Part shown: positions 1 through 64,000 of the stretch, piece by piece
How the letters are laid out: the number at the start of each line of letters is the position of its first letter
Position numbering within the stretch: the first letter of the stretch is position 1
From: Ignavibacteriales bacterium
Lineage (GTDB): Bacteria > Bacteroidota > Ignavibacteria > UBA10030
Direction of reading: 5' to 3'
Length of the DNA stretch: 64,000 bases
Assembly: GCA_016192345.1 (NCBI GenBank)
Contig: JACPUH010000002.1
Span: 8,875 to 72,874 of the forward strand
The notes under the pieces: generated by a model
Seen by the model: the letters and a program-made list of their open reading frames with translations, nothing else
Database searches by the model: none
Told to the model about the DNA's origin: nothing
Made by a program: the position numbers and the translations under genes

Positions 1-310
1 CACACGTTTTTTCCATGGACGCCTGCTCAGCACCCACGAGCCCCAACTGCTCCTTGGTATACAACTTTCTGACCGATTGTAGTTGTTGCTCCATCGCCCG
101 GAGGTTCTTGACCACCTCACCGGCATGAGCCCGGGCAAGGGCCGCATTCAGTTCCGATTGGCTCGCTTCCTCCACCACGCGACCGGCGTGGCCGCGCACG
201 TTCTTGCAATCTCGAGTCAGCAACTCCTGTTGTTGTGTAAGTTCCGGGGCCTGGGCGATTGTGAGGCCAGGGAGGAACATGAAGAGAATACAGATCCGTA
301 CGGTGTTCAT
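1..310 (-). CDS. Secreted hypothetical protein, partial (runs off the left edge; absent from the ORF track)
   Basis: ATG at 310 preceded by AGGAGG; reads MNTVRICILFMFLPGLTIAQAPELTQQQ... with no stop to position 1; Sec-type signal peptide followed by a helical region. Confidence 0.7.
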   Translation of the reverse strand, partial: MNTVRICILFMFLPGLTIAQAPELTQQQELLTRDCKNVRGHAGRVVEEASQSELNAALARAHAGEVVKNLRAMEQQLQSVRKLYTKEQLGLVGAEQASMEKTC

Positions 311-409
311 GGTGCTTCCTCCTATGATTGTGAGGAATAACGAACATGGGTTCCCCTGCCGGTGGTTGATTGCCTCTTTCAGGATGACGCCGGACTGGGA
401 ACCTTTTCT

Positions 410-838
410 CTAGGCACTGCCCCGGTCAGCGACATCGGCAGATCCGGGGGTACGGCCTACTTTACACCCCATGCAATGCTGAGTATGCGGAACAATCTGC
501 AGGCGTTCTTTGCCGATCAGATTGCCGCAGATGACGCATCGACCGTATTCTCCCCGTTCAATCCTCTTCAGTGCTTCATCCAAGGCCCGAAGAATTTTAG
601 TTTGGCGACTGATCATGGCAGCATTCTGTTCGTGGGCGGCAGCACCGAAGGACCGCTCGACGAAACTTGCCTCAACGACCTGCGAATGGTCGCTCCCCTC
701 GCTCCATGAGGGGGATTGCGCCGATTCCGTCAACGCGGCCAGATCCTGCCGGAATCCTTCACGCATTTGGAGGATAATTGCCTGAAAATGGTCAAGTTCC
801 GCACGTGTGTATCGGTCCTTTGTGTCTGTCATAAACAT
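410..838 (-). CDS. TraR/DksA family C4 zinc-finger protein
   Basis: Coiled coil followed by EYGRCVIC...IGKERLQIVPHTQHCMGC (four Cys); start moved to ATG 838 (or 832) behind a GGAAGAGGGAGG RBS. Confidence 0.85.
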   Translation of the reverse strand: MFMTDTKDRYTRAELDHFQAIILQMREGFRQDLAALTESAQSPSWSEGSDHSQVVEASFVERSFGAAAHEQNAAMISRQTKILRALDEALKRIERGEYGRCVICGNLIGKERLQIVPHTQHCMGCKVGRTPGSADVADRGSA

Positions 839-970
839 CCTCCCTCTTCCTTTCACTGCTCGATCAACGGGAACACCCCCGGCGCTCGCTGCTGTTTCCT
901 GGGTGGATGCAAGGCCCGTCTTTCCCCCCAGGGGAGATAGGAAACTCCTTGCCTGCCCCTGGCATGGCAT

Positions 971-1018
971 AAAAAAACCAACACCCCGACCGCCCACGCG
1001 GCGCTTTGGTGTTGGTTT
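971..1018 (-). terminator. Rho-independent terminator downstream of the YbaK-family gene
   Basis: 11-bp inverted repeat AAACCAACACC (975-985)/GGTGTTGGTTT (1008-1018); on the minus strand the 3' arm ends in a 7-T run. Confidence 0.6.
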
Positions 1019-1155
1019 GATGCGAACAGCGAGCGTACGCGTGTTACGACGGATAGGTGATGCGTTCGTGCATGCGTGTTTGTTCCTTGAAATTGTCCTG
1101 GCTCAATTTACAGAACTTGGGATATTGAGTCAACCAAAAGTGCAACAATCGCATC

Positions 1156-1683
1156 CTATGAGACCTTGTCGTCGGCACTCCGTTCCCAAGTTGCCTCATC
1201 CTCATCGAACTCAGATTCAGGAAGGGCGATCTCTGCGATCATCGGGTGCACGAGCCGCTCGTACTCCGCGAACTTCATCCTGACCGAGTCGGTGTGTGTG
1301 CAGGCGTTGAACACGATCTCGTCATCATCCGCCAGCGTCTTATCGACAACTACCGGAAAACCGTAGAGATTCCCGAACGGTGGCATCGCACCGATTTCGC
1401 AACCGGGAAACAGAAGATCCAGATCCTCTTCGTGCGCCAGGTGGGCATGATGCACTTCGAGCGCACGTTTCAGACGGTGTTCGCTCAACCGCTGGTCCCC
1501 ACGCACAACAGCCATCCAGTAGACATTCCCTGCCTTCACCAGCAACGTCTTGGCCAATGCCGTGTCCGGAACGTGCGTCGCCTGCGCAACATCGTGTGCG
1601 CTGAACACCGGGGCGTGGCGAAGGAGCCGGAATGAGGCATTATTGGCGGTCAGATATTTAATGAGATCATGCGTCCGAGCCAT
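1156..1683 (-). CDS. YbaK/EbsC (aminoacyl-tRNA deacylase) family protein
   Basis: LAKTLLVK and GCEIGAMPPFG motifs, VVVDKTL...IVFNACTH; acidic C-terminal tail. Confidence 0.9.
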   Translation of the reverse strand: MARTHDLIKYLTANNASFRLLRHAPVFSAHDVAQATHVPDTALAKTLLVKAGNVYWMAVVRGDQRLSEHRLKRALEVHHAHLAHEEDLDLLFPGCEIGAMPPFGNLYGFPVVVDKTLADDDEIVFNACTHTDSVRMKFAEYERLVHPMIAEIALPESEFDEDEATWERSADDKVS

Positions 1684-1760
1684 CGGACTCCTCCAAGTGA
1701 TTGATCGATATCACGGTTCTTCCTCCCCGACCTTTCATCACCGGTCCAGCCGGCAAAGCA

Positions 1761-4079
1761 TCAGTGCGCTGCGACTTCCTTCACCGTTTCCTTTCCATGT
1801 CCACCGTTTTCTTTTCCATGTGCAGCGCCGAACCGGGATTGGGATTCAAAAACCGCCATGGCGGTGATGTTCACGATATCATTGACCTCCACTCCGGGCG
1901 TCAGCAGGTAGACGGGCTTCTTAATGCCCATCAGGATCGGTCCAATGGCCGTTGCACCTCCCAGCTTCGCAAGCAACTTATAGGCGATGTTTGCGGAGGT
2001 AAGGCCTGGGCAGATCAGGACATTTGCCGCGCCTTGAAGCGAGCTGAACGGGAAAAATTCGGACAGGATTTCAGGGGAAACTGCCGTGTCCGCCATCATC
2101 TCACCGTCAACGATCAGGTCGGGAGCCCGATGCTTGATGATACTCACGGCCTGGCGCATCTTGTCTGAGAAGGGGTGCTTCGTACTGCCGAAGTTGCTGA
2201 AGGAGAGCATCGCAACCCGGGGTTCGATCTGAAGTTGCTTGACCTTTTCAGCAGTCAGGATGGCAATATCCGCAAGATCTTCCGCACTGGGGTCGATGTT
2301 CACCGTCGCATCGGCAATAAAGATGGTTTGGTTCTTGAACACCATCATGTACAGGCCGGCGATCGTCCGCACTCCCTCCCGTTTACCGATGATCTGAAGC
2401 GCCGGTTTGACCGTATCGGGGTAATGGGTGGTAAGCCCGGAGATCAGCCCATCGGCATCCCCCTGCTGCACCATCATCATGCCGAAAATATTGTGCGTCT
2501 TGATCAACCGGTCCGCGTCAAACTTCGTGATCCCTTTCCGCTGGCGCATACTGTAAAACGCGGTCACATACTGATCGTGTTTCATGGACTTGGAGGGATT
2601 GATAATCTCCACCCCCTCCATTTCGATCCCCAATTCCTTCATCCGCTGCGTAATGAACGACCTGCTGCCAAGAAGAATGGGGGTCGCGATTTTCTCCTCC
2701 ACCAGGATATGCGCTGCCCGAAGGATCTTATCCTCTTCGCCCTCCGGGAACACGATCCGTTTGGGGGACTGCTGCGCCCGGCTGATGAAAAACCGCATGA
2801 CCTCGCGGGATTTTCCGAGTCTCGCCTCCAGCGCATCGCGGTACGCATCCATGTCCTTGATCGGCGTCCGGGCCACCCCGGTTTCCATGGCCGCCTTCGC
2901 GACAGCGATGGTCTCCCGCAGCAATACTCTCGGGTCAAACGGTTTGGGGATGATGTATTCTTTGCCGAACTCGATCCTCTTTCCGCCATAGGCTCTCGTC
3001 ACCGAATCGGGCACATCTTCCCTTGCCAACATTGCCAGGGCGTGGGAGGCCGCGATCTTCATCTCATCGTTGATCGATGTTGCGCGAACATCCAGGGCTC
3101 CGCGGAAAATAAAAGGAAACCCGAGAACGTTGTTGACCTGGTTCGGGTAATCAGATCGCCCCGTCGCCATAATAATATCATCCCGGACACTGACGGCATC
3201 ATCGTACGTGATTTCCGGGTCGGGGTTCGCCATGGCAAAAACGATCGGCTTGTCCGCCATGGAACGGACCATCTCCTTGGTGACGATCCCTTTTACGGAA
3301 ACGCCACAGAACACATCCGCACCGCTCATAGCTTCGGCGAGTGTTCGGGCCGGGCTTTTCGAAGCAAAATACTCCTTGTAGGAATTCATCCCCTCCTTTC
3401 GTCCCTTGAAGACGACTCCTTTCGTGTCGACAAGAAGCATGTTCTCCCGTCGCACTCCCAGTTTTTCGTACAATTTCGCGCAGGCAATCCCTGCCGCACC
3501 GGCCCCGCTGAACACGACCCTGACCTGATCGATCCTTTTTCCGGAAACTTCCAGCGCGTTGAGCAACGCCGCACCGCTGATGATCGCCGTTCCATGCTGA
3601 TCGTCATGGAAGACCGGAATATTCATGGTCTTCTTCAACGCCTCTTCGATGGCGAAACATTCCGGGGCCTTGATATCTTCGAGATTGATACCGCCAAAGG
3701 TCGGCTCGAGCAACTGGACCGCCCTTATAATTTCATCCGGGTTGTGGGTATTGAGTTCGATATCGAACACATCGATGTCGGCAAACCTCTTGAACAGCAC
3801 CCCCTTTCCCTCCATGACCGGCTTCCCGGCCAGGGCACCGATATCTCCCAACCCCAGAACCGCGGTGCCGTTCGAAACCACGGCGACGAGGTTCCCCTTC
3901 GCCGTATACCGGTACGCATCCTCCGGGTTTCTGGCGATCTCCAGGCACGGCTCAGCTACACCCGGCGTGTACGCCAGTGATAAATCCCGCTGAGTCTGGC
4001 AAGGCTTGGACGGCACCACTTCAATTTTGCCGCGCCTTCCCTGCGAGTGATATTCCAAAGCTTCTTCTTTTCTGACCAT
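1761..4079 (-). CDS. maeB: NADP-dependent malic enzyme with C-terminal phosphotransacetylase-like domain
   Basis: [61 protein letters not shown]; C-terminal [10 protein letters not shown]...DGEMMAD PTA-like domain; 772 aa. Confidence 0.95.
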
Positions 4080-4103
4080 GACATTTACTCCTGACAGGTT
4101 TAA

Positions 4104-4454
4104 TTATCTTCGAATACGTCGTGAACGGGGACAACACGCAGCACATACTTCTACCAGGGGATTTTTCAAAAGCTGGTGCGGCTTCAACGCCGCACCGCAC
4201 AGCACACAGCAACGTTCCCCCGTATGGACAAATTCGACCGTCGCTTCATCGATAAGTTTCAACAATGTCCCATCAAGCCTCATCGAAGGACACTTCGTCG
4301 TCGGATATTTCTTGCAGGGTTTGGTCGGCAGGGAGCACAGTGAACAAATGTATGCCTCACCCTCTTCCCGCAGAAGCAATTCACGGCCATCCGAACCGCG
4401 ACGGACGGCCTGTTCCAGAGCATGGAGAAATAGTCTGTTTCCAGCGTGTTTCAT
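4104..4454 (-). CDS. Small Cys-rich hypothetical protein (116 aa, 10 Cys), putative metal-binding
   Basis: ATG 4454 with AGAGG RBS; CSLC, CCVLC and CAACC clusters; stop lies 24 nt before the maeB start. The ORF-track extension to 4760 looks non-coding. Confidence 0.6.
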   Translation of the reverse strand: MKHAGNRLFLHALEQAVRRGSDGRELLLREEGEAYICSLCSLPTKPCKKYPTTKCPSMRLDGTLLKLIDEATVEFVHTGERCCVLCGAALKPHQLLKNPLVEVCAACCPRSRRIRR

Positions 4455-4497
4455 TATTGGAAAGAAAAACCTCTGTGGTGTGTACTGCAAAAAAGGA

Positions 4498-4513
4498 GAC
4501 AACAAGCGTTCCA
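4498..4513 (-). promoter_or_regulatory. Candidate sigma54 -24/-12 promoter for the Cys-rich gene/maeB
   Basis: Minus strand TGGAAC-GCTTG-TTGTC with correct 5-nt spacing, about 45 nt before ATG 4454; two deviations from TGGCAC-N5-TTGC. Confidence 0.4.
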
Positions 4514-4722
4514 CTGCAAGCCTGCCAAACCCTTCGGGAAGCACAAACTTTCCAAGGGGGAGGCTTCCTTCTTTCTCATTCTTAGGAAGATGGGGGGGAG
4601 ATTTTTCAATTCGGGGAAGGTTTGATGCAAAGAGGTGAGGAACAACGGGAAAAAGGGGAAACACTAACGCGGAACGGAGCAGTGAAGAGTGGAAAGATCC
4701 TTCAAAATATCTTTTTTGATGT

Positions 4723-4959
4723 TCACGGGGACCAGTACCGCAAAAACAATCTGTGGGCATATTGCTTTAGGAAAGTCCGAAGAATCGAACTTTCACAAAC
4801 CCGATCGAATCCCTCACAAGCGTCTGCAAGGACCCCTTCGGCCTGCAGCCGTGTCGGGGCCGACTTGATCTGTTCCTCCAACCCTGCGCAATGCAGACCA
4901 ATGACCTCCTGTTGCCGGCCCGGCTGCATCAGCTCATTGGACGCCAGTTCATCCTGCAT
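4723..4959 (-). CDS. Small hypothetical protein (78 aa)
   Basis: ATG 9 nt after the OsmC-family stop, same strand, fills the gap; C-terminal SSILRTFLKQYAHR loosely resembles small three-helix domains. No firm family. Confidence 0.35.
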   Translation of the reverse strand: MQDELASNELMQPGRQQEVIGLHCAGLEEQIKSAPTRLQAEGVLADACEGFDRVCESSILRTFLKQYAHRLFLRYWSP

Positions 4960-4968
4960 GGCAATGGA

Positions 4969-5442
4969 TCATCCCCCGTGCACGCGAATCACCGGTTCCA
5001 CAACAACCCGGGACTTCACCGAGTTACCGATCAGGCAATTCTTGTGTGCGGCGTGGATGGTGTCCTCCGCTTGAAGAACGGCTTCGGGCGAGCCGACCTC
5101 GATCACCGGACGGATAACGACTTTGGTGAAACTGTACCCCCCGTCGGCGAATTCCAGGACTCCTTCCGCGTCGCTCGTATAAGAGACCAGCGGAATCTGG
5201 AGCCGGGTCGCCAACGCGATAAAGGTGGTCATCGTGCAGGCGTTGACCGCCGCGACGAACAGATCCTCCGGGCTCCAGACTCCTGCTTCGCCCTTGAACT
5301 CAGGAGGACTGGCAACCCGGAAGGACGGTTTCCCTTCCGAGGTGAGCGTTCCTGCGCGGTTTTCCAACCATGCAACATTGACCTGGTAGGTGTAGGTCTT
5401 GCGCTTGATACCGGTTGAAGGTGCTGCGACTGTTTGTTCCAT
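4969..5442 (-). CDS. OsmC/Ohr family peroxiredoxin-like protein
   Basis: VASPPEFKGEAGVWSPEDLFVAAVNAC ... AAHKNCLIGNS (two conserved Cys); start moved to ATG 5442 because the track start overlaps trxA. Confidence 0.9.
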   Translation of the reverse strand: MEQTVAAPSTGIKRKTYTYQVNVAWLENRAGTLTSEGKPSFRVASPPEFKGEAGVWSPEDLFVAAVNACTMTTFIALATRLQIPLVSYTSDAEGVLEFADGGYSFTKVVIRPVIEVGSPEAVLQAEDTIHAAHKNCLIGNSVKSRVVVEPVIRVHGG

Positions 5443-5473
5443 GAGATGCTTTTGTCGTGATGTGTGTGAATGA

Positions 5474-5818
5474 TCAGGCGACAACCTGCGCAGCAAGATG
5501 CTGATCCAGTTTTGCCTTGAGCATGGATTTGGGCGCCGCACCGACGATGCCGTCCACCAGTTGTCCTCCCTTGAAAATCCCGAGGGTAGGAATGCCGCGG
5601 ATCCCGTACGTTGCCGGTGCCTCGCTGTTTTCATCCGTATTCAGCTTGACAATTTTTACTTTTCCGGCATATTCGATCGCAAGCTCATCGACGATCGGAC
5701 CGACCATGCGGCATGGCCCGCACCATGGGGCCCAGAAATCGACCAGCACCGGGACGGAGGCCTTCAAGACTTCCTTCTCAAAGGTTCCATCGGTTGCATG
5801 AATAACGTTTTCGTTCAT
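5474..5818 (-). CDS. trxA: Thioredoxin
   Basis: [18 protein letters not shown] and GIRGIPTL; 114 aa. Confidence 0.97.
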
Positions 5819-5882
5819 TGTTTTCTCCTGAGTGAGGCGATCGTACGGTCTCTCTTCCGTGATCGCGTAAGAATTGGTTTTG

Positions 5883-6095
5883 TTATGAGACTTTGGGACT
5901 CTTCTTCGTTGAGACCTTGAGGGCCGTGTAGATGGGACAGAAGGAAAGGGAGCTTGTCAGCACAAAGACGAAGGCGGCGATTCCCAGCACCGTCGCAGCC
6001 AATCCCGTGATTTGGTCGGTGAAATACAGCGCGCCGATGAGAAGAGCGATAAGCACCCGCATCAGACGGTCGGTGGATCCTATATTGGTCGTCAT
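5883..6095 (-). CDS. DUF2892 (YgaP-like) small membrane protein
   Basis: [17 protein letters not shown]... two TM helices ...SFCPIYTAL motif; start moved to ATG 6095. Confidence 0.9.
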
Positions 6096-6182
6096 TGTTG
6101 ACCCTTTGTTGAACCGCGAATTGGAATATTGTTCGAACAGCTTGTGTAGGTAAGATGCGGGAGGATGCAGAAAGGGGTCACG

Positions 6183-6204
6183 AAAAAGGGGCCGAAAAAG
6201 CCCC
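6183..6204 (-). terminator. Weak Rho-independent terminator after the anti-sigma gene
   Basis: GGGGC/GCCCC stem (6188-6192/6200-6204) followed by 5 T on the minus strand. Confidence 0.4.
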
Positions 6205-6216
6205 GGACTCACACGA

Positions 6217-6456
6217 TTACTCGGAGGGCTTCGCCCGGGAGCTCTTGATGACCGCCAGCACATGAGAGAGAAGGGATTGCGGGACAATGAGGCTGGGTTG
6301 TGACTTGTAGAGCGAGACTGTTTTTTTCAGAGACTGCAGTGTTGTCGCGCAGTTCCCGCAACTGCTCAAATGCTCCTTGATGGAGCGACGGGACGGTTCA
6401 TCAAGATGCTCGTCCAGTTCTTCAATCAGAAAACGATACACTTCTGCACAGTCCAT
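6217..6456 (-). CDS. Zinc-binding anti-sigma factor (zf-HC2/ZAS), soluble
   Basis: N-terminal MDC plus HLSSCGNC (HxxxCxxC); 79 aa, no TM helix; starts 3 nt after the ECF sigma stop. Confidence 0.9.
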   Translation of the reverse strand: MDCAEVYRFLIEELDEHLDEPSRRSIKEHLSSCGNCATTLQSLKKTVSLYKSQPSLIVPQSLLSHVLAVIKSSRAKPSE

Positions 6457-6459
6457 GGT

Positions 6460-7068
6460 CTAGTCGGCAAGATAGTCGGTCAATTGTTCACGCAGGAATG
6501 CCCGCGCGCGCCGGAGCCGCGATTTGCTCGCTTCCTGTGAAATCCCGAGGATCGCGGCAGTCTCCTCATTGTTGTTTCCCTCCAGATCCCTCAGGATAAA
6601 AACCACGCGATACTCCATGGGGAGCCTGAGGATGGCCCTGTCCAGATGGTCCTGGAGCTCCTTGTTGATCAACGTCTGCATCGGACCGTGACCGGGATCG
6701 GCAACCTGGAGCGCCGGCTCGCCCCCCTCCTTCTCCCCTGGAAATTCATCATACGCCTGCATCTTCTCGTCGATCTTGCGGCGGCGGCGCTTCATCAGAC
6801 AACTGTTGGTCACGATGGAGTACAGCCACGTAGAGAACTTGGACCTTCCGTCAAACTGTGAGAGTTTCTGGTAGACGTTAATGAAGGTATCCTGGAAGGT
6901 CTCCTCCGCTTTGGAGCGGTCGCGGCAGACCTTGTGCGCAAAGTTCAGCACCAGTGACTGATGTTGCTTCATCAAGGCCGTAAAGGCACGCTCATCCCCC
7001 TCACGTGCCTGCCGAATCAACTCGCCTTCTGCCTGTTCCTGCCCCGCCGTCAAGACCTCAGCCATCAT
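6460..7068 (-). CDS. ECF RNA polymerase sigma factor
   Basis: Region 2 (AEETFQDTFI...FDGRSKFSTWLYSIVTNSC) and region 4 (LPMEYRVVFILRDLEG...ETAAILGIS...KSRLRRAR). Confidence 0.95.
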   Translation of the reverse strand: MMAEVLTAGQEQAEGELIRQAREGDERAFTALMKQHQSLVLNFAHKVCRDRSKAEETFQDTFINVYQKLSQFDGRSKFSTWLYSIVTNSCLMKRRRRKIDEKMQAYDEFPGEKEGGEPALQVADPGHGPMQTLINKELQDHLDRAILRLPMEYRVVFILRDLEGNNNEETAAILGISQEASKSRLRRARAFLREQLTDYLAD

Positions 7069-7077
7069 AACCCCTCT

Positions 7078-8064
7078 TCAATTAAGATGAATTTTAAACT
7101 CCATCTTCCGGATAAGTTCTCCCTCCGTCCCCTCGATCGCCTTGTAATGCTTCCGGTCATAGTAGAAGAACGACTCAATAAGGCCTTCCTCTTCCATGAT
7201 CCCCAGTGAGATAAGGACATCGAGATGCGACAATCCGAGAGCGCGCGCAAGTTCATCGAGCGTCATCGCCCGGCGGTGCAGCGCGGCAAGAATTTCGTCA
7301 TTATTGATCCTGTGCCGGGCCGTGACCGGTCTTGCGCCGCTCACCCCAATGACTTCACATGTTTCCCCGAACAACTCCCTGAGCCTGTACAGCTCCTTCT
7401 CCGCCACAGGTCCAAACACGGCATTGGACGGGGGCCGGATGATGGTGTTCAACTGGACCTTATCCGGCTGGATTTCCCCAACCACCCGCCTCAATCTCTC
7501 CACTTCGGATCGTTCATCGTTCAACCCTTTGACGAAGAGAATTTCCAGCCAGATCTGACCATGAAATTCCTTCCGGAACGTCTTCAGTCCTTCGATGATC
7601 GTTTCGATCTGAAGCGCGGGATGGGGACGATTCACCATCCCGAACACCCGGGTGGAAACCGCATCGAGCGATGGGAGGATAATATCGGCCTCCCTCAAAT
7701 CGTTCCGGACACTCTCCAGATACAACAAGGAGCCATTGGTGATGACCGCCACCGGTATCTGCGTGAGTTGCTTGACGGCATGGATGATCTCGCCAAGCTT
7801 TGAGTTCAGCGTCGGTTCACCCGCACCGGAAAATGTGATGGTATCGATCTGTTGTGGTTCCGCCAAGACCTCGGTCAATTCAGCGATAATCTTGTCCGCA
7901 GGGCAGTACTCCTGGCGGCGCATCGCCCGCTTATCGGTTGGTCCTACTTCACAATACACACAATCGAAATTACACAGTTTATGAGGAATGACATCGACCC
8001 CAAGGGACCTCCCGAGACGACGCGACGGGACCGGTCCGAAAATGTACCTCCGTCCATGGTTCAT
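7078..8064 (-). CDS. Radical SAM protein (YIFGPVPSRRLGRSLG family), function unknown
   Basis: CNFDCVYC triad, ITFSGAGEPTL, VAVITNGSLL; C-terminal HTH-like segment. Confidence 0.9.
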   Translation of the reverse strand: MNHGRRYIFGPVPSRRLGRSLGVDVIPHKLCNFDCVYCEVGPTDKRAMRRQEYCPADKIIAELTEVLAEPQQIDTITFSGAGEPTLNSKLGEIIHAVKQLTQIPVAVITNGSLLYLESVRNDLREADIILPSLDAVSTRVFGMVNRPHPALQIETIIEGLKTFRKEFHGQIWLEILFVKGLNDERSEVERLRRVVGEIQPDKVQLNTIIRPPSNAVFGPVAEKELYRLRELFGETCEVIGVSGARPVTARHRINNDEILAALHRRAMTLDELARALGLSHLDVLISLGIMEEEGLIESFFYYDRKHYKAIEGTEGELIRKMEFKIHLN

Positions 8065-8128
8065 ACAAGCCTCGATTTCTCATCAATCTCCCAAGCGGGA
8101 GTGTGGTCGCTTTGACAACGACACCGTA

Positions 8129-9460
8129 TCAGTGTGGCCGTTCGGCTTCTGCTGTGTGGAACTGTTTATAATTTGAAGATTCACGCAATGCTGCCTCCAG
8201 TTCCGGGCGGAACTCCGGATGGGCAATGGACAGCAAGGCCTCAGCACGCTGCACCAGGTTCCTTCCATGCAGGGAAGCAACCCCATACTCCGTGACGACA
8301 TAGTGAACGTCCGCCCTCGAAGTCACGACACCCGCTCCCGGCTTCAGCTGCGACACGATGCGCGAGACGGTGCCATCTCTTGTTGTGGAAGGGAGGGCGA
8401 TAATCGGCTTCCCTCCTTTGGAATAGGAGGCTCCGCGAATGAAATCCACCTGTCCGCCGAACCCGCTGTAGATCCGGCTTCCGATAGAGTCGGCACACAC
8501 CTGGCCGGTAATATCGACCTCGATGGCCGAATTGATTGCCACCATCTTTGCATTCTGGGCGATGATGAACGGATCATTGGTGTAATCACACGGGTGAAGC
8601 TCAAAGAGAGGGTTGTTATGGACATAGCGATACAATACTTCCGATCCGAGGACGAACGTGGCAATCACCTTGCCGGGATGAAGCGTTTTCCTCCGGTTCG
8701 TAATGATCCCTCGATCGATGGCCTTGACCACGCCATCGGAAACCATCTCCGTGTGGATACCCAGATCGTGCTTCCCTTCCAGGAGGGAAAGGACCGCGTC
8801 CGGGATACCGCCGATGCCGAGCTGCAGGGTTGAACCGTCTTCGATCAGGTCAGCGATGTGGGAGGCGATCCGCCGCTCAATCTCCGTCGAGCCCCCTTCC
8901 CTGAGGACCTCAAGCGGTTCGGAACATTCAACGATCTTATCGACACGGGAGCTATGGATGAACACATCTCCCAGCGTGCGCGGCATCCTCTCATTCACCT
9001 GCGCCACGACGATCTTGGCGCTTTCCGCCGCTGCCTTCGACGCGGCGCATTCAACGCCGAAACTCATGAACCCATGCTCGTCCGGTGGCGAGAGATGGAT
9101 GAACGCGACATCCAGAGGAATGATACGGTCGGTGAACAAGGACGGGATGTTGGAGAGATGCACCGGCACATAGGCCGACCTTCCATTGCTGATCGCCTTC
9201 CGATCCGCGGCCCCCACGAAGAGGGAGTTATGGCGGAAATGGCCATCCATCTCCGGACGGGAAAGGGGATCGTCCCCCATCAGCAAAACGTGGTTGACCT
9301 CAACATCGAACAGCTCATCCTTCCTGCGGACAAGCCCTTTCGTCAGCAAGGAAGGAGTGGCAGCGTTGCCGCTGATAAAGATCCGGTCCCCGGACTTCAC
9401 GACGGAAACCGCTTCATCCAGGGAAACAACTTTTGATTTATAGAGTTCGAGCCAGGTCAT
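8129..9460 (-). CDS. Acetyl-CoA hydrolase/transferase family protein (4-hydroxybutyrate CoA-transferase-like)
   Basis: LQLGIGGIPDAV, LGIHTEMVSDG, NSAIEVDITGQV, SGFGGQVDF, VVTEYGVA. Confidence 0.9.
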   Translation of the reverse strand: MTWLELYKSKVVSLDEAVSVVKSGDRIFISGNAATPSLLTKGLVRRKDELFDVEVNHVLLMGDDPLSRPEMDGHFRHNSLFVGAADRKAISNGRSAYVPVHLSNIPSLFTDRIIPLDVAFIHLSPPDEHGFMSFGVECAASKAAAESAKIVVAQVNERMPRTLGDVFIHSSRVDKIVECSEPLEVLREGGSTEIERRIASHIADLIEDGSTLQLGIGGIPDAVLSLLEGKHDLGIHTEMVSDGVVKAIDRGIITNRRKTLHPGKVIATFVLGSEVLYRYVHNNPLFELHPCDYTNDPFIIAQNAKMVAINSAIEVDITGQVCADSIGSRIYSGFGGQVDFIRGASYSKGGKPIIALPSTTRDGTVSRIVSQLKPGAGVVTSRADVHYVVTEYGVASLHGRNLVQRAEALLSIAHPEFRPELEAALRESSNYKQFHTAEAERPH

Positions 9461-9465
9461 GATGT

Positions 9466-10608
9466 TCAGTTCGAAGTGTGCTTGGCAAATCCTGAAACCA
9501 GATGCGACAATTGGGACGGCTTAAGATCAAAAACTTTCGCGACCGCTTCGTTCGTGCAATTGCCGTCGTAGGTGCATACACCTTTACCAAGGCCCTGGTC
9601 GTTCCGGAGCGCGTTCACGAGCCCTCCTTCCGTGATCTCCAGGAGATACGGGAGCAACGCGTTCGTCAGCGCGGCGGTCGCCGTCCGTGCGACGGATGCG
9701 GTCATATTGGGGACACAATAGTGGATCACGCCGTGACGGACAAATACCGGATCGGCGATCAACGTGGGCCTGCTTGTTTCAACGCACCCTCCCTGGTCGA
9801 TGGAGGCATCGACGATAACCGAACCGACCTTCATATCCCGCACCATGGTTTCGGTCACAACATGAGGAGCCTTTTCTCCCTTTAAGAGAACCGCCCCAAC
9901 CACCAGATCTGCAAACCGGACAGCCTTGGCGATATTGGGTTTTGTGGCCATCGCCGTGGTAATGCGCCACTGGAACAGATGCTCAAGCTCGCGCAACCTG
10001 GAGACTTCCTTGTCCAGCACGGTAACGTTTGCCCCCATACCCAACGCCACGCGGGCCGACGTCCTACCAACGGTCCCGGCACCAAGGATCACAACGGACG
10101 CAGGAGGAACCCCCGGCACGCTGCCAAGGAGAATCCCGCGGCCGCCATCCCGTCCTTGCAAATGATGCGCACCGACCTGGACAGCAAGCTGACCGGCGAT
10201 TTCGCTCATCACCTGCAGCACCGAAAGAACGCCGGCGGCGTTCTCAATCAACTCATAACTGATCCCCGTGACTCTCCGGTTCAACAGGATCTCGATGAGC
10301 CGACGCTGGGAAACGGCAAGATGCAGGAACGAAAGCAAGACCTGTCCCTGGCTGAACATGCTCAACTCAAAATCGGTGGGCGGCGAGACCTTCAAAACTA
10401 TTTGTGACCGCGTGATGACTTCCTCCGCACTGTAACTGATCAGGGCCCCGGCATCCCTGTATTCTTCATCCTGGAAGAGCGCGGACGAGCCGGCCTGTTT
10501 TTCGATATACACTGTATTGCCCGCCCCTATGAGCGTTTGCACGCCGACGGGAGAGAGGGCAACCCGTCGCTCGTTCACGCCGTCTTCCTTGAGAATTCCG
10601 ATGTCCAT
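9466..10608 (-). CDS. ald: Alanine dehydrogenase family (AlaDH/PNT) protein, divergent
   Basis: ERRVALSP, FLHLA, MSEIAGQLAV, ILGAGTVG, SIDQGGCVETS, HYCVPNM; but the usual KVKEP is KVSPP (see findings). Confidence 0.75.
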   Translation of the reverse strand: MDIGILKEDGVNERRVALSPVGVQTLIGAGNTVYIEKQAGSSALFQDEEYRDAGALISYSAEEVITRSQIVLKVSPPTDFELSMFSQGQVLLSFLHLAVSQRRLIEILLNRRVTGISYELIENAAGVLSVLQVMSEIAGQLAVQVGAHHLQGRDGGRGILLGSVPGVPPASVVILGAGTVGRTSARVALGMGANVTVLDKEVSRLRELEHLFQWRITTAMATKPNIAKAVRFADLVVGAVLLKGEKAPHVVTETMVRDMKVGSVIVDASIDQGGCVETSRPTLIADPVFVRHGVIHYCVPNMTASVARTATAALTNALLPYLLEITEGGLVNALRNDQGLGKGVCTYDGNCTNEAVAKVFDLKPSQLSHLVSGFAKHTSN

Positions 10609-10657
10609 ACGATTCCTTCAGTCGTGGTCTTGGTTGATGGAAAGTGTACCGGAAGGG

Positions 10658-10672
10658 TCAAAAAGCGTGCCG
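10658..10672 (-). promoter_or_regulatory. Weak candidate sigma54 element upstream of ald
   Basis: Minus strand CGGCAC-GCTTT-TTGA; -24 half good, -12 is GA rather than GC; 50 nt before the ATG. Confidence 0.25.
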
Positions 10673-10775
10673 TTTGGAGTGGCAAAACCTACACGGATAG
10701 AAACGAATTTGCAGGAGCCCGGCTCCGGGGATTCGCAGAACTGAGAAATCTTCGGGGGAGGTTCTCAAAGGGCGG

Positions 10776-10807
10776 AAAGAAAAGAGCCGCAGAGAAAGCC
10801 CTGCGGC
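10776..10807 (-). terminator. Rho-independent terminator after ccmF
   Basis: GCCGCAG/CTGCGGC stem (10786-10792/10801-10807) followed by TCTTTTCTTT on the minus strand. Confidence 0.6.
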
Positions 10808-10858
10808 CCCGGACCATGGGATCCCATGATCATATCCATCATTACTCAGCGGAGTGGT

Positions 10859-13186
10859 TCAGGCAAATTCCTTTTCCTGCACCGGCTTGGATTTCCCGTT
10901 CCCCCGATCACCCTCACGATGGTTTTTTATTCCCGCCTCGAGCCGTGCCGTCCGCACTTTGCTGACGATGGACAGGAACAGGCCGATGGAAATCAATGTT
11001 GCCGCGACCCATATCAGACTGATGAAGGGCTTGATGCTCGCCTCGATGACAAGCATCTCCGGTCCGGCAGCTTCTTCCGCGTGATCATCCAACCCTGCAA
11101 CCTCAACCTGGATGGAGGAGGTCTTGTTCTCGGGATTAATATTCATGCTCAGCATGGAAAATCCGGTTTTCCCATCCTTCAGCACAGCCGGTTTCACTTC
11201 GGGCTGTTGACCCTCCTTGTACAAGGTCACCGCGGTCACGGTTTCCTTCTTGCCGTCGCGCACAACCTCGAGAACGGCTCCCACGGGAAATCCGCTCGCC
11301 CCTCCCATCATACCTTCCATCCCGTGCTGGTTCATCTCGAAACGGACGAACGTGACCGACATATCACCGATCCTTGTGGCAACACCTTTGGAAAGGTCGA
11401 ACGCATGGTGTTCGTGACCTCCGGCGGTCGCCCGCTCCACCGAGACGGGCTCGATGTAGAAATCCTTCGTCATAAAACTCGCGTAATCCGGATTCCTCAT
11501 GATCTGGTCATTGTAGCTGCTCTTGAACATCACCGGTTCCAGGAGAAACGATCCGCCTTCACGGTCGGCCTTGACGAGAAATTTCCATTTTCCATTCTCC
11601 GTCGGTTGGGAGCCGGTATACGTCAACGTGTAGCCGAGGACCTCCTTCGGCTGACCCTGAGTCAGGGATGTCGTCTCTTTCTGTCCGTAGAATCCTGAAC
11701 CGATGATGCCGAGGAACAGGAGGGCAAGACCGATGTGCGCCATCGGCCCGCCAATCATGAACCAACCCTGTTTGCTTAATCGGTAGCCATGCGTAAGGTT
11801 CACAAAGAATGCAAAGAGGGAAGCAAACGCCAGGAGAGCCATCGACCATTCGTCCAGACCGCTCAACAGGAGGCCGAGGAGAACGAGCCCGGAGGCCCCG
11901 AGGGCAAAGGATGCGCGTTTCATGAGGCCATGTGCCGATTCCTGCCGCCACAGGACCAGGAGGCTGATCCCGAGCACGAAGGCAAGAGCAATGGCTATCG
12001 GCAGGTTCATCCGATCGTAGAACGACGGCTCCACAGTCGAGTTACCGACGATCGGCCAGCTCGTCCCGAAGAAAATAATGATTGCGCTTGCCGCGAGCAC
12101 GGCCGTCATGATGGAGATCAACGATTCGCGGGTCATCATACCAACCTTGCCGGCGAGCGGTTTCAGTTCAGTCCAACGCCGGGCAAGCAGCCCGAAACCA
12201 AGTCCTGCAACGCCCAACAGCCAGGCAACCAGGAGGGTATAGACAAACGATCCCGGATCGGTAAAGGAATGAACGGACGCGGATCCGAGAACACCGCTGC
12301 GGGTAAGAAACGTGCTGTAGACAATGAGGGAGAATGTCAGGATTGCCAGAAAGAAATTGGTGCGCGCAAGATTCCCGGTGAGCTTCTGTACCACGAGTGT
12401 GTGGAGCAGTGCCACGCCGGTGATCCAAGGAATCAACGAGGAATTTTCGACCGGATCCCATCCCCACCATCCTCCCCACCCCAACACGCCATAGGCCCAG
12501 TATCCGCCGATCATGATACCGGCTCCCAGCCAGAGAACGCCGAAAAGGACCCAGGGCAAAGCCTTGGGGATCCACTCACGGAAGGTCTTCTTCCAGAGCG
12601 CCGCAACAGCGAAGCAGAATGGAACCTCCATGGCTGCAAATCCGACGAACAGGACAGGGGGATGGATGATCATCCAGAAATTTTGGAGCAACGGGTTCAG
12701 CCCCTTGCCATCCGCCGGTATCGCCCCAACGGCCATCTGTTCGGGATAGGCATCCCAGATATATTGAAAGGGGGATTTTACAATCAACAGCAACAAGAGG
12801 AACGCCTGAACAAATCCGTACACGGCCATGACTTCAAATTCGACCTTTTGCCGTTGAGTGTATCGCTGCAAGCCGATTCCGATCAGTGTGCTGCACAGGG
12901 CCCAGAACAGGAAGCTCCCCTCCTGCCCGGCCCAGAACGTTGTGATGAGAAGGTGGCTCGGAAGGTCACGGGAACTGTAGCTCCAGATGTAACCATATTC
13001 GAATTGATGACGCAGGATATACATCATCAGCAGAACGGACACCGCCACCACTCCGCCGGCCATAAAGAGAAAGCTTCTCCGCGCCAGGGGTACCAGCATC
13101 TTTCTCGTTGTCGCGCTTTGATAGTATGCGTACGTGGACACGAGGGCTGCCGCAAACGCCATCCAGATAATTACCGTTGCTATCAT
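10859..13186 (-). CDS. ccmF: Cytochrome c biogenesis heme lyase CcmF (System I)
   Basis: FWAGQEGSFLFW, GLNPLLQNFWMIIHPP, WWD motif WAYGVLGWGGWWGWDPVENSSLIPW, TFLTRSG...SVHSF; many TM helices. Confidence 0.95.
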   Translation of the reverse strand: MIATVIIWMAFAAALVSTYAYYQSATTRKMLVPLARRSFLFMAGGVVAVSVLLMMYILRHQFEYGYIWSYSSRDLPSHLLITTFWAGQEGSFLFWALCSTLIGIGLQRYTQRQKVEFEVMAVYGFVQAFLLLLLIVKSPFQYIWDAYPEQMAVGAIPADGKGLNPLLQNFWMIIHPPVLFVGFAAMEVPFCFAVAALWKKTFREWIPKALPWVLFGVLWLGAGIMIGGYWAYGVLGWGGWWGWDPVENSSLIPWITGVALLHTLVVQKLTGNLARTNFFLAILTFSLIVYSTFLTRSGVLGSASVHSFTDPGSFVYTLLVAWLLGVAGLGFGLLARRWTELKPLAGKVGMMTRESLISIMTAVLAASAIIIFFGTSWPIVGNSTVEPSFYDRMNLPIAIALAFVLGISLLVLWRQESAHGLMKRASFALGASGLVLLGLLLSGLDEWSMALLAFASLFAFFVNLTHGYRLSKQGWFMIGGPMAHIGLALLFLGIIGSGFYGQKETTSLTQGQPKEVLGYTLTYTGSQPTENGKWKFLVKADREGGSFLLEPVMFKSSYNDQIMRNPDYASFMTKDFYIEPVSVERATAGGHEHHAFDLSKGVATRIGDMSVTFVRFEMNQHGMEGMMGGASGFPVGAVLEVVRDGKKETVTAVTLYKEGQQPEVKPAVLKDGKTGFSMLSMNINPENKTSSIQVEVAGLDDHAEEAAGPEMLVIEASIKPFISLIWVAATLISIGLFLSIVSKVRTARLEAGIKNHREGDRGNGKSKPVQEKEFA

Positions 13187-13230
13187 GATTCTCCTTCAAT
13201 AAAGAATAGTGTTGTGATATGTCCCTCTAA

Positions 13231-13246
13231 AGCAATCTTTATGCCA
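13231..13246 (-). promoter_or_regulatory. Sigma54 -24/-12 promoter of ccmF
   Basis: Minus strand TGGCAT-AAAGA-TTGCT, consensus spacing, about 46 nt before ATG 13186. Confidence 0.75.
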
Positions 13247-13420
13247 TTATCGTATGGGCATCCCTGGATATTCAGTCAGGAATCGCTGATTTCGGAATCA
13301 CGTAAAGTGGTTGTGCAGAAGCTTTTGGTTCTTTTTTTTCAGAAGTAGGAAATCTTATCAGTTTGTCTCACATGTCGGAACGTGCTTCAAGTCGTATTGC
13401 CAATCCGACTCAAAAGGGGC

Positions 13421-13453
13421 AAAAAAAAGGGAGGCGGTTTCCCGTCTCCCTTT
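13421..13453 (-). terminator. Rho-independent terminator ending the porin-cytochrome operon
   Basis: Minus strand AAAGGGAGACGG-GAAA-CCGCCTCCCTTTTTTTT (one mismatch in the stem), starting 21 nt after the stop at 13475. Confidence 0.7.
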
Positions 13454-13474
13454 CAAGTGAAATCGATAAGGGGG

Positions 13475-14668
13475 TTACGGCTTCCTCATTTCTTCGATGG
13501 AGTCGTTGAGCAACTGAATGGCGTACTGCGGATTATGAATGCCCCCGCTCTTATCGTGTTCGATGAAGAAATAGTTGTACAGAGCGCCGGCCTTGCGAAG
13601 TCCTGCAGGCCCGACGAAAGTCCGCGGACTCGAGCTGCTGGCGCTTGAGGTTCCGTTGTTAGCCTGGACCAACCCGCTGGAACTGAGGATGCCTTTCGCC
13701 TGCAACAGCGTCGCCAGAGTGTCCAGGTATTCGTGGACATATTTATGGGCGCCCATGCCACCTGTCAGTGTACCCGAGGTTCCAACGTAGGTGTCCACAT
13801 TCATGGTGGCATGACATCCGGACTGGCGACAGCCGTTGGTGTTGTAGGCAGTCGTTGTGCCGGAGGGATATCCAATCACGTTCGTATGGCCACCGTTGCC
13901 TCCAGAAACAGGCTGCGCCATATGGCAGGTGGGACATCCACTCTGGGTGATTCCAGACTGCGTGGAGTGCGGTGAATTCACATAGGCCTTGCCCGGAAAT
14001 TCAAAGCCTCCCCCCTTCCCGGCTCCCAGGAACATCAGACCCTGCACACCATAGTGCGGATACCACCGGTTCGTAGTGATTTTGAGTGTATCAGTCGCAC
14101 CCGCGGTCGTCTTCATCTTGGGTGTGAAGCCCGACGAGCGGGGTTGATGGCAGTTCAGGCAAATATTTCCCTTGCCTAAATTGATCGTCTGGTCGGAGAT
14201 CCCTTCCATCGGAGACCAGAGAACAACGCTGGCTTCCGTCCGACGTGAGAAGTCCCCCTTCGAGTGTGGGGAATGACAGGCAAAGCATCCCACCGGGGAG
14301 GGCCTGTACTGGTTTGTCACCACGCTCCAAACCGCCGGCAAAGATTGGGGAGGGAAGCCCGCCTTGGCCCTCTGGACGAATCCTTCGGATGTATGGCAAC
14401 CCGAGCATGGGGCAGTGTTGCGGTCGTCAAACGTTCCGCCGGTGACATGGCCTGCCTGCGCCCATTGGTATTTTACCGCCCAGACATAGTAGGTCGTATC
14501 GATGTCCGGATTGTGGCAATTGCCGCAGTTAATCCCGGGAGCAAACCCTTCGAGATTCACGACCGTTGATTCACCTGACGGTCCTTGCGGCCCTTCCGGT
14601 CCGCGGCAAGCGGACAATGCCATCAGGACCACCGCCACCGTCGAAAGAGCAAGAAATCGTTGAGTCAT
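13475..14668 (-). CDS. Hexaheme lipoprotein cytochrome c (ExtD-like outer-membrane component)
   Basis: Lipobox LSAC, collagen-like GPEGPQGPSG linker, CGNCH, CSGCH, CFACH, CLNCH, CPTCH plus CRQSGCH (CX4CH), C-terminal GIHNP. Confidence 0.85.
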   Translation of the reverse strand: MTQRFLALSTVAVVLMALSACRGPEGPQGPSGESTVVNLEGFAPGINCGNCHNPDIDTTYYVWAVKYQWAQAGHVTGGTFDDRNTAPCSGCHTSEGFVQRAKAGFPPQSLPAVWSVVTNQYRPSPVGCFACHSPHSKGDFSRRTEASVVLWSPMEGISDQTINLGKGNICLNCHQPRSSGFTPKMKTTAGATDTLKITTNRWYPHYGVQGLMFLGAGKGGGFEFPGKAYVNSPHSTQSGITQSGCPTCHMAQPVSGGNGGHTNVIGYPSGTTTAYNTNGCRQSGCHATMNVDTYVGTSGTLTGGMGAHKYVHEYLDTLATLLQAKGILSSSGLVQANNGTSSASSSSPRTFVGPAGLRKAGALYNYFFIEHDKSGGIHNPQYAIQLLNDSIEEMRKP

Positions 14669-14698
14669 ATTGTTTCCTCCTGAGCAATACCGTTCAGA

Positions 14699-15583
14699 TT
14701 AAAATTCAAACTCGCCTGTCCCGATACTGATCTTTCCGTTGATGTGTTTGTTGGTGTTAATAATTTTCATCGATGCATCGACCACCTCTTCGTGGCAACG
14801 GCTGCATGGGGTTGTTGCAAAATCATAAACGGGATGCGTCCCACCCTGGGCCGTCGTTTTTGGCAAAGCCCGCTCTGCCAAGGTCGGCTTCGTCACATCC
14901 CCGTGACAGGTTCCGCAGGCCGCTTGCGTCCCGGAGACATCATTCCAGACCGGAGCAAAATTATTGCCGTTCCTGAAATTCCCGTGGCAATAGGTGTTGG
15001 AACATTTGAGGGTCTGTGGGTCATAGGACGGAGCAGGGGTAGGCTGCGGGAGATACGACCTCGCGAACAGAATATCGGCAGGTGTAACGACTCCGGCGGC
15101 ATCAATGTGACCGGGCGAAGAGACGGACGAAGGAACGGCATGACATTCCGTGCAAGGAGCATTCCTGGAGATTGCGCCCCCCAGCAAGTGCAGCTGGTGC
15201 GCCCCAACAGCCCGGGCCGTGCGCGCGGTATTCCTGCTCAGGTCGCGCGGGGGAGCCGGGTTCACCGTTCCATGGCAGGTGGAACAATTTTCCGGGCCGG
15301 CCGCGTTGGTATGGCATGTCAGGCACGAAGTCTGTGCAATGCCGCCGTCATACCGGGAACCATGACATGTCTGGCAACGCTTCATATCCCAACCCTGGCT
15401 CCGGATTTCCATCCCGTGAAAGTTGGCCGATGCGGGTGTCGTCCAGCCGTCGGGATGCACCTGCAATTCCCCCGTGGAGGGGGCCGGCAGATCCGTCTTC
15501 AGTTCACTGCAGCCGGTCAATCCGAAGGCCACGACAAGCGCCAGAAGGACACCGGAGAGACACACTCTATGCATGCTTTTCAT
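14699..15583 (-). CDS. Heptaheme lipoprotein cytochrome c with Geobacter-type CxxxxCH...CxxCH domain
   Basis: Lipobox LTGC; CQTCH, CLTCH, CSTCH, CTECH, CSNTYCH, CGTCH, CSRCH; CSNTYCH...W...CGTCH and H.NG.I match the CxxxxCH/CxxCH repeat style. Confidence 0.85.
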   Translation of the reverse strand: MKSMHRVCLSGVLLALVVAFGLTGCSELKTDLPAPSTGELQVHPDGWTTPASANFHGMEIRSQGWDMKRCQTCHGSRYDGGIAQTSCLTCHTNAAGPENCSTCHGTVNPAPPRDLSRNTARTARAVGAHQLHLLGGAISRNAPCTECHAVPSSVSSPGHIDAAGVVTPADILFARSYLPQPTPAPSYDPQTLKCSNTYCHGNFRNGNNFAPVWNDVSGTQAACGTCHGDVTKPTLAERALPKTTAQGGTHPVYDFATTPCSRCHEEVVDASMKIINTNKHINGKISIGTGEFEF

Positions 15584-15612
15584 GATCGATCTTCCAGAAC
15601 AGAAGTGACATG

Positions 15613-16851
15613 TTACTTATGGCAATATCCGCAGAAGCCCGTACCCTTCACACCCCCGACACGAGCGTTGGCATCGCTGTGACACGTAAAGCAATTGGCT
15701 CCGGGATCGCTATGCCAGTCGCCGTTCACCCCGGCCATGAATCCGCGGATGTGCGTCTTCGGATCCGTCCCTTTAAACCCGTCGGAATCCATATGGCAGG
15801 TGACACATGTCGGATCAGCGCCCTGAGCGTCATGACAGGAAGCACAGGTTTCCATGTCGCGTCGCGCCAGTTGTGCATGCAAACCGCCACCGGTTCCGAC
15901 GCCAATCGTCACGAATCCCGCCTGCTGATGCGTCGTTGGCTTGAATGTAACTTGATTGACATTTCCCCCTGCGGCGTGACACGTTGCGCAGAATTGTCGC
16001 TGACTGTGACAGGTCTGGCAATCGGCCGCTTTCCCCTGGGCCGCGATGCCGTGGGTGAAACGGAAGTTAAGATCGTGCACCTTCAGGAGCGAGGTCGATT
16101 TGCCGCGGTCCATCGTCATCAATCGGGGCGAGCGCGGAGAGATCGGGTCCCTCCCTGCCAAATCCACCTTTATGAGGTCCGTACCGTTGTGGCAATCGAT
16201 GCATGATTCCTGGGTGTGACAGCTTGCGCAGGACGCAGTGGAAAGCCGTGCGGTCTGTTTATGCTCCCGGACAAAATCAGTTCTGTTATGGTCCACCGGG
16301 CGAAGGCCCGCAAGGTCCGTATGACACGTTTCGCAGGTGTTCGAGGCCTGCACATCATTGTGACACGTATTGCACGTAGCCATGGCGGGAACGAGCGCCC
16401 CTGTGGGCATGCCTTCCTTTTCGAGATTGGTATGGCACGTGACGCAATCCATTTTTTGAACGCCGACATGCGCCTCGTGCGAAAAGACCAGCTCGCGCTG
16501 CGGACTTGCCGCCGCGGCGTAGGTGCTTTGGTCGCTGCTGGTATGGCAATAGGTGCAGTTCTGTGCCAGTTGCTCTTCGTGGCAACTCTGGCAGTTTTCT
16601 TTCTTGGCCAAGAGGTTCTCGGAAGAGAGCTTGCTCGTCGCAGCAGATTCATGGCAGGTGGCACACTCCAGGCCCGCGCCTTCCACATGCAGGGAGTGAG
16701 AGAACCTGATCGCTTTCGGTTGTTCCGGCTGGTCACCGACCTCCCTGGACTTCGTGACCATCGTGAACATAAGGGCGAGGACGCCGGAAATCATGACCAG
16801 CGCATACACCTGCTTCAGCGTCAATAGTCGGATTCGTCGGAGGATAGACAT
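15613..16851 (-). CDS. 14-heme periplasmic cytochrome c (c3-like N-terminus; ExtA-like)
   Basis: N-terminal hydrophobic signal/anchor, FSHSLH and FSHEAH c3/c7-type motifs, 14 CxxCH counted; starts 7 nt after the porin stop. Confidence 0.9.
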   Translation of the reverse strand: MSILRRIRLLTLKQVYALVMISGVLALMFTMVTKSREVGDQPEQPKAIRFSHSLHVEGAGLECATCHESAATSKLSSENLLAKKENCQSCHEEQLAQNCTYCHTSSDQSTYAAAASPQRELVFSHEAHVGVQKMDCVTCHTNLEKEGMPTGALVPAMATCNTCHNDVQASNTCETCHTDLAGLRPVDHNRTDFVREHKQTARLSTASCASCHTQESCIDCHNGTDLIKVDLAGRDPISPRSPRLMTMDRGKSTSLLKVHDLNFRFTHGIAAQGKAADCQTCHSQRQFCATCHAAGGNVNQVTFKPTTHQQAGFVTIGVGTGGGLHAQLARRDMETCASCHDAQGADPTCVTCHMDSDGFKGTDPKTHIRGFMAGVNGDWHSDPGANCFTCHSDANARVGGVKGTGFCGYCHK

Positions 16852-16858
16852 AAGGGGC

Positions 16859-18151
16859 TCAGAAAATATTCAATCGTTCGCTGACAAGAAAACTTCCGCG
16901 CACAAAAAACCTCACATCACTTTGGTAGATCGTATTCTGAATCCATTGGACCTGGGTATCGAGGCCAAGAGCGGGGACCGGCCGGAAGGCAACCCCGATG
17001 GCTGCGCTCAAGGCATCCTCAAGCTTCGAGGCAGATTCACTCAGTTTATACTTTGCATAGCTCAGCAGGAGCGACGGCGTCAGCCTGGCCTCCATCAGCG
17101 GATAGCTGACTTGGGCGGAGGCGGCGCTCAGTTCACCGGCATAGCCCACGTTCCGGGCAAGACTGACGGAAACATATTTTCCGCTCACACCCAGCGTCAC
17201 GCGGTCCGACGATTCGCCATCCCCATAGTCAACCGACCCGTATTTACCGAAGAGCTGCCATGAGGTCATCAGCGCATATTCTGCCCCCACTTCATACTCT
17301 TTCAACGTGTTGAATGTAAAAACCGAGAAGATGGAGTTGTAGGAGATGCGGGGCTCGCGCTGGAGGTATTCTCCCGTAAGACCAAGCGATTCCATCACCT
17401 TGACACGCGTAAAAAACTGGGCGCGCGCCATCTTTTCCGTATCAAAATCATAATCATAGCGGGCATACCCGGAGACAAGGTCTTCATAGTCAACGTTCAC
17501 ATCGCCGCTGAGGTAGCGCTCCGAGCTCGCCATCGGCTTGATTTCAACCAGGTACGGATTAAAGAGCGAGTCGCGTCGGTATGCGCTGTAGGGCTCCGCC
17601 TGAATTGTCCTGTTCATGTAACTGACGGAAACGCGGGCAGCCTCAAGAGGCTCTGCAACAACCTGGGCACCGGCCATCCTGTTATTGCTTTTGTCGCCGA
17701 TCATTTCCGCCTTCGATCCCGGGGGCGGAAGCGCTCCATAGTACCCGACGACCTTGAGCCTGGAATCGAGAAATTTCAGCGAAGCCAACCCACCGTCGAT
17801 GGTCCCGTTTCCCACACCTGCAAAGACCAGCTGCCGTCCGACGCTTACGTTCGCCACATCGAAAATATTGGACCATTTCAGATAGAGATTGTAGAGCCGG
17901 TACTTCGATTCTTCCGCGACGGGTCCACTGAGATCGGTAAAACCGTTGCCGTAGGCATGGAACGAAAGGTCGCCTCCGGTCAATGACAACGAGAGGGAGG
18001 TGTGACCAAAAAGATGATCGGACGAGCGGCCAACGGTGTCCTGGCGCTGCCAGGCGTAGGCCGACGTCACCACCCTGGCCTGAAAGAGCTGGGCCGAAAG
18101 GGTTGAGGTCACAAGTGCTGAAAGGATAAGGAACTGCAGGAGCCTTCGCAT
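16859..18151 (-). CDS. Outer-membrane beta-barrel, porin of a porin-cytochrome complex
   Basis: Signal peptide MRRLLQFLILSALVTSTLSA, alternating hydrophobic beta-strands, C-terminal Phe (...SERLNIF); start at ATG 18151 with GGAGA RBS; about 430 aa. Confidence 0.8.
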   Translation of the reverse strand: MRRLLQFLILSALVTSTLSAQLFQARVVTSAYAWQRQDTVGRSSDHLFGHTSLSLSLTGGDLSFHAYGNGFTDLSGPVAEESKYRLYNLYLKWSNIFDVANVSVGRQLVFAGVGNGTIDGGLASLKFLDSRLKVVGYYGALPPPGSKAEMIGDKSNNRMAGAQVVAEPLEAARVSVSYMNRTIQAEPYSAYRRDSLFNPYLVEIKPMASSERYLSGDVNVDYEDLVSGYARYDYDFDTEKMARAQFFTRVKVMESLGLTGEYLQREPRISYNSIFSVFTFNTLKEYEVGAEYALMTSWQLFGKYGSVDYGDGESSDRVTLGVSGKYVSVSLARNVGYAGELSAASAQVSYPLMEARLTPSLLLSYAKYKLSESASKLEDALSAAIGVAFRPVPALGLDTQVQWIQNTIYQSDVRFFVRGSFLVSERLNIF

Positions 18152-18192
18152 GGTCGTTTCTCCAAAAAATAGAATTCCATCCACACTCCGTT

Positions 18193-18209
18193 TACAACTG
18201 CCGTGCCGA
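18193..18209 (-). promoter_or_regulatory. Candidate sigma54 promoter of the porin-cytochrome operon
   Basis: Minus strand TCGGCAC-GGCAG-TTGTA, about 43 nt before ATG 18151; TTGTA at -12 is the variant seen in E. coli pspA. Confidence 0.5.
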
Positions 18210-18222
18210 CATGCAAAAACCG

Positions 18223-18315
18223 GGAAAACCTCCGAGGTTGTTCAAAAATTCAACAATTTTTCCGGTCCAGTGTAGACCTTTCCTACACCTAAGAAACAAC
18301 CGTGGGAGGTTTTCC
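18223..18315. other. Multi-branched inverted-repeat element between c554 and the porin
   Basis: Outer 11-bp GGAAAACCTCC/GGAGGTTTTCC, inner 7-bp GGTTGTT/AACAACC, enclosing hairpins AAAAATT-CAAC-AATTTTT and GTGTAG...CTACAC. Confidence 0.55.
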
Positions 18316-18343
18316 AGAATAGGGGAATATGGTCCGGTCCGAT

Positions 18344-18889
18344 TTACCCGGCTTTCGGGACCGGATGATGGATCTTCTCCCAGTACTCTTTGAATTTGAA
18401 CTCCTTATAGAACGGACTCTTCGCATTGTGGCATGTTTTGCAGAATGCCTCGATCGCGGCTTCATCCTTGAACTCCGTCAATCCTTCCGCAACAGCTTTC
18501 TCCTTGCTCTTCATGACTGTCATGTTGCGATAGGCTGAACCGGCGCCATGGCATGTTTCGCACTGCACGCCGTCTTTGATATCAAAACCCTTGTCGAGCA
18601 GTTTGGCATCTGCAACCGTGGTATGGCACTCAAGGCACTCTTTGGCTCCTGCCGCCGGCCCAGAGATGCCTTTCGCCTTGGCAACCTCATCGGCTTTTGC
18701 AGTTGTCAAAGTCTTGTAGGCACCGGCATGGGCGCTCTTCATCCATATATCCTTTTGCTTACCTTGTTTCTCCGTCTGGTGACACATAAAGCAAGATTTT
18801 GTCCCTACATACTTCTTCTGCGCGCTTGCCACAGTCGGCACGAGTAAGACGATGGCAACTATCAAGCTGGCAGCATTGATTGTCTTCAT
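18344..18889 (-). CDS. Tetraheme cytochrome c554-family periplasmic protein
   Basis: Signal peptide; YVGTKSCFMCH...W..SAH..AY, CLECH, GVQCETCHGAGSAY, CKTCH. Confidence 0.9.
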   Translation of the reverse strand: MKTINAASLIVAIVLLVPTVASAQKKYVGTKSCFMCHQTEKQGKQKDIWMKSAHAGAYKTLTTAKADEVAKAKGISGPAAGAKECLECHTTVADAKLLDKGFDIKDGVQCETCHGAGSAYRNMTVMKSKEKAVAEGLTEFKDEAAIEAFCKTCHNAKSPFYKEFKFKEYWEKIHHPVPKAG

Positions 18890-18954
18890 GAGTATCTCCC
18901 TCTGGTGATTGATGAGTTACGTGTTCGAGCGTATCATTTCTACAAGAACACTTC

Positions 18955-20298
18955 CTATGATGAGGTGGCACCTCTTCCCGGCAAATAGCTGTGAATCCGC
19001 TCTTCCACTTCTCTAAGCCCATGAGTTCGACCCTCTTCAATCTCCCATATCGAGATAAGGGGGAAGAACTTCGAGAACAGCATGAATCCCATGACGAAAG
19101 CTGATATCCCGCCTGCAAAGAGCGCCCATTCGAGGATGGTCGGCACATAAATTCCGGCAGGAAGGTCGAGCCGCGGGTTTGCGAGAGATGGTACGACGAT
19201 AATCAGGCGCTCCAGCCACATCCCGATCACAACGGCGACTGAAGCAATGAACATGCCCTTAATCGTCCGGAGTCTTCGGAAACTGAGTATGATGAGAGGA
19301 AGCACAAAATTGCACAAGACCATTCCCCAGAAGTAGAAGGCAAAAGGCCCTGTAAACTTGTACATAATGATATGCATTTCGTGCGGTTCTGCTCCGAACA
19401 CACCTGTCAGGTATTCTGAAAAAGTGAAATAGAACCAGATGATGGACATGATGAGGAGCAGCGTACTCAAGTACCGAAAATGAATTTCCTTCAAATACTC
19501 TTCAAGGTGGTACGCCCTCCGGAAGGCTATCATGACGATCATCAATGCTGCGATCCCGGAGAAGATTGCGCCCACGACGAAATAGGGGCCGAAGATCGTG
19601 CTGTGCCAGCCTGGCTGAAGCGTCATGGAGAAGATATACGATATCACCGTGTGAACCGAGATCGCGATGGGAATGACCATGATCATCAGAATATTAATTG
19701 CGCGGTTCAACACCCGTTGTTGGTGCTCCGTGCCGGTCCACCCCCATGCCATAATCGAATAAAGCCATGTGAGTTTCCCCCCCCGATCACGAATTCTCGC
19801 GATGTCGGGTATCATGGGCAAATACAAATAGACCGTGCTTGCTGTGAAGTAGGCGGTAATACTCGTAACGTCCCACAAGAGCGGTGATTGTAATCGTCCG
19901 GCAGTGAAGAGATTGAGCATTCTATCGGGCCGCCCGAGGTCAAGGATAGGATGCAACCCGCCGATGGCAAGGACGATGGCTGTAATAACTTCCGCCATGC
20001 GTGTGATGGGGCGCCGCCATTCCGCCTTTGAAAGTCTTAGAATTGCGGAAATCAGCGTGCCCGCATGGCTAATGCCGATGAAAAACACAAAATTGACGAT
20101 GTAGAATCCCCACGTGACCGGCTGATTCATCCCGGTCAGTCCCAGTCCGAACCACACCTGGGTGACATACATGTACAAAGCCCAGAGAAAAATGATCCCG
20201 AGGATTCCAAACGCGACGTAGAACCCCGTGCCTGTCTCGTAGATGGGCCTGAAAAGGGCTTCGTCGCGATCCTGCGCTGCGGTCGGTTTTGTTTTCAT
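18955..20298 (-). CDS. NrfD/PsrC family quinone-site membrane subunit (ActC-like sequence) of the Qrc/ACIII-related complex
   Basis: [58 protein letters not shown]; about 10 TM helices. Confidence 0.9.
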   Translation of the reverse strand: MKTKPTAAQDRDEALFRPIYETGTGFYVAFGILGIIFLWALYMYVTQVWFGLGLTGMNQPVTWGFYIVNFVFFIGISHAGTLISAILRLSKAEWRRPITRMAEVITAIVLAIGGLHPILDLGRPDRMLNLFTAGRLQSPLLWDVTSITAYFTASTVYLYLPMIPDIARIRDRGGKLTWLYSIMAWGWTGTEHQQRVLNRAINILMIMVIPIAISVHTVISYIFSMTLQPGWHSTIFGPYFVVGAIFSGIAALMIVMIAFRRAYHLEEYLKEIHFRYLSTLLLIMSIIWFYFTFSEYLTGVFGAEPHEMHIIMYKFTGPFAFYFWGMVLCNFVLPLIILSFRRLRTIKGMFIASVAVVIGMWLERLIIVVPSLANPRLDLPAGIYVPTILEWALFAGGISAFVMGFMLFSKFFPLISIWEIEEGRTHGLREVEERIHSYLPGRGATSS

Positions 20299-20984
20299 GA
20301 CCCGGTTCTTCTGGCTAAGTAGTATACTTTTGGTTTGACACCGAGATCTTCCCCGTACCGATACACGCGATAGCTGCGGGAGAGACGTGAGACGTCGCTG
20401 TCTCTGTTTTCAATGTCCCCGAAAACGATGGCGTCTGCCGGACAACTCTCCAGGCAGGCAGGAACATATTCCCCGTCACGAATCTGGCGATCTTCGATGT
20501 CCGCATTTTCTTTTACCTTCTGCAATCGGTGCGAACAGAAGGAGCACTTTTCGACTACGCCAACCATCCGTCGGGAAACATCGGGATTACCGACGTCGGA
20601 GGCTCCCTCAATCCATTTGGGGTCGTACCAATTGAACGACTTGGCAGTGAACGGACAGGCGGCCATGCAATAGCGGCAGCCGATGCACCGGTGATAAATC
20701 TGGGCCACAAGTCCCTCCGGATTGCGATACGTTGCACCAACGGGACACACTAGAGTGCAGGGGGGATCATCACAATGAAAGCACGGTTTCGGAACTCGCT
20801 TCACATGGGTGTTGGGATAATCCCCCTCGACTGTCGTCATCATGTCCATCCAAACCATGGCGCGGCCATTCCGGGCCTCTTCCGGATCGACGATGGGGAT
20901 ATTGTTCTCCATTTTGCAGGCCACGCTGCATGCCCCGCAGCCTGTACACTTGTCGAGATCAATCACCATTGCCCACTTTGGCAT
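20295..20984 (-). CDS. 4x[4Fe-4S] subunit (NrfC/PsrB/QrcC-like)
   Basis: CTGCGACSVAC, CFHCDDPPCTLVCP, CIGCRYCMAACP, CSFC...PACLESCP; start MPKWAMVIDLDKC at ATG 20984 with AAAGGAG RBS. Confidence 0.92.
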   Translation of the reverse strand: MPKWAMVIDLDKCTGCGACSVACKMENNIPIVDPEEARNGRAMVWMDMMTTVEGDYPNTHVKRVPKPCFHCDDPPCTLVCPVGATYRNPEGLVAQIYHRCIGCRYCMAACPFTAKSFNWYDPKWIEGASDVGNPDVSRRMVGVVEKCSFCSHRLQKVKENADIEDRQIRDGEYVPACLESCPADAIVFGDIENRDSDVSRLSRSYRVYRYGEDLGVKPKVYYLARRTGS

Positions 20985-21001
20985 ATCAGCACTCCTTTGT
21001 T

Positions 21002-23452
21002 CTAGGCAGCCGGAGAGATTTTGACCTTTGTTGCCTGCAAGGCAGGTTTCCCACTCACCATATCGTACAAATTCTTCATAATCACATTGGGATTCGTGCC
21101 GTGCCCTTTTGCATAGCGGCCCATCGATGTATGTCCAAGCCCGAACGGAACTGCGATGACATTTGGCATGATTCCTTCGGTGGTCTTCGCCCTGGCCCGG
21201 ATGGTGCCCATGGTCGACTGAACCAGGACCCACTGCCCATCAGTAATTCGATACGAGGCCGCGGTTTCCGGATGTATCTCGACCCAACTTTCCCAATGTC
21301 TGTGAATGGCATGCCCAAACATCTCCTGCATCATCGGAAGCGACGCGCCCTGGCCGTCCCTGACAGGCAAAACACGAAACGTGATCAGGTGAAGGGGCAT
21401 ATCAGGGTCATACCGAACGGGCTCGTGATGCGGAAGGAACACATTGTCCCCGCGTGCCGAAATGTTCAATTCGTTAAGGATGCGCTCCCGGTTCTGGGCA
21501 GAGCCGGTTTTCCCTTGTTGTGCGACAAGAGTATCGATGGCTTCTTTGAGCTTCTGCGAAAAGAATTCGAATCTGTTCGAACGCGTTTGAAAAACCTGAT
21601 CCCATCGTTTCTGTTTTCGAATCGGGTTCCACCACCCCCCTTGCTTCACCAGCCGATCCCAGAACTCATCGAACGAATCGTATTGCCCTATCTGCCAGCC
21701 CCGCTGCTGGAGGTATTGAATCCACATCGTGCCAACCCCCTCCGAGACAATAGATCCGGTGCCCGACAGGTACACACCCTTTAAGGCATTTCTTAATTCG
21801 TGTTCATAGGAATCGAACTGAAATGCTCGGGCGACCGATCCACCAATTCTCTTTGCGAGATTCATAAAAACGTCGCCGCTCTGTTTCGTGTCATACAGGG
21901 GAGAGACAACCGGATGCTGGATCCCAACGTGTGTGAATCCTACGGTTCCCACGTTTGATACTTCGTCCCACCGTTCCATGAAGTGATGGTCGGGAAGAAC
22001 GATATGGGCATGTTCGCTCGTTTCATTGAGCAACGTATCCAAGCTGATCACGAGCGGTATTTTCCGAAGCGCGTCCGCCAGTTCGCGGTGATTTGGCGAT
22101 TGGAACAGAGGATTGCCCCCGTACAGAAACAAGACGCTGATCGGATAGGGGGAGCCATCGAGAATGTTCCTGGTAAACGATTCTATCGAGAATTGTGTCA
22201 CTGGAAATGTACTGGCATTCGGCTGACCGATAGGAATCTGACCTAACCCCGCGCGGGCAATCGCATCAATGCCTGCCACTCCGGATTTCGTGAATGGCGG
22301 ATCATCGACAAAAAAGAGCCCGCCTTTCTTTTCAAAATTACCCAGTAGAGCGTTCAGACTGTGCACCGCCATTGCGGCAAACGTACCGTTCGTATTATCG
22401 ACTGTTCCCTGGTCACCCATGACAAGTGCCGGGCCGGTATTGCCCAGTTCACGGCCAAGTCGAAGGATGGTCGAGCTGGGAACACCCGTCAGCTCTTCAA
22501 CTTTTTCCGGATAGTAGTTTCCGAGAACCATGTTTTTGAAACCAACTTGTCTCGTTCCGGAGCTGTCAACGCGATCTTCGAAGCCGAACGAATGGTCGCG
22601 GACAAATCCCTTGTCATACAATTCTTCACGAATAAGAATATACGCAAGGCCGAGCGCCAGAGCTCCGTACGTTCCGGGCCGGATCGGGATCCATTGATCA
22701 GCATTTCCTGCCGTGAGGCTCAACCGGGATTCAATCTGCACGTAACGCGTCCGCTGTTCTTCGTGGTGACTGTACAACTTCGTGTAGTAGATCGGGGAAT
22801 ATCCTTCTTCGAGAAAATTCGCTCCAAAGCTCACGACGAGCCGCGCGTTGAGGATGTCATAGGCCGGGACGGTGGAGTGTCCGTGAAGGAGCGAGTAGGG
22901 GACGGTGTTGTTTTGGGCAGAGGAGAATTGATAATAATTCGGTGAGCCATACACCTGCATAAAGCGGCGGATGTGTTCCTTCATGAGACCGTTCTCTTCG
23001 TTACCCAGGAATGCCACCTCATGCGCTTTCCCCGCGTTGCGAAGATCCAGCAATCGGTCTTTGACCATCGTGAGGGCCTCATCCCAGCTCATGGAATCCC
23101 ATTTCCCGCTGCCGATTGCCCCGGTTCGCTTCATCGGCCCTTTGAGGCGGTCCGGATGATAGAGAGAATGCAGAGCGTTAAGGCCTAACGGGCACAAGCC
23201 ACCCCTATTGACCGGGTAGACCGGATTGCCTTTTATCGAAACCGGAATTCCGTCGATAAGACGAACACGGAGACCGCAGCCTGCCGGGCACAGACCGCAA
23301 ATGGTGTTTTGCCACGTTTCGATCTTTGGTCCGTTCTTCGCCCTCTCCAGCAATTCCTCTGGGACAGCGATGACGTCATCCAGGTTGCCGAACAAGACTG
23401 CTCCGGAAACACCGCCGAAGAATTTTAAAAAATCACGCCGCTTGATTTCCAT
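21002..23452 (-). CDS. Tat-exported molybdopterin-oxidoreductase-fold subunit (QrcB/ActB1-like)
   Basis: RRDFLK Tat motif; CGLCPAGC...GGLCPLG FS0 motif; molydopterin-binding C-terminal domain (WVEIHPETAA...GLGH); no Cys seen near the expected Mo-ligand segment. Confidence 0.85.
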   Translation of the reverse strand: MEIKRRDFLKFFGGVSGAVLFGNLDDVIAVPEELLERAKNGPKIETWQNTICGLCPAGCGLRVRLIDGIPVSIKGNPVYPVNRGGLCPLGLNALHSLYHPDRLKGPMKRTGAIGSGKWDSMSWDEALTMVKDRLLDLRNAGKAHEVAFLGNEENGLMKEHIRRFMQVYGSPNYYQFSSAQNNTVPYSLLHGHSTVPAYDILNARLVVSFGANFLEEGYSPIYYTKLYSHHEEQRTRYVQIESRLSLTAGNADQWIPIRPGTYGALALGLAYILIREELYDKGFVRDHSFGFEDRVDSSGTRQVGFKNMVLGNYYPEKVEELTGVPSSTILRLGRELGNTGPALVMGDQGTVDNTNGTFAAMAVHSLNALLGNFEKKGGLFFVDDPPFTKSGVAGIDAIARAGLGQIPIGQPNASTFPVTQFSIESFTRNILDGSPYPISVLFLYGGNPLFQSPNHRELADALRKIPLVISLDTLLNETSEHAHIVLPDHHFMERWDEVSNVGTVGFTHVGIQHPVVSPLYDTKQSGDVFMNLAKRIGGSVARAFQFDSYEHELRNALKGVYLSGTGSIVSEGVGTMWIQYLQQRGWQIGQYDSFDEFWDRLVKQGGWWNPIRKQKRWDQVFQTRSNRFEFFSQKLKEAIDTLVAQQGKTGSAQNRERILNELNISARGDNVFLPHHEPVRYDPDMPLHLITFRVLPVRDGQGASLPMMQEMFGHAIHRHWESWVEIHPETAASYRITDGQWVLVQSTMGTIRARAKTTEGIMPNVIAVPFGLGHTSMGRYAKGHGTNPNVIMKNLYDMVSGKPALQATKVKISPAA

Positions 23453-23467
23453 AGCAACTCCGGTGTA

Positions 23468-23995
23468 TCATCGGTGGCAGGTGAGACAGTCGTTGGAAAC
23501 GTTGTTCTCGCGATGGCACTGCATGCAATTCTCCATCGTGATGGGAAGAAACTGGGAAGCAACGGGTTCGGTGAATCCGGATACATCGCCATGGCACGCC
23601 TTGCACTCGAGCCCTGCCTTGGTGACGTGACGCCGGTGGGAAAAATAGACATGGTCGGGCACATGATACACGCGCTGCCAGAGAATCAACTCCTCCTTCT
23701 TTACGAACTCGAGCAGTTTCACCTCTTCAGCCGACTGCGAGAGTGGTTGATCCGAGTGGCAGGTGCTGCAGACTTCGAGACTTGGAATCGAGGCGCTGGA
23801 AGAGGTCAGAACGGATGCGTGACAGTCGGTGCAGGTCATGCCGGCCGTTTCCATGTGAGCTTTGTGACTATAACGGATGGGCTGGGTTACGATGTCTCCT
23901 GAAGTTGAGGCAAGATAGACAACGACGACAATGAGTATACCAGCGGCAGCGCCGGCGCGTACCGTCCATTTCACAAAGGGTGTCATACTCTTCAT
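23468..23995 (-). CDS. Membrane-anchored pentaheme cytochrome c (QrcA/ActA-like)
   Basis: N-terminal TM; QPIRYSHKAH, CTDCH, CSTCH, PDHVYFSHRRH, CKACH, MENCMQCH, CLTCH. Confidence 0.9.
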   Translation of the reverse strand: MKSMTPFVKWTVRAGAAAGILIVVVVYLASTSGDIVTQPIRYSHKAHMETAGMTCTDCHASVLTSSSASIPSLEVCSTCHSDQPLSQSAEEVKLLEFVKKEELILWQRVYHVPDHVYFSHRRHVTKAGLECKACHGDVSGFTEPVASQFLPITMENCMQCHRENNVSNDCLTCHR

Positions 23996-24031
23996 GAGGC
24001 TGCCTCAGGTTGAGGGTTCGGACAAATGACG

Positions 24032-25189
24032 TTAGTTCTTTGAGACCTTCCGGAGATAGCTGTAAAGATCTCGCATCTCGGTGAGTGAAAGTTCCGGCCA
24101 TCGCTTGTTTTGCGTGACAAGCATATCTTCCATGTCACCGGCATGATTCCACATAAGTTGGATCATGCGAACGGGAGTGTTCATTTTCTTTACAGATCGA
24201 AGATCCGGTCCTTTGCCCTGACCGCCCCCATGGCAGCTGACACACCCTTTCTCGTTGAACGTGACTTTTCCCCGCTCGGAATTCCCTTCTTTATCTTCAA
24301 ATCCCAGGAAATACACATAGGCGATGATATCCGCCATTTCGTTTTTGTCGAACCGCGGCCATTCGATAGACTCTTTTTGCATATGCTGGAGCATCAACTG
24401 TCCATGATTCCACATCGCGCTCGCCACCTCCGTCACGCCTTTCTTCAGATCGATCTTCACAAGACCTGCTTCTATTCGCTTCCGCTTCCCCTCACCGACG
24501 TGACAGGTGGAGCATCGCTTTTCGTCGAAGAGTTCTCGTCCCCTCTTCGGGTTGCCGACCGAGAGCCGGACCTCTACGTCCGCCGTACTTGCCTGGCGCA
24601 AATACGCCGCAATGTCGACGACATCTCGACCGCTCAGCATCGGATATTTCATTTTGCCTTTTGTGATCTGCTCTTGCATCGCTGGTCCATGGTTCCACAT
24701 AGCCTGTACCAAATAGAGTGGAGCAGAATAACGCTGAATCGTTTTGAAATCAGGACCAGTAGTTCCGCCTTGGCCCCCGACAGCATGGCACGCGATGCAA
24801 CCTTTTGAGTTCAGTACGCTCCTTCCGTTTGCAACGCTGCCCGGTTCTCCCAAATATCGGAGATAGTACAGGAAGCCGAGAAGATCGAGCATTTCACCCT
24901 CGGTGAGCTGAGGACGATCCATGCGGAGCAGCCGGAATTTCCTGTTCATTTGCGGTGCGTGATTCCAAATGACGGACGCTAATTCCAGGGCGCTTCCAAA
25001 ATACTGATCACGGCTTAAGTCGGGCCCCGCTGTTCCTCCGTACCCGCCGATCATATGACATGCGATGCATTTCTTCTCTTCAAAGACAATCCGTCCGTTC
25101 AGAGGATCAGTTGGCAATTCAATTTCCTGGGCTTGAAGAGTCCCGGCAAGGAGGATGACGGACAGTGCGATTAGCTCTCGAATGCGCAT
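24032..25189 (-). CDS. Periplasmic cytochrome c with four class I monoheme domains
   Basis: Signal peptide MRIRELIALSVILLAGTLQA; four G..(F/L)..K.CxxCH units (CIACH, CIACH, CSTCH, CVSCH), each followed by WNHx(3)M. Confidence 0.88.
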   Translation of the reverse strand: MRIRELIALSVILLAGTLQAQEIELPTDPLNGRIVFEEKKCIACHMIGGYGGTAGPDLSRDQYFGSALELASVIWNHAPQMNRKFRLLRMDRPQLTEGEMLDLLGFLYYLRYLGEPGSVANGRSVLNSKGCIACHAVGGQGGTTGPDFKTIQRYSAPLYLVQAMWNHGPAMQEQITKGKMKYPMLSGRDVVDIAAYLRQASTADVEVRLSVGNPKRGRELFDEKRCSTCHVGEGKRKRIEAGLVKIDLKKGVTEVASAMWNHGQLMLQHMQKESIEWPRFDKNEMADIIAYVYFLGFEDKEGNSERGKVTFNEKGCVSCHGGGQGKGPDLRSVKKMNTPVRMIQLMWNHAGDMEDMLVTQNKRWPELSLTEMRDLYSYLRKVSKN

Positions 25190-25220
25190 ATCACTTCTCC
25201 TCTGTCTTTGATGTGGATGA

Positions 25221-25469
25221 CTATGTCTTCTTGTGCAATCCGACAAAAACAAATGTTAGGATGGAAGCGAGGGTGATGAAGATGGGAATTGCGACAATAC
25301 TGATTGCCACGGATGCCCCAGGAGCATCGTTGAGGTCAACGGCAAGCAGGATGAGGTTGATAATCCAAAGGGTGATTGCTACCACAAAGACCCAGATAAA
25401 GAGAACGCTGAAAATCTGGGCTACGAGAATGGCTTTCTCCGCGATCGAGCTTGGCTGGTCGTTGCTCAT
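25221..25469 (-). CDS. Small two-TM membrane protein, first gene of the Qrc/ACIII-related operon
   Basis: 82 aa, two hydrophobic helices, AGGAGG upstream, directly after a sigma54 element. Confidence 0.65.
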   Translation of the reverse strand: MSNDQPSSIAEKAILVAQIFSVLFIWVFVVAITLWIINLILLAVDLNDAPGASVAISIVAIPIFITLASILTFVFVGLHKKT

Positions 25470-25505
25470 AACACCATAGTCCTCCTACGAGTGTTCCAGG
25501 AAGTG

Positions 25506-25522
25506 CGCAAGAAGCGTGCCAA
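25506..25522 (-). promoter_or_regulatory. Sigma54 -24/-12 promoter of the Qrc/ACIII-related operon
   Basis: Minus strand TTGGCAC-GCTTC-TTGCG, near-perfect consensus, 38 nt before ATG 25469. Confidence 0.85.
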
Positions 25523-25585
25523 TTTGACCGACTTACGATGAAGGCAGAATCAGTGTCAGATGAAGGCTTAATGCAGAAACTGACC

Positions 25586-25680
25586 TTCTGAGAATCACCT
25601 CAACGACGGCTTTCCCAGCTTTGCGAACCACCTTGATAATGATTCTCAGAAATTGGGAGTTTTGGGAAACGATGATTCTC
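25586..25680. promoter_or_regulatory. Repeated TGATTCTC(A) sites: candidate enhancer (bEBP UAS) or Fur-type boxes
   Basis: 12-bp inverted pair TTCTGAGAATCA (25586-25597)/TGATTCTCAGAA (25640-25651) and a third TGATTCTC at 25673-25680. Confidence 0.45.
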
Positions 25681-25695
25681 CTGAAATGTCACGGT

Positions 25696-27180
25696 CTAGC
25701 GATTCTGCACCTGTTCTTTTTCGATGCGTCGGATCGAGATATAGAGCGCGAAGGCGAGAATTGTGATAATCAGGGACGCAATGAAAAGCCCCCATCGGCG
25801 GAAATAGTACTGGTCAATTGCTTCGCTTGCTTCTGTGGAGACCTTCGCGGCGGATCCAAAACCGCGGGTGGCAACTTCCGAAAACTGATCAAGATCGAAT
25901 GAATGGACCTTTGTGCGAGTTTCCAGACGGGCTTGCCGAATTTCCCGCAACTTGAACTTTGCTTCTCCCACTTCCATCCCTTTTTGCTCCGCCTCGTCCA
26001 CTAGCATGATGGCGTTTTCTTCACTGACGATAAGGCTGTCCGCAAGTGAGCGCATCGTTCGGGCTATTTGATATCCCTTGATGTTGCTATTCTCTTTATG
26101 ACACCATGCACACACGGCTCCCTCCCCAACTCCAAGAAGCTCATCCTTGGCGGCGACGATCTCGTGGTTCCCGTGGCATGTTTCGCACTCGGGCAGTTTT
26201 CGGGAATCAAATGCCTTCTTATGAGGGCTGGAAGAAAAGAGTTCTGCATTCAAAGCGTGACATGTCCCGCATACCTTGGAAACTGATTCCACGCCCGGGG
26301 GCGCGGCACCATGATTGCCGTGACAATCATTGCACGCTGGCGCTCCAAGGTCCTTTTTCTCGAGGAGCGCCTGGCCATGCACGCTCCTGGCGAATTGTTC
26401 GAATTGGTCCGAAGCTATGCCATACGGTCTCATATAGGTCGCGTCGGAATGGCACTTGGCACATGTGGCGGGAAGTTTCGTCGGATGAACCTGAGACCTG
26501 GGATCTTTTGCCGAGAGAATCTCATGACTGCCGTGACAGCTGGCACACTCTGCTGTCTTAGGGTCCCCGTTTTTATTTCGCTTGCCGTGAACGCTCGTTT
26601 TGTATTTTTCAAGCTGATCAACCGGGAGGCTCGGATTATAGGTCCGCATGAAGGTCGCGTCAGAATGGCACTTCGCGCACGTAGCGGGAAGGTTCAAAGG
26701 ATGAACGGGGGAAGATCGATTTGTTTTTGTCACGATTCCGTGAGCTCCGTGACAGGAGGTGCACTGTGCAATGTGCTCTCTCCCTGAAGTAGAGAGCTTT
26801 CCGTGGACGCTTCCTCCCACAAGCTCCATCTGGTCCAAAGGAATAGCGGAATTGTACTTCTTGACCATCACTCCCGCGTCCGAATGGCATTTTGCGCATG
26901 CGACAGAAATTCGGTCTCCCTTCGGAACGCCGATGAATCCCGCCGCCGTTCCCATCGCTTTCTCCATGTCGTCGGTGTGTGAATCGCCTCCATGGCAGGA
27001 AGCGCACGTAAGCCCGTTCCGGAAATGAATATCGCCTTTGAACGCGGTCGATGCATTGTCCTCCAGCGTGGAGTGACATGTAAGACACTGGTCCTGAGCC
27101 TGGGCGGTCCCAAAGGCCGTTGGAAGGGCGAGCACACTGCAAAGCACTATGGCAAGAGCATTGTTGTTCACGAGAGCCAT
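25696..27180 (-). CDS. 11-heme cytochrome c with C-terminal membrane anchor, partner of the Rieske/cytochrome b pair
   Basis: Signal peptide, 11 CxxCH, repeated SVHG...C..CHG.H modules, helical stalk, C-terminal TM; start overlaps the cytochrome b stop by 13 nt. Confidence 0.9.
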
Positions 27181-28247
27181 CCGATCGTGGTAAGGATGAT
27201 GATGTAGATCAGCGCAAAGAGCCCAATATAGTTGATGAACCGGTTCTCTTCCCCTCTCGAACTCTTCTTATCCCAGAACGGTATAAACATCCAGACAACA
27301 CCTGCGAGGCTGAAAAGCAGGATGCCGACAACTTCCCCCTCCAGGAACCAAAGTTCACCCGGAATGTACTTGAGAGTCTGGAACATGAACATAAAGTACC
27401 ACTCCGGCTTGATCCCGGCGGGGGCGGGAGCAAAGGGATCCGCCTTAACGCCAAGTTCCCAGGGGAAAAAGACGGCCAGGATGGCAAGGAGGTTGAGCAC
27501 GAGAAGCCACAGCAACAGATCGCGCAGCATGAAATTCGGGAAGAACGGCATCGTCTTCTGATCGGTGACCGGCAACCGTTCATACGATAAGGGTTTGCTC
27601 ATCCCTTGACGCTGGACAAGGAGAAGATGGAGGCCCAACACCACGGTAAAAATGCCGGGAAGCACGGCGACATGGAATCCGAAGAACCGGGAAAGGGTCG
27701 CGCCCGTCACGTCCTCTCCACCGCGCAGAAATACCATGATCGGTTCTCCGACAATGGGCAGGACCCCTGCGATGTCGGTCCCGACTTTGGTTGCGAAGAA
27801 CGACACCTCGTTCCACGGCAAGAGATAGCCGCTGAATCCGAAGCCCATACCGAGGAACAGCAGGATCATGCCGCTCAGCCACGTCAATTCGCGCGGCTTC
27901 CGGTACGCTTTTTCGAACAGCACACTGAACATGTGGATGAACGCTGAGAGGATGAACAAATTTGCCGCCCAGCTATGGATGGATCGGATGAGCCAGCCGA
28001 ACTCCACTTTCGCCATGATGAACTGAATGCTCTCAAACGCAAGCTCCTCACTCCCTTTGTAGTAGAGGAGAAGGAGGATGCCGGTGACAACCTGAATGAT
28101 GAAGAGGAAGAGGGAAACCCCGCCGAAGTAATACCAGACTGAGTGGCTGTGTACCGGCACGCTCTTCTTCTCCAGGAAGTGCATCACATCGCTTAACTGG
28201 ACGCGCTCGTCAATCCAGGTGAAGGTTCGGTTCCAGAGTGTCTTCAT
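27168..28247 (-). CDS. Cytochrome b of a Rieske/cytochrome b complex (b6 and subunit IV fused)
   Basis: YYFGG...[15 protein letters not shown]...[23 protein letters not shown]...LHLLLV (four heme b His), Qo motif PEWY. Confidence 0.95.
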
Positions 28248-28702
28248 GTGCGGCTCGAAATGATGACTTCATCGGCTTGGATGATGACACGGTATTCATC
28301 CAGCGGCCGCGGTGGAGGGCCGCCCACCACGCGGCCGTTCAAGTCGTATTTGCCATTATGACATGCGCACCAAATCACTCCCGTGTCTTTTCGAAACTGG
28401 ACCGTGCAGTCGAGGTGCGTGCAGGTCGCGGAAAACGCCCGAACCTCTCCCTCGGCCGTCCGAATCATCATTACGGGTTTGTTGCCGAAACGGACGATCA
28501 CCCCACTCTCCTTCTCGATCTCGCTGAGCTTGCCCGCTTTGACGCTCGTGACTTCCACGTCCCCCTGCTTGGGGGGCTTGAGATAGGCAAAAACCGGGTA
28601 GAACACGGCACCCAGCCAGGCGAGAATCCCACCCCCCAGGAGGTATTTCAGAAAATCGCGCTTGCTGTGTTGTGGCTGGTCCAGTGTGGTGGGAGTATCC
28701 AT
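28244..28702 (-). CDS. Rieske [2Fe-2S] subunit
   Basis: Tat-like KRDFLK TM anchor; CTHLDC and CACHNGKY boxes; GPPPRPL; ATGA overlap with cytochrome b. Confidence 0.95.
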
Positions 28703-28709
28703 AATGCTC

Positions 28710-30203
28710 CTATTGGGCCTGGTGACAATCGCTGCAGTTCATTTCTTTCCATGCCGTACCGATGTCGACAGGGTGCTCGTACTCGAGCCCTTCAAGGGAC
28801 ATCTTGAGTTTTTCGTTCTCGTACTGTTGAGCAACAATGGTATGGCACGTATTGCAGTCCCTCGACAGGACTTTGCCGTCCTCGCTGACGTGCTTACCGT
28901 CATGACACCGGAAGCATCCCGGAGCGTACATATGGCCGATATGGTCCGGGTACTGACGCCAGTCATGTTTCATTTCCGGGAAGTAATTCCTCCGATATAC
29001 CTTCTGGAGCTCCGTAATGGCCCGCTCGATGCTCTCATGCCGTTCAGCCGCGATGACGGGGTAGTTTGCCCTGTAGTATTCCTCGATGACGGTCCTGATG
29101 CTGTCCGCCGCCTTCTCCCTCGTCGTGTACGGATGTTCCAGCACCTGCACCGCAAGGCTCTTGACGTACGGAAGGTTCCGGTCAAGCCACCCCAGGTCCA
29201 TGATATGATTCACGCTTCGCTGGGGGGGCTGGTAAATGTGTGTCGGGCGGTTGTGGCAGTCGATACAATCCATTCTTCGCGTCGTTGCCAAGGCCAGTTC
29301 TTCCTCCGTCGGCTTCACCTCCGTACTCTTGTAGACACGTTCCACTCCGTCCCTGCTTCGTGACTTGACCCACGGGATGACCATGCGCTGCCGGTCGAGC
29401 GCCGTGTAGGTCACCTCATTATCAATGTTCATGTGCCAATGGATGCCCGAGTTCGCACCGGATTCCGGAACACCCCCTCCGATCTTCATCAAGAGAGAGA
29501 GGTTCCACTTGGTATTCTTTTCGTCCGAAATATAATTCGTGATTTCCTTCTTTTTCTCGTTGAAGAAATGTTGCGGCCAGTGGCATTGTTCGCACGTTTC
29601 CTGTGCAGGCCGCAGGTTCTCGATGGGAGTCGGAATGGGTCGCGGATATTTATTGAACGCCGTGGCATAGAGCTGGTACGCACCGGAGAGTTTTGAGCGC
29701 ACAAACCAGCCCGCGCCGGGTCCGATGTGACACTTCACGCAACCGACCCTGGCGTGGGGAGAGAATTGATAGGCAGTGTATTCCGGCTCCATCACTTTGT
29801 GGCAGGTTTCCCCGCAGAATGCGTCAGAGTCGGTGTATTCGTATGCCTTGAAGCTTCCGAAGGCCGAGAACATGAGAAGCAGAATGCTTCCGACGGAAAC
29901 ATAGAAGAACGCAGTTCGATGGCGCGGATTGTTCAAATCGATCTGTGGCAGGCGCAGCCCATGCGGTTTTCCGCTTCTTTCCCTTTTGTGCTCTCTCCAG
30001 ATCCCCACCGCGATAAGAGAAAGTCCAAAAATCAAAATGGCGGGGAGAATCACGAACGCAATGATTCCCATGTACGGCTTTTGCTCTTCCGAAAAGAACT
30101 CCAGGGCTATAAGAAACAGGATGAGGCCGAAACTGACCGCGGCAACGGTTGCCCCCACCAGCGTTATGAGGTTGTAGAAACTATCCGGGAAGATTCTCTT
30201 CAT
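28710..30203 (-). CDS. imcH: ImcH-like inner-membrane heptaheme NapC/NirT-family quinol dehydrogenase
   Basis: Three N-terminal TM helices, CGETCH plus six CxxCH; HIGPGAGWFVRSKLSG, PIENLRPAQETCEQCHWP, GIHWH, RRMDCIDCHNRPTHIY and HIGH.Y.PGCFRCHDGKH match my recollection of Geobacter ImcH. Confidence 0.8.
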   Translation of the reverse strand: MKRIFPDSFYNLITLVGATVAAVSFGLILFLIALEFFSEEQKPYMGIIAFVILPAILIFGLSLIAVGIWREHKRERSGKPHGLRLPQIDLNNPRHRTAFFYVSVGSILLLMFSAFGSFKAYEYTDSDAFCGETCHKVMEPEYTAYQFSPHARVGCVKCHIGPGAGWFVRSKLSGAYQLYATAFNKYPRPIPTPIENLRPAQETCEQCHWPQHFFNEKKKEITNYISDEKNTKWNLSLLMKIGGGVPESGANSGIHWHMNIDNEVTYTALDRQRMVIPWVKSRSRDGVERVYKSTEVKPTEEELALATTRRMDCIDCHNRPTHIYQPPQRSVNHIMDLGWLDRNLPYVKSLAVQVLEHPYTTREKAADSIRTVIEEYYRANYPVIAAERHESIERAITELQKVYRRNYFPEMKHDWRQYPDHIGHMYAPGCFRCHDGKHVSEDGKVLSRDCNTCHTIVAQQYENEKLKMSLEGLEYEHPVDIGTAWKEMNCSDCHQAQ

Positions 30204-30309
30204 AGGCTCCTTTTGGCATATTCTTCCTTAAAAACCTACCAACAAAATTACTCAGAGTCCAACTCTATCTTGACGAATACTTGTTCAGTTCGGGGGGGAA
30301 CAGCGGAGA

Positions 30310-31554
30310 TCAAGGCCTGGCGACGTCCTTGGCACGTTGTCTTTGAAGAAAGCGCTCTATCAGTTGTTTATCCGACAACGATGTTTCGATACGGCGCAAA
30401 GCCTCTTGAATGTCTTTACTGGAGGAAACGTATGAGAGCCTGATGTACTCCTGATCTTCATCAAAGGGCCGGTGGCCGAAACACTGCTGCCCGAGCACTG
30501 CAACACCGGCTTCGAGAAGCAAAAATTGCTGCAGATCGCGTGAGCTTGAAAATCCATGGTTGCGGCACGCCTGCGTGACGTTAGGATAAGCGTAAAAGGC
30601 ACCTGCGGGAGTGTGGCATGAAAATCCCTCGATCTTGTTCAGCCCTTCTACAATGAGGTCCCGATTTCCGCGAAACTCCTCAACCATGGCTGTGACGGAA
30701 TCCTGGGAGCCGGTGATGGCCTCCATGGCGGCATGTTGCGTGAACGTCGCCGTGCAGGAATTGGAGTTGGTCATCAAACGGCCGACATGAATCGCCAGCT
30801 CTTTGGGCATGACGCCGTACCCAACCCTCCAACCGGTCATCGCATACGTTTTCGAATGCCCGTCGAGAATAATCGTTCGCTCCTTCATTCCCGGGAATTG
30901 ACTGATGCTCTCCGGTTTGCCCGAATAGAGGATGCGGGAGTAAATTTCATCCGAGAGGACCCAGAAGTCGTGCTTGAGAGAGAGTTCGGCGACTTCATGG
31001 AGATCCCGTTTGGGGATAACTCCGCCAGTGGGGTTATGAGGCGAGTTCATGATGACCATTTTTGTCCGATCGGAAATTTTCGATCGGAGCTCCTTGACGT
31101 CAAAACTGAACTGACGCTCTTCCTGGAGCCGCAACGGAACAGGGGTTCCACCGGCAAAGTTGATCATCGATTCGTAAATCGGGTAACCGGGAACAGGATA
31201 AATCACTTCATCGCCCTCCTCGATGCACGCCAGGATGCTGAAAAAAATGATCGGCTTGCCGCCGGGGACAACGACCACTTCGCTCGGGTGGACGGGGATT
31301 CCCCGTGTTGATGAAACATAGTCGGCGATGATTTGGCGGAACTCTGGAATACCTGACGAAGGGCTGTAATGCGTGAGATCGTTGTCCAGAGCCCTCTTGG
31401 CCGCTTCTTTGATGTTCGGCGCAGTTGCGCAAGCCGGTTCACCAATCGAGAGCGCAATGATGTCCCGCCCTTTCGAGCGGAGTTCATTGACCTCTGCGAG
31501 TACTTCAAACGCGGTTTCAGTGCCGAGACGTGACAAGCGGTTTGCGAGTTTCAT
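30310..31554 (-). CDS. PLP-dependent class I/II aminotransferase (aspartate aminotransferase-like)
   Basis: SIGEP, VVPGGKP, PGYPIY, NSPHNPTG, LSDEIY, DGHSKTYAMTGWRVGY (PLP Lys), YIRLSY. Confidence 0.93.
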   Translation of the reverse strand: MKLANRLSRLGTETAFEVLAEVNELRSKGRDIIALSIGEPACATAPNIKEAAKRALDNDLTHYSPSSGIPEFRQIIADYVSSTRGIPVHPSEVVVVPGGKPIIFFSILACIEEGDEVIYPVPGYPIYESMINFAGGTPVPLRLQEERQFSFDVKELRSKISDRTKMVIMNSPHNPTGGVIPKRDLHEVAELSLKHDFWVLSDEIYSRILYSGKPESISQFPGMKERTIILDGHSKTYAMTGWRVGYGVMPKELAIHVGRLMTNSNSCTATFTQHAAMEAITGSQDSVTAMVEEFRGNRDLIVEGLNKIEGFSCHTPAGAFYAYPNVTQACRNHGFSSSRDLQQFLLLEAGVAVLGQQCFGHRPFDEDQEYIRLSYVSSSKDIQEALRRIETSLSDKQLIERFLQRQRAKDVARP

Positions 31555-31575
31555 GATGTTCTCCTGTCGTGTAGA

Positions 31576-33609
31576 TCAATACTTCATTGCGACAGATCGT
31601 TTTTTGATGGTGATGAGCTCAAGGGCTTTGTGTGCGATATGTTCTGCGCTCACTTCAAATTCCTTCACAAGTTCCCACGGGGCACCGGATTCGCCAAACC
31701 GGTCCTTGACGCCAATCGACCCGGTAATGACAGGAACCTGATACAAGAACGGGGACTCCGTGATGATCCTGCAAACCCTGTCTGCCAGACCTCCGATTTG
31801 ATGTTCCTCGGCTGTCAGAACCACCCCGGTGGCCGCTGCGGCATCCGTAACCGCCTTCTCGTCAAGGGGCTTGAGCGTGTACATGTTGACGATGCGGGTC
31901 TCCAGATCAAAATCTTTTTTCAGGATATAGGCTGCCCGCATCGCTTCCGGGACCATCGGGCCGCAGGCAATAATGGCCAACTGCTCCTCTTCACTTGAAT
32001 ACTCGGAGGCCAGAATCGTTTCGAAGGCATCCACAAATCGCGGTTGTTCGCCTCTGAAGCGTATGACGTTGGCTTTGCCAAACGTGAAGGGAGTCTTCTC
32101 CGTTGTGACGATCGGAGTCGCTTCGCGCGCGAACCGAATAAACTTCGGACCCTGCATGCCAAAGAGAAAATACTCGGTCGCCTTCTTTGTTTCCGTCGTA
32201 TCGCACGGGACCGAGACTTTCATATTGGGTAATCCACAAACCTGGAAGATATCCTCCAGCGCCTGGTGGGTCGCACCATCGGGACCGACGGAGACCCCGC
32301 CATGCGCTCCTGCAATCAAGACGTTCAATTCTCCATAACACACTGTCGTCCGAATCTGATCGAGGCAGCGGCCGGCCGCGAAGGTGCCGTAGCTTCCGAG
32401 AACCGGGATCTTTCCTTCGCGGGCAAGTCCCGCTGCAACACATACCGCGCTTTGTTCGGCAATCCCCACGCTGACCCAGCGGTCTTTTCGCTCAGGGTGC
32501 TTATCATAGAAATCGCTGATCGTAATCGAACCGGAGATGTCAAGACCGAGACAAACGATCCGCTCATCTCCCCCATGCTCCTTCAACGCGTTGCCGAATC
32601 CCTTGCGCGTGGGCTGCATCTCGACCTTCATCAGTTCATCGGTGTTCCACCAGTAATTGCGTTTGAACTTGGGCATCTTCTTTTCCAACTCGGCTTCAGC
32701 TTTCTTCTGATGGGACTTTGCCGAGAGGAGCATTTCATCAACCGGCAGTTGGCCTTTGAGCCCAAGTTGTTCAACGCCCTCATACATTTCTTCCATGCTC
32801 GGGGTTTTGCCATGCCAGCCGGCGACGTTCTCCATGAAGTCGACGCCTTTTCCCTTAACCGTCTCGGCCAGAATCACCACCGGTTTTCCTTTGACCGCCT
32901 GCGCACGATCGTACGCTTTCACAATCTGATCCATCGTGTGCCCGTCTGTCTCTATCACTTCCCATCCAAAGGAACGGTACTTCTCCGCCAGCGGATCGAC
33001 ATCCATCACGTCTTTGACCCAACCATCGATCTGGAGACGGTTTTTGTCGATGATCCCAATGAGGTTGTTGAGTTTATAATGGCCGGCCTCCATCGCGGCT
33101 TCCCAGATTTGGCCTTCCTGCTGCTCTCCATCCCCCATGATGCAATACACCTTGCTGTTCAGTTTCTTCATCTTGAGGCCCAGGGCCATCCCGACAGCGA
33201 TACTGAGTCCTTGACCCAGCGAACCTGTCGACACTTCGACTCCCGGCAGTTTCAACCAATGAGGATGACCCTGAAACAAACTTCCGAATTTGCGCAGCGT
33301 AACGACATCCTTGACATCGAAGAAGCCTGCCATACCAAGTCCCAAGTAGAGGCTCGGCGCCTTGTGCCCAGCCGACCACACGATTCTGTCCCGTCCCTCC
33401 CATGCAGGAACTTCCGGATCCAGTTGAGCTGCATAAAGATACAACGCTGCTGTAAGATCCATGACCGAAAGCGTTCCGCCGGAGTGACCGGAGCCGGCAG
33501 CGGCAAGGCAAATCAGATCATATCCGCGCATCATGCGCGCCGCTTCTTCCAGTTGCGAGACGGTGTAGGTCGTCCGAATCTTACCGGTTTGCGAGTTCAC
33601 GAGGGGCAT
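31576..33609 (-). CDS. tkt: Transketolase (N- and C-terminal subunits of the split type fused)
   Basis: SGHSGGTLS, FQGHP...STGSLGQG, GDGEQQEGQIWEA (ThDP motif), GIAEQ, GPDGATHQ. Confidence 0.9.
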   Translation of the reverse strand: MPLVNSQTGKIRTTYTVSQLEEAARMMRGYDLICLAAAGSGHSGGTLSVMDLTAALYLYAAQLDPEVPAWEGRDRIVWSAGHKAPSLYLGLGMAGFFDVKDVVTLRKFGSLFQGHPHWLKLPGVEVSTGSLGQGLSIAVGMALGLKMKKLNSKVYCIMGDGEQQEGQIWEAAMEAGHYKLNNLIGIIDKNRLQIDGWVKDVMDVDPLAEKYRSFGWEVIETDGHTMDQIVKAYDRAQAVKGKPVVILAETVKGKGVDFMENVAGWHGKTPSMEEMYEGVEQLGLKGQLPVDEMLLSAKSHQKKAEAELEKKMPKFKRNYWWNTDELMKVEMQPTRKGFGNALKEHGGDERIVCLGLDISGSITISDFYDKHPERKDRWVSVGIAEQSAVCVAAGLAREGKIPVLGSYGTFAAGRCLDQIRTTVCYGELNVLIAGAHGGVSVGPDGATHQALEDIFQVCGLPNMKVSVPCDTTETKKATEYFLFGMQGPKFIRFAREATPIVTTEKTPFTFGKANVIRFRGEQPRFVDAFETILASEYSSEEEQLAIIACGPMVPEAMRAAYILKKDFDLETRIVNMYTLKPLDEKAVTDAAAATGVVLTAEEHQIGGLADRVCRIITESPFLYQVPVITGSIGVKDRFGESGAPWELVKEFEVSAEHIAHKALELITIKKRSVAMKY

Positions 33610-33669
33610 GGCGACATCCTTATTCTAATAGCATGCTGCCGTTGGAGAAAGGAGAACCATATCAAACTT

Positions 33670-33686
33670 AGCAATTCGCGTACCAG
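33670..33686 (-). promoter_or_regulatory. Sigma54 -24/-12 promoter upstream of tkt
   Basis: Minus strand CTGGTAC-GCGAA-TTGCT, about 62 nt before ATG 33609. Confidence 0.7.
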
Positions 33687-33816
33687 AAAATGTTCCGTGA
33701 GAAGGAAAAATGGATTGGTAGAGATACACCCACGGCGTAAAATTCCCAGGAATGGGAAGAAAAGCCTCCTATTTCTGCAAATGGGACCAGCGAAAAGAAT
33801 GAGGAGTTTCGAAGTT

Positions 33817-34659
33817 CTAGCGGTATGCAAACACCATGGCGTAGATGATCATGACGATCAACAGGAAGCCGAGGGAGAGTGCAGTCCACGCAAACACCTT
33901 CACGGTTCGAAGGACGATGGGGGGATAAGGATCCGCCATCATATTCTCAAGCTCACCTGATTTCTTGAGCGCCTCATATTCTCTGGGGCGCTCTTCCATG
34001 AACTCCTCCAGCGGGACGCGTCCCGTGAAGATCACGAGATCCATGGGAAACTTTTCCGGACGGAGATGGGTATTGAAAAAATGGACTGTGAAGATAAACC
34101 CCACAGCAAGCAAGGCTTCGTCACTGTGGATAATTGTGGCAACGTTGATGAACCAGCCCGGCATGAACTGAGTGAAGAACTCGGGGAACCAGAGCATGAG
34201 ACCGGTCGATCCGATAATAAACACTCCCCAGAAGACAGCGAAGTAGTCAAACTTTTCCCAATACGTCCAGCGTCCGTATTCCGGTCGAGGTCCGAGATTG
34301 AGAAACCATTTGATGGAGGCGACGAACTCCCGCAGGTCCTGTTTCGTCGGAAGCATCGTGTCGGGTCCCAGGAGCAGTCCCCGCAATGATCCTGCCTCCT
34401 TTCGCTTGCGTATGAGCACGTTGTAGAGGTGTGCAAAAAAGATTCCGAACATAAAGACCGCAGCAATCCGGTGGATATAACCGGCGGATTCATATCCTCC
34501 CAACATTCTTGAAAGGACATTCGCCCAGCCGGTGTAGGAGAATTTCAGGGTCATGCCAGTGAGAGCAAGACTGATAAAACTCACGATCATGACAATATGA
34601 AGCACTCGCTCGAGACGGGAGAACCGCACAACCTGGTGTTCCGATTCCGGACTATGCAT
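33817..34659 (-). CDS. Diheme cytochrome b (FdnI-like fold), CbcL-type membrane domain encoded separately
   Basis: [65 protein letters not shown] match my recollection of the CbcL C-terminal domain. Confidence 0.85.
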
Positions 34660-36646
34660 TGTCGTTCTTCGACTCCTGATTCTTTTTCTCCAACCTTCTC
34701 CGGCGCTCCCGCCTCATTTGCAGGGCTCGCGGGAGCCAGAGGAGAGTGTGGGCGCCGCCGAGAACAAAAGTTCCAATGAGCAGGCCGGTCATTCCCCAGA
34801 ATGTCCAGAAGAGGAACGGATACTTGTCGGGATCGTGATGGGTTGCGTGTGTGAGGTATCCTGCAAAACGGCGCGTGGCACCTGGATGGCATTTTTGACA
34901 CGTTCCGACAACGTTGTCGTGACTCAAATGCGATTGGGGATCGGCAACGGGACGAATGTCGTGAGCTCCGTGACAATCGTAACATTTTGCCGTTTGGGTG
35001 TAGCCGAGCTGCGAGACTTTTCCGTGATAGGTGTCGAAGTACGTGGTGGCAATCTTCTCATGACACTGTCCGCATTTTGTCATGATGTCGAGCTTAAATC
35101 CTGCAATGTCTGTCCGGCGGATGGTGTGTGCAGAATGACAATCGTTGCAGACGGGGAGTTTCTTGTCCGTCTTATGCTTCAAGGTGCTATGGATGCTTTG
35201 CACGAACTGTTCCTGGATCCCGTGATGGCATCGACCACATGTGACTGGTACGTTCTCGGGATTCACGCTTGACGCCGGGTCGGAGATCGGGCGGACATTG
35301 TGCGCAGGATGGCAGTCGCTGCACGTCGCAGTCACGGTGAGACCGCTTTTCAGCAATCCTTTCCCATGGATGCTCTCCGTATAATGGTTGACGATCTCGT
35401 GTTCCGAGCCCGTGTACCGCATGGCTGCTTTCTTCCCTTCCTGGTGGCACTTGCCGCACAGCCGGGGGATGTTCAGGGCAAAGATCGGGGAGCTCGAATC
35501 CGTCCGTCCTTTCACTTCGTGCGTACCGTGGCATTCCTTGCAGGTTGGCCCATTCGGGTCATTGTTGGCGATAAGTTTGCCGTGCATGCTGCCCTGATAT
35601 TGCTGCCCTACTTCCGCGTGACATGACGAACAATCAACTTTCTGCGCAATGGTCTCACACGGACGATGCCTGGACGCGTTGACACCTGCATGGCATTGAC
35701 TGCAGGAGATTTTCTGATGTTTCGAATGAGCCAGCGTATCCGATTGAACCGCCAGGGACCTGCCATCGGCGGAGGACCGAATGGAGAGGTTCGCGTGACA
35801 GCGCATGCAGTCCTGGTCCGCCATTCCCTGATCGTAGAAAACCTTGCGCGCTTTGTGGGGCTGATGACAATCCACACATGCCGGGAGAACGTGTTCTTCT
35901 TTTTCCCACAATGCACCCTTGATGACTTTACGATGAACGTCCTCAATTTGCGCGTGACACACCGTACACGTCGCGGCGATATTTCCCCGCGCGATCGAGG
36001 ATCGGGGATCGGTATGGGGGAGAATGAAGTGCGGTGTATGGCATGAGGCGCAATTGGCCGAGACAACGAGGCCCCGTCTCATGAGACCCTCGGCATGGAT
36101 GCTTTCAGAGTAATTCTCGAGAATATGCGACTGAAGAATGACCCGCTCTCGTTGCACGCGAGTTCCTTCCTGATGGCAGCGTCCACACATAAAGGGAATG
36201 CGGAGGGGCGAAACAGCCGACTCGGCGCTTTTGGTGCGGGCAATCGCGTGGCTGCCGTGACACGATTGGCAATTCGGCGCCAGCGCATCGCCACGGGCAA
36301 CCGCTTTGCCATGGAGACTTTCCTTGTGGAGTTCCTCTTCGGAGGTATGGCACGTGCCGCATACCACCGGCACCACAGGGACCCCATGCGGCATTTCTTT
36401 CCCTTCAAGATCCACGTGGCACGTGACGCACGAAAGATCTGCGTGCACCGACTTCAAAAAGATTGCCTGATCGACAAAAAGCGATACGGGTTTCCCTCGT
36501 CTCTCCGTGGTCAGACTTTTGTCTTCGTGGCACGTGAAGCAGTCGCTGTTATCCTGGCCAAGGGCCACCCCGCCAAGGAGGATAGTCAGGAACAAAGCCA
36601 TGATGGTCCGCCGTCGGATCGCCGGCAGCACGGGAATCGTTTTCAT
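34652..36646 (-). CDS. 19-heme cytochrome c with C-terminal TM helix (expanded CbcL-type heme domain)
   Basis: Signal peptide, 19 CxxCH counted, internal duplication, C-terminal HATHHDPDKYPFLFWTF...GAHTLLW; stop overlaps the cytochrome b start by 8 nt (ATGCATAG). Confidence 0.9.
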   Translation of the reverse strand: MKTIPVLPAIRRRTIMALFLTILLGGVALGQDNSDCFTCHEDKSLTTERRGKPVSLFVDQAIFLKSVHADLSCVTCHVDLEGKEMPHGVPVVPVVCGTCHTSEEELHKESLHGKAVARGDALAPNCQSCHGSHAIARTKSAESAVSPLRIPFMCGRCHQEGTRVQRERVILQSHILENYSESIHAEGLMRRGLVVSANCASCHTPHFILPHTDPRSSIARGNIAATCTVCHAQIEDVHRKVIKGALWEKEEHVLPACVDCHQPHKARKVFYDQGMADQDCMRCHANLSIRSSADGRSLAVQSDTLAHSKHQKISCSQCHAGVNASRHRPCETIAQKVDCSSCHAEVGQQYQGSMHGKLIANNDPNGPTCKECHGTHEVKGRTDSSSPIFALNIPRLCGKCHQEGKKAAMRYTGSEHEIVNHYTESIHGKGLLKSGLTVTATCSDCHPAHNVRPISDPASSVNPENVPVTCGRCHHGIQEQFVQSIHSTLKHKTDKKLPVCNDCHSAHTIRRTDIAGFKLDIMTKCGQCHEKIATTYFDTYHGKVSQLGYTQTAKCYDCHGAHDIRPVADPQSHLSHDNVVGTCQKCHPGATRRFAGYLTHATHHDPDKYPFLFWTFWGMTGLLIGTFVLGGAHTLLWLPRALQMRRERRRRLEKKNQESKNDNA

Positions 36647-38862
36647 GGTGATTGATCGTCTTTACGTCCGGACAAAGCTCTCATCTCTTCCTGTGCCTGT
36701 TCGCTGAGCACCCTTTCCAGTTCCAGCGGATGCTCTTCCTGCATCTCAGCTTCGCTCAGTGTTCCTGTCCAGAAAGCAAGATTGATGGGGTAGGTATCCG
36801 GATTGAACATGACGTAATAGAAGTGCCACACAATGATTGCCAGCGTGGCGAGCCAGGCTTCATAAAAATGGATCAAACGGGCAACGTCGTATCCGAGCTT
36901 GGTCAGAAGCCCGATGAAGGTGTTGTCGAACCACATGATGAATCCCGTGACCCCCATGACAATCGTTCCCCACACGAGCGCCCAGTACTCGCTCTTTTCG
37001 ATATAGCTGAATCGACCGAACCTCGGCTTTTCATTCGTGATCCACAGGTTGTATCGAAGGACATCGCGCGCGTCCACGAGATCCTGGAACCTTGGCATGA
37101 GATCGCGAATCAGTTCTTTTCCCCGGGGAATGAACAAGATATAATACGTATGGTAGAGGGCTGCAAGAACCATGACGACGGCTGCCACCCTATGGACAAG
37201 ACCCCGAAGGTCGAAGGCTGCGTCGCTGAGATTCCGGATCGAGACTACCCACCATGCATCAGGATAGCGTAGCATGAACCCCGTGATCACCAGAGTTACA
37301 AAGCTCACAACGAGTGACCCGTGCTGAAGGCGTTCGCTCAGGCTCATGCGCAGGTACAAATGATGTCCCACATGTTCTTCGTGGATCACGCCACGCCGAA
37401 CCAGCAGTTTCCTGCGCGCCTTCCTGATGAAATCCAGCGCATTGTGGAACACCATGCCGCCGATGGTCGACAGGATCAGCATGAGGTAGAGCGTTGCTAC
37501 CCAATACAGCAAGGGGTCGTTTTCACTGTTCGTAATATCCACATGCACGGACCCGATTGCGAATCGTTCATTGGCCCCCCTGTGACATTTCCCGCATGTT
37601 TCCGCAAGATTGTTTTTGTTCGTCGGGGAGGCAGGATCCGCGGACGGCTTGATGCTGTGAACACCGTGACAGCTTGTGCAATTGGCCACTTCGATCGATC
37701 CACCGCGGATCGCCAGGCCGTGATAACTGTCCGTAAATGTCGCGAAACGGTCCGATGCAATGCCGTACTTCTGAGTCAGCTTCACGGAACTATGGCAGGG
37801 AGAACAGACCTGCGCGCTCACATTCTTTGCGGCAATCGGTGACGCCGGGTCGGTATGAGCGAGAATGTTGTGCTCGCCATGACAATTGGTGCAAACGGGC
37901 GATTCCAAGTTTCCCAAACCCGATGCGATGCCATGGACGCTTTCATTGAATTCTTTCGTGATTTCCGCGTGGCACTTTGCGCATGTGCCGGGAATATTGA
38001 ACTTATAGACTTTCGATTCAGGGTCATTGCCCTTACGCATTTGGTGGCTGCCGTGGCAATCGACGCAGTTCGCTGCCTGGGCATTGCCCGATTGCAGTGC
38101 CGATCCGTGAACGCTGTGTTCATACGCGGCGATAAACCCGGCGGAGGGGGCAACGCGGGCCCGCACACTCTCATCGTCGAGATGGCACGAGAGGCAGAAT
38201 TTCTCCTGGGCGGTTTTCACCTGGACCGAATCCCTCCCGGGCCGAATCTTGGTAAGGTCATTCCGATGACATGTAATGCAGATGGGAGCACCCAGGATGC
38301 CCGCTTGGAGGGCTTGGCCATGTGCGGACTCGAGAAAAGTCTTTCGTTCCGTGAGGTGGCACGTACCGCAGAAATCCGGCTGCTTTGCACGAGATGTGCG
38401 TGCCGCGGGACTCCCTGGCGAAACCACATCATGAGTCCCATGGCAACTTTTGCAGGAGACGTCGGGGGTGCCGTCGTGCCCTGTTGCTCTCGCCATCTGA
38501 GGATGGAACGCGTGCTTGGAAGGAGCGTCGCGATGACACGTCTTACAGTTGACCGGCGTGATCGTTTCCTTGTGGGGAACATTTTCGGCGTCGAATCCAA
38601 CGTGGCAGGCCACGCAAACGAGTTTGCCGTGGGGAGATTTTCTGAGGACGGCTTCGTCGGCGTGAAGAGAGACTTCCCTCCCATTCCGTTCCATGGTGAG
38701 TGAAGGCTCACTGTGGCATGCGAGGCAATCCGCCCTTGTCTGTGCAAAGAGGGAACCACCCGGGGCAGAAAGGACGACCAGGAAAAGGTACGACAGAACA
38801 GATCCCCGTCGCTGATGAGACCTGGAGAGAATTCGTTTGAGAAGTATGAACGCTACAAACAC
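36643..38862 (-). CDS. 13-heme cytochrome c fused to a cytochrome b domain (Cbc-family quinol:cytochrome c module)
   Basis: 13 CxxCH followed by ERLQHGSL, LVHRVAA, RFSYIEKSEYWALVWG, IHFYEAWLATLAIIVWHFY; start uncertain (GTG 38862 with AAAGG preferred over TTG 38922); ATGA overlap with the next gene. Confidence 0.88.
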   Translation of the reverse strand: MFVAFILLKRILSRSHQRRGSVLSYLFLVVLSAPGGSLFAQTRADCLACHSEPSLTMERNGREVSLHADEAVLRKSPHGKLVCVACHVGFDAENVPHKETITPVNCKTCHRDAPSKHAFHPQMARATGHDGTPDVSCKSCHGTHDVVSPGSPAARTSRAKQPDFCGTCHLTERKTFLESAHGQALQAGILGAPICITCHRNDLTKIRPGRDSVQVKTAQEKFCLSCHLDDESVRARVAPSAGFIAAYEHSVHGSALQSGNAQAANCVDCHGSHQMRKGNDPESKVYKFNIPGTCAKCHAEITKEFNESVHGIASGLGNLESPVCTNCHGEHNILAHTDPASPIAAKNVSAQVCSPCHSSVKLTQKYGIASDRFATFTDSYHGLAIRGGSIEVANCTSCHGVHSIKPSADPASPTNKNNLAETCGKCHRGANERFAIGSVHVDITNSENDPLLYWVATLYLMLILSTIGGMVFHNALDFIRKARRKLLVRRGVIHEEHVGHHLYLRMSLSERLQHGSLVVSFVTLVITGFMLRYPDAWWVVSIRNLSDAAFDLRGLVHRVAAVVMVLAALYHTYYILFIPRGKELIRDLMPRFQDLVDARDVLRYNLWITNEKPRFGRFSYIEKSEYWALVWGTIVMGVTGFIMWFDNTFIGLLTKLGYDVARLIHFYEAWLATLAIIVWHFYYVMFNPDTYPINLAFWTGTLSEAEMQEEHPLELERVLSEQAQEEMRALSGRKDDQSP

Positions 38863-39009
38863 GGGGCAAACCTTTTCGTGAGAGTCGCTGTGAAGGTCAG
38901 CGACATCGACAGTGATATTCAAGTACGACCGACCTTCTCATCCCGGAGATATTGGTTGATCTTTGCACACCATACATCGTCCAAGGCCAACAGCGGGCTT
39001 GTTAAAACA

Positions 39010-39064
39010 ACCAAGCAGCTCCAACACATCGGGTCGCCTCGGTAGTGTCGAGGAGCTGCTTGGT
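39010..39064. other. Long stem-loop in the leader of the cbc-type operon
   Basis: Perfect 13-bp ACCAAGCAGCTCC/GGAGCTGCTTGGT plus inner ACAC/GTGT pairing; no U-tract. Confidence 0.55.
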
Positions 39065-39202
39065 AACAATCGTGCATCGTTGAAGCATCCAAAGGCTCGA
39101 CGATCGGGTTATTTTGAATGCATCGATTCCCGCCACTGCGTCAGGGTCTCAAGCTCCTCCACTGAACCCTCGAGGAACCCGGTTCTCCACGGTGTTCTGG
39201 AA

Positions 39203-39304
39203 CTACATCCCCACCGCGCCTGCGGTCGAAAACGCGATCAGCGTAAGGACTAACACCGTCAGGGCCAAGACGCACCCAGACAACCACATTCGTCGTTCGT
39301 TCAT
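39203..39304 (-). CDS. Putative 33-aa single-TM small protein (below ORF-track cutoff)
   Basis: MNERRMWLSGCVLALTVLVLTLIAFSTAGAVGM*; GAGG RBS about 7 nt upstream; directly after a sigma54-type element. Confidence 0.4.
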   Translation of the reverse strand: MNERRMWLSGCVLALTVLVLTLIAFSTAGAVGM

Positions 39305-39365
39305 CGAAAACCTCGTTCCATCGTTTGTCCACCGGGGTATTGAATACCTCAACACTTTACCCTGT

Positions 39366-39381
39366 GACAACCTCCGTGCCA
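39366..39381 (-). promoter_or_regulatory. Candidate sigma54 promoter for the sORF and cbc-type operon
   Basis: Minus strand TGGCAC-GGAGG-TTGTC, about 63 nt before ATG 39304. Confidence 0.6.
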
Positions 39382-39471
39382 CGACGCGTGTTGGCTTTAC
39401 AGGGAAATAAATGCTGAGGAATTCAACAAGGGGTTCCCAAAGCCGGGAAATCTCGTGTCACCTTCCAACGG

Positions 39472-40431
39472 CTAAGAATGTGGCCCCAAGGATGCATCAT
39501 GATGCACCTCCGGGCCTTTGAGGAGGGATGTGCCAAATGGTTTGACGGTGAATACGGGAACTCGGGAAAATCTTACAATCTTCTCTGCTACGCTCCCCAG
39601 AAGCAAATGCTCGATGCCCGTTAAACCGTGGGTGGCGATCACAATCAGGTCCGAAGCATGGCTCTCGGCAAACTTGACGATATCCCGGGCCGCGCGCCCT
39701 TCACGAATATGGATCTCGGCCTGCACCTCCGGCCCCCCCGACTCCATCAGCATCCGCTCAATTTCCCGGACGGAAGTGGTCTCGATCTCCGGCATGAACT
39801 CAAAAACCGAGCTGCGCCCCGTGGCATACAAGGCGGGATGCAATTGTTCCTCGACGATATGCAGGACTTGAAGTTCGGCCCCGTACAATATCGCGAGTTC
39901 CTTTGCATACCGCACCGCCTGCTCCGAGTGTTTCGAAAAATCGACCGGGACAAGGATCTTGCGAAACACACCGGCCCTGTGGGGTTCCATCGTCTCCCGA
40001 ATCGTAAAGACGGGGCATGAGGCAAATCGCACGATTTCCTCCGCAACGCTCCCCAGGAACAAGTGTCCTATTCCTCTTCGACCATGGGTTCCCATGACAA
40101 TCAGCTCGACCTCATGCTCGCGGGCATAGTCGATGATCACCGGTCCGATGGAGATATCCCGAACGACGTTCTGCGTGATGCGAAGCGTTTGCGCCTGCTG
40201 CTGTTCCAAAACCTGCAGCATCGGTGGTGTCAGGACGGTTGCTCCAGGCCTGACCTCCGGTGCAGCGGGGACCACCGTCAACAGGCTGGTGTGGTCCTCG
40301 TACGGAACGTACACGCGAAGAACATGCAATTCCGCACTGTGCCGCTTTGCTAATTGTACCGCCTGGACGAATGCCTGGTTAGCACAGCGGGAAAAATCTG
40401 TCGGAAAAAGAATTCTCTGGATCGTGATCAT
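39472..40431 (-). CDS. Tandem-domain universal stress protein
   Basis: ILFPTDFS...IVMGTHGRRG...LGSVAEEIVR..CPV, then ILVPVDFS...IATHG...LGSVAEKIVR; start at ATG 40431. Confidence 0.95.
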   Translation of the reverse strand: MITIQRILFPTDFSRCANQAFVQAVQLAKRHSAELHVLRVYVPYEDHTSLLTVVPAAPEVRPGATVLTPPMLQVLEQQQAQTLRITQNVVRDISIGPVIIDYAREHEVELIVMGTHGRRGIGHLFLGSVAEEIVRFASCPVFTIRETMEPHRAGVFRKILVPVDFSKHSEQAVRYAKELAILYGAELQVLHIVEEQLHPALYATGRSSVFEFMPEIETTSVREIERMLMESGGPEVQAEIHIREGRAARDIVKFAESHASDLIVIATHGLTGIEHLLLGSVAEKIVRFSRVPVFTVKPFGTSLLKGPEVHHDASLGPHS

Positions 40432-40471
40432 GGCTTCTGCTCCTTTCCTGAACAAATCGCCCGACGATGCG

Positions 40472-41191
40472 TCAGGACGATGTTGCGAGGCTGAAGCGAA
40501 CCGGAATCGATACCCGCACCTTAACCGCCTTGCCCCGCTGTTTGCCCGGATGAAACTTCGATTCCATCACCGCGCGCATTGCAGCTTCGTCACACCCGCC
40601 GCCAATCCCCTTCTGCACTTCGGTCTTCACAACATTCCCCAACTCGTTGACGAACGCAAGAACAAACACACGCCCCTGAATTCCCGCCCGAATGGCCATC
40701 TCGGGATACACCACACGCTTTTGCAGTCCTTCGATCCCTCCAACAAGTTCCGGGAGGTCCTCCACCGCAATGAAGTACTCCTCGTCGCCCCCGGTTTCAT
40801 GGCTTGCCGGCGGGGGAGGTGCCACATCCTGCCGGATGTCGATCTCGGAACTTGCAATCGAAATATCCTCCAGCGCTTCATCGGAGGGGGCCTCGATCGG
40901 TATCAACGGCTTGGGGGGCGGCGGTGGGCGGTTCTCCTGCTTCGTCCGCTCGATCTCCTCAAACTTCACCATTTCCTGGGAATGGATGAGGATCTTTTTT
41001 GCCCCCAGGGTTGCCGGGAAAAATTTCATCATGACCGTGACAAGCACAAGGGCGATAATGAGGGAGATCTCAAATACGACCCTTGATGAAAATCCAAGAC
41101 GGATCGTCTCGCTGTGCACCACCTTGGGGGATATCCCTTCGGGGCGCCTCATCCTGTTTAAAAAACCTTCTCGAATTCGCTCCAGTAACAT
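40472..41191 (-). CDS. Energy transducer TonB family protein
   Basis: One TM helix, Pro-rich RPPPPPKP segment, C-terminal YPEMAIRAGIQGRVFV...GGGCDEAA...F.PGKQRGKAVKV..SIPVRF. Confidence 0.9.
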   Translation of the reverse strand: MLLERIREGFLNRMRRPEGISPKVVHSETIRLGFSSRVVFEISLIIALVLVTVMMKFFPATLGAKKILIHSQEMVKFEEIERTKQENRPPPPPKPLIPIEAPSDEALEDISIASSEIDIRQDVAPPPPASHETGGDEEYFIAVEDLPELVGGIEGLQKRVVYPEMAIRAGIQGRVFVLAFVNELGNVVKTEVQKGIGGGCDEAAMRAVMESKFHPGKQRGKAVKVRVSIPVRFSLATSS

Positions 41192-41282
41192 TGTCGTTCG
41201 CGCTCCTTACTTTTTCGTCGAGAGCCTGCTCTGACTGCTATGGTCTGCCGAACTCACAAGTGACGCTATCTGCACCATGATG

Positions 41283-41299
41283 CGCAAACAATGTGCCTA
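41283..41299 (-). promoter_or_regulatory. Sigma54 -24/-12 promoter upstream of tonB-usp
   Basis: Minus strand TAGGCAC-ATTGT-TTGCG, about 93 nt before ATG 41191. Confidence 0.6.
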
Positions 41300-41423
41300 A
41301 GGAGAGCGGGTAAAATCAAGGGAATTGCTCGTTTTAAAGGAGAGAATGCTCTAAAAAGTGGGAATCAAAAAGAGGACTTCTCAGGAGTGGGAATTGCAGA
41401 ACAACAGGAAAACGGGGGAAAGC

Positions 41424-41768
41424 TTATGACGTTTGCCGTTTTCGGCTCCGTGCATGGGCTTCATCAATTGCTTCCAGAATAAGTGGGAGGTGATCGTCCA
41501 GGGCAAACATTAACTCCCCTTCTAAAACGGCGGAGGGAGATGGTATTTCTTTTGCCTGACCGCAAATCTCCAGATGAAGCGCTGCGATATAATCCTCAGG
41601 CATTCCGGTTTTGACGCTCTTCACAGCTTTGACAATCCCTGGCATGTGCCGGTTCAGCGCGCAGTCATCCGATTTTCCCATGCCGCAGATGCCCATGCCG
41701 GTTCGTTCGATACATTGTATGCATACCCTGGTTCGTATGACCTCTTCGAATTCATCCATGGTGTGCAT
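41424..41768 (-). CDS. Small Cys-containing hypothetical protein
   Basis: ATG 41768 with AAGGAGG RBS; RVCIQCIER...IC...DC...IC (5 Cys); follows the hemerythrin gene. Confidence 0.7.
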   Translation of the reverse strand: MHTMDEFEEVIRTRVCIQCIERTGMGICGMGKSDDCALNRHMPGIVKAVKSVKTGMPEDYIAALHLEICGQAKEIPSPSAVLEGELMFALDDHLPLILEAIDEAHARSRKRQTS

Positions 41769-41814
41769 AGGGCCCTCCTTCTGTTCCTGTTGGTCAACAA
41801 CCATCACGCTGTAC

Positions 41815-42306
41815 TTACAACGATCCATGACCCATGTTGGTCGCAACCAGGGTCAGTTCCTCGACCGAAAGAAGCCTTTTCGCAAGAGGAAACAGCAGTT
41901 CATTTTCCCGCGTAATGTGGCTGCGCATGATGGCCACAATATGCAGGGAGATCTGGACAATCTCGTGGATGGAGGATCCTCTCATGCGCCCCCGCTCAAT
42001 TTCCTGAACGATCTCCATGAATTGTGAAAACGCGCCCCGCAATTCATGATGGTCGTTGCGCATCGACTCCGGCAACTCCGAGCCGTGCCGTTCGATCACC
42101 GGGAACAAATACCTCTCCTCTCTCAAAATGTGCTCGCGGACATCGTTATTCATCCAGCGCACCGCTTCAATGATCTCTTCAATCGCCTCAGCAGAAAACC
42201 CGTTGGCTTGAATCGATTCAGCGGCCTGTTCCAACCGCGCAAGATGCTGTAACCCCTCCTGATGCTCTTCGAGCAAAATTTTCAGGGGGTCGTTTGAAAA
42301 CTCCAT
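41815..42306 (-). CDS. Hemerythrin (HHE) domain protein
   Basis: LLEEH, HILREE.YLFP, DHHELR, HITRENELLFP di-iron ligand pattern; start at 42306 (alternatives 42312, 42348). Confidence 0.9.
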   Translation of the reverse strand: MEFSNDPLKILLEEHQEGLQHLARLEQAAESIQANGFSAEAIEEIIEAVRWMNNDVREHILREERYLFPVIERHGSELPESMRNDHHELRGAFSQFMEIVQEIERGRMRGSSIHEIVQISLHIVAIMRSHITRENELLFPLAKRLLSVEELTLVATNMGHGSL

Positions 42307-42376
42307 ATCCATTCCTTGACGAAAAACCATTCGCTCACTCGATTTCATACAATCGCATCCCTTCCCCCTTTCCCCT

Positions 42377-42392
42377 CACAAGGATTATGCCA
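42377..42392 (-). promoter_or_regulatory. Candidate sigma54 promoter of the hemerythrin operon
   Basis: Minus strand TGGCAT-AATCC-TTGTG, after the nrfA terminator and upstream of the hemerythrin start. Confidence 0.55.
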
Positions 42393-42563
42393 TACACTCC
42401 GGGTTTGATAGAGAGGGGAAGAAAATGAGCTTGAGGGAGGAAACGGGGGGTTCCCCGGCGGGGGTCATCAAATTTGACGTGCCACTTTCGCAATCCTGAG
42501 TCTTTTTGATAGTGAAATGTCGCAGAACTGCGAAAAAAGGAGGGGGGCGTGATTCTCACAAAT

Positions 42564-42589
42564 AAAAAAGGGGGCGTTGTGCGCCCCCT
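42564..42589 (-). terminator. Rho-independent terminator after nrfA
   Basis: AGGGGGCG/CGCCCCCT stem with 5-nt loop; on the minus strand the 3' arm ends in TTTTTT; starts 23 nt after the nrfA stop. Confidence 0.8.
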
Positions 42590-42612
42590 GGTGGTTTCCG
42601 TCAGAAATACCA

Positions 42613-44091
42613 TCAATAGGATTTCATTGTTCCTTGGCGCTCCTCGGCCTGCTTCTTCCAGCGAGGGAGGACGGTCTGAAAAAACTCTTCTTTTTGCAGG
42701 GTGAGTTTCTTCATGTCCAATCCGATATAGGCCTGGGCTTTCGACTTTGTGGAAATATCGGGAAGAGGGAGTGGTTCCGTGATACCCCTCTTGGCAAGGA
42801 CACGGGCAAGATGAAGCCTCGCCTGCTCGGCTTTTTGAATAGAGGAACCGAGTACACGGGCAGCTTCCACCGGTGAATGGAATCCGAGTCCGTTGGAAGC
42901 CGCCACCCAATCCCACCGCCATTGGGCATGACGAATCAACTGCAAGGCCGGTTTCATTTCCTGTTCTGTCGCCCCCTTGTCCCATACGGCCTTGGCTTCG
43001 ATGTGTGCCCGGACAATGGCATCCTCAGCCCGCATCCTTAACTCCAGAATTTTTCCCTGCCGGTCATTGACGCTTTTGGTCAGTGTGGCTTCGCTCTCGC
43101 GGTGGCAGACCTGGCATGACCCGGCAATATCATTGAGGGGGCTTTGGATCTTGTGATTGGTGAACTTGACACCTCCCTCATTCCGGTACGGCATATGGCA
43201 ATCGGCGCAGGAGATGCCCCGCTCGGCATGAATGCCGGTTTTGAAGAGTTCATAGTCGGGGTGCTGCGCCTTGAGCATCGGCGCACGGCTGAGAGCGTGA
43301 ACCCAATCGACGTGTTGAACGGAATCGAAATAAACCTCCATGCTGTCCGCACTGAATCCTTTATCCCAGGGAAATGTGAGATACTTCTCCTCTTTGCCCT
43401 TGAAATAATACTCCACATGACATTGGGCGCAGACATAGGAGCGCATCTCCTGAAGCGTTGCTTTCCGGATATCGACCCCCTGCCGCTGCATCGCCTCGAC
43501 CAGCGCCGGACGCGTCACCCGCAGGTTCATCGTCTCAGGATCATGGCAATCCTGGCAGCCGATGTTGTTCACCACCTGGGAGCCGAGACTATCCCAACTC
43601 CCTTTATAGAATTCGGCCGGCCCCATCTCCGCCATCAGGCGCGGGACGTCGGTGCTCTTGCAGGTCCAGCAGGTTGCAGGTTGAGCGACCCCGGTCCGAA
43701 GCGTGGTCCGAATGTCCTCGATGGCGTAGTAATGCCCGCGGGCCTGTTCATACTCCCGTGAGAAAGCGTACCCGGCCCACAGGATCACAAGGTTGGGATC
43801 CTCGGCAAGATAATCGCGCCAGGAGCCTCCGGCGTACATGCTCCGGAACGAAGTATCGAGCGTGCTTCTATACGATTCGAACTCCCGCGGAAAATTTTCA
43901 CCCCACACCTCGTTTCGCGGCTCCCATGTCGCAATCGGCTTCACAAGCTGGAAAGCAAGCCGCGCTTCCTGGCGGCGCTCCATGATGGATGCGCCGAAAA
44001 GCCCAACAAGGAAAACGACGACTACCGTACCGATAAAAAGGGCCCACGCAACCCAGGGGTTTTCCTGAATAAGATCGACGACGCGTTTCAT
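42613..44091 (-). CDS. nrfA: Ammonia-forming cytochrome c nitrite reductase
   Basis: Catalytic CWTCK, CQDCH, CAQCHVEYYF, KAQHPDYE, CADCHMP, CQVCH, WRWDW...GFH; N-terminal TM. Confidence 0.97.
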   Translation of the reverse strand: MKRVVDLIQENPWVAWALFIGTVVVVFLVGLFGASIMERRQEARLAFQLVKPIATWEPRNEVWGENFPREFESYRSTLDTSFRSMYAGGSWRDYLAEDPNLVILWAGYAFSREYEQARGHYYAIEDIRTTLRTGVAQPATCWTCKSTDVPRLMAEMGPAEFYKGSWDSLGSQVVNNIGCQDCHDPETMNLRVTRPALVEAMQRQGVDIRKATLQEMRSYVCAQCHVEYYFKGKEEKYLTFPWDKGFSADSMEVYFDSVQHVDWVHALSRAPMLKAQHPDYELFKTGIHAERGISCADCHMPYRNEGGVKFTNHKIQSPLNDIAGSCQVCHRESEATLTKSVNDRQGKILELRMRAEDAIVRAHIEAKAVWDKGATEQEMKPALQLIRHAQWRWDWVAASNGLGFHSPVEAARVLGSSIQKAEQARLHLARVLAKRGITEPLPLPDISTKSKAQAYIGLDMKKLTLQKEEFFQTVLPRWKKQAEERQGTMKSY

Positions 44092-44104
44092 AAGATCCCT
44101 TTGT

Positions 44105-44743
44105 TTATTTGGAACGTGATAACCTGGCTTCTATCCAGGGGGGAAGAACGGGCGAGAGCCGGGGGACCCGGGCGTACGGTACAGAAGCAAGGCTGTTGAC
44201 ACGGCCATGCGGCGTTTCGCGATGGCATTCCCAGCACAATTTCCCGGCGCCATGGCCGGCATTCTCACCGGTCACCTCCACCAGGGAACCCTGATTCACC
44301 AGGTTGGCATGACAGCGAATACAGTTTTCCTGGAGGACGGTGATCCCGGCCTCCTTCACATGGATCACCTGCGGCTCAAGCCGGAAGGTAAACATGAACG
44401 AGTGACGCAACCCATCGTTTGCCTTGAAGGCGAACTTGCGGATCACATTATTCTGAGGAACATGGCAATCATTGCAAACGGTAAAACGGCCATGACTCCC
44501 CCGCTGCCACGTGGCATATTGCGGCGCCATGACGTGACAATTCATACATGCTGCCGGTTCATCGGACAAATATGAGGCTGCATTGGAGGTGTGAAGGATC
44601 ACCAGGCCCAATCCGCACAGGACTCCCACGACCAGGAGTACGGGGAGTTTCCATTGTTCAGGGGGGACCAGGAGGTCGAGGAGCTTTAATAAGTGCCGGC
44701 CAACAAAACGGAGAAATTTCAACATTGATCGTTTGAATGCCAT
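44105..44743 (-). CDS. nrfH: NrfH tetraheme quinol dehydrogenase/anchor
   Basis: SYLSDEPAACMNCHVM, CNDCH.P, K..DG.RH, QENCIRCH, CWECHRETPHG; start uncertain (44725, 44743 or 44800). Confidence 0.95.
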   Translation of the reverse strand: MAFKRSMLKFLRFVGRHLLKLLDLLVPPEQWKLPVLLVVGVLCGLGLVILHTSNAASYLSDEPAACMNCHVMAPQYATWQRGSHGRFTVCNDCHVPQNNVIRKFAFKANDGLRHSFMFTFRLEPQVIHVKEAGITVLQENCIRCHANLVNQGSLVEVTGENAGHGAGKLCWECHRETPHGRVNSLASVPYARVPRLSPVLPPWIEARLSRSK

Positions 44744-44822
44744 GAATGCCGTTCCGACCGGAGGAGCGACCCGACATCTCTGTGGGCGCGGTCGGTCCAT
44801 TCCGACGAAAACAATCTAAATT

Positions 44823-44851
44823 ACCTTACTTTATAAGAAGAATCCAGTCAA
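44823..44851 (-). promoter_or_regulatory. Candidate sigma70-type promoter of nrfHA
   Basis: Minus strand TTGACT-N17-TAAGGT in an AT-rich intergenic gap. Confidence 0.45.
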
Positions 44852-44943
44852 ACATAGAAATCACATCCTGAAAAATATGAGTTGGAATTGCCCCCTCCGC
44901 GATGATGAAACTGGCGATGTTGTATGAAGGGAACACAGAGTAT

Positions 44944-45762
44944 TCAATTGGATAACTCTCCCATCGCCATGCTGATGAAGAGTCCGAAGACGAGAGAGTG
45001 TGCAAGCAGGAGAACTCCAAGATTCTTGAACCTGACCCGGTTTGAAAGGTTGATCGTTCCATACACAGCGTGAACGATCACAGGGAAAAAGGCGAGTCCG
45101 GTGAGTTCCGGACGGTGCCCCATATCCATCAGCGTAAAAACCACCGCTATCACAAAGACGAGATAGAACAGGTTCACTTTGCCGAGAGAGAGTTTTTCGG
45201 ACCAAGTGAACCTCTCCCGGTTCAGGCTCGTTCCCCGGATCTTCATATGGACGTATACAACACTCGATCCGAAGAACAGGATGTGCACAAGCCACAGCAG
45301 GGCTGCCTGAAGGCCGGGATTGCCCGTACCAACGTAATAGGCAGCGGGAGCGGTGAGCGTCAGCCCGAGCATTGCCATGAAATCGCTCACCACGGTTTTA
45401 TGGTATTTCCGGACCAGGAGAACATTCATAACGAAGAACAACGCCGCGAGAAGGCCGATGGGAATGAGCACCCATAATCCCTGCAACAGCAAGGGAACAG
45501 CCATGACGATACCGAATCCCAGATAGAAAAGCGCCCAAAACTTCGAGGCGCTTGTTTTCTCCCGGTTCCGCTTCCCTCCCAGGCTTTCCCGGATCAATGC
45601 CTGGAGCGGGACATAGCTCATAAAAATCCCAAGCGAGGAAAGCATGAGCAAGGCGGTCGCCACCGTCCATGATCCTGCGACACTCGCTCCACTGATCAAA
45701 GGGATGAGGAGGACCGCCCATGAACCGTGCTCACGTGTGACGATGGGTTTCAAGAGAGCCAT
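44944..45762 (-). CDS. YwiC-like family membrane protein
   Basis: N-terminal REHGSWAVL motif, about 8-9 TM helices, FFGSSVVYVHMKIR; B. subtilis ywiC also lies next to nar genes. Confidence 0.75.
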   Translation of the reverse strand: MALLKPIVTREHGSWAVLLIPLISGASVAGSWTVATALLMLSSLGIFMSYVPLQALIRESLGGKRNREKTSASKFWALFYLGFGIVMAVPLLLQGLWVLIPIGLLAALFFVMNVLLVRKYHKTVVSDFMAMLGLTLTAPAAYYVGTGNPGLQAALLWLVHILFFGSSVVYVHMKIRGTSLNRERFTWSEKLSLGKVNLFYLVFVIAVVFTLMDMGHRPELTGLAFFPVIVHAVYGTINLSNRVRFKNLGVLLLAHSLVFGLFISMAMGELSN

Positions 45763-45868
45763 CGGGTGTCACCACGCAGGGGGTTGGCATCGCACTTGGT
45801 AGAGAAGAGATGCTTCAGCAAGTGTATCGTCCATGGTTCCGAATTCTTTTTCAAAGCAACACAGATTC

Positions 45869-46330
45869 CTATCCCTCTTTTCCTGCACTCAACGACTGCG
45901 CGATGAGCTCCAGCTTTCCATCGAGCCCTTTTCCCAGTTCGGCGAGCGTCTTCTTCTGCAGCATCGTGAGGATCACCTCTTTCGCACGCTTCCACTGGTC
46001 GTGAACCGGGCAGGGAGTCTGTTCACCACACGCGGGAAATCCAAGGACGCAACCATCGAGGGAAGATTCACCATCCACGGCGCGCACAATGTCGATGAGC
46101 GTGATTTCCTTCGGCGATCGCGCAAGGGCAAACCCGCCATTCGCCCCCTTCCGGGAGACAACGATCCCACCCCGGGTGAGCGTTTGCAGAACTTTGTTGA
46201 GGAAGTGGTAGGGGATGTTGAGATCGCTTGCGATCTCACGGAGATGCTTCCGAGAACCTTCTGGCTGTCGGGCCAGGTAGAGCACCGCCTGAAGGGCGTA
46301 TTCACATGACTTACTGAAGATAATGGACAT
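45869..46330 (-). CDS. Rrf2 family Fe-S transcriptional regulator
   Basis: FSKSCEYALQAVLYLA, GANGGFALA, ITLIDIVRAVDG, CVLGFPACGEQTPCPVH (3 Cys + His). Confidence 0.95.
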   Translation of the reverse strand: MSIIFSKSCEYALQAVLYLARQPEGSRKHLREIASDLNIPYHFLNKVLQTLTRGGIVVSRKGANGGFALARSPKEITLIDIVRAVDGESSLDGCVLGFPACGEQTPCPVHDQWKRAKEVILTMLQKKTLAELGKGLDGKLELIAQSLSAGKEG

Positions 46331-46345
46331 AGCCACGTTTCGCGA

Positions 46346-46370
46346 GTATCAGACTGATTTATCCGAAGTA
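46346..46370. promoter_or_regulatory. Candidate autoregulatory Rrf2 operator (IscR type-1-like)
   Basis: GTATCAGACTGATTTATCCGAAGTA, imperfect palindrome TCAGAC-N6-ATCCGA, 15-40 nt upstream of the Rrf2 start. Confidence 0.35.
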
Positions 46371-46439
46371 TACCTCCGGCCTGCTTTGGAAGCAAGAATT
46401 TTTTTCGCTCAGACGAAATCCGGAACGCACAACCCGTGC

Positions 46440-47456
46440 CTATCCTCCAATGGCGACCATGGCCCGGTCACGCAAGCGACTGAGTTCCAGCGGGTCGGGA
46501 CGTTGACCCCATTTTGCACGGACCGCCTCCCCGATGGCAAACTTCAGGGCCTCCGGGCCTTCACCCTGCCGAAGCAAGGAGCGCAAGTCCACCTCCCCGC
46601 GCGCAAACAAGCAGGTCCGGAACCTGCCATCGGCCGTGATCCTTAAACGCGAGCAAGAATGACAGCAAGGTTCCGTGATCGTCGCGATGAACCCCACACT
46701 CCCCCCTCCTCCTCGAACCAAAAATTCCTTTGCCGGACCACGCAGATCATCGGTTGCCTCCACGGGGTCAAGTGCATAACGGATTTCGATCAGCTCACGA
46801 ATCTCACGGCATGAGATCAGGCTCTCCATCGACCAGCCGTTTCCGGAGAAGGGCATGAATTCGATGAAGCGAACATGCACACCCAGGGCATTCGCCAATT
46901 CCACGAAGTCAACAATCTCATCGTCATTGAAGCCGCGAATCATGACACAGTTGATCTTCACGGAATCGAACCCCGCCCTGGTGGCAATCCGGATCCCCTC
47001 CAGCACCGAGTCGAAATTGTCACGCAGGGTGATGCGCTTGAACTTTTCCGGTACAAGCGTATCCAGACTGATGTTGATCTGCGAAACCCCTGCCTCGCGA
47101 AGCCGGCGGGCTTTCTGCTGCAACAGGACACCGTTCGTAGAGAGCGCCAACGTGTTCAAACCTGCGATTCCAGACAATGAAGCGCACAGTTCTTCAACCC
47201 CGGTCCGGACGAGTGGCTCCCCTCCGGTAAGCCTGATTTTTCGGACGCCGAGGCCCACGAACATCACCGCAAGTCGCTCGATCTCCTCGAAAGAAAGCAG
47301 GTGGAGTTTGGGTGTCAGGGGGATGCCTTCCGCCGGCATGCAATACCGGCAACGCAGGTTGCATCGCTCGGTGATCGAAATACGCAGATAATCGTGTCGC
47401 CGCCCGAATGCATCGGTCAATATCGTGGGTACGGAGGACTGCATCGACCAGTTCAC
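46440..47456 (-). CDS. moaA: GTP 3',8-cyclase (molybdenum cofactor biosynthesis)
   Basis: YLRISITERCNLRCRYCM, KIRLTGGEPL, CHSCSRLRITADGRFRTCL, C-terminal IGG; GTG overlaps the actF stop (alternative ATG 47444). Confidence 0.97.
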   Translation of the reverse strand: MNWSMQSSVPTILTDAFGRRHDYLRISITERCNLRCRYCMPAEGIPLTPKLHLLSFEEIERLAVMFVGLGVRKIRLTGGEPLVRTGVEELCASLSGIAGLNTLALSTNGVLLQQKARRLREAGVSQINISLDTLVPEKFKRITLRDNFDSVLEGIRIATRAGFDSVKINCVMIRGFNDDEIVDFVELANALGVHVRFIEFMPFSGNGWSMESLISCREIRELIEIRYALDPVEATDDLRGPAKEFLVRGGGGSVGFIATITEPCCHSCSRLRITADGRFRTCLFARGEVDLRSLLRQGEGPEALKFAIGEAVRAKWGQRPDPLELSRLRDRAMVAIGG

Positions 47457-48640
47457 GTATGAAGATTCAGGCTCTCACCCAGCATCGGGTCCCCAACCGG
47501 GAGGAGGTTTCCCTTCGCAAGGGACTTGAAGACGATCAGGAAGAAGGCAGCCAGGGCGGCAAGGATGGGCCCAAGCTCCCAGAGACCTACTATGGGGTCC
47601 TTCGCCATGAACGGGGGCATGATCATCCAGAACAGATCGATCCAATGCCCGATCATCAAAAAGATGCAGACGCGCAAAAGCACTCCCTCGTGTCGCTTCG
47701 TCCAGATGGGGAGAAGGGCAATGAAGGGGATGACCCAGTTGAAGAGGATGTTCACGATTGTCAGCACTCCCCAACCCCCCTCTTCACGCCGGGCGTAATA
47801 CGTCACTTCTTCCGGTATGTTGGCGTACCAGATGAGAACGTACTGGCTGAACCAGATGTACATCCAGAACGTGCTGAAGGCAAAGATGAGCTTTCCAAGA
47901 TCGTGAAGATGGGAATCGTTGATCACGTTTCGAAACGGACCCATCCGCTTCAGCAGGATGATGACCAGCGTCATGGTTGCGAGACCATTGAGAAAGAGCC
48001 CCGCGAAGTTATAGATTCCGAAGATCGTGCTGAACCAGTGAGGTTCCAGCGACATGATCCAGTCCATACTCGCAAGCGTAAATGTCAGGGCGAAGACAAC
48101 GAGAAACCCCGCCGAGATTTTTCTGTTCGTTCGTGTCAGTTCGAGATCCCCCGAGGCATCCTGCCGCTGCGAACGCTTCACAATGGCCGTGATCATCACC
48201 ATCCAAACGGCGAGGTAGAACACCGAGCGCGCGATGAAGAACGGCTCGTTCAACCAGCCCGACTTGGAATGCAGAATCGGATCGTTCGCCACCACGGCTT
48301 CGTGGCTCCACTCATACAGTGTGTGAATGCCGAGAAAGAGAACAACCAGCAAGAGGCCTGTGACCGGCAGAACCTCGGTCATCGCCTCCGGAATGCGCCG
48401 GAACGAGACGCTCCACCCGGCGTTCGACACATATTGCAACGCCACAAAAAGGCCTCCCGCCAAACCGAGGCTTATAAGGTAATAGGTCGAGAGGAGAACA
48501 TTCGGCCAGGCTCTGTCGGGCGCAGCAAAGATCCCGATGAGGGCGACGGCTGCGCCGATCAGCACAAGGATGGAGAGATTGCGCGCCCATCCCTCTGAAG
48601 GGCGGACGGCAAGCCGGGTCGCGGCGGAAATAGTGCTCAT
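47453..48640 (-). CDS. actF: Alternative complex III subunit F (NrfD-like second membrane subunit)
   Basis: AGWSVSFRRIPEA, WLNEPFFIAR, DWIMSLEPHWFSTIFG, HLHDLGKLIFAFSTFWMYIWFSQY..IWYANIPEE; start at ATG 48640 (ATGA with actE). Confidence 0.92.
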   Translation of the reverse strand: MSTISAATRLAVRPSEGWARNLSILVLIGAAVALIGIFAAPDRAWPNVLLSTYYLISLGLAGGLFVALQYVSNAGWSVSFRRIPEAMTEVLPVTGLLLVVLFLGIHTLYEWSHEAVVANDPILHSKSGWLNEPFFIARSVFYLAVWMVMITAIVKRSQRQDASGDLELTRTNRKISAGFLVVFALTFTLASMDWIMSLEPHWFSTIFGIYNFAGLFLNGLATMTLVIILLKRMGPFRNVINDSHLHDLGKLIFAFSTFWMYIWFSQYVLIWYANIPEEVTYYARREEGGWGVLTIVNILFNWVIPFIALLPIWTKRHEGVLLRVCIFLMIGHWIDLFWMIMPPFMAKDPIVGLWELGPILAALAAFFLIVFKSLAKGNLLPVGDPMLGESLNLHT

Positions 48641-49224
48641 CGGCGGCTCCCCTTCTGTTGTTGCTTCGACTGCCACGATCGAATGTAGGCGAGGACATTC
48701 CAACGGTCCGATCGCGAGACTTGCGAAGCCAGCGAAGGCATGTTCCTCTGTCCGAATGTGACGATATGGTACATCTGTCCATCCTTCATATTCAGTGCGT
48801 TATCTGCAAAGAGGGAGGGAGGAGGAGGAAAGCCCCGTTTGGTGATCACTCCATCCCCCAACCCGGTGGGGCCATGACATGGTTGACACATGGCGGCATA
48901 CACCGCTGCCCCCCGTTCCAGGGCGGCGATATTGGTATCGGCAACAGGACTGGTAAGTTCCCGACCGGCGCGGAGTGCATCTTCAGGAGTGGGTTTGTAT
49001 TCAAAGGGTTCAAACCCCCGTACCACGGTGCCGGGTACGAGCGGCGGACCCACATCCCCCTCCTGCCAGGGCGCCTGCGGCTTGTAGGCGATGGACGAGA
49101 CCATGCCGGGCATGAAGTCGAGATTCCGATGCGTAAAATCGCGTTGGACGAACACGATCATCCCAATCACCACCAGGAGAAGAATCAACAACGATCCGTT
49201 GAGAATCACCCATCCCTTCTTCAT
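48637..49224 (-). CDS. actE: Alternative complex III subunit E (monoheme cytochrome c)
   Basis: N-terminal TM, CQPCHG..G.GDG, FPPPPS, DGQMYHIVTFG..NMPS...RWNVLAYIR. Confidence 0.9.
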   Translation of the reverse strand: MKKGWVILNGSLLILLLVVIGMIVFVQRDFTHRNLDFMPGMVSSIAYKPQAPWQEGDVGPPLVPGTVVRGFEPFEYKPTPEDALRAGRELTSPVADTNIAALERGAAVYAAMCQPCHGPTGLGDGVITKRGFPPPPSLFADNALNMKDGQMYHIVTFGQRNMPSLASQVSRSDRWNVLAYIRSWQSKQQQKGSRR

Positions 49225-49745
49225 ACCCGCTCAATCCTTTCCTCAAGGTCCACAAGATGAAACCGCTCGAAGAGCGATCGTACTTCCTCCACCACGAAGG
49301 AGGCATTGTCCTGGATGAGGACAAGGATGAACCGGTCGTTCGTCGCGCCATCATAGATGAACGCCGGTTTTTTCCCTGGCCAGAGTTTCCTCATTGCCAG
49401 AAAGAGCAACACGGTCCCCACTCCCGCGAACAGGACCATCACCTCAAATGTCACCGGCACAAAGGCGGGGACGGACTTCAACGGCTTGCCCCCGACGTTC
49501 ACCGGCCAACTCGTCGCCGAGGTCCAGATCTGAAACCATAATTTCGCGACAGCCCCTGAAATACCCAGGATAAGCGTGGCCCATGCCAGCCTCGTCGAGC
49601 GCATCCCCATTGCCTTGTCCAAACCATGCACCGCAAACGGCGTATAGGCATCGAGAATGGTATACCCATGCTCACGCGCCGCTTGCGTCGCGGCAAGAAG
49701 ATCGTTTTCATGGGCGAAGGAACTAACCAACAAGCGTCTGCTCAA
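49221..49745 (-). CDS. actD: Alternative complex III subunit D (DUF3341)
   Basis: [21 protein letters not shown]...[22 protein letters not shown]; TTG start. Confidence 0.93.
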
Positions 49746-51141
49746 GCGCTCCCTCCTTTCGTGGTTCCAACGGTTTCAACTCACTCCGGCCCTTCCCGTA
49801 TCGGACGACTCCCTTGACTTCGCCTATGGCGATCATCGGCAGAAAGCGGGCGAAGAGTAGAAAGAGGGTGAAAAAGAGGCCGAAGCTTCCGAGCAGGGTC
49901 GTCAAGTCGATGATCGTCGGCGTGAACCCTGCCCAGCTTGCCGGGAGGTAGTCCCTGGTCAGCGAGGTCATAATGATAACGAATCGCTCGAACCACATAC
50001 CGACATTGATAAGGATGGACAACGCGAAGACGATGCCGGGGTTTCTCCTGATCTTCTTCCACCAGAAAAGTTGGGGGACCATGATGTTGCAACCCACCAT
50101 CACCCAGTACGTCCATCCGTACGGGCCAAGGGCCCTGTTGATAAAGGCAAAGCGTTCATATTCGTTCCCCGAATAATAGGCGACGAAGAGTTCCGTCATA
50201 TAGGCCAACCCGACCATCCCCCCCGTCGCGATGATCACTTTGCACATCTGCTCGATGTGGTGGAGCGTGATGTACTCCTCCAGGTTCATCACCTTGCGGA
50301 CGATCAGCATCAGGGTCAGCACCATCGCAAATCCGGAGAAGACCGCCCCGGCGACGAAATACGGGGGAAGGATGGTGGTATGCCATCCCGGGATGACCGA
50401 GGTGGCAAAATCCCAACTGACGATCGTATGCACGGAGACGACGAGCGGAGTCGCGAGCCCGGCCAGCAGCAGGTAGAGCTTCTCATACCGCTGCCACGTC
50501 CGGTTCGAACCGTCCCAGCCAAAACTGAAGAACCCGAAGAGCTTCTTGCGCAGGGCCGACTTCGTCCTGTCGCGAATGGTCGCCAGGTCGGGAATCATCC
50601 CGACATACCAGAACAGGGCGGAGATCGTCAGGTAGCAACTGATCGCAAACATGTCCCAGACCAGCGGCGAGCGGAAGTTGACCCACAGCGGACCGCGGAA
50701 ATTGGGATACGGAAGGAGCCAATAAGCAAACCATGGCCGGCCGGTGTGGAGGATCGGGAAAATCCCGGCGCATATGACGGCAAAGATCGTCATCGCCTCA
50801 GCCGACCGGTTGACGGAGGTCCGCCATCGCTGCCGGAAGAGAAACAGGATGGCGGAGATCAAGGTCCCCGCATGCCCGATACCGATCCAGAACACAAAGT
50901 TGGTGATATCAAATGCCCATCCAACGGTGTTGTTCAATCCCCACACCCCCACTCCTGTCATCACCTGATAGGCAACCGACAGAGCACCGAGGATCAGGAC
51001 TCCGACGGAGACGATGAACGCAATCCACCAGGAAAGCGACGCTCCCTTCTCGAGCGGCCCGCACACATCATCGGTGATGTCGGCATACGTTTTATTTCCC
51101 AGTACCAGCGGCTGACGGAGCACGGAGAAAACCTCACCCAT
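49723..51141 (-). CDS. actC: Alternative complex III subunit C (quinol-binding, NrfD family)
   Basis: [76 protein letters not shown]. Confidence 0.96.
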
Positions 51142-54139
51142 GGATCCCGGCTCCTTTCTCGTTGGCGGATGGCCTGGATTCAGAGTCTTCTGTGTCCCGA
51201 ACCAGGGTCATATATCCGATGGAAGGACGCACCCCCAGTTCCTCAAGGACTCGATAGAAACGCGGCTCGGTCATGGCTCGTGAAATCCGACTCTCCGGAT
51301 CGTTCATATCTCCGAAGGTGATCGCGTCGGCAGGACACGATTGCTGGCAGGCAGGTTGTATATCACCATCCCTCAGGGAGCGGCCTTCGTTTTTCGCTTC
51401 GATCTTCGCCAGTTGAATACGTTGGACACAGAAACTGCATTTCTCCATCACTCCACGCTCACGGACTGTCACATCGGGGTTCAGCACCATCCGGTGGAGT
51501 TCGTCCCCCCTCGGGTACTCAAACCAGTTGAAGTGGCGAACTTTATAGGGACAGTTGTTGGCACAATACCGCGTCCCGACGCAGCGGTTATAGATCTGCT
51601 GGTTCAATCCCTCCGAATCGTGAACAGTCGCAAGAACCGGACAGACCGTTTCGCAGGGGGCGTTGCCGCAATGCTGGCACATCATGGGCTGGTGGGAAAC
51701 GGACAACTCGCCGTTTTCATTGTCGTAGTACCGGTCGATGCGAAGCCATTGAAGCTCCCGGTTTCTCCCCACTTCATCTTTTCCGACCACCGGGATATTA
51801 TTTTCGGCCTGACACCCGATGACGCACGCCGAACAACCTGTACAGGCAGAGAGGTCGATAGCCATGCCCCATCGATGCCCATCATACTGGTGGTCATCCG
51901 GCCAAAGGGACTCGATCTCATGTTTCCGAAAACTCCCTGCCGATGGATCCTTGGCATAGGCTGCGAACGAAGTTTGCTGGATGATCGGTCGCCTCTCCCC
52001 CGTTCCCCCACCAAGCAGGTCCGGATTGGTCAGCGAATGATACTCCTGCGTCGAAGCGAGGGGATGCTTCCTGCCGGTTTTGGCAATCGTGACACTGAGA
52101 TTCGTGTACGCCAACTCCCCGTTTTCGAACCGAAGAAGCGTTGCAGCGTTCACACCGACAAGCTCCCCCGGCGCGACGGTTGGCTTTGCCTGAAGCCACT
52201 TGGGACCGACGTCGATGAAGCGGTCGGTTCCTTTCCTTCCGTACCCGAGGGCGATGGAAAGAACGCGATCATGCTGGCCCGGCTGAAGATGCGCGGGAAG
52301 CTCCAAACGGCCCTTTTCCTCGGTTTGAATGGTAACCACATCCCCCTCCCCGATCCCCAGGTTCGCCGCCACGGTCTCCGAGATCGACACGTAATTATCC
52401 CAGACGATCTTCGTCACCGGGTCGGCCAATTCCTGAAGCCACGGATTATGAGCGTGCCTTCCGTCCAACATTGTCAACGATGAGTGAAGGACGAGGGCAA
52501 AGGCACCTTCTGCGACCGGTTTGGGACTTGATGAACGTGGATGGAGAGCATCTCTCTTCAGAGACTTGACCTTGACTCCCTGGCCTTCGACCTCGACAAA
52601 TCCATCGTGCAACGTTTTGTTCCAGAATGCCGTGAACGATCGCTCCTGATTCCGCCGTCGAAACACGGAACGCTCCCACTCCTGCCTTATGAGGTCATAG
52701 GCTCCATGCCTCTCTCCCAACCACACGCTCAGGCTTTCTCCGAGAGTACGCGTATCTCTCAACGGCTGAATGGTCGGCTGCGACAGCGAAACGATCCCGG
52801 CAACAGTTTCTGCGTCGTTCCATCGTTCGAGTTCATGGGGTTGCGGCATGACAACGCGGGCAGTCTCCGATGTTTCGTCGACTCGTTCGGCAAAACTCAC
52901 CATAAGCCTGATCCTGGAAAACGCCTCCTTCAAAGCGGTCGAATCGGGAAGGTCGTAGAGAGGATTGACCCCTTCCACAAAGAGTGCTTGAACCGACCCG
53001 GACTGAATTTCGTCAATCAACCGGGTGAGCTCGCCATCATCTCCACGGCACTGGTAAGAGGGATTTTCAACGTCAATGGTCTTCCCGTAGTTGCCGAGAA
53101 GGTCGTTCAGGAGATTGACCTGAACCTGGAGCCCGAGGTCGTTTGTACCGCAGACAATGAGGCTCCTTCCACGGGTCTGCCAGAGTCGATCCGCGATCCC
53201 GGTTAACCTGTTTTCCAGGTGCTCCGCAAGGTTGGGGGAAACTGAATGAGCGGACCTCCCGGCCCTAGAGGAAACAAGAGCGACGAGCCGGGAGGTAACA
53301 AGAGCGACTTCATCAGGGGATACGATGATCCGCTCATCCGCATTGCTGCCGGTCAAAGACAGACGGGATTCGATTTGCGTGTGATGGGAGAATTTCTGCC
53401 CGGAGCCTTCCAGGGAGCGTCCGGCTCTGTATCCTTTCGTGAACTCGACCGGCGAGATCCAGGTCCCGAGGAAATCCGCGTCGAGGCTGACGATGGTTTC
53501 AGCTTGTTCGAACCGGAAACGGGGAAGGAGGCGACTTCCGTGCGTGTACTGATGGGCATCCAGGATGGCCGAAGAAGAGACGGGATCATACTCTCCATGC
53601 CTCCCGTCCTTGAAGGAGGCGAGAAACCGGCCGATGAGCCCCCGCGTTGTCGGACTTGTCACACTCCCCGTAAGGAATCGGACAGCCCCGCCGGAGTTTT
53701 TGATTGCTGCAAGTTCCGTCATGACTTCGGCGTCGACCTGATCCCATGTTGAAGGTGACCCCTTCAGCAGAGGACCATTCAAACGTTGAGAGTCGTAGAG
53801 AGAGACAATAGCCGCCTGCCCAATGGCACACAAACCGCCGCGGGAGACGGGGTGTGCCGGATTTCCCTCAATCTTGATCGGCCTCCCATCGCGGTTCTTG
53901 ACAAGCACGCCGCAACCCGCACTGCACGCACGGCATGTGGAAGCAAACCAGTACGGAACTCCCGGTGTGATCTCCTCCGGCCGAAGGAGATACGGTATCG
54001 CGTTCTCCAGATTCGATTGCTGGCAACCGGCGAGGGCCGTACCGGCAAACGAGAATCCTGCGAGTTTCAGGAACGATCGCCGGCTGAACTCCTGGACCGG
54101 TTCCATCGCTTCATCGTGATCGTGATGTTCGTGGCTCAT
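51134..54139 (-). CDS. actB: Alternative complex III subunit B (Mo-oxidoreductase-fold B1 plus Fe-S B2, fused)
   Basis: Tat RRSFLK...GC; B1 with [10 protein letters not shown]; B2 [37 protein letters not shown] ([3Fe-4S] type), CSFC; start at ATG 54139 with AAAGGGG RBS. Confidence 0.95.
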
Positions 54140-54178
54140 ATCCCCTTTATGCCTTTTATTCCTTGCAGCCATTCTTGT

Positions 54179-54844
54179 TCAATGATGACACACAACACAA
54201 TCGGTGGACGCCGTGACCTTCCTCCCGGTCGATGCCGTCAAACCCGGATCCCGATGGCAGTTGACGCATGAACCCATCGAAAGGGAGGAAACCTGGCGTA
54301 CTCGCTCCATCGTCTCGACATTCCCATGACACGTCTGACACAGAACGCCTGCGTTGACATGCGCACTATGATTGAAATAGACGAAACTCGGAAGACTGTG
54401 CACACGCACCCATGCCACACCGGAGGCCGTTCGGGAAGAGTCGGGTTTCAGTTCGTCATCCAGCCCTGTAGTGGCATAGAGCTTTCGCAATTCGGGAGAG
54501 AAGATACGGCGCGGCGGTCGGTTCTCCTTGGCCGCCTGCTCGTCTTCAGCCCGCACAGAGAGAATCGGCGCGGTGACATGCTTGTGGCAGTTCATGCAGA
54601 CATTCGTGGACGGGATCCCTGCCGTGCGTCCCTTCTCGGCGCCGGTGTGACAATGCAGACACGAGATGCCAAGCTCCCCCGCATGGAGAAGGTGCGAGTA
54701 GGCGATCGGCTGTACCGGCTCAAAGCCCTGGTGATTGTCCGGCAAGCGCATGTTCACCATGAACGAGGTAAGGAACACACTCATGGCCAACAAGACTGCC
54801 ACACCCAATATGACCGACAACAATCGGTTGTTCAGAAATTTCAT
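54179..54844 (-). CDS. actA: Alternative complex III subunit A (pentaheme)
   Basis: One TM; PVQPIAYSHLLHAG, CLHCH, CMNCH, LPSFVYFNHSAHV, CQTCH, SMGSCVNCH, CVVCHH. Confidence 0.93.
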   Translation of the reverse strand: MKFLNNRLLSVILGVAVLLAMSVFLTSFMVNMRLPDNHQGFEPVQPIAYSHLLHAGELGISCLHCHTGAEKGRTAGIPSTNVCMNCHKHVTAPILSVRAEDEQAAKENRPPRRIFSPELRKLYATTGLDDELKPDSSRTASGVAWVRVHSLPSFVYFNHSAHVNAGVLCQTCHGNVETMERVRQVSSLSMGSCVNCHRDPGLTASTGRKVTASTDCVVCHH

Positions 54845-54883
54845 CGTTTCAATCCATCACCAAGTGTTTCCGTCGTAGAGCAA

Positions 54884-55942
54884 TCATCGCGCTCCCTGCA
54901 AACGCGTCCGGGGCTTCAACGCCGTTGAGATGTGATTCATCACTTCCCACGCATTCACAAAAAGCACCAGGATCCCAAGGGCGAGCAATGCGGGGGGATT
55001 CAGCACGGCTTTCATAATCGACGGATGAGGATAGACGTATCCATAGTATGAGCATGCAAAGAACATCCCATAAGTGAAATTTCGTGCGTAGTTGCCAAGC
55101 TGAAAACGGAGCAACGGCTGCTTCCTGTTCGTGATCAAGAATACTTCATAGAGGAGTGATGAAAAAAATAACAGGCTCGTAATCACCCAGGCGGCCTGAA
55201 TCACGAAATGAAAATAAGGAAGAGAGCCCGGCATGTTGTTCTCAATCATTTGGGCTGCCAGCATCGTAATCGACAACGCTCCGTGGGTAATGTTGTTCTG
55301 CGGCACCCAATGCATGAGCGGTTCCACAAATCCCCCGACGACCCACGTCAATGCAAAGGAGATCCAGTAGAAGATGATTCCAAGGACGTTGGCCACAATC
55401 AGCACTGGAAGAAGATCTCCAATAGAGCCGGCGAGGACCGTCATACAACCCACGACAAGCGACTGTGTTGCCACCGTGACGAGGAACACCGTGCCCGTGA
55501 GATTTCCCCCTTTGAGTTCCCCACGCACGACCATCTTCATAAGCCAAACCATGTATACACCACACAAGAGCCAGGCGAGGAGATGAGCGATGATTGCGAC
55601 CGGCGGAACAATCGGATACATCACTACGGCAACGATGTTCATGGCCGCGACCCAGGTTCCCATCCGGAAGTGACCGGGCGAAAAATTCCACAGGACGCGC
55701 ACGTCGAGCCAAAGCTGTGCACCAAAACGGGCCACGACATACAGTGCAAACAGCACAAGGATAATCCCAAACCCGTCAAGAATGGTCCGATCCAGGGGAG
55801 GTTTGAAAAAATGCCCGATGATGTATTTGCCTGGATACAGTAAGAAAACACCAAGTGCCATGAAGATTGCCGGTACACCAATAATCTCCTGTTGCCACGT
55901 TTCAGACACATACCGGAGGGGTGTATTCCTTGCGCTGTTCAT
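54884..55942 (-). CDS. TDT/SLAC1 (tellurite-resistance/dicarboxylate transporter) family anion channel, putative
   Basis: About 10 TM helices; GTVFLVTVATQSL and HGALSITML resemble TDT-family motifs; starts 1 nt after the narK stop. Confidence 0.55.
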   Translation of the reverse strand: MNSARNTPLRYVSETWQQEIIGVPAIFMALGVFLLYPGKYIIGHFFKPPLDRTILDGFGIILVLFALYVVARFGAQLWLDVRVLWNFSPGHFRMGTWVAAMNIVAVVMYPIVPPVAIIAHLLAWLLCGVYMVWLMKMVVRGELKGGNLTGTVFLVTVATQSLVVGCMTVLAGSIGDLLPVLIVANVLGIIFYWISFALTWVVGGFVEPLMHWVPQNNITHGALSITMLAAQMIENNMPGSLPYFHFVIQAAWVITSLLFFSSLLYEVFLITNRKQPLLRFQLGNYARNFTYGMFFACSYYGYVYPHPSIMKAVLNPPALLALGILVLFVNAWEVMNHISTALKPRTRLQGAR

Positions 55943-55943
55943 G

Positions 55944-57281
55944 TCAGAACTCGTCCTGCAGGCTCTGGTTTGACGTTTTCGAAGACGATCCTGCCTCGAC
56001 CGGTTGTTCCCTTGTATACTTCAGGACCCACAGCATGGTCAAGGCAGAGAGCGCCAGGAAGATGAAGATGACAAAGCCGATGGGATAACCCGGCATCCCC
56101 AGATCGCTGACCGCGAACCCCATCGCTAACGGAATCAAGAAGCCTCCAAAGGCTCCGAGACCACCGACCCAGCCGGTGGCACCACCAACGGCCTGCGGAA
56201 CAAGTTGGGGTACCAGTTTGAAAACGGCCGCATTGGAGTTTCCCATGCCAAAGGCCATCAGGATGATACCTGGGATCGCCAGTTGATACTGTTGTGATAT
56301 CGTCATCATGAGGGCACCCATCAACATGATGAGCAGGGCGAGGATCCCTGTATTCTCTCCCCCCTCCCGCAACCGATCGGAAAGAACCCCGCCGCCGATT
56401 CGCACGACAGAGGTCAGAATGGAATAGCCGGCGGTCAACACTCCAGCGACGACGGCATCCATGTGATGAAACTGCGTCCAGTACGTCGGTAACCACGCCG
56501 TAAGGGCAATGAAACCGCCAAAGGTCGTGAAATAGATCGACACCAAGGCCCACGTTTGCCACACCTTGGCAGAGGCTACAAGGCTTTGCCTGATTCCGTT
56601 CAGAGGAAAGAGCTCCTGTCCCTCCCGTCTCGCAAGTTCGCGTGCCTCCGTAGGTGAAATTCCCGCTTTGACGAACTGGAAGTACCACGCGTTACTGCCG
56701 AAGACTGAATACAGAAGGGTCCCCCCGACCAAAACAGAGAGCCAGATCACGTATGCGCCGCTTAACCCTGCACCTGCCACGGCAACGGGAAGCAGGAGCG
56801 TAAACACTCCTGGCGCAACGTTTCCGACGCCGGCGTACACTGCAAGCGCTTTGCCTTGGTGCCGTTGCGGAAACCAGTATGCGACCTGGCTCGCACCAAC
56901 GGAAAACGTGGCGATACCGCAACCCGAGAGTGCACCAAAGAACAGAATCGGGAGATAGAATTCTCTCGTAAGTCCCTCAGGGTACAGTGTGAGAATCATC
57001 ACCGTTAATCCGATCATCCCGACAACGGAAAGGCCGAGCAGGGTCAACATCGGCTTCTTCCCGCCCGTCGTATCCACCCAACCGGAAAAGGGAATCCTGA
57101 GCAGTGAACCGGTCAGTGCAGGGACGGCGATAAGAATCGACACCTCGAGAGAGCTTAGTTCCATCAGCTCCTTCAGCTTCACAGCCGTTGTGCCGAACAG
57201 CGCCACGGCGGCAAACCCAATAAAGAAACCAAGGGTCGCAGCCTTGAGTCCGATATTTGGGTTCCCTTTAGTTCGCGGCAT
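55944..57281 (-). CDS. narK: Nitrate/nitrite MFS transporter (NNP family)
   Basis: GSLLRIP and SVVRIGGG.LSD (two conserved Arg), nitrate signature GCGIATFSVG..QVAYWFP..QG.ALA..AGVGN, GMGNSNAAVFK.VP; start ATG 57281 overlaps the narI stop. Confidence 0.9.
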   Translation of the reverse strand: MPRTKGNPNIGLKAATLGFFIGFAAVALFGTTAVKLKELMELSSLEVSILIAVPALTGSLLRIPFSGWVDTTGGKKPMLTLLGLSVVGMIGLTVMILTLYPEGLTREFYLPILFFGALSGCGIATFSVGASQVAYWFPQRHQGKALAVYAGVGNVAPGVFTLLLPVAVAGAGLSGAYVIWLSVLVGGTLLYSVFGSNAWYFQFVKAGISPTEARELARREGQELFPLNGIRQSLVASAKVWQTWALVSIYFTTFGGFIALTAWLPTYWTQFHHMDAVVAGVLTAGYSILTSVVRIGGGVLSDRLREGGENTGILALLIMLMGALMMTISQQYQLAIPGIILMAFGMGNSNAAVFKLVPQLVPQAVGGATGWVGGLGAFGGFLIPLAMGFAVSDLGMPGYPIGFVIFIFLALSALTMLWVLKYTREQPVEAGSSSKTSNQSLQDEF

Positions 57282-58011
57282 CGGCGAACGCTCCCGGTTC
57301 TGCAACTGAACCTTTTGGTTTCCTTCTGATCCCGTACCACCGCACGACCTGCGGCTTCCGCCAGAGATACGGATTGGGAACGACAAGAATATGAACCAGA
57401 CGGGTAAACGGCGCGAACGCGATCATGGTGTACGCACTCACAATGTGCAGCTTGACCATCCACGGCATCGCTGTGACGTACGTGATATCCGGCGTGAGCG
57501 TGACCAGCGACCAGAGATAGGGAACAGCAAGGGATGCAAACCAGGAGGACCCCCAGCTATGGAAGATCGCAACAGAGAGGCCGCTCAGGATCTGCACGAT
57601 GAAGTTGCCGAAGATCACCCAATCGGCAACACTGGTAACCATCCTGACTTTGCGATCCGTGATACGCCGGATGATGATGCTCACCAATCCGACCATGCTG
57701 AGGAGCGCCGCCATGAAGGCGGATCCCTCCAGAATGTACAACCGGGCCGGGTGGCTGTTCCACCACAGAATCTCACGAGGGACGAGGAAGGCCACCACGT
57801 GTCCGAGGAGAACCACAATAATCCCGTAGTGAAACGGCACAAGCCCCCAGAAGTGATGCTTGTTCTCCAGGAACTGCGACGAGAGACTGGAATAGGTGAA
57901 GCTTTCCGAACGATACCGGCGAATGGAGACGATCAGGAACAGCACCAGCGAGACATAGGGAAAAACGACAAACAGGACGGTGTCCAGCAGGAATGGTCCG
58001 ACGTCAAACAT
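57268..58011 (-). CDS. narI: Respiratory nitrate reductase gamma subunit (cytochrome b)
   Basis: SSLSSQFLE, FHYGII..L.GH, KLHIVS, PFTRLVHIL (four heme b His). Confidence 0.96.
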   Translation of the reverse strand: MFDVGPFLLDTVLFVVFPYVSLVLFLIVSIRRYRSESFTYSSLSSQFLENKHHFWGLVPFHYGIIVVLLGHVVAFLVPREILWWNSHPARLYILEGSAFMAALLSMVGLVSIIIRRITDRKVRMVTSVADWVIFGNFIVQILSGLSVAIFHSWGSSWFASLAVPYLWSLVTLTPDITYVTAMPWMVKLHIVSAYTMIAFAPFTRLVHILVVPNPYLWRKPQVVRWYGIRRKPKGSVAEPGAFADAAN

Positions 58012-58014
58012 GGT

Positions 58015-58563
58015 TCATTCTCCTCCGTGAGAGGTGACGGATTCACATGCCAGGATCCTTACCGACTTCAGCACGTGTTCATACGGGTTGGGATTGACTG
58101 CGAACCCCTCGAGCATTTTATCCAACGCGCGCACCAGCCGCGCCGGGACAAATTCCCGAATCTCCGACTCGTCCATCCTGCCGAGAGCGTGAAGTGCGTG
58201 GGTCAGATGATCCGGCAGTTCGCTCGATTCTTCGATCGCGTACCGGCGGAGAAGGTCCCTCATGTGTACCAGGAACGTCCCGCGTTCGTACGTCTCACCA
58301 TACAGATGCCATCCGACTTCGAGACTGCTGACAGGATTAATGTCGAAGGTCCTCGTATAGAGTTCCTCCAACTCCCCAACGGAGAGCGGTATAACCGCAT
58401 CGGAAAACTGTTGAAGGTGTTCAATCGCACTCTGCCTGCGCTCGGGATCGGGGAACTCCGACGTCCGGAGGGCTTCGAGACACATGGTCAGTCGGGATTT
58501 GTAATCCTCGCGCGGGTAGGCAAGGATCGAAGCCAGGCCATCGAACATGATCGTGTTCTTCAT
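58015..58563 (-). CDS. narJ: Nitrate reductase maturation chaperone
   Basis: LEELYTRTFD, LEVGWHLYGE...RG, ELPDHL; lies between narH and narI. Confidence 0.9.
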   Translation of the reverse strand: MKNTIMFDGLASILAYPREDYKSRLTMCLEALRTSEFPDPERRQSAIEHLQQFSDAVIPLSVGELEELYTRTFDINPVSSLEVGWHLYGETYERGTFLVHMRDLLRRYAIEESSELPDHLTHALHALGRMDESEIREFVPARLVRALDKMLEGFAVNPNPYEHVLKSVRILACESVTSHGGE

Positions 58564-60053
58564 CAGAGTCCTCTTTCGGGGGGTTCCATAAATCCGAAAC
58601 CGACAGCGGTCTTGTGCTCCTGCGGGTCCTTCATCATTTCTATCGCCTCTTCACGGTGCATCGGGGGGATGACAAAACGCTCTTCGAACGTGCAAAGCGA
58701 TGTGAGCTCGTAGATGCGTTCCGCCTCTTCCACCGTGCAGTCGGCTTCACGCAGGATCGCCTCCGCCGTCTTCATCGGGATGTCCCCCACGGTCTTTGCC
58801 CGACGATATACACGGACGGCTTTCTGTTTCTTGAGAGCGTACACGAGCTTCCCCTGGTGTCCCGCGCCAAAGAGATTGGCAAGAAACTGGAGCGGAACCC
58901 TGGCCTGCTCGATATCGTGGAAAAACTCGTCCGAGACACTCGACACGGTGTCGTCATTCCTGTTCGCCATGACCGGGGACATCGGCGGGACGTAGAATAA
59001 CATCGGCAGCGTGCGGTATTCAATATGCGGGGGAAGGGCTATCTTCCACTCCTTGACGAACTTGTACACGGGAGAGTTTTGGGCGGATTCGATGACCGAA
59101 TCGTGAATATTATTCTTCCGGGCTGCGGCAATGACTTCAGGATCATGAGGATCCAGGATCAAGGAACGCTGTCCGTCGATCAGTTGCTCATCCGGGAGCT
59201 TGGCGACTTCCTCAAGACGATCCGCGTCATAGAGCAAAACACCGAGATATCGAATCCTCCCGACGCATGAGTGGAAACACGCCGGCGCCTGTCCCGTTTC
59301 CAGGCGCGGGTAGCAAAGAACACATTTCTCCGACTTGCCAGTCGACCAATTGTAGAACGTTTTCTTATAGGGACAAGCCGCCACGCAAGCGCGCCAGCCA
59401 CGGCAGCGTTTCTGGTCGATCAGCACGATTCCATCCTCCCCCCGTTTGTACAAGGCTCCTGAGGGACAGGAGGCCACACAGCTTGGGTTCAGGCAGTGAT
59501 TACAGATGCGGGGAAAGTAAAAAAGCACCAGGCGTTCCACGGCGGAGAGTTGCTGCCGCTGCTCTTCGCTCAGTCCTTTCAGGTTTGGATCGCTTTCGGC
59601 GTAGATGCGCGACCCTCCAAGGTCGTCGTCCCAGTTCGGGCCGGACTCAACATTGATGTATTCTCCGGTCACCATGGAGACCGGGCGCGCGGTGGGCTGA
59701 TCCGACCCCTCCGGAGCATTGAACAGTTCATCATATTTGTACGTCCACGGCTCGTAGTAGTCGTCCATGCTCGGCATGGAGGGGTTATGGAAGATATTCG
59801 TCACCGTCTTCGCTTTGCTGGTGGATTTGAGCACCAGTTTCCCGTCCCGAAGCTCCCAACCACCACGGTACTTCTCCTGGTCCTCCCACTTCGTCGGGAA
59901 GCCGGTCCCCGGCTTGGTCTCGACGTTGTTCCACCACATGTATTCCGTCCCTTTGCGGTCGGTCCAGATGTTCTTACACGCGATGCTGCACGTGTGGCAC
60001 CCTATGCATTTATCGAGATGGAACACCATGGAAATTTGAGATCGGACGTTCAT
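58563..60053 (-). CDS. narH: Respiratory nitrate reductase beta subunit
   Basis: LDKCIGCHTCSIACKN.WT.R.G.EY.WWNNVETKPG, PRICNHCLNPSCVASCPSGA, CRGWRACVAACPYKK, ACFHSCVGRIRY. Confidence 0.98.
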   Translation of the reverse strand: MNVRSQISMVFHLDKCIGCHTCSIACKNIWTDRKGTEYMWWNNVETKPGTGFPTKWEDQEKYRGGWELRDGKLVLKSTSKAKTVTNIFHNPSMPSMDDYYEPWTYKYDELFNAPEGSDQPTARPVSMVTGEYINVESGPNWDDDLGGSRIYAESDPNLKGLSEEQRQQLSAVERLVLFYFPRICNHCLNPSCVASCPSGALYKRGEDGIVLIDQKRCRGWRACVAACPYKKTFYNWSTGKSEKCVLCYPRLETGQAPACFHSCVGRIRYLGVLLYDADRLEEVAKLPDEQLIDGQRSLILDPHDPEVIAAARKNNIHDSVIESAQNSPVYKFVKEWKIALPPHIEYRTLPMLFYVPPMSPVMANRNDDTVSSVSDEFFHDIEQARVPLQFLANLFGAGHQGKLVYALKKQKAVRVYRRAKTVGDIPMKTAEAILREADCTVEEAERIYELTSLCTFEERFVIPPMHREEAIEMMKDPQEHKTAVGFGFMEPPERGL

Positions 60054-60062
60054 CGAGGTCTC

Positions 60063-63000
60063 CTACCAGATCAGTTCGGGAAGTTTGCGGATCAACACGT
60101 GCGTGTCGCGGTTGCAGCCGGTCGGTCCCCAATAGTTGAAGTGATATGTGAATTGGCCGTACCCTCCCACCATCAGATTCGGTTTGAGGCGCGTTCGCGT
60201 AAGACTGTTGTGCCCGCCGGCTCTGCGGTTGTTTCGAAGAGGCGACTTCGGGACCGAATAGGTGCGTTCGGGAGAATGGTAGATGATGCAGATCCCACGC
60301 GGAATCCTGGCGCTGACGGCGGCACGTGTAACGACGACGCCATGATCGTTGTACACTTCGACCCAGTCGTTATCGTTGATGTTGAGTTCTTCAGCATCCT
60401 TGTCGTTCATCCAGAACGGCTCAATCCCGCGTGACAGGGTCGTCATGCGTTGATTATCGCTGTAGGTGGAGTGGATATGCCATTTGCCGTGAGGGGTCAG
60501 AAAGTTCAGCATTTTGGATTTGCCAGCCTCCGTGGTAAAGCGAAGGTCTGAGTACTGTGTCGGAGACGGCTTCGGCTTGTACGTCGGGAGATGCTCGCCG
60601 AACTGGATATAGCCCGGATGGTCAAGGTAGAAATGCTGGCGGCCGGTGAGTGTCCTCCACGGGACCAGGCTTTCGATATTGTAGGTGAAAGCGGAGTAGG
60701 CGCGTCCGTTTTCGGTGAGCCCGGACCACATCGGGCTGTTCAATAACCGCATCGGAGCCCCCTGCAATCCTTTGTAGCTCACGCGCGTTCCTCTGTTCTT
60801 TTCGGCAAGATGAGCAAGCGGCAGTCCGACCTTCTCCTCCATGTTCTTGTACGACCGGTATGCCAGCTCCCCGTTGGTCACTGTCGCCAGATGCAGGATC
60901 GCATCGCACACCTCGACATCCCGTTTGAGGGAGGGATATGTTTTCCCGTTAAAAGAGGTCGTGGGATGCGTGATCAACATTTGATCATAGAAATCATCGA
61001 TCGCGTATTTTGTCCCATGTGCCCCAAGGCCATTCTGACGAACCAGCGGGCCAAGGGAGATGTATTGGTTGTAGAGATTTTTATAGTCACGCGTCATAAC
61101 GGTGAACTGCGGCATCGTCTTGCCAGGAATCGCTTCGACTTCTCCGGTGATCCAGTCTTTGATCCCGGGCTGGGCGATCTCCGCCGAGGAATCGTGGGCC
61201 AGCGCCGTGGCAACGATGTCCTTTACCGGTTCCGGAAAATGATGGGAAGCCAGCTCGGAGAATTTTTTCGCGACAGCTTTGAAAATATCCCAGTCACTCT
61301 TCGATTCCCAGCATGGGGGAACGGCGGCGGACAAGGGATGAATGAAACTGTGCATATCGGTCGAGTTCAGGTCTGCCTTCTCGTACCACGTCGCCGCCGG
61401 AAGGACGATATCCGAGTACAAGGCTGAAGTATCCATCCGGAAGTTCAGATCGATCACAAGATCCATTTTCCCGTGTGGGGCAATTTCATGCCAGACCACT
61501 TCCTTGACGGAATCCTTTGCCATATCCTCGGCAACGGCATTGTCATGGGTCCCGAGATAATGCCGGAGGAAGTACTCATGCCCCTTGCTACTCGCCATCA
61601 AGGCATTGCCTCGCCAGATGAACCAAACCCGCGGCCAGTTTTCCTTTGCGTCGGGATCCTCGACTGAGAATTTCAACTTCCTTGATTTCAGGTCCTCGAC
61701 GGTCTTGTGGACGATCTGATCGTTCGTCGTTGCCCCGGCCTCCTCAGCCTCTTTGACAAGGTCGATGCTGTTCTTGGGGAACTGCGGGTAGAACGGAAGC
61801 CAGCCGTTTCGCACGGCCTTGACCTGCACATCCATCGTATGCCCGGAGGCAAGCGATCCCTGTTCCTGCTTCGCCGGCACGGTGTGATAATCCGTAAATC
61901 CTCTCTCGTACCGCCATTGGTCTGTATGGACGTAGTGCCAGCTCGGTGCATTTTGTTGACGGGATGCAGGATACCAATCCTTCGCGAACGCAATCGCTCC
62001 CCACGGCTCTCCCGGGGCAAGTTTCTCCTGGCCGACGTAGTGTCCCAGTCCGCCACCGTTGACGCCGATGCAGCCGCAAAACATCAACGCGTGGATGCCG
62101 GCCCGGTACATCAGATTGGCATGATACCAGTGGTTGATGCCCGCGCCGATGATGATGGTGCATTTGCCGTTCGTGTGTTCGGCTGTGCTCCCCCATTCCC
62201 GCGCAAACCTGATCAGGTCCTTCCTTCCGATACCCGTGTATTTTTCCGTCCATGCCGGGGTATACGGCCGTTCTTCATCGTCGTAGCCGGTCGGATAGTC
62301 ACCCTCAAGCCCGCGGGCGACGCCGTATTGAGCCATCAGCAGGTCGTACACGGTCGCAACTGTCACCGACGTACCGTCGGCCGTCGTGATCGTCGTTACC
62401 GGCACGTGCCGAACCAGGCTCGCGGCATCCGCAAAATTGTCGAACCGGACCGGAACCGATGCTCTGGTGGTTTCCAGAAATGTAATTTCGGGTGTGATCT
62501 CGGTTCCGTCCAGACCGTCTTTCAGAAGCAGGTTCCATTTTCCCTTCTCCGTACCCCACCGATCCCCGACACTCCCCAATGGCATCTTGGGCTTTCCTTC
62601 CTTCGCATCCCACATCAGGAATTTCCATTCGCCATGCTCGACATCTTTGTATTGCTCGAGCCGGTTGGCGCGAAGCATTTGGCCGGCCTCATACACTCCC
62701 CCCTCCTGCTTCAATTCCACGAGGTAGGGAGCGTCGGTGTATTTCTTCGTGTAATCGAGGAAGTACGGAACCTTTTTTTGGTGATGGAATTCCGTCAGAA
62801 GTACGTGATTGACCGCCATCCACCACGCTCCATCCTGTCCCGCGTTGATGGAGACCCAGTGATCTGCGTATTTTGCGACCTGGTTGAAATCCGGAGCGAA
62901 AACGTACATCTTCGTTCCATTATGGCGGGCCTCTGCGGCAAAGTGAACATCCGGAGTCCGCGTCATATTCAGATTCGACCCCATCACCGCGAGCAGTTTG

Positions 63001-63707
63001 GCGTTGTACCAGTCGGCAGACTCCTGCACATCGGTCTGCTCCCCCCAGGTTTCCGGCGAGGCGGAAGGAAGGTCACAATACCAGTCGTAGAAAGAGAGGG
63101 AGACACCCCCCAACAACTGCATCAGGCGTGCGCCGGACGCATAACTCACCATCGACATGGCAGGGATCGGAGAGAACCCTGCAATACGATCGGGGCCGTG
63201 CGCCTTGATGGTGTGAACATTGGCCGCCGCGATGATCTCCAGTACTTCATCCCACGTTGTACGGCGGAATCCCCCTTTCCCGCGTGCCCGTTGCCAGCGT
63301 TTTCGGTATTCCTGTTTCGTCACCAGCGATTTCCATGCCTCCACCGGATCCTCAAATTCCACGCGAGCTTTTCTCCAGAGATCGAGCAGAGCGCCGCGGA
63401 TATAGGGATACTTCACGCGAAGCGGGCTGTAGAGATACCAGGAGAACGAGATACCGCGTTGGCAACCGCGCGGTTCATACGGGGGCAGACCATGCTCGAG
63501 GGATGGGTAATCAAGCCCCTGCATCTCCCATGTGACGATGCCGTCCTTCACATGAATCATCCAGGTGCAACTGCCGGTGCAGTTGACGCCGTGCGTGCTT
63601 CGCACAACCTTGTCGTGTTGCCAGCGATTGCGATAGAATTCCTCCCATCCGCGCAGAAGAGGATTCTCTTCGTCTTTGATCCAGTGAATCTTCTGTGTGT
63701 CGCTCAT
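60063..63707 (-). CDS. narG: Respiratory nitrate reductase alpha subunit (cytoplasmic, no Tat signal)
   Basis: [11 protein letters not shown] (FS0), YSWYLYSP-like [17 protein letters not shown] (Mo-ligand Asp), [31 protein letters not shown]; 1214 aa. Confidence 0.97.
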
Positions 63708-64000
63708 GCGTTACTCTCCAGTTGACGTTCTTGAACCAGGGGCCGACGTACGGCCCGAAAGCGTTTGTTCCACACCACATCGAAGACCCCGAGCACAATG
63801 AGTGTTCCCGCGAGGCCGATGAGAATGAAATTCAGGCGGGCGGTAGATGCATCTTCGGGGTTGCGAGTGAGGGTGTGCTGAAAATAGGCAACGAGGCTGA
63901 GGATCTCCTCGGATTCGAGCGGTTCCTTCCTGAAGACTGATTGCATCGTGGGCGTGGCCGGGGCGGAGAGCCAGATGGAGAGCGCCTTGCGCCCCTGATA
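63704..64000 (-). CDS. narC: NarC-like membrane-anchored cytochrome c, C-terminal part (runs off the right edge)
   Basis: Open frame from 64000: ...[31 protein letters not shown] + TM helix + basic tail, a class I cytochrome c C-terminus like Thermus NarC; ATGA overlap with narG. The heme motif itself is outside the window. Confidence 0.6.

Follow-up and report, generated by a model that had tools for sequence, protein, structure and literature searches.

The window analysed here, a 64,000-nucleotide stretch of DNA, contains an operon of seven genes, all on the minus strand, between positions 18344 and 25469. The host is a groundwater Ignavibacteria-type bacterium. Reading of the ORFs, with every domain confirmed by Pfam, bears out the original prediction's inventory and limits: a small 2-TM subunit (25469–25221, an ORF of 82 aa), a four-domain cytochrome c with four CxxCH motifs (25189–24032, from a likely ATG start in a frame open from a TTG at 25252), a pentahaem cytochrome with an N-terminal TM helix and five CxxCH motifs (23995–23468), a Tat Mo-fold subunit, or B1, of 816 aa with an RRDFLK motif and the cysteine pattern CxxCxxxCx27C (23452–21002), an FeS subunit, or B2, with 16 Cys (20984–20295), an NrfD-type subunit of 447 aa (20298–18955), the only one of its kind in the operon, and a c554-like tetrahaem cytochrome (18889–18344). 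Spacing is tight, the NrfD-type gene overlapping the FeS gene by ATGA, and a 65-nt gap precedes the c554 gene. A sigma-54-type -24/-12 motif, TGGCACGCTTCTTGCG (25506–25521, minus strand), lies 37 nt upstream of the first gene and has one mismatch to TGGCAC-N5-TTGCW; with five matches window-wide against 2.2 expected, which is weak statistics, its placement 5' of the small 2-TM gene is only suggestive. A porin-cytochrome operon on the same strand (13475–18184), encoding a barrel-like 441-aa protein and three multihaem cytochromes, begins 160 nt downstream at 18184, so that the complex was rightly placed directly upstream of the conduit. On the other side is an operon (25696–30203, minus strand) for a NapC/NirT-type multihaem protein, a Rieske protein, a cytochrome b and a multihaem cytochrome. 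The window also holds canonical ACIII genes (its own ActA, ActB, ActC and ActD), and the module sits among other quinol-oxidase-type genes.

The Mo-fold subunit (PF04879, PF00384 and PF01568) finds its best PDB match in ArrA over the full length (2.7e-86), followed by PsrA (2.7e-52), while ActB reaches only 1e-11 to 1e-21; PF00384 scores 138 bits, whereas the window's own ActB has no match to it. Its AF2 model (pLDDT 79) retrieves ArrA in Foldseek at a TM of 0.79 and superposes on ArrA and PsrA at TM 0.72–0.79. Among 72 relatives, the FS0 cysteines (C52, C55, C59 and C87) are 100% conserved, and the window's canonical ActB also retains the four. In the same 72 relatives, the protein is well conserved except in the Mo-ligand region, its most variable stretch; the Arg that follows the fourth FS0 Cys (the Arg/Lys that bridges FS0 to the pterin) is lost and not conserved, and the PGTD Asp is replaced by Tyr, Met, Glu or His. 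Opposite the Mo-ligand Cys of ArrA and PsrA, the alignments show a gap or Asn, and the HSSVCAEAHK residues around the ArrA ligand Cys are absent from the alignment with ArrA. The Mo-pterin site thus appears to have been lost, with no conserved Mo ligand, while the FS0 cysteines were kept. QrcB and ActB1 are precedents for such a subunit without cofactor (PMC6303296, PMC13059093). A functional Mo-bisPGD site, which the original prediction had named as the finding that would speak against it, is unlikely by sequence, the ligand and pterin hallmarks not being conserved. Being far less degenerate than ActB1 and having a strictly conserved FS0, the large subunit may be more than a scaffold.

The FeS subunit is closest among solved proteins to the C-terminal half of ActB (6F0K_B, 1.6e-60), with ArrB at 2.6e-37. 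All 16 Cys are invariant in 75/75 relatives, C103 of CIGCRYC among them; every ActB chain compared has Thr at that position (R. marinus has CIGTRYC, Roseiflexus and Chloroflexus have CVGTKYC, and both F. johnsoniae and the window's canonical ActB have CVGTRYC), in accord with what had been noticed for the third cluster. Four [4Fe-4S] clusters are predicted for this subunit; judged from the motif, its complete third Cys group differs from ACIII and Qrc, where the cluster is [3Fe-4S].

PDB matches of the NrfD-type subunit are to ActC (5.5e-74 to 5.3e-70), none being to PsrC in this search, and it is 33% identical to the window's ActC. The ActC-type motifs reported earlier are indeed present, since SPLLWDV and the motif starting with GI(S/G) are also found in R. 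marinus 6F0K chain C. The quinol-site residues of R. marinus ActC are His139, Asp169 and Asp253 (PMC8076601). In the NrfD-type family, Asp120, Ser138 and Asp143 (at the positions of ActC His139, Ser164 and Asp169) are invariant, the His139 position being Asp in 66/66 relatives and the Asp253 position (residue 222) Ile or Val in 66/66, whereas four canonical ActC sequences carry His and Asp there. Asp at the His139 position is found in the quinone reducers QrcD and HybB, but also in the quinol-oxidising PsrC of W. succinogenes and in DsrP (PMC8076601), and therefore gives no information on direction. In a FastTree phylogeny of 189 sequences, rooted on one ActF and leaving out QrcD and DsrP sequences, the family is a clade by itself (support 0.993), the sister of which consists of 57 unnamed Asp-type NrfD proteins (0.977), while His/Asp-type ActC is placed elsewhere. 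Phylogeny of this subunit, put forward with the original prediction as a check, thus places it outside canonical ActC, in a tree from which QrcD is absent.

The pentahaem protein has ActA chains as its best solved relatives (8K9E_A at 1.9e-24, 6BTM_A and 6F0K_A), is 30% identical to the window's own ActA and keeps five CxxCH in 69 relatives. The four-domain cytochrome is a secreted protein made of four class-I monohaem repeats (Pfam Cytochrom_C, four stretches), with NCBIfam scores of 67.1 bits for TIGR02603 and 62.6 bits for SoxX. Four CxxCH are present in 64/64 relatives, and each repeat reads CxxCH..GPD..WNHxPxM, with a conserved Met. Its gene is always adjoined, in relatives' loci, by that of the small 2-TM protein, which is kept in 60 relatives with the motif L.DapgaSv.ISivAiPvF..A..LTYVFvGL. 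BLASTP revealed no similarity to ActD or ActE, and the small 2-TM protein, which is not an ActD homologue, does not match PF11821 (ActD), for which the window's true ActD scores 167 bits; the four-domain cytochrome has no significant similarity to ActE. The c554-like protein (Pfam Cytochrome_C554, 6.1e-15) is a periplasmic accessory, outside the constant core because its gene is within the flanks of just 35/80 loci.

As many as 271 relatives were found among species-representative genomes. The first six genes are together in at least 54 of the 80 fetched loci, with Mo-fold identities of 36–77%, in Ignavibacteria, Calditrichia, KSB1, Fidelibacterota, Rhodothermales, Acidobacteria, Aminicenantes, Binatia, Tectomicrobia, Nitrospinota and delta-type MAGs, and they stay linked across phyla in two fixed orders. 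Rather than being add-ons, the small 2-TM protein and the four-domain cytochrome belong to this module as conserved subunits, and describing the complex as 'minimal' was misleading, the conserved core being six genes. Homologous porin and cytochrome genes lie directly 3' of the module in nine of the 45 loci whose flank extends over 4 kb or more, some of the nine distant, and no conduit is seen in the other 36. Commoner neighbours are Rieske and cytochrome b genes (in the flanks of 29/80 loci), and four loci have Cyc2-like monohaem-barrel candidates near the module. Relatives bear Ignavibacteria and Bacteroidota labels, and sigma-54 activator genes occur near the six-gene module in two distant ones.

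How does this complex relate to known ones? In common with solved ACIII (6F0K from R. marinus, 6BTM from F. johnsoniae, 6LOD from Roseiflexus and 8K9E from Chloroflexus), it has an FeS module whose nearest counterpart is the C-terminal half of ActB, an NrfD subunit of 10 helices nearest to ActC, with which it shares the GI(S/G) and SPLLWDV motifs, Ser164 and Asp169, a pentahaem of the membrane-anchored ActA type (judging by its PDB matches and N-terminal helix) and a Mo-fold subunit without Mo ligand. However, ActB is split here into B1 and B2, B1, which has FS0 cysteines, is ArrA/PsrA-like and of full size, the motif for the proximal cluster contains four Cys where ActB has C-x-G-T-x-Y-C for a [3Fe-4S] cluster, His139 and Asp253 of ActC are replaced by Asp and Ile/Val, the NrfD subunit branches outside canonical ActC, and the 2-TM protein and the tetrahaem class-I cytochrome are extra conserved subunits. 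There is no ActD, monohaem ActE or second NrfD-like ActF; the earlier statement that D, E and F are missing is accurate for homologues (no PF11821 match, no similarity to ActD or ActE, one NrfD gene).

With Qrc, the complex shares multihaem, Mo-fold, FeS and NrfD subunits on separate genes (PMC6303296), the helix 2 Asp of the membrane subunit (PMC8076601) and best named matches to the QrcABCD models of NCBIfam, all of which score below their equivalog cut-offs (QrcA 96.8/180, QrcB 318.7/440, QrcC 285.4/400 and QrcD 33.9/570). The 'QrcABCD-like' layout is nevertheless weaker than it looks, because NCBIfam offers no models for Act subunits, and Qrc models are also the best matches of the window's own canonical ACIII; three of the four subunits are nearest to solved ACIII chains. 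QrcB lacks any cofactor, and the cluster of QrcC is [3Fe-4S] (PMC13059093, PMC6303296), whereas, by motif, the FS0 Cys (72/72) and the fourth Cys of the third group (75/75) are invariant here. A class-I cytochrome takes the place of cytochrome c3 as the partner. QrcABCD is the menaquinone reductase of Desulfobacterota, receiving electrons from cytochrome c3 in sulfate reducers that oxidise hydrogen or formate, and the host does not reduce sulfate. Arr and Psr (6CZ7 and 2VPW) share with it a large subunit of similar overall fold and length, FS0, Tat export and a small subunit with four [4Fe-4S] clusters, but here there is no Mo-ligand Cys, there are no arsenate-site residues, pentahaem and tetrahaem proteins are additional and the 10-helix membrane subunit is of the ActC type. 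Together, the sequences place the complex on a separate lineage within the ACIII-Qrc clade, whose respiratory complexes derive from molybdoenzymes. Its designation as Qrc/ACIII-type was correct at the level of the clade, and its hybrid character is real and family-wide. This side branch is widespread.

We favour, with a probability of roughly 0.55, a six-subunit complex with an accessory c554 that works as a menaquinol:cytochrome c oxidoreductase and supplies electrons to periplasmic cytochromes. The architecture is modelled on solved ACIII by homology, and we infer the direction of flow as well. [quoted passage not shown] From the proximal cluster, electrons would pass to the membrane-anchored ActA-like pentahaem, then to the secreted cytochrome with its four class-I haems and on to soluble or outer-membrane partners such as the c554-like cytochrome and the adjoining porin-cytochrome conduit. 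The Tat-exported large subunit would carry the FeS subunit across the membrane, with FS0 retained at the end of the FeS wire. The physiological direction is most likely from menaquinol to cytochromes, in view of the constant partner, a tetrahaem protein whose SoxX-like class-I domains all have a conserved Met, and of the neighbours here, which comprise quinol-oxidase-type modules and a porin-cytochrome conduit of the outward type. His/Met class-I cytochrome haems have potentials well above that of menaquinone. Similar 'ACIII-like' clusters have been read likewise in a putative iron reducer (PMC9386147). Against this direction, the conserved WNH His could give bis-His, low-potential haems in the four-domain cytochrome, QrcD and HybB, which reduce quinone, likewise have Asp at the quinone site (PMC8076601), and another quinol oxidase looks redundant near Rieske/cytochrome b, NapC/NirT-type and CbcL-like modules. 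The complex is probably one more quinol dehydrogenase in a cytochrome-rich gene island, reversible in principle.

Flow in the opposite, Qrc-like direction, in which conduit-fed periplasmic cytochromes would bring electrons from Fe(II), reduced humics, cathodes or partner cells to menaquinone for Nar and Nrf, is a good deal less probable. It would suit the position of the operon directly 5' of the porin-cytochrome operon, a linkage that recurs in nine loci, the Cyc2-like candidates in four loci, the presence of nitrite and nitrate reductase genes in the same window and the invariant Asp120, were it not that PsrC and DsrP share this residue. The conduit, however, resembles outward-acting Geobacter types and is absent from 36/45 loci, and the core partner is a class-I cytochrome and not a low-potential c3-type donor, which would make quinone reduction uphill unless driven by the membrane potential. 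Inward extracellular electron transfer, as originally proposed, thus finds no specific support in a conduit present in 9/45 loci, a SoxX-like class-I partner and quinol-oxidase-type neighbours.

That the large subunit might instead be a working Mo/W-bisPGD enzyme with no or an unusual protein ligand, making the complex an Arr/Psr-kind terminal reductase or oxidase with extra cytochromes, seems improbable. The full-length similarity to ArrA, the superposition of the model on ArrA and PsrA, the strong PF00384 and PF01568 matches that the window's ActB lacks, the Tat signal, the fully conserved FS0 cysteines and, as in PsrB and ArrB, four clusters that are all [4Fe-4S] would fit such an enzyme, and a protein ligand to the metal is not obligatory, as arsenite oxidase illustrates. 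This is difficult to reconcile with a ligand-bearing stretch that is the most variable part of the subunit, with the missing HSSVCAEAHK residues and unconserved bridging Arg/Lys and PGTD Asp, with the lack of a TorD/DmsD-type chaperone gene in the operon (by ORFs and Pfam) and with the pairing of ACIII-kind membrane and FeS subunits with cofactor-less ones (PMC6303296). A chance neighbourhood of separate systems is very improbable indeed: the 65-nt gap before the c554 gene and its variable presence are all that would suggest it, and it is contradicted by the tight spacing, including the ATGA overlap, and by the synteny of six genes across phyla in two fixed orders.

The idea of inward flow through such complexes is not new. 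ACIII-like actAB1B2CDEF clusters in the neutrophilic iron oxidisers Ferriphaselus, Gallionellaceae and Mariprofundus, with the same split and the same FS0 motif, have been proposed to handle Fe(II)-derived electrons (PMC4643136, PMC5566968), which counts in favour of the Qrc-like direction. Compared by description, these clusters resemble the present one in the split B1/B2, in CX2CX3CX27C within B1 (PMC4643136) and in the proposed tie to iron redox chemistry, but differ in keeping ActD, ActE and ActF. Also by description, the MBNT15 'ACIII-like' cluster resembles it in having a four-haem cytochrome at the ActE position (PMC9386147).

By its sequence signatures, the complex encoded in this region falls outside both ACIII and Qrc as these are defined. 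Its genes lie among seven closely spaced ORFs running from 25469 to 18344 on the minus strand, an inventory and set of coordinates that the original prediction had given correctly and whose domains are confirmed by Pfam. The first gene encodes an 82-aa protein with two hydrophobic helices, and is followed by genes for a secreted four-domain cytochrome (385 aa, four CxxCH, four Cytochrom_C stretches), a pentahaem protein (175 aa, N-terminal helix, five CxxCH, Cytochrome_C7/c3), a large subunit (816 aa) with a twin-arginine leader (MEIKRRDFLKF), a CxxCxxxCx27C motif and the Pfam domains Molybdop_Fe4S4, Molybdopterin and Molydop_binding, an FeS subunit (229 aa, 16 cysteines in four ferredoxin-type groups, Fer4 families) and an NrfD-family membrane protein (447 aa, Pfam NrfD) whose start overlaps the stop of the FeS gene in an ATGA. 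A c554 gene (181 aa, four CxxCH, Cytochrome_C554) is found 65 nt past the NrfD gene. A four-gene porin-cytochrome operon begins 160 nt further downstream with a 441-aa barrel-like protein, for which there were no Pfam matches, continues with three multihaem cytochromes and is itself followed by a CcmF-like gene. The operon upstream encodes a NapC/NirT-type multihaem protein, a Rieske protein, cytochrome b and a multihaem cytochrome, while elsewhere in the window there are two multihaem/cytochrome-b modules, NrfA and a full canonical actABCDEF set adjoining nar genes. MAGs with close homologues are labelled Ignavibacteria, Ignavibacteriales or Bacteroidota, and the locus was detected in DNA runs from groundwater, soil and sediment metagenomes; no RNA runs containing it were found.

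A scan of one genome per species yielded 271 relatives of the large subunit, and the loci of the best 79 were studied together with four fetched earlier via homologous proteins (three of which were re-fetched among the 79), module content being scored by searching the window proteins against them. All six genes (pentahaem, large, FeS and NrfD subunits, small TM protein and four-domain cytochrome) occur together in 54 loci, most of the remainder being cut by contig ends, and large-subunit identity across the loci spans 36-77%. The small TM protein and four-domain cytochrome are thus constant subunits rather than additions, and the complex is not 'minimal' as had been proposed. They come after NrfD in 36 loci and, as in the window, ahead of the pentahaem gene in 18. 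The hosts include Ignavibacteria, Calditrichia, KSB1, Fidelibacterota, Krumholzibacteriia and Rhodothermales, as well as Acidobacteria, Aminicenantes, Binatia, Tectomicrobia, Nitrospinota and delta-type MAGs. The c554 gene, present in 35 loci, is accessory to the module. Of the 45 loci with enough flank, 9 have porin-cytochrome genes immediately after the module. Rieske/cytochrome b is a commoner neighbour (29 loci) and, in several distant lineages, the module is set among unrelated metabolic genes, a pattern that fits a general quinone-cytochrome link better than a component dedicated to EET.

An idea of what the subunits resemble came from scoring their sequences against all solved structures. 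The NrfD subunit matched ActC of four ACIII structures (5.5e-74 to 5.3e-70) and gave no PsrC match, the FeS subunit matched the C-terminal half of ActB (1.6e-60) ahead of ArrB (2.6e-37) or PsrB, and the pentahaem protein matched ActA (1.9e-24). The exception is the large subunit, which is related over its full length to ArrA (2.7e-86) and to PsrA (2.7e-52), but to ActB only at 1e-11 to 1e-21; its AlphaFold2 model (pLDDT 79) superposes on ArrA with a TM score of 0.79 and on PsrA with 0.72-0.79. Together with the family-wide signatures described below, these matches bear out the original view of a complex of the Qrc/ACIII kind with hybrid features. In NCBIfam the top names were QrcA, QrcB and QrcC, every score being under the cut-off, and the NrfD subunit scored 98.9 with DsrP (cut-off 350 bits) and 33.9 with QrcD (cut-off 570). 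As a control, the canonical ACIII of the window likewise has QrcA, QrcB, QrcC and DsrP as its top matches, so the Qrc names reflect missing Act models rather than membership and were dropped as evidence for Qrc. Homology to ActD and ActE was looked for in the small TM protein and four-domain cytochrome, and neither showed any.

The large subunit has kept one metal-binding motif of its relatives and lost the hallmarks of another. In 72 sequences the four cysteines of its CxxCxxxCx27C motif, which would hold the cluster FS0, are invariant, while the region aligned to the Mo-ligand Cys of ArrA/PsrA varies more than any other stretch of the sequence and has no Cys, Ser or Asp that is conserved. 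Where ArrA and PsrA have an Arg after the fourth cysteine, the family has L/M/S/H/A, and the Asp of PGTD is replaced by Y/M/E/H. The loss of these three hallmarks disfavours a functional Mo-bisPGD site, which the original prediction had itself named as contrary to its reading. Cofactor-less relatives are known in QrcB and ActB1 (PMC6303296, PMC13059093). By Pfam score, the large subunit is much less degenerate than ActB1, with 138 bits for PF00384 and 64 bits for PF01568, as against no match and 22.9 bits in the canonical ActB of the window. This milder degeneracy and the invariant FS0 motif leave some probability, though a low one, that the large subunit still has a working metal site. In complex I, cluster N7 of NuoG is an example of an FS0-type cluster retained by a Mo-fold domain that has no pterin. 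The canonical fused ActB of the window (53790-54139, minus strand) keeps the four FS0 cysteines too (CRACSAGCG...GGLCAIG), even though this ActB domain has no cluster in the solved ACIII structures. Present annotations of the lineage go no further than 'molybdopterin-dependent oxidoreductase', 'DmsA' or 'selenocysteine-containing dehydrogenase', which invites wrong metabolic predictions for the genomes that carry it.

The other signatures belong to the FeS subunit, the NrfD subunit and the four-domain cytochrome. All 16 cysteines of the FeS subunit, including those of CIGCRYC, are invariant in 75 sequences, whereas every ActB examined has Thr in place of the second Cys of this motif; ACIII and Qrc both have a [3Fe-4S] cluster beside the quinone site (PMC6303296). 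Among 66 NrfD sequences, Ser138 and Asp143, the counterparts of ActC Ser164 and Asp169, never vary; Asp takes the place of ActC His139 in every sequence, and Ile or Val that of ActC Asp253, while the ActC of the window and the three solved ActC sequences compared have His and Asp at the last two sites. The four-domain cytochrome (64 sequences) has four haem motifs, CxxCH, GPD and WNHxPxM being present in every repeat, and its repeats score in NCBIfam as SoxX-like class-I domains.

For phylogenetic placement, an exhaustive search with the NrfD subunit gave 471 clusters at E<=1e-30, from which a tree was built with the fetched family, four canonical ActC and one ActF. The family forms one clade (support 0.993), whose sister (0.977) consists of 57 NrfD proteins, unnamed and in most cases having Asp at the helix-2 site, and ActC of the His/Asp type branches elsewhere. 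Ten neighbouring NrfD proteins scored far under the DsrP, QrcD and HybB cut-offs, and the single locus looked up for one of them had only an FeS gene adjoining. Since the tree was made without QrcB, QrcC, QrcD, DsrP, HmcC or iron-oxidiser Act sequences, the placement is limited to position relative to canonical ActC: the family would lie outside it, yet much nearer to it than the Qrc/Dsr models imply for those families. The 10-helix NrfD radiation near ActC is large and mostly unnamed; many close relatives are 600-765 aa long (P0126, P0133, P0134, P0137, P0142, P0157 and others) and so have an extra domain fused to them, and some combine the site residues otherwise (Asp+Asp, His+Ile, Cys+Ile).

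The direction of electron flow is not fixed by the sequence. The complex may oxidize quinol and pass electrons towards cytochromes, as would suit its three ACIII-type subunits and its constant partner, a class-I tetrahaem cytochrome with a conserved Met in each repeat; adjoining modules in the window are of quinol-oxidase types, and this is how an 'ACIII-like' cluster of similar make-up was interpreted in a bacterium that putatively reduces iron (PMC9386147). One more quinol oxidase in the same gene island seems redundant, on the other hand, which speaks for quinone reduction, with electrons entering the quinone pool, as do the proposed involvement in Fe(II) oxidation of split ACIII-like clusters with the same FS0 motif (PMC4643136, PMC5566968) and a recurrent though minority linkage to conduits (porin-cytochrome genes, 9/45 loci; Cyc2-like candidates, four loci). 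The Asp-type quinone site leans the same way, but helix-2 Asp is shared by QrcD, HybB, DsrP and W. succinogenes PsrC (PMC8076601) and is by itself no sign of direction. The entry point for inward EET originally put forward is unsupported. The Cyc2-like candidates came from a heuristic cytochrome-porin screen of the fetched loci (L029:12431-13651, L071:7409-8968, L080:7372-8718 and L077:21334-22449); these ORFs of 371-519 aa, less than 10 kb from the module and from four lineages, have one N-terminal CxxCH and an aromatic C-terminal residue, and are candidates for a Cyc2-like cytochrome-porin architecture.

Most likely, the complex works like ACIII or like Qrc. A bolder scenario, to which we would give a probability of about 15%, is that the family is a surviving intermediate between Psr/Arr and ACIII/Qrc with its whole FeS wire in use. 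Electrons would run from the quinone site via four [4Fe-4S] clusters to FS0, within the former catalytic subunit, and a docking site for the conserved four-domain cytochrome would replace the lost Mo site, giving the complex one electron port on a haem branch and another on an FeS branch. Where the operon is linked to a conduit, as in the window, such an intermediate could reversibly gate electron traffic between the menaquinone pool and outer-membrane conduits. Two respiratory complexes made from a disabled molybdoenzyme have been studied, ACIII and Qrc; they run in opposite directions with different energy conservation. A third lineage, common among uncultured groundwater, soil and sediment bacteria and with its own cluster set, quinone-site chemistry and cytochrome partners, would be a natural experiment on which NrfD-module features determine direction and proton coupling, and a candidate inner-membrane EET link beyond Proteobacteria and Desulfobacterota.

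A sigma-54 -24/-12 consensus match with one mismatch lies 37 nt ahead of the first gene; this putative element is well placed and statistically insecure, the motif count in the window being not significantly above chance. A looser second sigma-54-like motif, CGGCACGGCAGTTGT, is found ahead of the porin gene. Simple promoter and terminator scans gave nothing over background. The gap separating the c554 gene from the porin gene has a stem of 11 bp (GGAAAACCUCC / GGAGGUUUUCC) around ~70 nt, followed by a T run (CGGUUUUU; 18222-18315, minus strand); this might be a terminator, and the RNA fold of this intergenic region is no better than shuffles (z -0.97).

Three of the fetched loci have unusual surroundings. 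In an Aminicenantes MAG (GCA_011772475.1; L084:16188-22460), a Rieske/cytochrome b operon directly past the module starts with an FAD/NAD-binding FeS protein of 642 aa. Its last two genes encode a class-I cytochrome and a protein joining a dihaem cytochrome match with porin domains, and the operon recalls the unusual Rieske/b complexes of anammox bacteria. A 67%-identical relative (L001:2033-4730) has an extra module, absent in the window, of a multihaem cytochrome, an FeS protein and a 404-aa NrfD, which separates the Rieske gene from that of the NapC/NirT-type cytochrome. Finally, in a KSB1 MAG (GCA_029261995.1; L085:164-9293), a histidine kinase and a sigma-54 activator are encoded upstream of the module, in the same region as a protein of 1000 aa that combines a type IX secretion tail with two EB_dh domains (haem-b type).

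Follow-up and report, generated by a model that had tools for sequence, protein, structure and literature searches.

An ImcH-family heptahaem cytochrome co-encoded with a Rieske/cytochrome b pair and a candidate 11-haem replacement for cytochrome c1/f in an Ignavibacteria-type bacterium

The locus described here bears on how energy is conserved at the inner membrane of bacteria that respire metals and electrodes; to our knowledge, the quinol oxidases of Geobacter characterised so far, ImcH included, appear electroneutral. The partners of ImcH (GSU3259 of Geobacter sulfurreducens) were left as a question by Levar et al. 2014 (PMC4251993), and an operon that joins an imcH-like gene to genes for a Rieske protein, a cytochrome b and an 11-haem cytochrome is a natural setting in which to ask it. 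This operon is found in a 64,000-nucleotide stretch of DNA (hereafter the window) from an uncultured Ignavibacteria-type bacterium from groundwater, a member of a widespread, largely uncultured lineage of groundwater and sediment. ImcH homologues in Ignavibacteriae have already been listed (PMC6295460); neither that paper nor the ImcH preprint (bioRxiv 10.1101/2023.05.03.539133) mentions a Rieske protein, and the four-gene arrangement was not found in the literature.

The four genes run on the minus strand from 30203 to 25696 in the order imcH-like, Rieske, cytochrome b and 11-haem cytochrome (Table 1), and their junctions are exactly as given in the preliminary description, which had read them as one unit. 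Only 7 nt (gagcatt) separate the TAG stop of the imcH-like gene from the Rieske ATG at 28702, and the stop codon itself is contained in TAGGAG, the Shine-Dalgarno-like site of the Rieske gene; ATGA (28247-28244) is common to the Rieske stop and the cytochrome b start, and the 11-haem reading frame, which starts at 27180, overlaps the end of the cytochrome b gene, its TGA stop (27170-27168) included, by 13 nt. No clear signal came from promoter and terminator scans, and no RNA run was found to contain the locus; transcription of the four genes may include the transketolase and aminotransferase genes upstream or be separate from them.

Table 1. Features of the window discussed in the text
Feature	Coordinates	Strand	Size	Basis
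CbcL-like fusion: 13-haem c domain and b561-type (Ni_hydr_CYTB) membrane domain	36643..38922	-	759 aa	
Split CbcL-like pair: 19-haem cytochrome, then separate b561-type cytochrome b	33817..36646	-	664 aa; 280 aa	
Transketolase and class I/II aminotransferase	30310..33609	-	677 aa; 414 aa	Pfam
ImcH-family heptahaem inner-membrane cytochrome	28710..30203	-	497 aa	Pfam, motifs, hydropathy, BLAST
Rieske [2Fe-2S] subunit	28244..28702	-	152 aa	Pfam PF00355, motifs
Cytochrome b, ~7 TM helices	27168..28247	-	359 aa	Pfam, PDB sequence matches, motifs
11-haem c-type cytochrome	25696..27180	-	494 aa	11 CXXCH motifs, C-terminal TM helix
Porin-cytochrome-like cluster	13475..18889	-		

The heptahaem protein has the architecture of ImcH. 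Hydropathy peaks at residues 15-33, 47-65 and 98-116 mark three TM helices that align with those of Geobacter ImcH, a protein of similar length (~500 aa) that shares the haem pattern and the NapC/NirT region; the first haem site is a CX3CH motif (CGETCH, residue 130) next to the membrane domain, and six CX2CH sites (CVKCH, CEQCH, CIDCH, CFRCH, CNTCH and CSDCH) bring the haem motifs to seven, a pattern kept in six lineages. The NapC/NirT-type quinol-dehydrogenase region matches PF03264 with 45.3 bits against a cut-off of 24.1, and residues 112-212 match NrfH in the PDB (E 2e-4). Against the Geobacter reference (P0290, which shares 98% identity with the Geobacter protein encoded at the locus that matches the published GSU3259 primers) identity is 45% over 489 aa, with 6 gaps and an E value of 2e-170; a tblastn search of the window with Geobacter ImcH returned one strong match (28716-30179, E 9e-146), the second best being at 0.019. 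Near haem 1 both proteins have an acidic residue, a Lys and a Tyr: D125, K171 and Y186 of the window protein align with E127, K173 and Y188, which the ImcH preprint assigns to the quinol site; the window protein is without the last ~14 residues of Geobacter ImcH and has no domain that the solitary Geobacter protein lacks. Grouping with ImcH had been set as a check on the assignment, and the two fall within one family tree, the Geobacter clade included. By its sequence the heptahaem protein is a genuine member of the ImcH family. ImcH is a menaquinol oxidase needed to respire high-potential extracellular acceptors, and menaquinol oxidation is the predicted activity here.

The adjacency of imcH and the Rieske gene is not peculiar to this assembly: the neighbourhood survey, in which relatives were sampled from either end of the four-gene unit, recovered the same order in five other Ignavibacteria-type lineages. 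The ImcH-like proteins of these five share 58-75% identity with each other, and such retention of gene order goes beyond chance. The imcH gene shares one operon with the three downstream genes (hereafter the triad) in 6/6 lineages of the clade, window included, and the ImcH proteins linked to a Rieske/b complex form one supported clade of the family tree. The junctions differ in their constancy. Rieske and cytochrome b genes overlap by 4 nt in the window and three lineages, and are 8-27 nt apart in two; cytochrome b and 11-haem genes overlap by 4-13 nt in all six; the gap between imcH and the Rieske gene ranges from 7 to 58 nt across relatives, and in one lineage (L001-L003) a three-gene haem/FeS/NrfD module stands between them. 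The triad is tightly coupled in every relative, and imcH is linked to it more loosely. Outside the clade the arrangement is absent from Geobacter and from four other sampled ImcH lineages (L017-L020): imcH is solitary in L017/L018 and in Geobacter, where it is monocistronic between divergent housekeeping genes rather than the first gene of a Rieske/cytochrome b unit, and its sole partner in L019 and L020 is a gene for a small multihaem cytochrome.

These data bear on the proposal that the Rieske/b/11-haem complex includes ImcH as a stoichiometric subunit or has it as a fixed partner, with two quinol sites and their haem chains in one machine that could serve, for example, potential-dependent routing or bifurcation to low- and high-potential acceptors. 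The 7-nt gap in the window, the overlap of the Rieske Shine-Dalgarno site with the imcH stop, the presence of imcH in the triad operon throughout the clade and the single clade of Rieske/b-linked ImcH proteins would all suit such a partnership, which we nevertheless consider rather unlikely, given the variable spacing, the inserted module and the domain content of the window ImcH, which is that of a solitary protein with few gaps over the alignment. Fusions tell the same story: a Pfam scan of ten long family members, among 150 representatives listed, gave no Rieske-ImcH fusion (0/10), and in the only fusion found for ImcH (P0125), which lacks Rieske/b genes downstream, the other part is a b561-type cytochrome b. 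Fusion evidence thus points to a b561-type module, and not to the Rieske complex, as the ImcH partner. Of the two links between ImcH and the Q-cycle complex put forward in the preliminary description, co-regulation can reasonably be inferred from the way the operon is built, and physical association is unsupported.

Regarding the triad, the Rieske protein has a KR-type Tat-like motif (SKRDFLK) and a TM anchor, and its cluster motifs CTHLDC and CACHNGKY, with the disulfide cysteines, are invariant in six lineages; it matches PF00355 with 53.5 bits and TM_PetC as well, the PetC-like matches in NCBIfam being below cut-off. The cytochrome b joins a b6-like N-terminal half to a subunit-IV-like C-terminal half; its haem ligand pairs, H-x13-H at residue 91 and H-x14-H at residue 192 (the latter with b6-type spacing), are present, and the PEWY Qo motif is intact, as first described. 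These motifs are conserved across six lineages, with a mean pairwise identity of 79%; Pfam assigns Cytochrome_B (175 bits) and Cytochrom_B_C, and the best PDB sequence matches are to cytochrome b6 (1e-55) and then to bacterial cytochrome b. The protein departs from the b6f subtype in being a single fused polypeptide without the haem-ci/cn Cys, as WYYFGG occupies what we take to be the position of the b6 Cys that binds this haem. A gene for a monohaem cytochrome c1 or f was not found in the four-gene unit.

In its place stands the 11-haem protein, which has an N-terminal signal peptide, eleven CX2CH motifs, three repeated di-haem modules, a long C-terminal helical hairpin and, at residues 465-483, a C-terminal TM anchor; it has no Pfam match to c1 or f, and its AF2 model has a pLDDT of 81.6. 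By genetic position and predicted topology the protein is where cytochrome c1/f would be, which agrees with the earlier suggestion that c1 had been replaced and makes it a candidate replacement. Bis-His multihaem chains are usually of low potential, below what is expected of a menaquinol-type Rieske cluster, so electron flow from the Rieske protein to the 11-haem protein needs at least one high-potential haem. In 49 homologues 10 non-motif His are invariant, plus Met250 and Met376; ten invariant distal His for eleven haems, together with an invariant Met, leave room for one higher-potential His/Met haem near the Rieske cluster.

The explanation that we favour, with some confidence, is that the unit encodes co-regulated, parallel menaquinol oxidases, one of them capable of a Q cycle, which feed a multihaem network and the nearby porin-cytochrome conduit. 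The gene overlaps, the invariant cofactor motifs and the c1-like topology of the 11-haem protein suggest that Rieske protein, cytochrome b and 11-haem protein most likely assemble as one bc-type menaquinol:multihaem-cytochrome oxidoreductase. Quinol would be oxidised at the PEWY Qo site of cytochrome b; one electron would pass from the Rieske cluster to the membrane-anchored 11-haem subunit, and the other, by way of haems bL and bH, to a Qi site that lacks haem ci, in a proton-motive Q cycle. The variable spacing, the insertion in L001-L003 and the solitary imcH genes of Geobacter and L017/L018 argue for ImcH as a separate module: it would be a second menaquinol dehydrogenase, of the NapC/NirT type and electroneutral by analogy with Geobacter ImcH, presumably co-transcribed with the triad so that both enzymes fill the same periplasmic multihaem pool. 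From this pool, electrons may reach the porin-cytochrome conduit and extracellular or other high-potential acceptors. The dedicated high-potential branch proposed earlier, with more energy conserved, is thermodynamically sensible and stands as a candidate reading.

A multihaem protein in the place of c1/f is not without precedent. In the anammox Rieske/b complexes Kuste4569-4574 and Kustd1480-1485, a membrane-anchored hexa- or octahaem cytochrome c replaces cytochrome f (PMC12954380); they share a b6-like cytochrome b with the window unit, and differ in having an NAD(P) oxidoreductase subunit, fewer haems than eleven and a host from a different phylum, whereas in the window cytochrome b is fused to subunit IV, the haem-ci Cys is missing and ImcH-type and CbcL-type genes are attached. 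The Geobacter Cbc6/extKLMNOPQS cluster encodes the Rieske protein ExtO, the cytochrome b ExtP, ExtQ, the 12-haem ExtM and the 10-haem ExtN; it is uncharacterised, and a membrane-to-periplasm link has been proposed for it (PMC5877670). Both it and the window have genes for a b6-type cytochrome b, a Rieske protein, large multihaem cytochromes and a porin-like protein, without c1/f. The comparison with Cbc6 suggested in the preliminary description showed, however, that the two are not orthologous: the NCBIfam models gave 205 bits for ExtP (cut-off 290) and 18.5 for ExtM (cut-off 800), and the window Rieske protein had no ExtO match. In contrast with Cbc6, the window has fused cytochrome b and subunit IV, places its multihaem gene 3' of cytochrome b with a C-terminal anchor in the product, includes imcH and has neither a selenoprotein nor a rhodanese gene in the unit.

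One of the anammox complexes has an octahaem subunit resembling hydroxylamine oxidoreductase (HAO), and anammox HAO-type octahaem proteins are the nearest folds to the 11-haem model in Foldseek, though weakly (E 3e-3 to 1e-2, TM 0.35-0.39), followed by NrfA and octahaem nitrite reductases; a weak PDB sequence match is likewise to an octahaem nitrite reductase (E 1.6e-4 over ~60 aa). The 11-haem protein may, on this structural likeness, have a catalytic role. This raises the alternative that the triad is a general menaquinol:cytochrome c reductase for nitrite, N2O or oxygen reductases, or that the 11-haem protein is itself an HAO/NrfA-like enzyme, the link to metal respiration being incidental. 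One haem is indeed without an invariant distal His; with Nar, NrfHA, ACIII and a Psr/Qrc-like enzyme also encoded in the window, an acceptor outside the cell is not the only candidate; directly downstream of the triad lies a gene for a four-domain class I cytochrome c; epsilonproteobacterial Qcr serves periplasmic reductases according to references in PMC6896113. However, besides the weakness of the fold matches, CXXCK is absent from the 11-haem protein, an invariant Met could be the missing haem ligand, and a genuine NrfA/NrfH pair is encoded separately in the window. The genes that the triad keeps in relatives are the CbcL-like, ImcH, porin-cytochrome and CcmF genes, the last adjoining the unit, and not the four-domain cytochrome. 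We therefore regard this alternative as improbable.

In the favoured reading the four genes make up the downstream half of a 'quinol exit' gene string that is conserved in Ignavibacteria-type bacteria. The genes upstream resemble CbcL (GSU0274) in combining a multihaem c domain with a Ni_hydr_CYTB domain; in relatives a CbcL-like gene of 717-740 aa lies directly, or two genes, upstream of imcH, or the split CbcL-like pair directly precedes it (cf. L001, L022). The cbcL and imcH genes of Geobacter occupy separate loci, and each serves its own potential window, whereas here and in relatives genes of the two types belong to one string. As for the porin-cytochrome-like cluster, it comprises a 4-haem c554-type protein, a 441-aa protein and then 14-, 6- and 5-haem cytochromes. 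The 441-aa protein has a signal peptide, a C-terminal Phe and no Pfam match; its AF2 model is all-beta, with ~24 strands and low confidence (pLDDT 60), and Foldseek returned outer-membrane barrels only (MtrB at rank 38, E 1e-7), so an outer-membrane beta-barrel is predicted. This putative porin and its flanking multihaem cytochromes, a cluster found immediately downstream of the 11-haem gene in L004 and L023, together with the adjacent CcmF gene, point to extracellular acceptors as the probable destination of the electrons.

The opposite direction can also be envisaged. The bc1 complex of acidophilic iron oxidisers runs in reverse, driven by the proton-motive force, and the Rieske/b complex could likewise run backwards and reduce menaquinone with electrons taken up from extracellular Fe(II) or a cathode. 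The groundwater origin, the nitrate and nitrite reductases of the window as a possible sink for Fe(II)-derived electrons, and the bidirectionality of multihaem conduits (PMC6295460) are compatible with uptake; yet reports of ImcH homologues are so far limited to Fe(III) reducers (PMC6295460), the analysis identified neither a Cyc2-type nor an MtoA-type marker, and no sequence feature of the locus indicates direction. Uptake appears very unlikely.

With electrons leaving through parallel oxidases, an 11-haem-wired Rieske/b complex and ImcH/CbcL-type genes beside a porin-cytochrome conduit make the locus a candidate for Q-cycle-coupled extracellular electron transfer. A more far-reaching and rather doubtful version joins the Rieske/b/11-haem, ImcH-type and CbcL/b561-type enzymes in an integrated quinol-oxidation hub, possibly a supercomplex, with routing or bifurcation by acceptor potential and extracellular respiration coupled to the Q cycle; if true, more H+ per e- would be gained on minerals than through ImcH or CbcL in Geobacter. 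Finally, the window alone has two metabolic genes inserted in the string, the transketolase and aminotransferase genes between the b561 gene and imcH, where the sampled relatives have none.

The genes considered here all lie on the minus strand of the 64-kb window, and the four ORFs of the preliminary description are present exactly as it had them: the sequence letters confirm that the imcH-like gene ends with a TAG stop followed by a 7-nt gap to the Rieske gene, that the Rieske and cytochrome b genes are joined by an ATGA start/stop overlap, and that the cytochrome b and 11-haem genes overlap by 13 nt. The imcH stop lies within TAGGAG, so that the Rieske ribosome-binding site overlaps it. Probably, the unit would encode a Q-cycle-capable menaquinol:multihaem-cytochrome oxidoreductase, co-expressed with an ImcH-type protein acting as a separate quinol dehydrogenase, and both enzymes would pass electrons into a multihaem route that leads to acceptors outside the cell or to others of high potential.

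Window features discussed in the text, in order of decreasing coordinates
Feature	Position	Strand	Remarks
TonB_C and universal-stress-protein genes	39472-42348	-	precede the CbcL-like gene, together with a hemerythrin gene
CbcL/b561-type module	36643-38922, 34652-36646, 33817-34659		apart from imcH
Sigma-54-like -24/-12 site, TGGTACGCGAATTGCT	33670-33685	-	one mismatch; 61 nt before the transketolase gene begins
Transketolase and class I/II aminotransferase	30310-33609	-	between the b561 gene and imcH
Possible promoter element, TAATTTTG	30243-30250	-	40 nt before the imcH start, with a GGAG ribosome-binding site after the element
Heptahaem cytochrome (imcH-like)	30203-28710	-	497 aa
Rieske protein	28702-28244	-	152 aa
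Cytochrome b	28247-27168	-	359 aa
11-haem cytochrome	27180-25696	-	494 aa
Sigma-54-like -24/-12 site, TGGCACGCTTCTTGCG	25506-25521	-	one mismatch; past the 11-haem gene, ahead of the gene for the four-domain cytochrome c
406-aa cytochrome with four class I c-type domains, then Tat-signal molybdopterin protein (816 aa), 4Fe-4S protein, NrfD protein and QrcA-like pentahaem	18955-25252	-	downstream of the unit
441-aa protein	16859-18184	-	no Pfam match; signal peptide; C-terminal Phe

As for the heptahaem protein, it has all the hallmarks of ImcH: three N-terminal TM helices, one CX3CH and six CX2CH motifs, and the NapC/NirT-type region. The Geobacter reference was P0290 (507 aa), obtained from a metagenome scan with primer 3259KHis1 and not strain PCA's own GSU3259; P0290 and P0291, a protein named 'MULTISPECIES ... 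[Geobacter]', are 98% identical. At the P0291 loci, one of which is on a 3.79-Mb chromosome, primers 3259CompF and K2 match exactly, immediately before the start codon, and the remaining GSU3259 primers (sequences from Levar 2014, PMC4251993) are at the expected positions with 0-3 mismatches; the stop-codon/intergenic primer region differs by 1-2 bases between the GSU3259 primer and the strains compared. The P0291 gene is solitary, with divergently transcribed genes on both sides, the arrangement also given for imcH by Levar et al. (PMC4251993). With Geobacter ImcH, the window protein shares 45% identity over 489 residues (E 2e-170, six gaps), all seven haem sites being in register, and the residues proposed for menaquinol oxidation in ImcH, E127, K173 and Y188 (bioRxiv 10.1101/2023.05.03.539133), align with its D125, K171 and Y186. 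Searched against the window, Geobacter ImcH gave one strong match (E 9e-146; second best 0.019). A 144-member family tree has the Geobacter clade nested among the representatives retrieved with the window protein, which itself falls in a supported clade with other Ignavibacteria-type proteins; full-length identity and the shared tree thus group the heptahaem with ImcH, as had been proposed. A shorter ImcH-like variant occurs in two metagenome contigs (L008 and L012), with CX3CH and five CX2CH motifs, and ends right after the sixth haem; it has the Geobacter imcH 20-nt primer site because the FPRMKVTW region is conserved, and in L012 it is followed by a multihaem gene.

Regarding the triad formed by the other three genes, the Rieske protein has a KR-type Tat-like motif, a TM anchor and the cluster boxes CTHLDC and CACHNGKY, with Gly where high-potential Rieske proteins have Ser, a substitution that suggests a centre of low to middle potential, as would suit menaquinol. 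In cytochrome b, a b6-like and a subunit-IV-like half are fused into a single chain with about 7 TM helices; it carries PEWY and the ligand pairs H-x13-H and H-x14-H, and lacks the Cys for haem ci. The 11-haem protein, with eleven CX2CH motifs, shares its topology with cytochrome c1, namely a signal peptide plus one TM helix at the C-terminus; within it, a di-haem module (CAKCH ... M ... SVHG ... CxxCHG.H) occurs three times. An alignment of 49 homologues has ten invariant non-motif His, together with invariant Met250 and Met376; ten such His for eleven haems imply that at least one haem is not bis-His, and a higher-potential His/Met haem is a possible entry point from the Rieske cluster. The AF2 model of the 11-haem protein (pLDDT 81.6) has a long helical hairpin and then the anchor helix at its end; its structural neighbours are anammox hydroxylamine oxidoreductases, the best, then NrfA and octahaem nitrite reductases, all weak matches (E 3e-3 to 1e-2, TM 0.35-0.39). 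Another part of the window has genes for a true NrfA (588 bits) and NrfH, which rules out the 11-haem protein as a mis-called NrfA.

Rieske/b complexes in which multihaem cytochromes replace c1/f are also known from anammox bacteria (PMC12954380) and from the Geobacter ext/Cbc6 cluster (PMC5877670). Orthology with Cbc6/Ext, a comparison that the preliminary description had called for, was rejected on NCBIfam scores, the window genes not being equivalogs of ExtP, ExtM or ExtO. For Ignavibacterium album, the genome paper reports ACIII and no cytochrome b-Rieske complex, and Kao & Hunte give only a GPWY cytochrome b fused to cytochrome c7; no PEWY complex being present in those papers, the PEWY complex belongs to other, mostly uncultured lineages. 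ImcH homologues in Ignavibacteriae have already been published, with only the neighbouring c-type cytochromes examined, and Rieske is unmentioned in these papers listing homologues (PMC6295460, bioRxiv 10.1101/2023.05.03.539133). A full-text literature search on ImcH with Rieske found no description of an imcH-Rieske-cytochrome b-11-haem operon; the elements are of known kinds, and the operon joining them was not found described there.

The gene order was surveyed in nine lineages besides the window, the clade being sampled from the ImcH side and, independently, from the 11-haem side; the closest homologues carry NCBI names of Ignavibacteriales/Bacteroidota MAG lineages. From the ImcH side, the P0118 loci keep the order CbcL-like, ImcH, Rieske, cytochrome b, multihaem gene (488 aa), and so do the P0069 loci, but with three genes (246-aa multihaem, 4Fe-4S and NrfD) inserted between imcH and Rieske; from the 11-haem side, three further lineages, L021, L022 and L023, all have CbcL-like, ImcH, Rieske, cytochrome b and 11-haem. 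The imcH-Rieske adjacency is hence not peculiar to this assembly. Across six lineages, mean pairwise identity is 66% for ImcH, 68% for Rieske, 79% for cytochrome b and 65% for the 11-haem protein, and every cofactor motif is kept in all six. Outside the Ignavibacteria-type clade, in what is a small sample (nine lineages besides the window), the Rieske link is gone: imcH is solitary in Geobacter and in L017/L018, has only a small multihaem gene as neighbour in L019 and L020, and follows a CbcL-like or b561 gene at the P0272 locus and in L016. In one relative (L004:9959-11033), the cytochrome b gene of an otherwise intact operon is split into two called ORFs (111 and 252 aa), which is a frameshift or assembly error.

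The junctions bear on whether ImcH is tied physically to the triad. The 11-haem start overlaps the cytochrome b stop in all six lineages, by 4-13 nt, and the Rieske and cytochrome b genes overlap by 4 nt in three lineages and the window and lie 8 and 27 nt apart in two others; the imcH/Rieske gaps are 7, 12, 12, 52 and 58 nt, and one lineage has the three inserted genes. Nothing in the domain make-up of the window ImcH goes beyond that of the solitary Geobacter ImcH, and no ImcH-Rieske fusion was found among ten elongated family members scanned, which owe their greater length to additional haem domains, a class I cytochrome c or a b561 domain. A fixed ImcH-bc supercomplex would suit the conserved linkage, but is unlikely given the variable spacing, the insert and a fusion to b561 only; the evidence points to ImcH and the triad as co-regulated modules rather than one complex. 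Of the earlier interpretation, therefore, ImcH kinship and conserved linkage stand, and the physical association of ImcH with Rieske/b is not supported.

The b561 fusion (P0125, L024:4261-6465, 734 aa) joins an N-terminal b561-type (Ni_hydr_CYTB) cytochrome b to a full ImcH-type heptahaem; the 511-aa multihaem gene before it overlaps it, and no Rieske/b genes come after it. By Rosetta-stone logic it supports a CbcL/b561-type module as partner of ImcH, and such a module directly precedes imcH in most relatives, all of which suggests that a CbcL-type b module is ImcH's closest working partner. The sampled relatives have no genes between b561 and imcH, so the window genome, with its transketolase and aminotransferase genes, has undergone an insertion or rearrangement within a string of cytochrome genes that is elsewhere unbroken.

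The window as a whole is a respiratory island, which carries, in order of falling coordinates, Nar-type nitrate reductase, ACIII and NrfHA; TonB, Usp and hemerythrin genes; CbcL-like genes and the four-gene unit; the cytochrome with four class I c domains; the Tat-dependent molybdopterin/FeS/NrfD/pentahaem enzyme (Psr/Qrc-like); a 4-haem protein, the 441-aa protein and 14-, 6- and 5-haem cytochromes; and CcmF. The AF2 model of the 441-aa protein, built on only three sequences and of low confidence (pLDDT 60), is all-beta with about 24 strands and matches only outer-membrane barrels, MtrB among them; with the flanking multihaem cytochromes, this barrel-like protein probably forms a porin-cytochrome conduit. 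Homologues of this porin-cytochrome-like cluster follow the 11-haem gene in two relatives, immediately in L004 and with a sensor gene intervening in L023, and these two loci are our main ground for favouring an extracellular acceptor. A role of the triad in periplasmic N-oxide or oxygen respiration is quite unlikely, and reverse electron uptake is very improbable.

The molybdopterin/4Fe-4S/NrfD/pentahaem set is a putative Psr/Qrc/ACIII-like complex, and neither it nor the 406-aa cytochrome has a counterpart at that position in relatives. TonB_C/universal-stress genes also precede the CbcL-like gene in two relatives, L021:1831-4543 and L022:1-1740, beside a small c554-type tetrahaem gene.

As for expression, the locus was found in DNA metagenomes from groundwater, soil and sediment, and in no RNA run, in a search of sequencing runs; a scan for sigma-70 promoters and terminators gave counts at or below shuffled expectation. 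TAATTTTG matches the Bacteroidetes-type -7 promoter element, TAnnTTTG, and may be a promoter of the four-gene unit itself. Sigma-54-like sites number 47 across the whole window against 30 expected, and sigma-54 activator and sensor-kinase genes adjoin the cluster in three relatives (L001, L021 and L022).

Follow-up and report, generated by a model that had tools for sequence, protein, structure and literature searches.

Geobacter is the only genus in which CbcL-type cytochromes, among the few known electron routes from the quinone pool to minerals or electrodes, have been studied. On the minus strand of a 64,000-nt stretch of an Ignavibacteriales genome (hereafter, the window), whose host is a groundwater Ignavibacteria-type bacterium, two adjacent genes, B and C, together resemble such a protein. 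The first-pass annotation of the locus described them as a CbcL-like module cut in two, with the haem domain expanded to 19 haems, and offered two explanations: a real fission, or a frameshift or assembly error in a fused gene. Is the split real, did the long haem chain arise with it, and do the two products work together?

Organization of the Locus

B, C, and a fused paralogue, A, lie side by side, with the following features:

36,643–38,922, minus strand: gene A, fused paralogue in which a c domain of 13 CXXCH motifs and helix 1 are joined to a four-helix cytochrome b lacking helix 6 (motifs, Pfam, alignment)
34,652–36,646, minus strand: gene B, 664-aa periplasmic 19-haem cytochrome c (motif count, Pfam, homologues)
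36,554–36,646, minus strand: predicted Sec signal peptide of B, MKTIPVLPAIRRRTIMALFLTILLGGVALG/Q, with an inferred cleavage site (sequence, hydropathy)
34,724–34,825, minus strand: C-terminal membrane helix of B with the invariant His633 (HTLLW), corresponding to CbcL helix 1 (alignment)
34,652–34,659, minus strand: 8-nt overlap ATGCATAG of the C start and the B stop, within the cytoplasmic linker (sequence)
33,817–34,659, minus strand: gene C, 280-aa FdnI/HydC-type dihaem cytochrome b, corresponding to CbcL helices 2–6 (Pfam, alignments)

The motif count gives exactly 19 CXXCH motifs in B and zero variant motifs, and the Pfam matches are to the Cytochrome_C7, c3, and NrfB-like families. A hydropathy peak at residues 14–32 coincides with the predicted signal peptide, and the C-terminus is formed by a single hydrophobic helix (KYPFLFWTFWGMTGLLIGTFVLGGAHTLLWLPRA, residues 608–641) followed by a basic tail. 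The haem spacing of B is identical across orthologues, 119 of its 120 best homologues are 642–707 aa long, and His633 is invariant in all 15 aligned rows, those of the A type included.

C passes the Pfam cut-off for PF01292 (Ni_hydr_CYTB; 38.7 bits against 30.1). The four haem ligands of E. coli FdnI (1KQF chain C) correspond in the alignment to His21, His63, His178, and His193 of C, i.e., all four canonical ligands are present in C alone. Neither these histidines nor His633 of B vary among the aligned sequences. The best fold match of C is 1KQF_C (probability 0.99, target TM-score 0.53), and for the b part FdnI was the sole result of the fold search. The CbcL-guided alignment assigns one membrane helix to B and five to C, six altogether; hydropathy recovers the helix of B and four of those of C. 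Six long helices are also seen in an AlphaFold2 model of a fused homologue, P0148, computed from an alignment of 111 B and C orthologues, although this model is of low confidence (mean pLDDT 63, pTM 0.39, haem domain mostly below 70).

Relation to CbcL and the CbcL/MtrH/MtoC Family

According to published work, CbcL of G. sulfurreducens has six membrane helices and is a single polypeptide carrying nine c-haems, the latter as also stated in the first-pass annotation. For comparison we used four Geobacter-type genomes, G. sulfurreducens itself not being among them, which were reached via a PpcA probe and in which CbcL was identified by its published features. C matches exactly one place in each of these genomes, with 45–48% identity over residues 2–276. 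The matching protein (619 aa, L085) has nine CXXCH motifs within residues 35–262 and carries V205 and F525 as in the published CbcL numbering. Aligned with residues 335–612 of the Geobacter-type CbcL, C shows 45.9% identity (E 5e-86), and it is C, not the fused paralogue A (28%), that is the best match of CbcL within the window. The anchor helix of B is 56–59% identical to helix 1 of the four Geobacter-type proteins and keeps the HTLLW motif, against approximately 30% identity for the haem domain. Thus, the grouping of the b subunit with CbcL and the description of the B terminus as the helix that precedes the CbcL b domain both hold. Five candidate haem-ligand histidines have been listed in CbcL (Joshi et al.); all five are conserved here, one in B and four in C.

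The B/C module shares with CbcL (GSU0274) and its Geobacteraceae orthologues, in identical order, the signal peptide, the multihaem c domain, helix 1 with HTLLW, the cytoplasmic linker, and the five-helix FdnI-like b domain, including the GFIFTVHFF motif that holds F525. It differs in consisting of two polypeptides rather than one, in having 19 c-haems rather than 9, and in the phylum of the host.

The CbcL/MtrH/MtoC family has been defined by an N-terminal periplasmic c domain with 3–23 CXXCH motifs followed by six membrane helices, and by a HydC/FdnI-like dihaem b domain with conserved histidines, at identities of 28.6–100% within the family (Zhong and Shi, 2018). B and C together show the haem domain, the six helices, the b domain with its histidines, and an identity within this range; the one structural departure is that the c and b domains reside on two genes, in this locus as in 24 of 26 orthologues (see below). 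Family membership also implies menaquinol oxidation supplying low-potential extracellular electron transfer, a putative function in the case of B and C. In the portion of that study considered here, the family is described only as single polypeptides of 416–1034 aa. Among them are fused 19-haem CbcL homologues from Ignavibacteria, OGU58019.1 (952 aa) and OGV21847.1 (944 aa), which have six membrane helices and 19 CXXCH motifs with nearly the spacing of B (…37, 23, 30, 28, 45, 28, 30, 23…) and share their class name with the host of B and C; unlike the B/C module, which is cut after helix 1, they are single polypeptides. As the two genes are separate and their separation is conserved, the module is a split derivative of the CbcL/MtrH/MtoC family and not a canonical member. 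It is a variant of a known family, whose 19-haem form is already catalogued, and does not amount to a new kind of system. Surveys for c-b fusions will overlook this form. NCBIfam contains no CbcL-specific model, and its only matches, all sub-threshold, are to formate dehydrogenase gamma and DmsE-type decahaem families; a multi-omics paper on Melioribacter roseus does not discuss a module of the B/C type.

The Split is Real and Old

The 8-nt overlap reported in the first-pass annotation, in which ATGCATAG joins the stop of B to the start of C, was recovered as described, and B and C are tightly coupled genes. Contigs from four groundwater runs are identical over positions 34,500–34,800, with word depth up to 36. 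In a sample of 151 genomes of the same class, comparison of split and fused states showed 24 of 26 orthologues to be split, as are 119 of the 120 best B homologues, and C is 70–98% identical to over 100 different b proteins of 278–300 aa that stand alone. The A/B/C trio was found in independent MAGs. At the 19 loci with a parsable junction, the junctions are all different, with a 20-nt overlap and a 57-nt gap as the extremes and with all three frame relations represented, and C has its own start codon at every one of them. Even in family f18, where A has shifted to a downstream position, B and C are still neighbours and their order is unchanged. The tree of b domains places the split clade inside a set of fused proteins.

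The split is therefore real and old, and not an error. Two features could be cited for an artefact of sequencing or assembly, or a frameshift, concealing a gene that the cell carries in fused form: the frames would be joined by a single-base change in the linker, and the close homologue P0148 (L006) is fused, with a TTGA start/stop overlap in the +1 frame. However, the agreement of the contigs of four runs across the junction and the predominance of split orthologues, each with its own stop/start arrangement, refute this part of the original proposal and make an artefact exceedingly improbable, while the fission proposed beside it is borne out by the orthologues.

A second alternative is programmed recoding, in which a frameshift or stop read-through would yield some fused B-C protein beside the two separate products. 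In 5 of the 19 junctions (G063, G136, G009, G114, G098), B and C are in the same frame with a lone TGA or TAG between them. This fraction, however, is not above the one-third expected by chance, and a conserved slippery sequence was not found at the 19 parsed junctions; together with the variable spacing and the separate C start codons, this renders recoding very improbable.

The real split precisely separates helix 1 from the FdnI-like four-helix core. It means that in Ignavibacteria-type groundwater bacteria the nearest relative of CbcL is normally two-subunit. It also implies that a haem wire and a quinone-binding b subunit, separated by nature, could be expressed and studied apart, and it provides a way to probe the fifth conserved histidine, in helix 1.

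Duplication of the Haem Region

Self-alignment divides the haem region of B into three parts:

35,843–36,550, minus strand: repeat unit 1, residues 33–268, haems 1–8 (self-alignment)
35,114–35,818, minus strand: repeat unit 2, residues 277–511, haems 9–16 (self-alignment)
34,847–35,113, minus strand: membrane-proximal three-haem segment, haems 17–19 (motifs, self-alignment)

In agreement with the internal duplication noted at first reading, residues 33–269 and 277–512 align with 34% identity and 3 gaps (E 5e-51, 155 bits, composition-adjusted), while the best of 200 shuffled controls reached 28.9 bits. The three-haem segment is 36% identical to unit 2 (E 7e-22) and resembles a part of the repeat unit. 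The haem domain of Geobacter-type CbcL, with helix 1 included, finds its counterpart in unit 2 plus haems 17–19 (30.6% identity, E 9e-43). The 19 c-haems of B, as opposed to 9 in CbcL, are accounted for by a duplicated 8-haem unit.

The first-pass annotation had tied this expansion to the split, a link that did not survive comparison with fused proteins. The 19-haem spacing of B recurs in the fused proteins P0243 (Hydrogenedentota), P0244, and P0245 from other lineages, and fused forms with this spacing occur both inside and outside the split clade (G079, G132, P0148, P0243–P0245). Because the same spacing is found in fused proteins of other lineages and in two from Ignavibacteria, the long 19-haem wire is older than the cut.

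The first-pass annotation had also raised the possibility that such a wire spans the periplasm. We regard it as improbable that B, as a membrane-anchored wire, crosses most of the periplasm and docks directly on an outer-membrane porin-cytochrome conduit. Were it so, no soluble shuttle cytochrome would be needed, and a separate B could be produced, matured, or exchanged apart from the b subunits and might even serve both C and the fused paralogue A.

Proposed Function and Similarity to Other Systems

Taken together with homology, the conserved arrangement makes it probable that B and C are subunits of one CbcL-family inner-membrane quinol:cytochrome c oxidoreductase, cut by an old fission in the cytoplasmic loop between helices 1 and 2. 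Homology to fused proteins is what suggests the physical association of B and C. In the proposed scheme, B would be exported by the Sec pathway and receive 19 c-haems, and C would provide a quinone site within a complete dihaem cytochrome b of the FdnI type. The anchor helix of B would pack against C, much as the FdnH anchor lies beside FdnI. Electrons would then pass from menaquinol via the two b-haems of C and the 19-haem chain of B to periplasmic or outer-membrane cytochromes.

Alternatively, B might be an independent membrane-tethered haem wire, fed, e.g., by the paralogue A, with C acting alone or with another protein. That A adjoins B and C in about 24 of 26 loci and that C itself has all four FdnI-type ligands would fit such an arrangement. 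Yet helix 1 of fused CbcL proteins is the homologue of the B helix, which is conserved as strongly as the b domain, fused B-C forms exist in relatives and outgroups, and the adjacency and order of B and C are kept where A has moved downstream; independent action of B is thus improbable.

For the proposed B/C complex, the partners and the direction of electron flow are likewise inferred, and the direction is not readable from the sequence, because the family includes members from Fe(II) oxidisers (MtoC). Flow could be reversed, from outside donors, e.g., Fe(II) or a cathode, through the 19-haem chain to menaquinone, as has been proposed for MtoC members. Fe(III) reducers as well as Fe(II) oxidisers have members of the family, according to Zhong and Shi, who found nothing in the sequences to distinguish the two groups. 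No sequence feature favours the inward direction either, and we consider it unlikely, though of appreciable probability.

Two other systems combine a separate cytochrome b with an anchored periplasmic subunit. CbcBA of G. sulfurreducens (GSU0593–0594) likewise consists of a separate dihaem cytochrome b and a multihaem c with a C-terminal anchor helix and a conserved histidine, a feature that B shares (helix 608–641, His633) as an architectural likeness only. CbcA has 7 haems, in contrast to 19 in B. CbcB represents another b-type lineage with four helices and three histidines, as opposed to the five helices and four aligned ligand histidines of C, and has no sequence homology to the CbcL b domain (Joshi et al.). 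Orthology of B and C to CbcBA was considered and rejected: at E-values up to 0.01, the only gene that C matches in the four Geobacter-type genomes is that of CbcL.

The second system is E. coli formate dehydrogenase-N (FdnH/FdnI, PDB 1KQF). C was the only detectable sequence relative of FdnI (E 1.8e-4), all four haem-ligand positions align, and FdnI is the best fold relative of C. In 1KQF, FdnH, which transfers electrons on the periplasmic side, is likewise anchored next to the b subunit by one C-terminal helix. On the other hand, formate dehydrogenase-N has an iron-sulfur subunit and a catalytic subunit, whereas the periplasmic partner in the B/C module is a multihaem cytochrome; FdnI, moreover, lacks the extra sixth helix of C, and the two proteins are only distantly similar (fold alignment, 19% identity).

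Gene A and the Regulatory Neighbourhood

A overlaps B by ATGA, and its start codon is uncertain, being either TTG at 38,922 or GTG at 38,862. A scan for promoters and terminators over positions 33,500–39,500 revealed nothing above chance, and a search of RNA runs did not find this stretch of the window in any of them. CbcBA-type cytochromes are encoded in a sigma-54-dependent operon that has a BccR-like regulator. A near-consensus sigma-54 motif, TGGCACGGAGGTTGT, one of two in the window, is located upstream of A at 39,381 on the minus strand; it was not found in orthologous loci. In three relatives (L001, L004, L006), the upstream genes include one for a PAS kinase and one for a sigma-54 response regulator, both absent from this window.

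Organization of the cytochrome genes

The minus strand of the window carries three cytochrome genes in tandem:

36643–38922, minus strand: gene A, 759 aa from a TTG start; a single polypeptide combining 13 CXXCH motifs with a membrane helix and a cytochrome b domain (PF01292)
34652–36646, minus strand: gene B, 664 aa; an N-terminal signal peptide, 19 CXXCH motifs, and a single hydrophobic helix at the C-terminus, after which comes a basic tail
33817–34659, minus strand: gene C, 280 aa; PF01292 cytochrome b

C scores 38.7 bits against PF01292 (cut-off 30.1), and no haem-c motif was found in its 280 residues. The A/B overlap is ATGA and the B/C overlap is ATGCATAG; the coordinates and motifs that the first-pass annotation gave for B and C match the sequence exactly. 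In the alignment, A lacks helix 6, and it is only 31–33% identical to C. The start of A is uncertain (38862–38922, minus strand): counted from the TTG at 38922, the first haem motif falls at residue 66, vs. residues 29–32 in orthologues, while with a start at GTG 38862 the signal peptide has a more usual form.

B and C as separate genes

The first-pass annotation had left two explanations of the B/C layout, a real fission or a single frameshift or assembly error in a fused gene. The region 34500–34800 is identical and free of indels in the contigs of four groundwater runs, all belonging to one study (word depths 36, 8.7, 25, and 2.8), the source sample possibly being among these runs. A search with C yielded more than 100 distinct proteins of 278–300 aa at 70–98% identity, and 119 of the 120 best homologues of B are 642–707 aa long. 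The trio recurs in independent MAGs as a fused gene (689–717 aa), a 19-haem gene (659–674 aa), and a b gene (285–298 aa), and their junctions differ one by one (ATGA, ATGCCTGA, or GTGA). Across 151 evenly sampled genomes of the same class, C orthologues (at least 55% identity) were identified in 26 genomes besides the window's own; B and C are split in 24 and fused in two, G079 and G132, both of family f3. The fission is thus real, and the error explanation is refuted.

Among the 19 split junctions that could be parsed, B and C overlap by 1, 4, 8, 11, 14, or 20 nt or are separated by 1, 2, 3, 16, 27, 52, or 57 nt, with all three frame relations and the stops TGA, TAG, and TAA represented. This variety does not fit an error or a recoding site; it is the picture of two long-separate, tightly coupled genes. 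Five orthologous loci (L096, L097, L100, L104, and L114) have B and C in the same reading frame, separated by one stop (TGA in four, TAG in one) plus 1–19 codons. Programmed read-through at these junctions was considered and rejected, as in-frame pairs are no more frequent than chance gives.

Relation to CbcL

Named Geobacter-type genomes were found with a PpcA probe, used only for this purpose; those compared were Geobacter hydrogenophilus, G. argillaceus, Pelotalea chapellei, and one Desulfuromonadales MAG. C has exactly one match in each of the four, at 45–48% identity over residues 2–276, in agreement with the earlier grouping of the b subunit with CbcL. The matched proteins have 617–619 aa, with nine CXXCH motifs located within residues 35–262, and the homologue at locus L085 has V at residue 205 and F at residue 525, inside GFIFTVH. 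Published CbcL has a nine-haem periplasmic domain at residues 30–279 and suppressor sites at V205 and F525. Since domain position, haem number, and both residues fit, we took the Geobacter-type homologue as CbcL.

Alignment of Geobacter-type CbcL with the three gene products
C: 45.9% identity, 279 aa, E 5e-86
A: 28% identity, 597 aa, E 1e-62
B: 30.6% identity, B residues 272–642, E 9e-43

Hence, the closer relative of CbcL is the split B/C and not the fused neighbour A. The anchor helix of B, KYPFLFWTFWGMTGLLIGTFVLGGAHTLLW, aligns with CbcL helix 1, KFPILYYTFIAMTGLLISTFAVFWIHTLLW, at 56–59% identity, which upholds the proposal that B ends in the helix preceding the b domain of CbcL. Its conservation equals that of the b domain and is far above that of the haem domain; the cut between B and C falls in the cytoplasmic loop from helix 1 to helix 2. 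Taken together, the alignments support a CbcL-type assignment of B/C.

In the b-domain tree, two cluster representatives, P0259 and P0300, fall into the CbcL clade of Geobacter, yet have no haem-c domain. It is replaced by N-terminal cytoplasmic repeats, LGEILVEAGLISKTTLMRALERQ, resembling T2SSE_N/MshEN-type modules, so that these proteins would be CbcL-type cytochromes b linked to a possible signalling domain.

The CbcL/MtrH/MtoC family, defined in 15 phyla, comprises proteins of 416–1034 aa with 3–23 CXXCH motifs and mostly six helices; Table S2 of that study lists two from Ignavibacteria, OGU58019.1 (952 aa) and OGV21847.1 (944 aa), each with 19 motifs and six helices (Zhong & Shi 2018, PMC6295460). 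Their motif positions give nearly the spacing of B; the 19-haem form has therefore already been catalogued, in the fused state. No paper on a split form of the family was found in the literature. The nearest precedent is CbcBA, in which the b subunit is a protein of its own and the 7-haem c subunit is anchored, with fused versions in Chloroflexi; CbcB has no detectable kinship to C, which matched one place only per Geobacter-type genome. B/C thus represents a known family in split form. The variant is widespread in the class and deserves a note for annotation and biochemistry, but does not amount to a new kind of system.

Haem duplication and order of events

The reported internal duplication of the B heme region is borne out by self-alignment: residues 33–269 match 277–512 with 34% of positions identical and three gaps (composition-adjusted score 155 bits, E 5e-51), while the top score of 200 shuffled controls was 28.9 bits. 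Haem spacing (37, 23, 30, 28, 45, 28, 30 | 23 | 35, 24, 30, 28, 45, 28, 30 | 25, 30, 28) agrees with the self-alignment, and hence B consists of two 8-haem units followed by a membrane-adjacent three-haem segment. PDB 28pb chain A, 278 aa and named only "Cytochrome c", is the sole solved structure with sequence similarity to all three haem domains, those of A, B, and Geobacter-type CbcL (E 6e-3, 1.4e-5, and 3e-6, respectively); 6r2q chain A weakly matches B alone of the three (E 8.5e-5).

When 1.84 billion cluster representatives were searched with C without a profile, 2,480 relatives were obtained. The nearest outside its own cluster are mostly c-b fusions with 5–22 CXXCH motifs, and three of the fused relatives, P0243 (957 aa, from a Hydrogenedentota MAG), P0244 (914 aa), and P0245 (932 aa), have 19 motifs at nearly the spacing of B. 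Trees of the b domain place the split clade amid fused proteins. Judged from these sequences, the 19 haems are older than the cut. Of the first-pass picture of a split module with its heme domain expanded to 19, both features are real, but a link between them is not supported.

Three fused members lie inside the split clade, namely the pair from G079 and G132, and P0148; the tree requires at least four changes between split and fused states, at least two of them forced by well-supported branches. A second split group is family f18, two members of which (L111 from G107 and L113 from G125) have a B-type open frame with 23 CXXCH motifs, not 19. A more distant lineage, that of P0297 (41% identity to C, found on 23 contigs), is also split: at its locus (L121, 2635–4876) a 457-aa multihaem cytochrome gene precedes the b gene with an 8-nt overlap. 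Therefore, more than one fission or fusion event has occurred at the loop. The P0148 linker has a TTGA start/stop overlap in the +1 frame, so one indel can toggle between the two states. The P0297 pair is followed by an ImcH-like gene and two Usp genes.

Haem-b ligands and possible mechanism

Five candidate histidines were described in CbcL, one each in helices 1–3 and two in helix 5 (Joshi et al.). All five are invariant in our alignment, as His633 in B and His21, His63, His178, and His193 in C. The four in C align with RACH, ILHPFF, LIHAAA, and LIHMY of E. coli FdnI, positions that we take to be its four haem ligands (1KQF). FdnI is the only solved structure with sequence kinship to C (E 1.8e-4). 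A structure model of a fused homologue is poor (mean pLDDT 63, pTM 0.39) and has six long helices in its membrane part; FdnI is the best fold match for its b part (probability 0.99, target TM-score 0.53). By ligand alignment and FdnI kinship, C alone is a complete dihaem cytochrome b, the helix of B contributing a fifth conserved histidine. The layout resembles FdnH plus FdnI, in which a single C-terminal helix keeps FdnH, the periplasmic electron-transfer subunit, next to the four helices of the b subunit.

Most likely, B would be exported and then receive its haems, its helix would dock on C, menaquinol would be oxidized at C, and electrons would pass from the two b-haems along the 19-haem chain to periplasmic or outer-membrane cytochromes; here, the direction of electron flow, the partner proteins, and contact between B and C are inferred.

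Genomic context

An A-type gene adjoins B/C in about 24 of the 26 orthologous loci, mostly upstream, and downstream in family f18. In a Hydrogenedentota MAG (L120, 4283–9874), a fused 19-haem gene (957 aa) is located beside a second c-b fusion gene (663 aa). Thus, A-type and B/C modules are an old pair, and because of the Hydrogenedentota example the pairing of CbcL-type modules reaches beyond this bacterial class. The two L120 fusion genes are divergent, with a sigma-54 activator nearby.

Upstream of the module, relatives have genes for Usp, a PAS kinase, and a sigma-54 response regulator, whereas at this position the window has genes for Usp and a TonB-C protein together with nrfHA. The nrfHA genes (42613–44800, minus strand) are a pair upstream of the Usp and TonB-C genes; one product is a cytochrome c552 nitrite reductase (E 2e-176), and its partner is of the NapC/NirT type. 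Between the Usp gene and A is a sigma-54-like promoter motif, TGGCACGGAGGTTGT (39367–39381, minus strand); TGGCAC-N5-TTG[CT] has only two matches in the whole window, the second at 25521 (minus strand), and no such motif was found upstream of A in loci L001, L002, L004, and L006. Between C and an ImcH-like gene, the window contains transketolase and aminotransferase genes (30310–33609, minus strand). Cytochrome genes directly follow C in L001, L004, and L006; in L002, the closest relative, transketolase is present, as in the window.

Follow-up and report, generated by a model that had tools for sequence, protein, structure and literature searches.

The window, i.e. the whole stretch of 64,000 nucleotides of DNA that was analysed, carries on its minus strand a run of genes that reads from position 64000 to 46440 in the order narC (cut by the window end), narG, narH, narJ, narI, narK, a gene labelled 'TDT', actA, actB, actC, actD, actE, actF and moaA. 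The 5' end of this operon lies beyond the window. These genes and those that follow them are:

63704..64000, minus strand: narC, cut by the window end to its last 98 codons; these encode the membrane anchor at the C-terminus of the dihaem cytochrome c subunit of Nar
60063..63707, minus strand: narG, nitrate reductase alpha subunit, cytoplasmic type; TIGR01580, 1498.5 bits (cut-off 1084)
58563..60053, minus strand: narH, nitrate reductase beta subunit; TIGR01660, 655 bits (cut-off 524)
58015..58563, minus strand: narJ, Nar assembly chaperone; PF02613, 33.1 bits (cut-off 22.2)
57268..58011, minus strand: narI, dihaem b membrane subunit; TIGR00351, 117.4 (cut-off 105.6)
55944..57281, minus strand: narK-type MFS nitrate/nitrite transporter; PF07690 at 1.8e-27; start taken as ATG 57281
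54884..55942, minus strand: 'TDT', divergent TehA/SLAC1-fold membrane protein, by AF2 model and Foldseek
54179..54844, minus strand: actA, pentahaem cytochrome c with N-terminal anchor; five CXXCH, TM helix 8-26
51134..54172, minus strand: actB, fused molybdopterin-like and Fe-S subunit with Tat signal; start 54172 or 54139
49723..51141, minus strand: actC, NrfD-type quinol-interacting membrane subunit; PF03916, 6BTM_C
49221..49745, minus strand: actD; PF11821 (ActD) at 3.1e-49
48637..49224, minus strand: actE, membrane-anchored monohaem cytochrome c; one CXXCH, TM helix 6-24, PF13442 at 4e-14
47453..48640, minus strand: actF, second NrfD-like membrane subunit; 6F0K_F at 4.2e-72, 6BTM_F at 4.4e-65
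46440..47456, minus strand: moaA, GTP 3',8-cyclase (Moco synthesis); TIGR02666, 353.9 (cut-off 284)
45869..46336, minus strand: Rrf2-family regulator, 103-nt gap after moaA; PF02082 at 1.2e-34
44944..45762, minus strand: YwiC-like membrane protein; PF14256 at 8.5e-17
44105..44800, minus strand: nrfH, tetrahaem quinol dehydrogenase for NrfA; TIGR03153, 152 (cut-off 134), four CXXCH
42613..44091, minus strand: nrfA, ammonia-forming cytochrome c nitrite reductase; NF008339, 626.9 (cut-off 595), PF02335 at 2e-176

From narC to moaA, neighbouring genes either overlap or lie no more than 39 nt apart. The TGA of narC overlaps the ATG of narG (as ATGA), narG and narH are 9 nt apart, narH and narJ overlap by 1 nt, narJ and narI are separated by 3 nt, narI and narK overlap by 14 nt given the likely narK ATG at 57281, and gaps of 1 nt and 39 nt precede 'TDT' and actA, respectively. 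The gap between actA and actB amounts to 6 nt or 39 nt, set by the actB start, while actB/actC overlap by 8 nt, actC/actD by 23 nt (with TTG as actD start codon) and both actD/actE and actE/actF by 4 nt. The final gene of the run, moaA, overlaps actF by 4 nt if it starts at GTG 47456 and follows after an 8-nt gap if it starts at ATG 47444, so that the actF-moaA overlap claimed in the sequence-only reading holds for the first start only. A scan found no terminator-like or sigma-70-like site in any intergenic gap of the run; every match was situated within genes, in numbers near those of shuffled sequence. The tight, terminator-free run described in that reading is thereby borne out, also for the 39-nt gap before actA, where a promoter or terminator had been proposed as a check and the RNA folds more poorly than its own shuffles (z = +1.3). 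The region is best read as one nitrate-respiration supra-operon, which would comprise a Thermus-type Nar, transport genes, a six-subunit alternative complex III (ACIII) and moaA. ACIII is a respiratory complex that oxidises quinol and as a rule works together with oxygen reductases.

NarG, NarH and NarI pass the NCBIfam equivalog cut-offs and NarJ passes the Pfam cut-off, its score against TIGR00684 (43.8) being under the cut-off of 59.35. The N-terminus of NarG contains the H-x3-C-x3-C FS0 motif and neither a Tat signal nor an RR motif. NarI matches 1Q16_C at 1.8e-20 and conserves all four haem ligands (H56, H66, H187, H205), and the quinol-site position (E. coli K86, Lys86) is occupied by an invariant Arg, i.e. 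a basic residue. The translated narC fragment contains one TM helix. NarK hits the NarK subfamily model TIGR00886 at 9e-43, which is under its cut-off, and its relatives are called at 445 aa.

For 'TDT', no sequence match was obtained in Pfam, NCBIfam or PDB, and neither the single sequence nor a profile found one in Pfam or PDB. However, its AF2 model (pLDDT 92.7) retrieved TehA/SLAC1 in Foldseek at TM 0.59-0.74 with probability 1.0, hence the label given earlier stands at the level of the fold and not at that of Pfam or PDB sequence matches. The predicted fold is shared with TehA and the plant SLAC1/SLAH channels (TDT family, PF03595), whereas sequence identity is only about 13%; one remote homologue of 'TDT' carries PF03595. 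SLAC1-type channels conduct nitrate, and judged by its modelled fold 'TDT' is a probable nitrate/nitrite channel. The family is small (about 70 clusters) and mainly located between narI/narK and actA. One locus, L093, has a 'TDT' homologue in place of narK, and in another lineage (L090) it is fused to ActA, which indicates that products of the nar side and the act side can share one polypeptide.

Each of the six Act proteins finds its counterpart in a solved ACIII structure or in an ACIII family and is, on this evidence, a true ACIII subunit, which confirms the complete actABCDEF set recognised before. The best hits of ActC are 6BTM_C (3.7e-190) and 6F0K_C (3e-186), ActA hits PF14522 and a QrcA-like model, and ActB, with RRSFLK in its Tat signal, hits Molybdop_Fe4S4, Fer4_7/11 and QrcB- and QrcC-like models. 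The related NrfD-type complex Qrc (QrcABCD), the menaquinone reductase of sulfate reducers, differs from the complex found here: all matches to QrcA, QrcB and QrcC are far under the cut-offs, the set includes ActD, ActE and ActF, and its PDB hits are to ACIII. The known ACIII (6BTM, 6F0K) share all six subunits and their order with it at very high sequence similarity, including a pentahaem ActA, a fused ActB with Tat signal, NrfD-type ActC and ActF, ActD and a monohaem ActE. In contrast to the known complexes, which occur with caa3/cbb3 oxidase or photosynthesis genes, the act genes here follow narC-narGHJI, neither actG nor an oxidase gene is nearby, and some nar-linked lineages add the TehA/SLAC1-fold protein.

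The same cluster, judged by its description, has been seen before. Suarez et al. 2023 reported it from 13 MAGs of Planctomycetota and KSB1, where the Nar genes lie upstream of those for a cytochrome with 5 haems, a 4Fe-4S/molybdopterin protein, NrfD, actD, 'ccoP' and 'quinol:cytochrome c oxidoreductase subunit 2' (PMC10732223). They did not identify the cluster as ACIII; having stated that none of the complexes described so far matched it, they suggested that it encodes a new membrane-bound nitrite reductase similar to NrfAH (PMC10732223). For an enzyme that consumes nitrite, a place downstream of nar would be apt (PMC10732223). Nevertheless, we regard this identity as extremely improbable: it is contradicted by the ACIII matches of all six products (among them ActC, ActF and ActD), the haem counts (five in ActA, one in ActE) fit ACIII, the NrfA-family domain PF02335 is found in neither ActA nor ActE, and a true NrfA is already encoded nearby. 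In the literature searched we found no characterised nar-linked ACIII, as had been supposed, although the cluster itself was already reported (PMC10732223). New here is, on the homology evidence, its recognition as a complete ACIII which belongs to a separate nar-linked clade and is paired with NarC in every visible case.

For haem-copper enzymes, the earlier claim that the region lacks an oxygen reductase extends to the whole window: none was detected in the 64 kb when the large ORFs of the minus strand were scanned against Pfam and tblastn was run with COX1 and COX2 as its two queries. Other genes of the window code for a Rieske/cytochrome b complex and for abundant multihaem and MtrC-domain cytochromes. 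The Rrf2-family regulator scores above the cut-off with the Rrf2 superfamily model only; its matches to the SUF regulator, IscR, RirA, CymR and NsrR models all remain below theirs, NsrR being the weaker. In most relatives (L012, L014, L091, L093 and many metagenome loci) an rrf2 gene is located directly upstream of narC.

ActB has 5257 homologues at E<=1e-50. The survey for act genes in nar operons, suggested by the sequence-only reading, revealed narC-narGHJI followed directly by actABCDEF in about 30 independent contigs of Ignavibacteria/KSB1-like bacteria, Acidobacteriota and Planctomycetota (L001-L004, L007, L008, L011-L014, L018, L076, L087-L091, L093 and 13 further metagenome contigs), none of which carries oxidase genes. 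All carriers are MAGs or metagenome contigs, from uncultured bacteria of soil, sediment and groundwater. The Acidobacteriota order is narC-GHJI-actABCDEF-narK, i.e. ACIII lies inside the nar genes there too. Among 89 ACIII loci, 15 were NAR-linked, 50 were COX-linked (COX1 downstream) and none was both. The suggested phylogeny, with ActF added to ActB and ActC, grouped the nar-linked complexes as a single clade (89 of 100 bootstraps), separate from the known ACIII, in trees that are neighbour-joining only and with an oxidase-linked sample that is mostly Bacteroidota. Gene order and tight spacing are kept down to 40-46% identity of ActB, and L142 has a second, divergent ACIII beside the nar-act operon, as expected for a dedicated paralogue. 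On this comparative evidence, the nar-act pairing is no local accident, and this ACIII is a distinct subfamily inherited together with narC-narGHJI, never with an oxidase among the loci examined, i.e. a nitrate-linked paralogue of the oxidase-linked ACIII.

One could object that the act genes encode an ordinary complex III which was merely carried along when nar was transferred horizontally, and which works in aerobic respiration with an oxidase encoded elsewhere. The nar-linked clade indeed extends over several phyla, suggesting transfer of the block as a unit, and our evidence consists of loci, not whole genomes, which leaves room for a distant oxidase. But the spacing and order kept across such divergence, the Acidobacteriota ACIII between narI and narK, the count of oxidase-linked members (0 in the clade, 50 outside) and the separate second ACIII in L142 make such adjacency without coupling very unlikely.

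The sole constant partner of the complex is narC-narGHJI. All nine nar-act loci with visible DNA upstream of narG have narC, and, conversely, every NarC contig long enough to show them (14 of 14) carries act genes. The full-length NarC homologues (L012, L014, L090, L091, L093) carry a signal sequence, two CXXCH motifs and, at the C-terminus, a TM helix, and they align with Thermus NarC, itself encoded upstream of narG, though at only about 28-30% identity. In Thermus, NarC is one of the structural subunits that make up Nar (PMC10609526). In Thermus thermophilus (NarCGHI; narCGHJIK on a megaplasmid, with neighbouring nrc genes) the gene of a dihaem, C-terminally anchored cytochrome c lies directly upstream of narG as here, and narGHJI is likewise accompanied by an MFS transporter and a dedicated respiratory module (PMC10609526). 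That module is an electron-input dehydrogenase (Nrc) in Thermus, whereas it is ACIII here.

We therefore put forward, giving it about an even chance, a nitrate-dedicated ACIII that would pass menaquinol electrons via NarC to Nar within one supra-operon. ActC would take electrons from menaquinol at the periplasmic face; they would move through the ActB Fe-S clusters to the ActA haems and the monohaem ActE, which would reduce the membrane-anchored dihaem NarC, and from there via the NarI haems and NarH to NarG and nitrate. NarC would then play the role of the fused cytochrome c domain in the ACIII-caa3 pairing. Several points count against this route. Since NarI keeps its four haem ligands and the basic quinol-site residue, Nar has no obvious need for ACIII and could draw on quinol directly, the usual way; the ACIII route is thus probably a parallel branch beside direct quinol oxidation by NarI and not the sole one. 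Moreover, with haem potentials like those of E. coli, electrons may have to move uphill from c-type haems to haem b of NarI. Cava and co-workers reportedly proposed in 2008 that Thermus NarC carries electrons out of Nar to other reductases, which is opposite to the direction assumed here.

The broader claim that this ACIII serves nitrate and not oxygen respiration gains strong comparative support. Of the two acceptors proposed, NarC is the better fit and NrfA the worse one, because nrfHA occurs only near the close relatives of the window and the adjacent NrfH is a quinol dehydrogenase of its own. Along the latter line, ACIII might be a general quinol:cytochrome c oxidoreductase of anaerobic N-oxide respiration that feeds NrfA, Nir, cNor or NosZ through periplasmic cytochromes, with NarC not an acceptor or merely an outward relay, and co-expressed with Nar because nitrate reduction yields nitrite. 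We consider this possible but doubtful. It agrees with nrfHA following the operon in the window and close relatives, with the qNor gene inserted in L003 and L004, with the apparent ability of NarI to oxidise quinol unaided and with proposals of ACIII as donor to periplasmic N-oxide reductases elsewhere (PMC5317091; PMC9270275). However, the flanks at L007, L008, L011-L014, L076, L088, L089, L091 and L093 are without nrfHA, qNor is like NrfHA independent of such a donor in not using cytochrome c, nir/nos genes were not found in the annotated flanks of nar-act loci, narC-narGHJI is the only partner present throughout, and the Rieske/cytochrome b complex could supply periplasmic acceptors in the window.

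The whole module could also run in reverse, with ACIII as a cytochrome c:menaquinone reductase that would feed electrons of periplasmic or extracellular donors (e.g. Fe(II) via multihaem cytochromes) into the quinone pool used by Nar, or with Nar as a nitrite oxidoreductase and reverse electron flow through ACIII. The multihaem and MtrC-domain cytochromes of the window, the discussion of ACIII in the literature on Fe(II) oxidisers and the order cytochrome c-narG-H-J-I-narK-TDT, which presumably resembles the Nitrobacter nxr locus, speak for it. It appears unlikely, as NarG scores as a NarG equivalog, the operon is accompanied by nrfHA and the Rrf2-family regulator with no oxidase nearby, and the multihaem cytochrome clusters are not conserved beside nar-act loci of other lineages. 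Furthermore, we know of no ACIII for which reverse operation was demonstrated.

As to the energetics of the nitrate-dedicated route via NarC, ACIII would, if it pumps protons, contribute on top of the 2 H+/2e- that the NarI redox loop provides; such pumping is itself not firmly quantified. The conserved nar-act pairing points to an unstudied and possibly more energy-efficient electron route to nitrate.

The genes from narC to moaA follow one another on the minus strand of the window as a closely packed chain, in which neighbouring genes overlap or stand no more than 39 nt apart. Within this chain, actA to actF are six consecutive genes (54844-47453) in the canonical order of alternative complex III (ACIII).

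Genes of the narC-to-moaA chain
64000-63704, minus strand: narC fragment, its stop overlapping the narG start as ATGA
63707-60063, minus strand: narG
60053-58563, minus strand: narH
58563-58015, minus strand: narJ
58011-57268, minus strand: narI
57281-55944, minus strand: narK, MFS
55942-54884, minus strand: 'TDT', 352-aa membrane protein
54844-54179, minus strand: actA
start 54172 or 54139, end 51134, minus strand: actB
51141-49723, minus strand: actC
49745-49221, minus strand: actD
49224-48637, minus strand: actE
48640-47453, minus strand: actF
start 47456 or 47444, end 46440, minus strand: moaA

In a consensus scan, none of the intergenic gaps of the chain contained a sigma-70-like or terminator-like site; the totals were close to those in shuffled sequence, and the promoter part used the sigma-70 consensus. 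The unbroken run from narC to moaA, as described in the sequence-only reading, is therefore borne out. That reading had named a promoter or terminator in the 39-nt gap before actA as one observation that would speak against it; the scan places no sigma-70-like or terminator-like site there, and the RNA of this gap has less structure than its shuffled versions. Downstream of moaA the gaps measure 103-143 nt, and genes for an Rrf2-family regulator, a YwiC-like protein, NrfH, NrfA and a hemerythrin follow.

Most of the gene identities are solid. NarG (1498.5, cut-off 1084), NarH (655, cut-off 524) and NarI (117.4, cut-off 105.6) score above the NCBIfam equivalog cut-offs, and MoaA, NrfH and NrfA are also above their curated NCBIfam cut-offs. 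NarJ is a probable assignment: it exceeds the Pfam cut-off for PF02613 (33.1 vs 22.2) and reaches 43.8 with the NCBIfam narJ model, under the cut-off of 59.35. ACIII is a quinol:cytochrome c (or cupredoxin) oxidoreductase, and its association with a caa3 or cbb3 oxidase or with photosynthesis genes is usual but does not define it. ActC, the NrfD-type polytopic subunit, matches chain C of a solved ACIII structure (6BTM_C) at 3.7e-190; its homologue ActF, also NrfD-type, matches 6F0K_F, from another such structure, at 4.2e-72 and the ActC chains weakly. Five CXXCH motifs and an N-terminal TM helix make ActA a membrane-anchored pentahaem cytochrome c, and ActE, with one CXXCH and an N-terminal TM helix, is a monohaem cytochrome c. 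ActD matches PF11821 at 3.1e-49 (167 bits, cut-off 25.7). ActB carries the Tat motif RRSFLK and matches Molybdop_Fe4S4, Fer4 domains and both QrcB-like and QrcC-like models; it is predicted to be the Tat-exported fusion of a molybdopterin-like and a four-cluster Fe-S protein that is typical of ACIII.

A NarC-type Nar and a complete ACIII from a clade of its own are inherited as a pair. Homologues of ActB number in the thousands, and among its closest relatives (90%, 78%, 72%, 66%, 63% and 62% identity) five of six have narGHJI directly upstream of actA; in the sixth, at 72%, the contig runs out immediately before actA. A scan with one genome per species yielded 80 ACIII loci, in which all informative loci with at least 46% ActB identity are nar-linked except one at 46% (L035), and one further nar-linked locus has an ActB identity of only 40%. 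The nar-linked MAGs are labelled as Bacteroidia, Solibacteraceae, Terriglobales, Thermoanaerobaculia, Blastocatellia and Planctomycetota. In Acidobacteriota the genes run rrf2-narC-narGHJI-actABCDEF-narK, so that nar genes enclose ACIII in this group too. Starting from NarC instead, a metagenome scan found act genes on 14 of the 14 contigs that reach far enough past narI, with four more ending inside a second MFS gene and the remainder too short to tell. The sequence-only reading had looked to act genes in other nar operons and to an ActC/ActB phylogeny as checks. The linkage proved to be conserved, with the nar-act block present on about 30 independent contigs, and a neighbour-joining tree of concatenated ActB, ActC and ActF (1812 columns) groups the nar-linked set as a single clade, with support from 89 of 100 bootstraps. 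Support in trees of ActC alone was weak (49-71%), hence the concatenation of the three subunits was needed. The sequence occurs in DNA metagenomes from groundwater (the source of the window's organism), soil and sediment and in no RNA run, and the cluster members bear MAG names only, with no cultured nar-act carrier among them.

Some loci deviate from the common arrangement. In L035, whose ACIII is sister to the nar-linked clade, a NarI-like gene (4151-5122) without NarGH lies directly upstream of actA, and two of the four haem ligands of its product are lost (H56 to Q, H205 to T). In the locus L169 (14458-20772) the narH match ends after 81 residues and is followed by about 5.4 kb of unrelated DNA and then actB, which may reflect an insertion or rearrangement inside a nar-act operon. 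The metagenome contig L142 (742-5176, minus strand) and also L143 carry a second, divergent ACIII head-to-head upstream of the narC of the nar-act operon, with ActB 36% and ActC 59% identical to those of the window; therefore, some organisms have two ACIII types.

The association with nar genes is also exclusive. Pfam scans of large minus-strand ORFs and tblastn with COX1 and COX2 detected no haem-copper oxidase in the 64-kb window, so that the claimed lack of an oxygen reductase holds for this enzyme class. With COX1 and COX2 queries taken from a Mucilaginibacter locus, 50 ACIII loci were classified as oxidase-linked, 15 as nar-linked and none as both; neither COX1 nor COX2 is present in any of the 15 nar-linked loci.

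The partner Nar is probably of the type found in Thermus, where NarC is a membrane-anchored periplasmic cytochrome c and a structural subunit of the enzyme (PMC10609526). Only the C-terminal 98 residues of NarC, including the TM anchor, are present in the window, and this fragment as query gave six short matches only; no database record matches the NarG of the window exactly. Full-length orthologues in relatives start with a signal sequence, contain two CXXCH motifs and are anchored by a C-terminal TM helix; 73-86% of their length aligns with Thermus NarC, at 28-30% identity. A cytochrome c gene precedes narG wherever the upstream DNA is visible, i.e. in the window and in eight of the compared loci (L001, L003, L012, L014, L089, L090, L091 and L093). 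Among plasmids, the only full-length NarC matches by tblastn are the c-type cytochrome genes that immediately precede narG on megaplasmids of Thermus.

We propose that menaquinol would be oxidised by ACIII, which would reduce NarC, and that NarC would pass the electrons to NarI, NarH and NarG. In this scheme, NarC would correspond to the cytochrome c domain of caa3 oxidase in the known pairing of ACIII with an oxidase. NarGHI itself is the textbook example of a simple redox loop with 2 H+/2e-, and if ACIII translocates protons, the energy conserved through its branch would exceed that of the NarI loop on its own. A loss of the quinol site in NarI was considered and rejected: in all nar-act operons NarI keeps the four His haem ligands and has Arg in the column of the quinol-site residue Lys86 (K86) of E. 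coli. Judged from these residues, NarI is likely to oxidise quinol directly. The retained site argues against an obligatory serial path, and the best view of ACIII is that of a parallel branch.

The main competing explanation is that ACIII feeds other periplasmic reductases, a donor role that has been proposed for ACIII in general terms (PMC5317091; PMC9270275) and for which the nrfHA genes of the window would offer an acceptor. Three points, drawn from the loci, make it less probable: nrfHA is confined to near relatives of the window, NrfA has its own donor in NrfH, and the annotated flanks contain no nir or nos genes. Reverse operation of ACIII, or a role in nitrite oxidation, is possible and has little in its favour. 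Conservation, exclusivity and phylogeny give good support to the dedication of this ACIII to nitrate respiration, as suggested by the sequence-only reading, whereas the acceptor and the gain in energy are what we infer.

The product of the 'TDT' gene deserves separate consideration. It has no match in Pfam, even at E<=10, or in NCBIfam, and none in the PDB by sequence or profile. The family has few members, which bear the annotation 'hypothetical', and a single remote one matches PF03595. An AF2 model (pLDDT 92.7, pTM 0.91, built on 48 sequences) has the ten-helix TehA/SLAC1 fold, and the top 23 Foldseek matches are all TehA or SLAC1/SLAH proteins (TM 0.53-0.74). Therefore, the label 'TDT' is valid at the fold level but not by sequence, where PF03595 is not matched. 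In L091, a nar-act locus, the gene again lies between narK and actA. In L093 it stands in place of narK, between narI and actA (10001-11101), and in L094 a distant member (10001-11005) lies beside an assimilatory-type molybdopterin oxidoreductase; both contexts fit with nitrate or nitrite transport, and gene context thus supports such a role. In L090 (8001-9623) a single reading frame encodes a 540-aa fusion of the TehA/SLAC1-fold protein with an entire pentahaem ActA, within an operon of the order narC-GHJI-[fusion]-actBCDEF, and this fusion occurs on four contigs. Rather tentatively, ACIII, NarC-NarGHI and a TehA/SLAC1-type nitrate/nitrite channel might together form a dedicated nitrate 'respirasome', in which electrons from menaquinol would travel to nitrate by way of a proton-translocating ACIII and NarC; nitrate respiration in these widespread bacteria of soil and groundwater would then yield more than 2 H+/2e-.

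Furthermore, an outer-membrane porin gene of the Alginate_exp family is repeatedly present right after actF or narK, or close to the nrf genes, and may encode an outer-membrane nitrate/nitrite porin.

Alginate_exp porin genes in compared loci
L005, 11431-12696
L007, 16738-18048
L014, 18040-19563
L091, 18680-19954

An Rrf2-family regulator usually heads the nar-act operon and is directly upstream of narC in most other loci. The rrf2 gene of the window (45869-46336, minus strand) lies downstream of moaA, and a second copy may exist beyond the window end. In L003/L004, which represent the 78% ActB relative, a quinol-type NO reductase (NorB with a cytochrome c-like N-terminal domain; 19492-21720) is encoded between ywiC and nrfH; this gene is absent from the window.

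The window as a whole is a respiratory island, which also encodes a CcmF-like haem lyase. About 18 kb from ACIII, a minus-strand set (25696-30203) encodes a Rieske protein (28244-28702) together with a cytochrome b (27168-28247), with flanking genes for a NapC/NirT-like multihaem cytochrome and one more multihaem cytochrome c; by its predicted components, this is a second quinol-oxidising complex. A split Qrc/ACIII-like complex (13475-23995, minus strand), with every match under the curated cut-offs, consists of a QrcA-like cytochrome, an 816-aa QrcB/ArrA-like molybdoenzyme, a QrcC-like Fe-S protein, an NrfD/DsrP-like protein and a c554-like cytochrome, and is followed by multihaem cytochromes, several with an MtrC-type domain. 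A third region (33817-38922, minus strand) encodes a 759-aa fusion of a multihaem cytochrome with cytochrome b561, a 664-aa multihaem cytochrome and a separate cytochrome b561. Thus, ACIII is not the only quinol-oxidising module of the organism, which fits with a specialised role.

We found no characterised nar-linked ACIII in the open literature, in agreement with the sequence-only reading, and an earlier mention of nar contexts in ACIII reviews is possible. ACIII has been treated as oxidase-linked (PMC3362086). The nar-linked cluster has already been glimpsed, and misread, in one MAG study: Suarez et al. [quoted passage not shown] The tests for ACIII membership speak against a new nitrite reductase and contradict this proposal, and the cluster published as an 'unknown complex' can be re-assigned to ACIII.

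To our knowledge, the only partners known for ACIII are oxygen reductases and photosynthetic reaction centres, and its link to nar is of high interest for bioenergetics. A monophyletic ACIII lineage, invariably encoded within nar operons of the NarC type, would give nitrate respiration an extra coupling site or, at the least, an electron branch of its own, and the pairing would offer ACIII research a second natural partner complex. Moreover, the TDT-like protein suggests a new branch of the TehA/SLAC1 channel superfamily that is linked to nitrate. The carriers belong to Acidobacteriota, Ignavibacteria/KSB1-like bacteria and Planctomycetota of soil, sediment and groundwater, and, if the proposed role is true, nitrate reducers and DNRA organisms living there would need revised growth-yield estimates.
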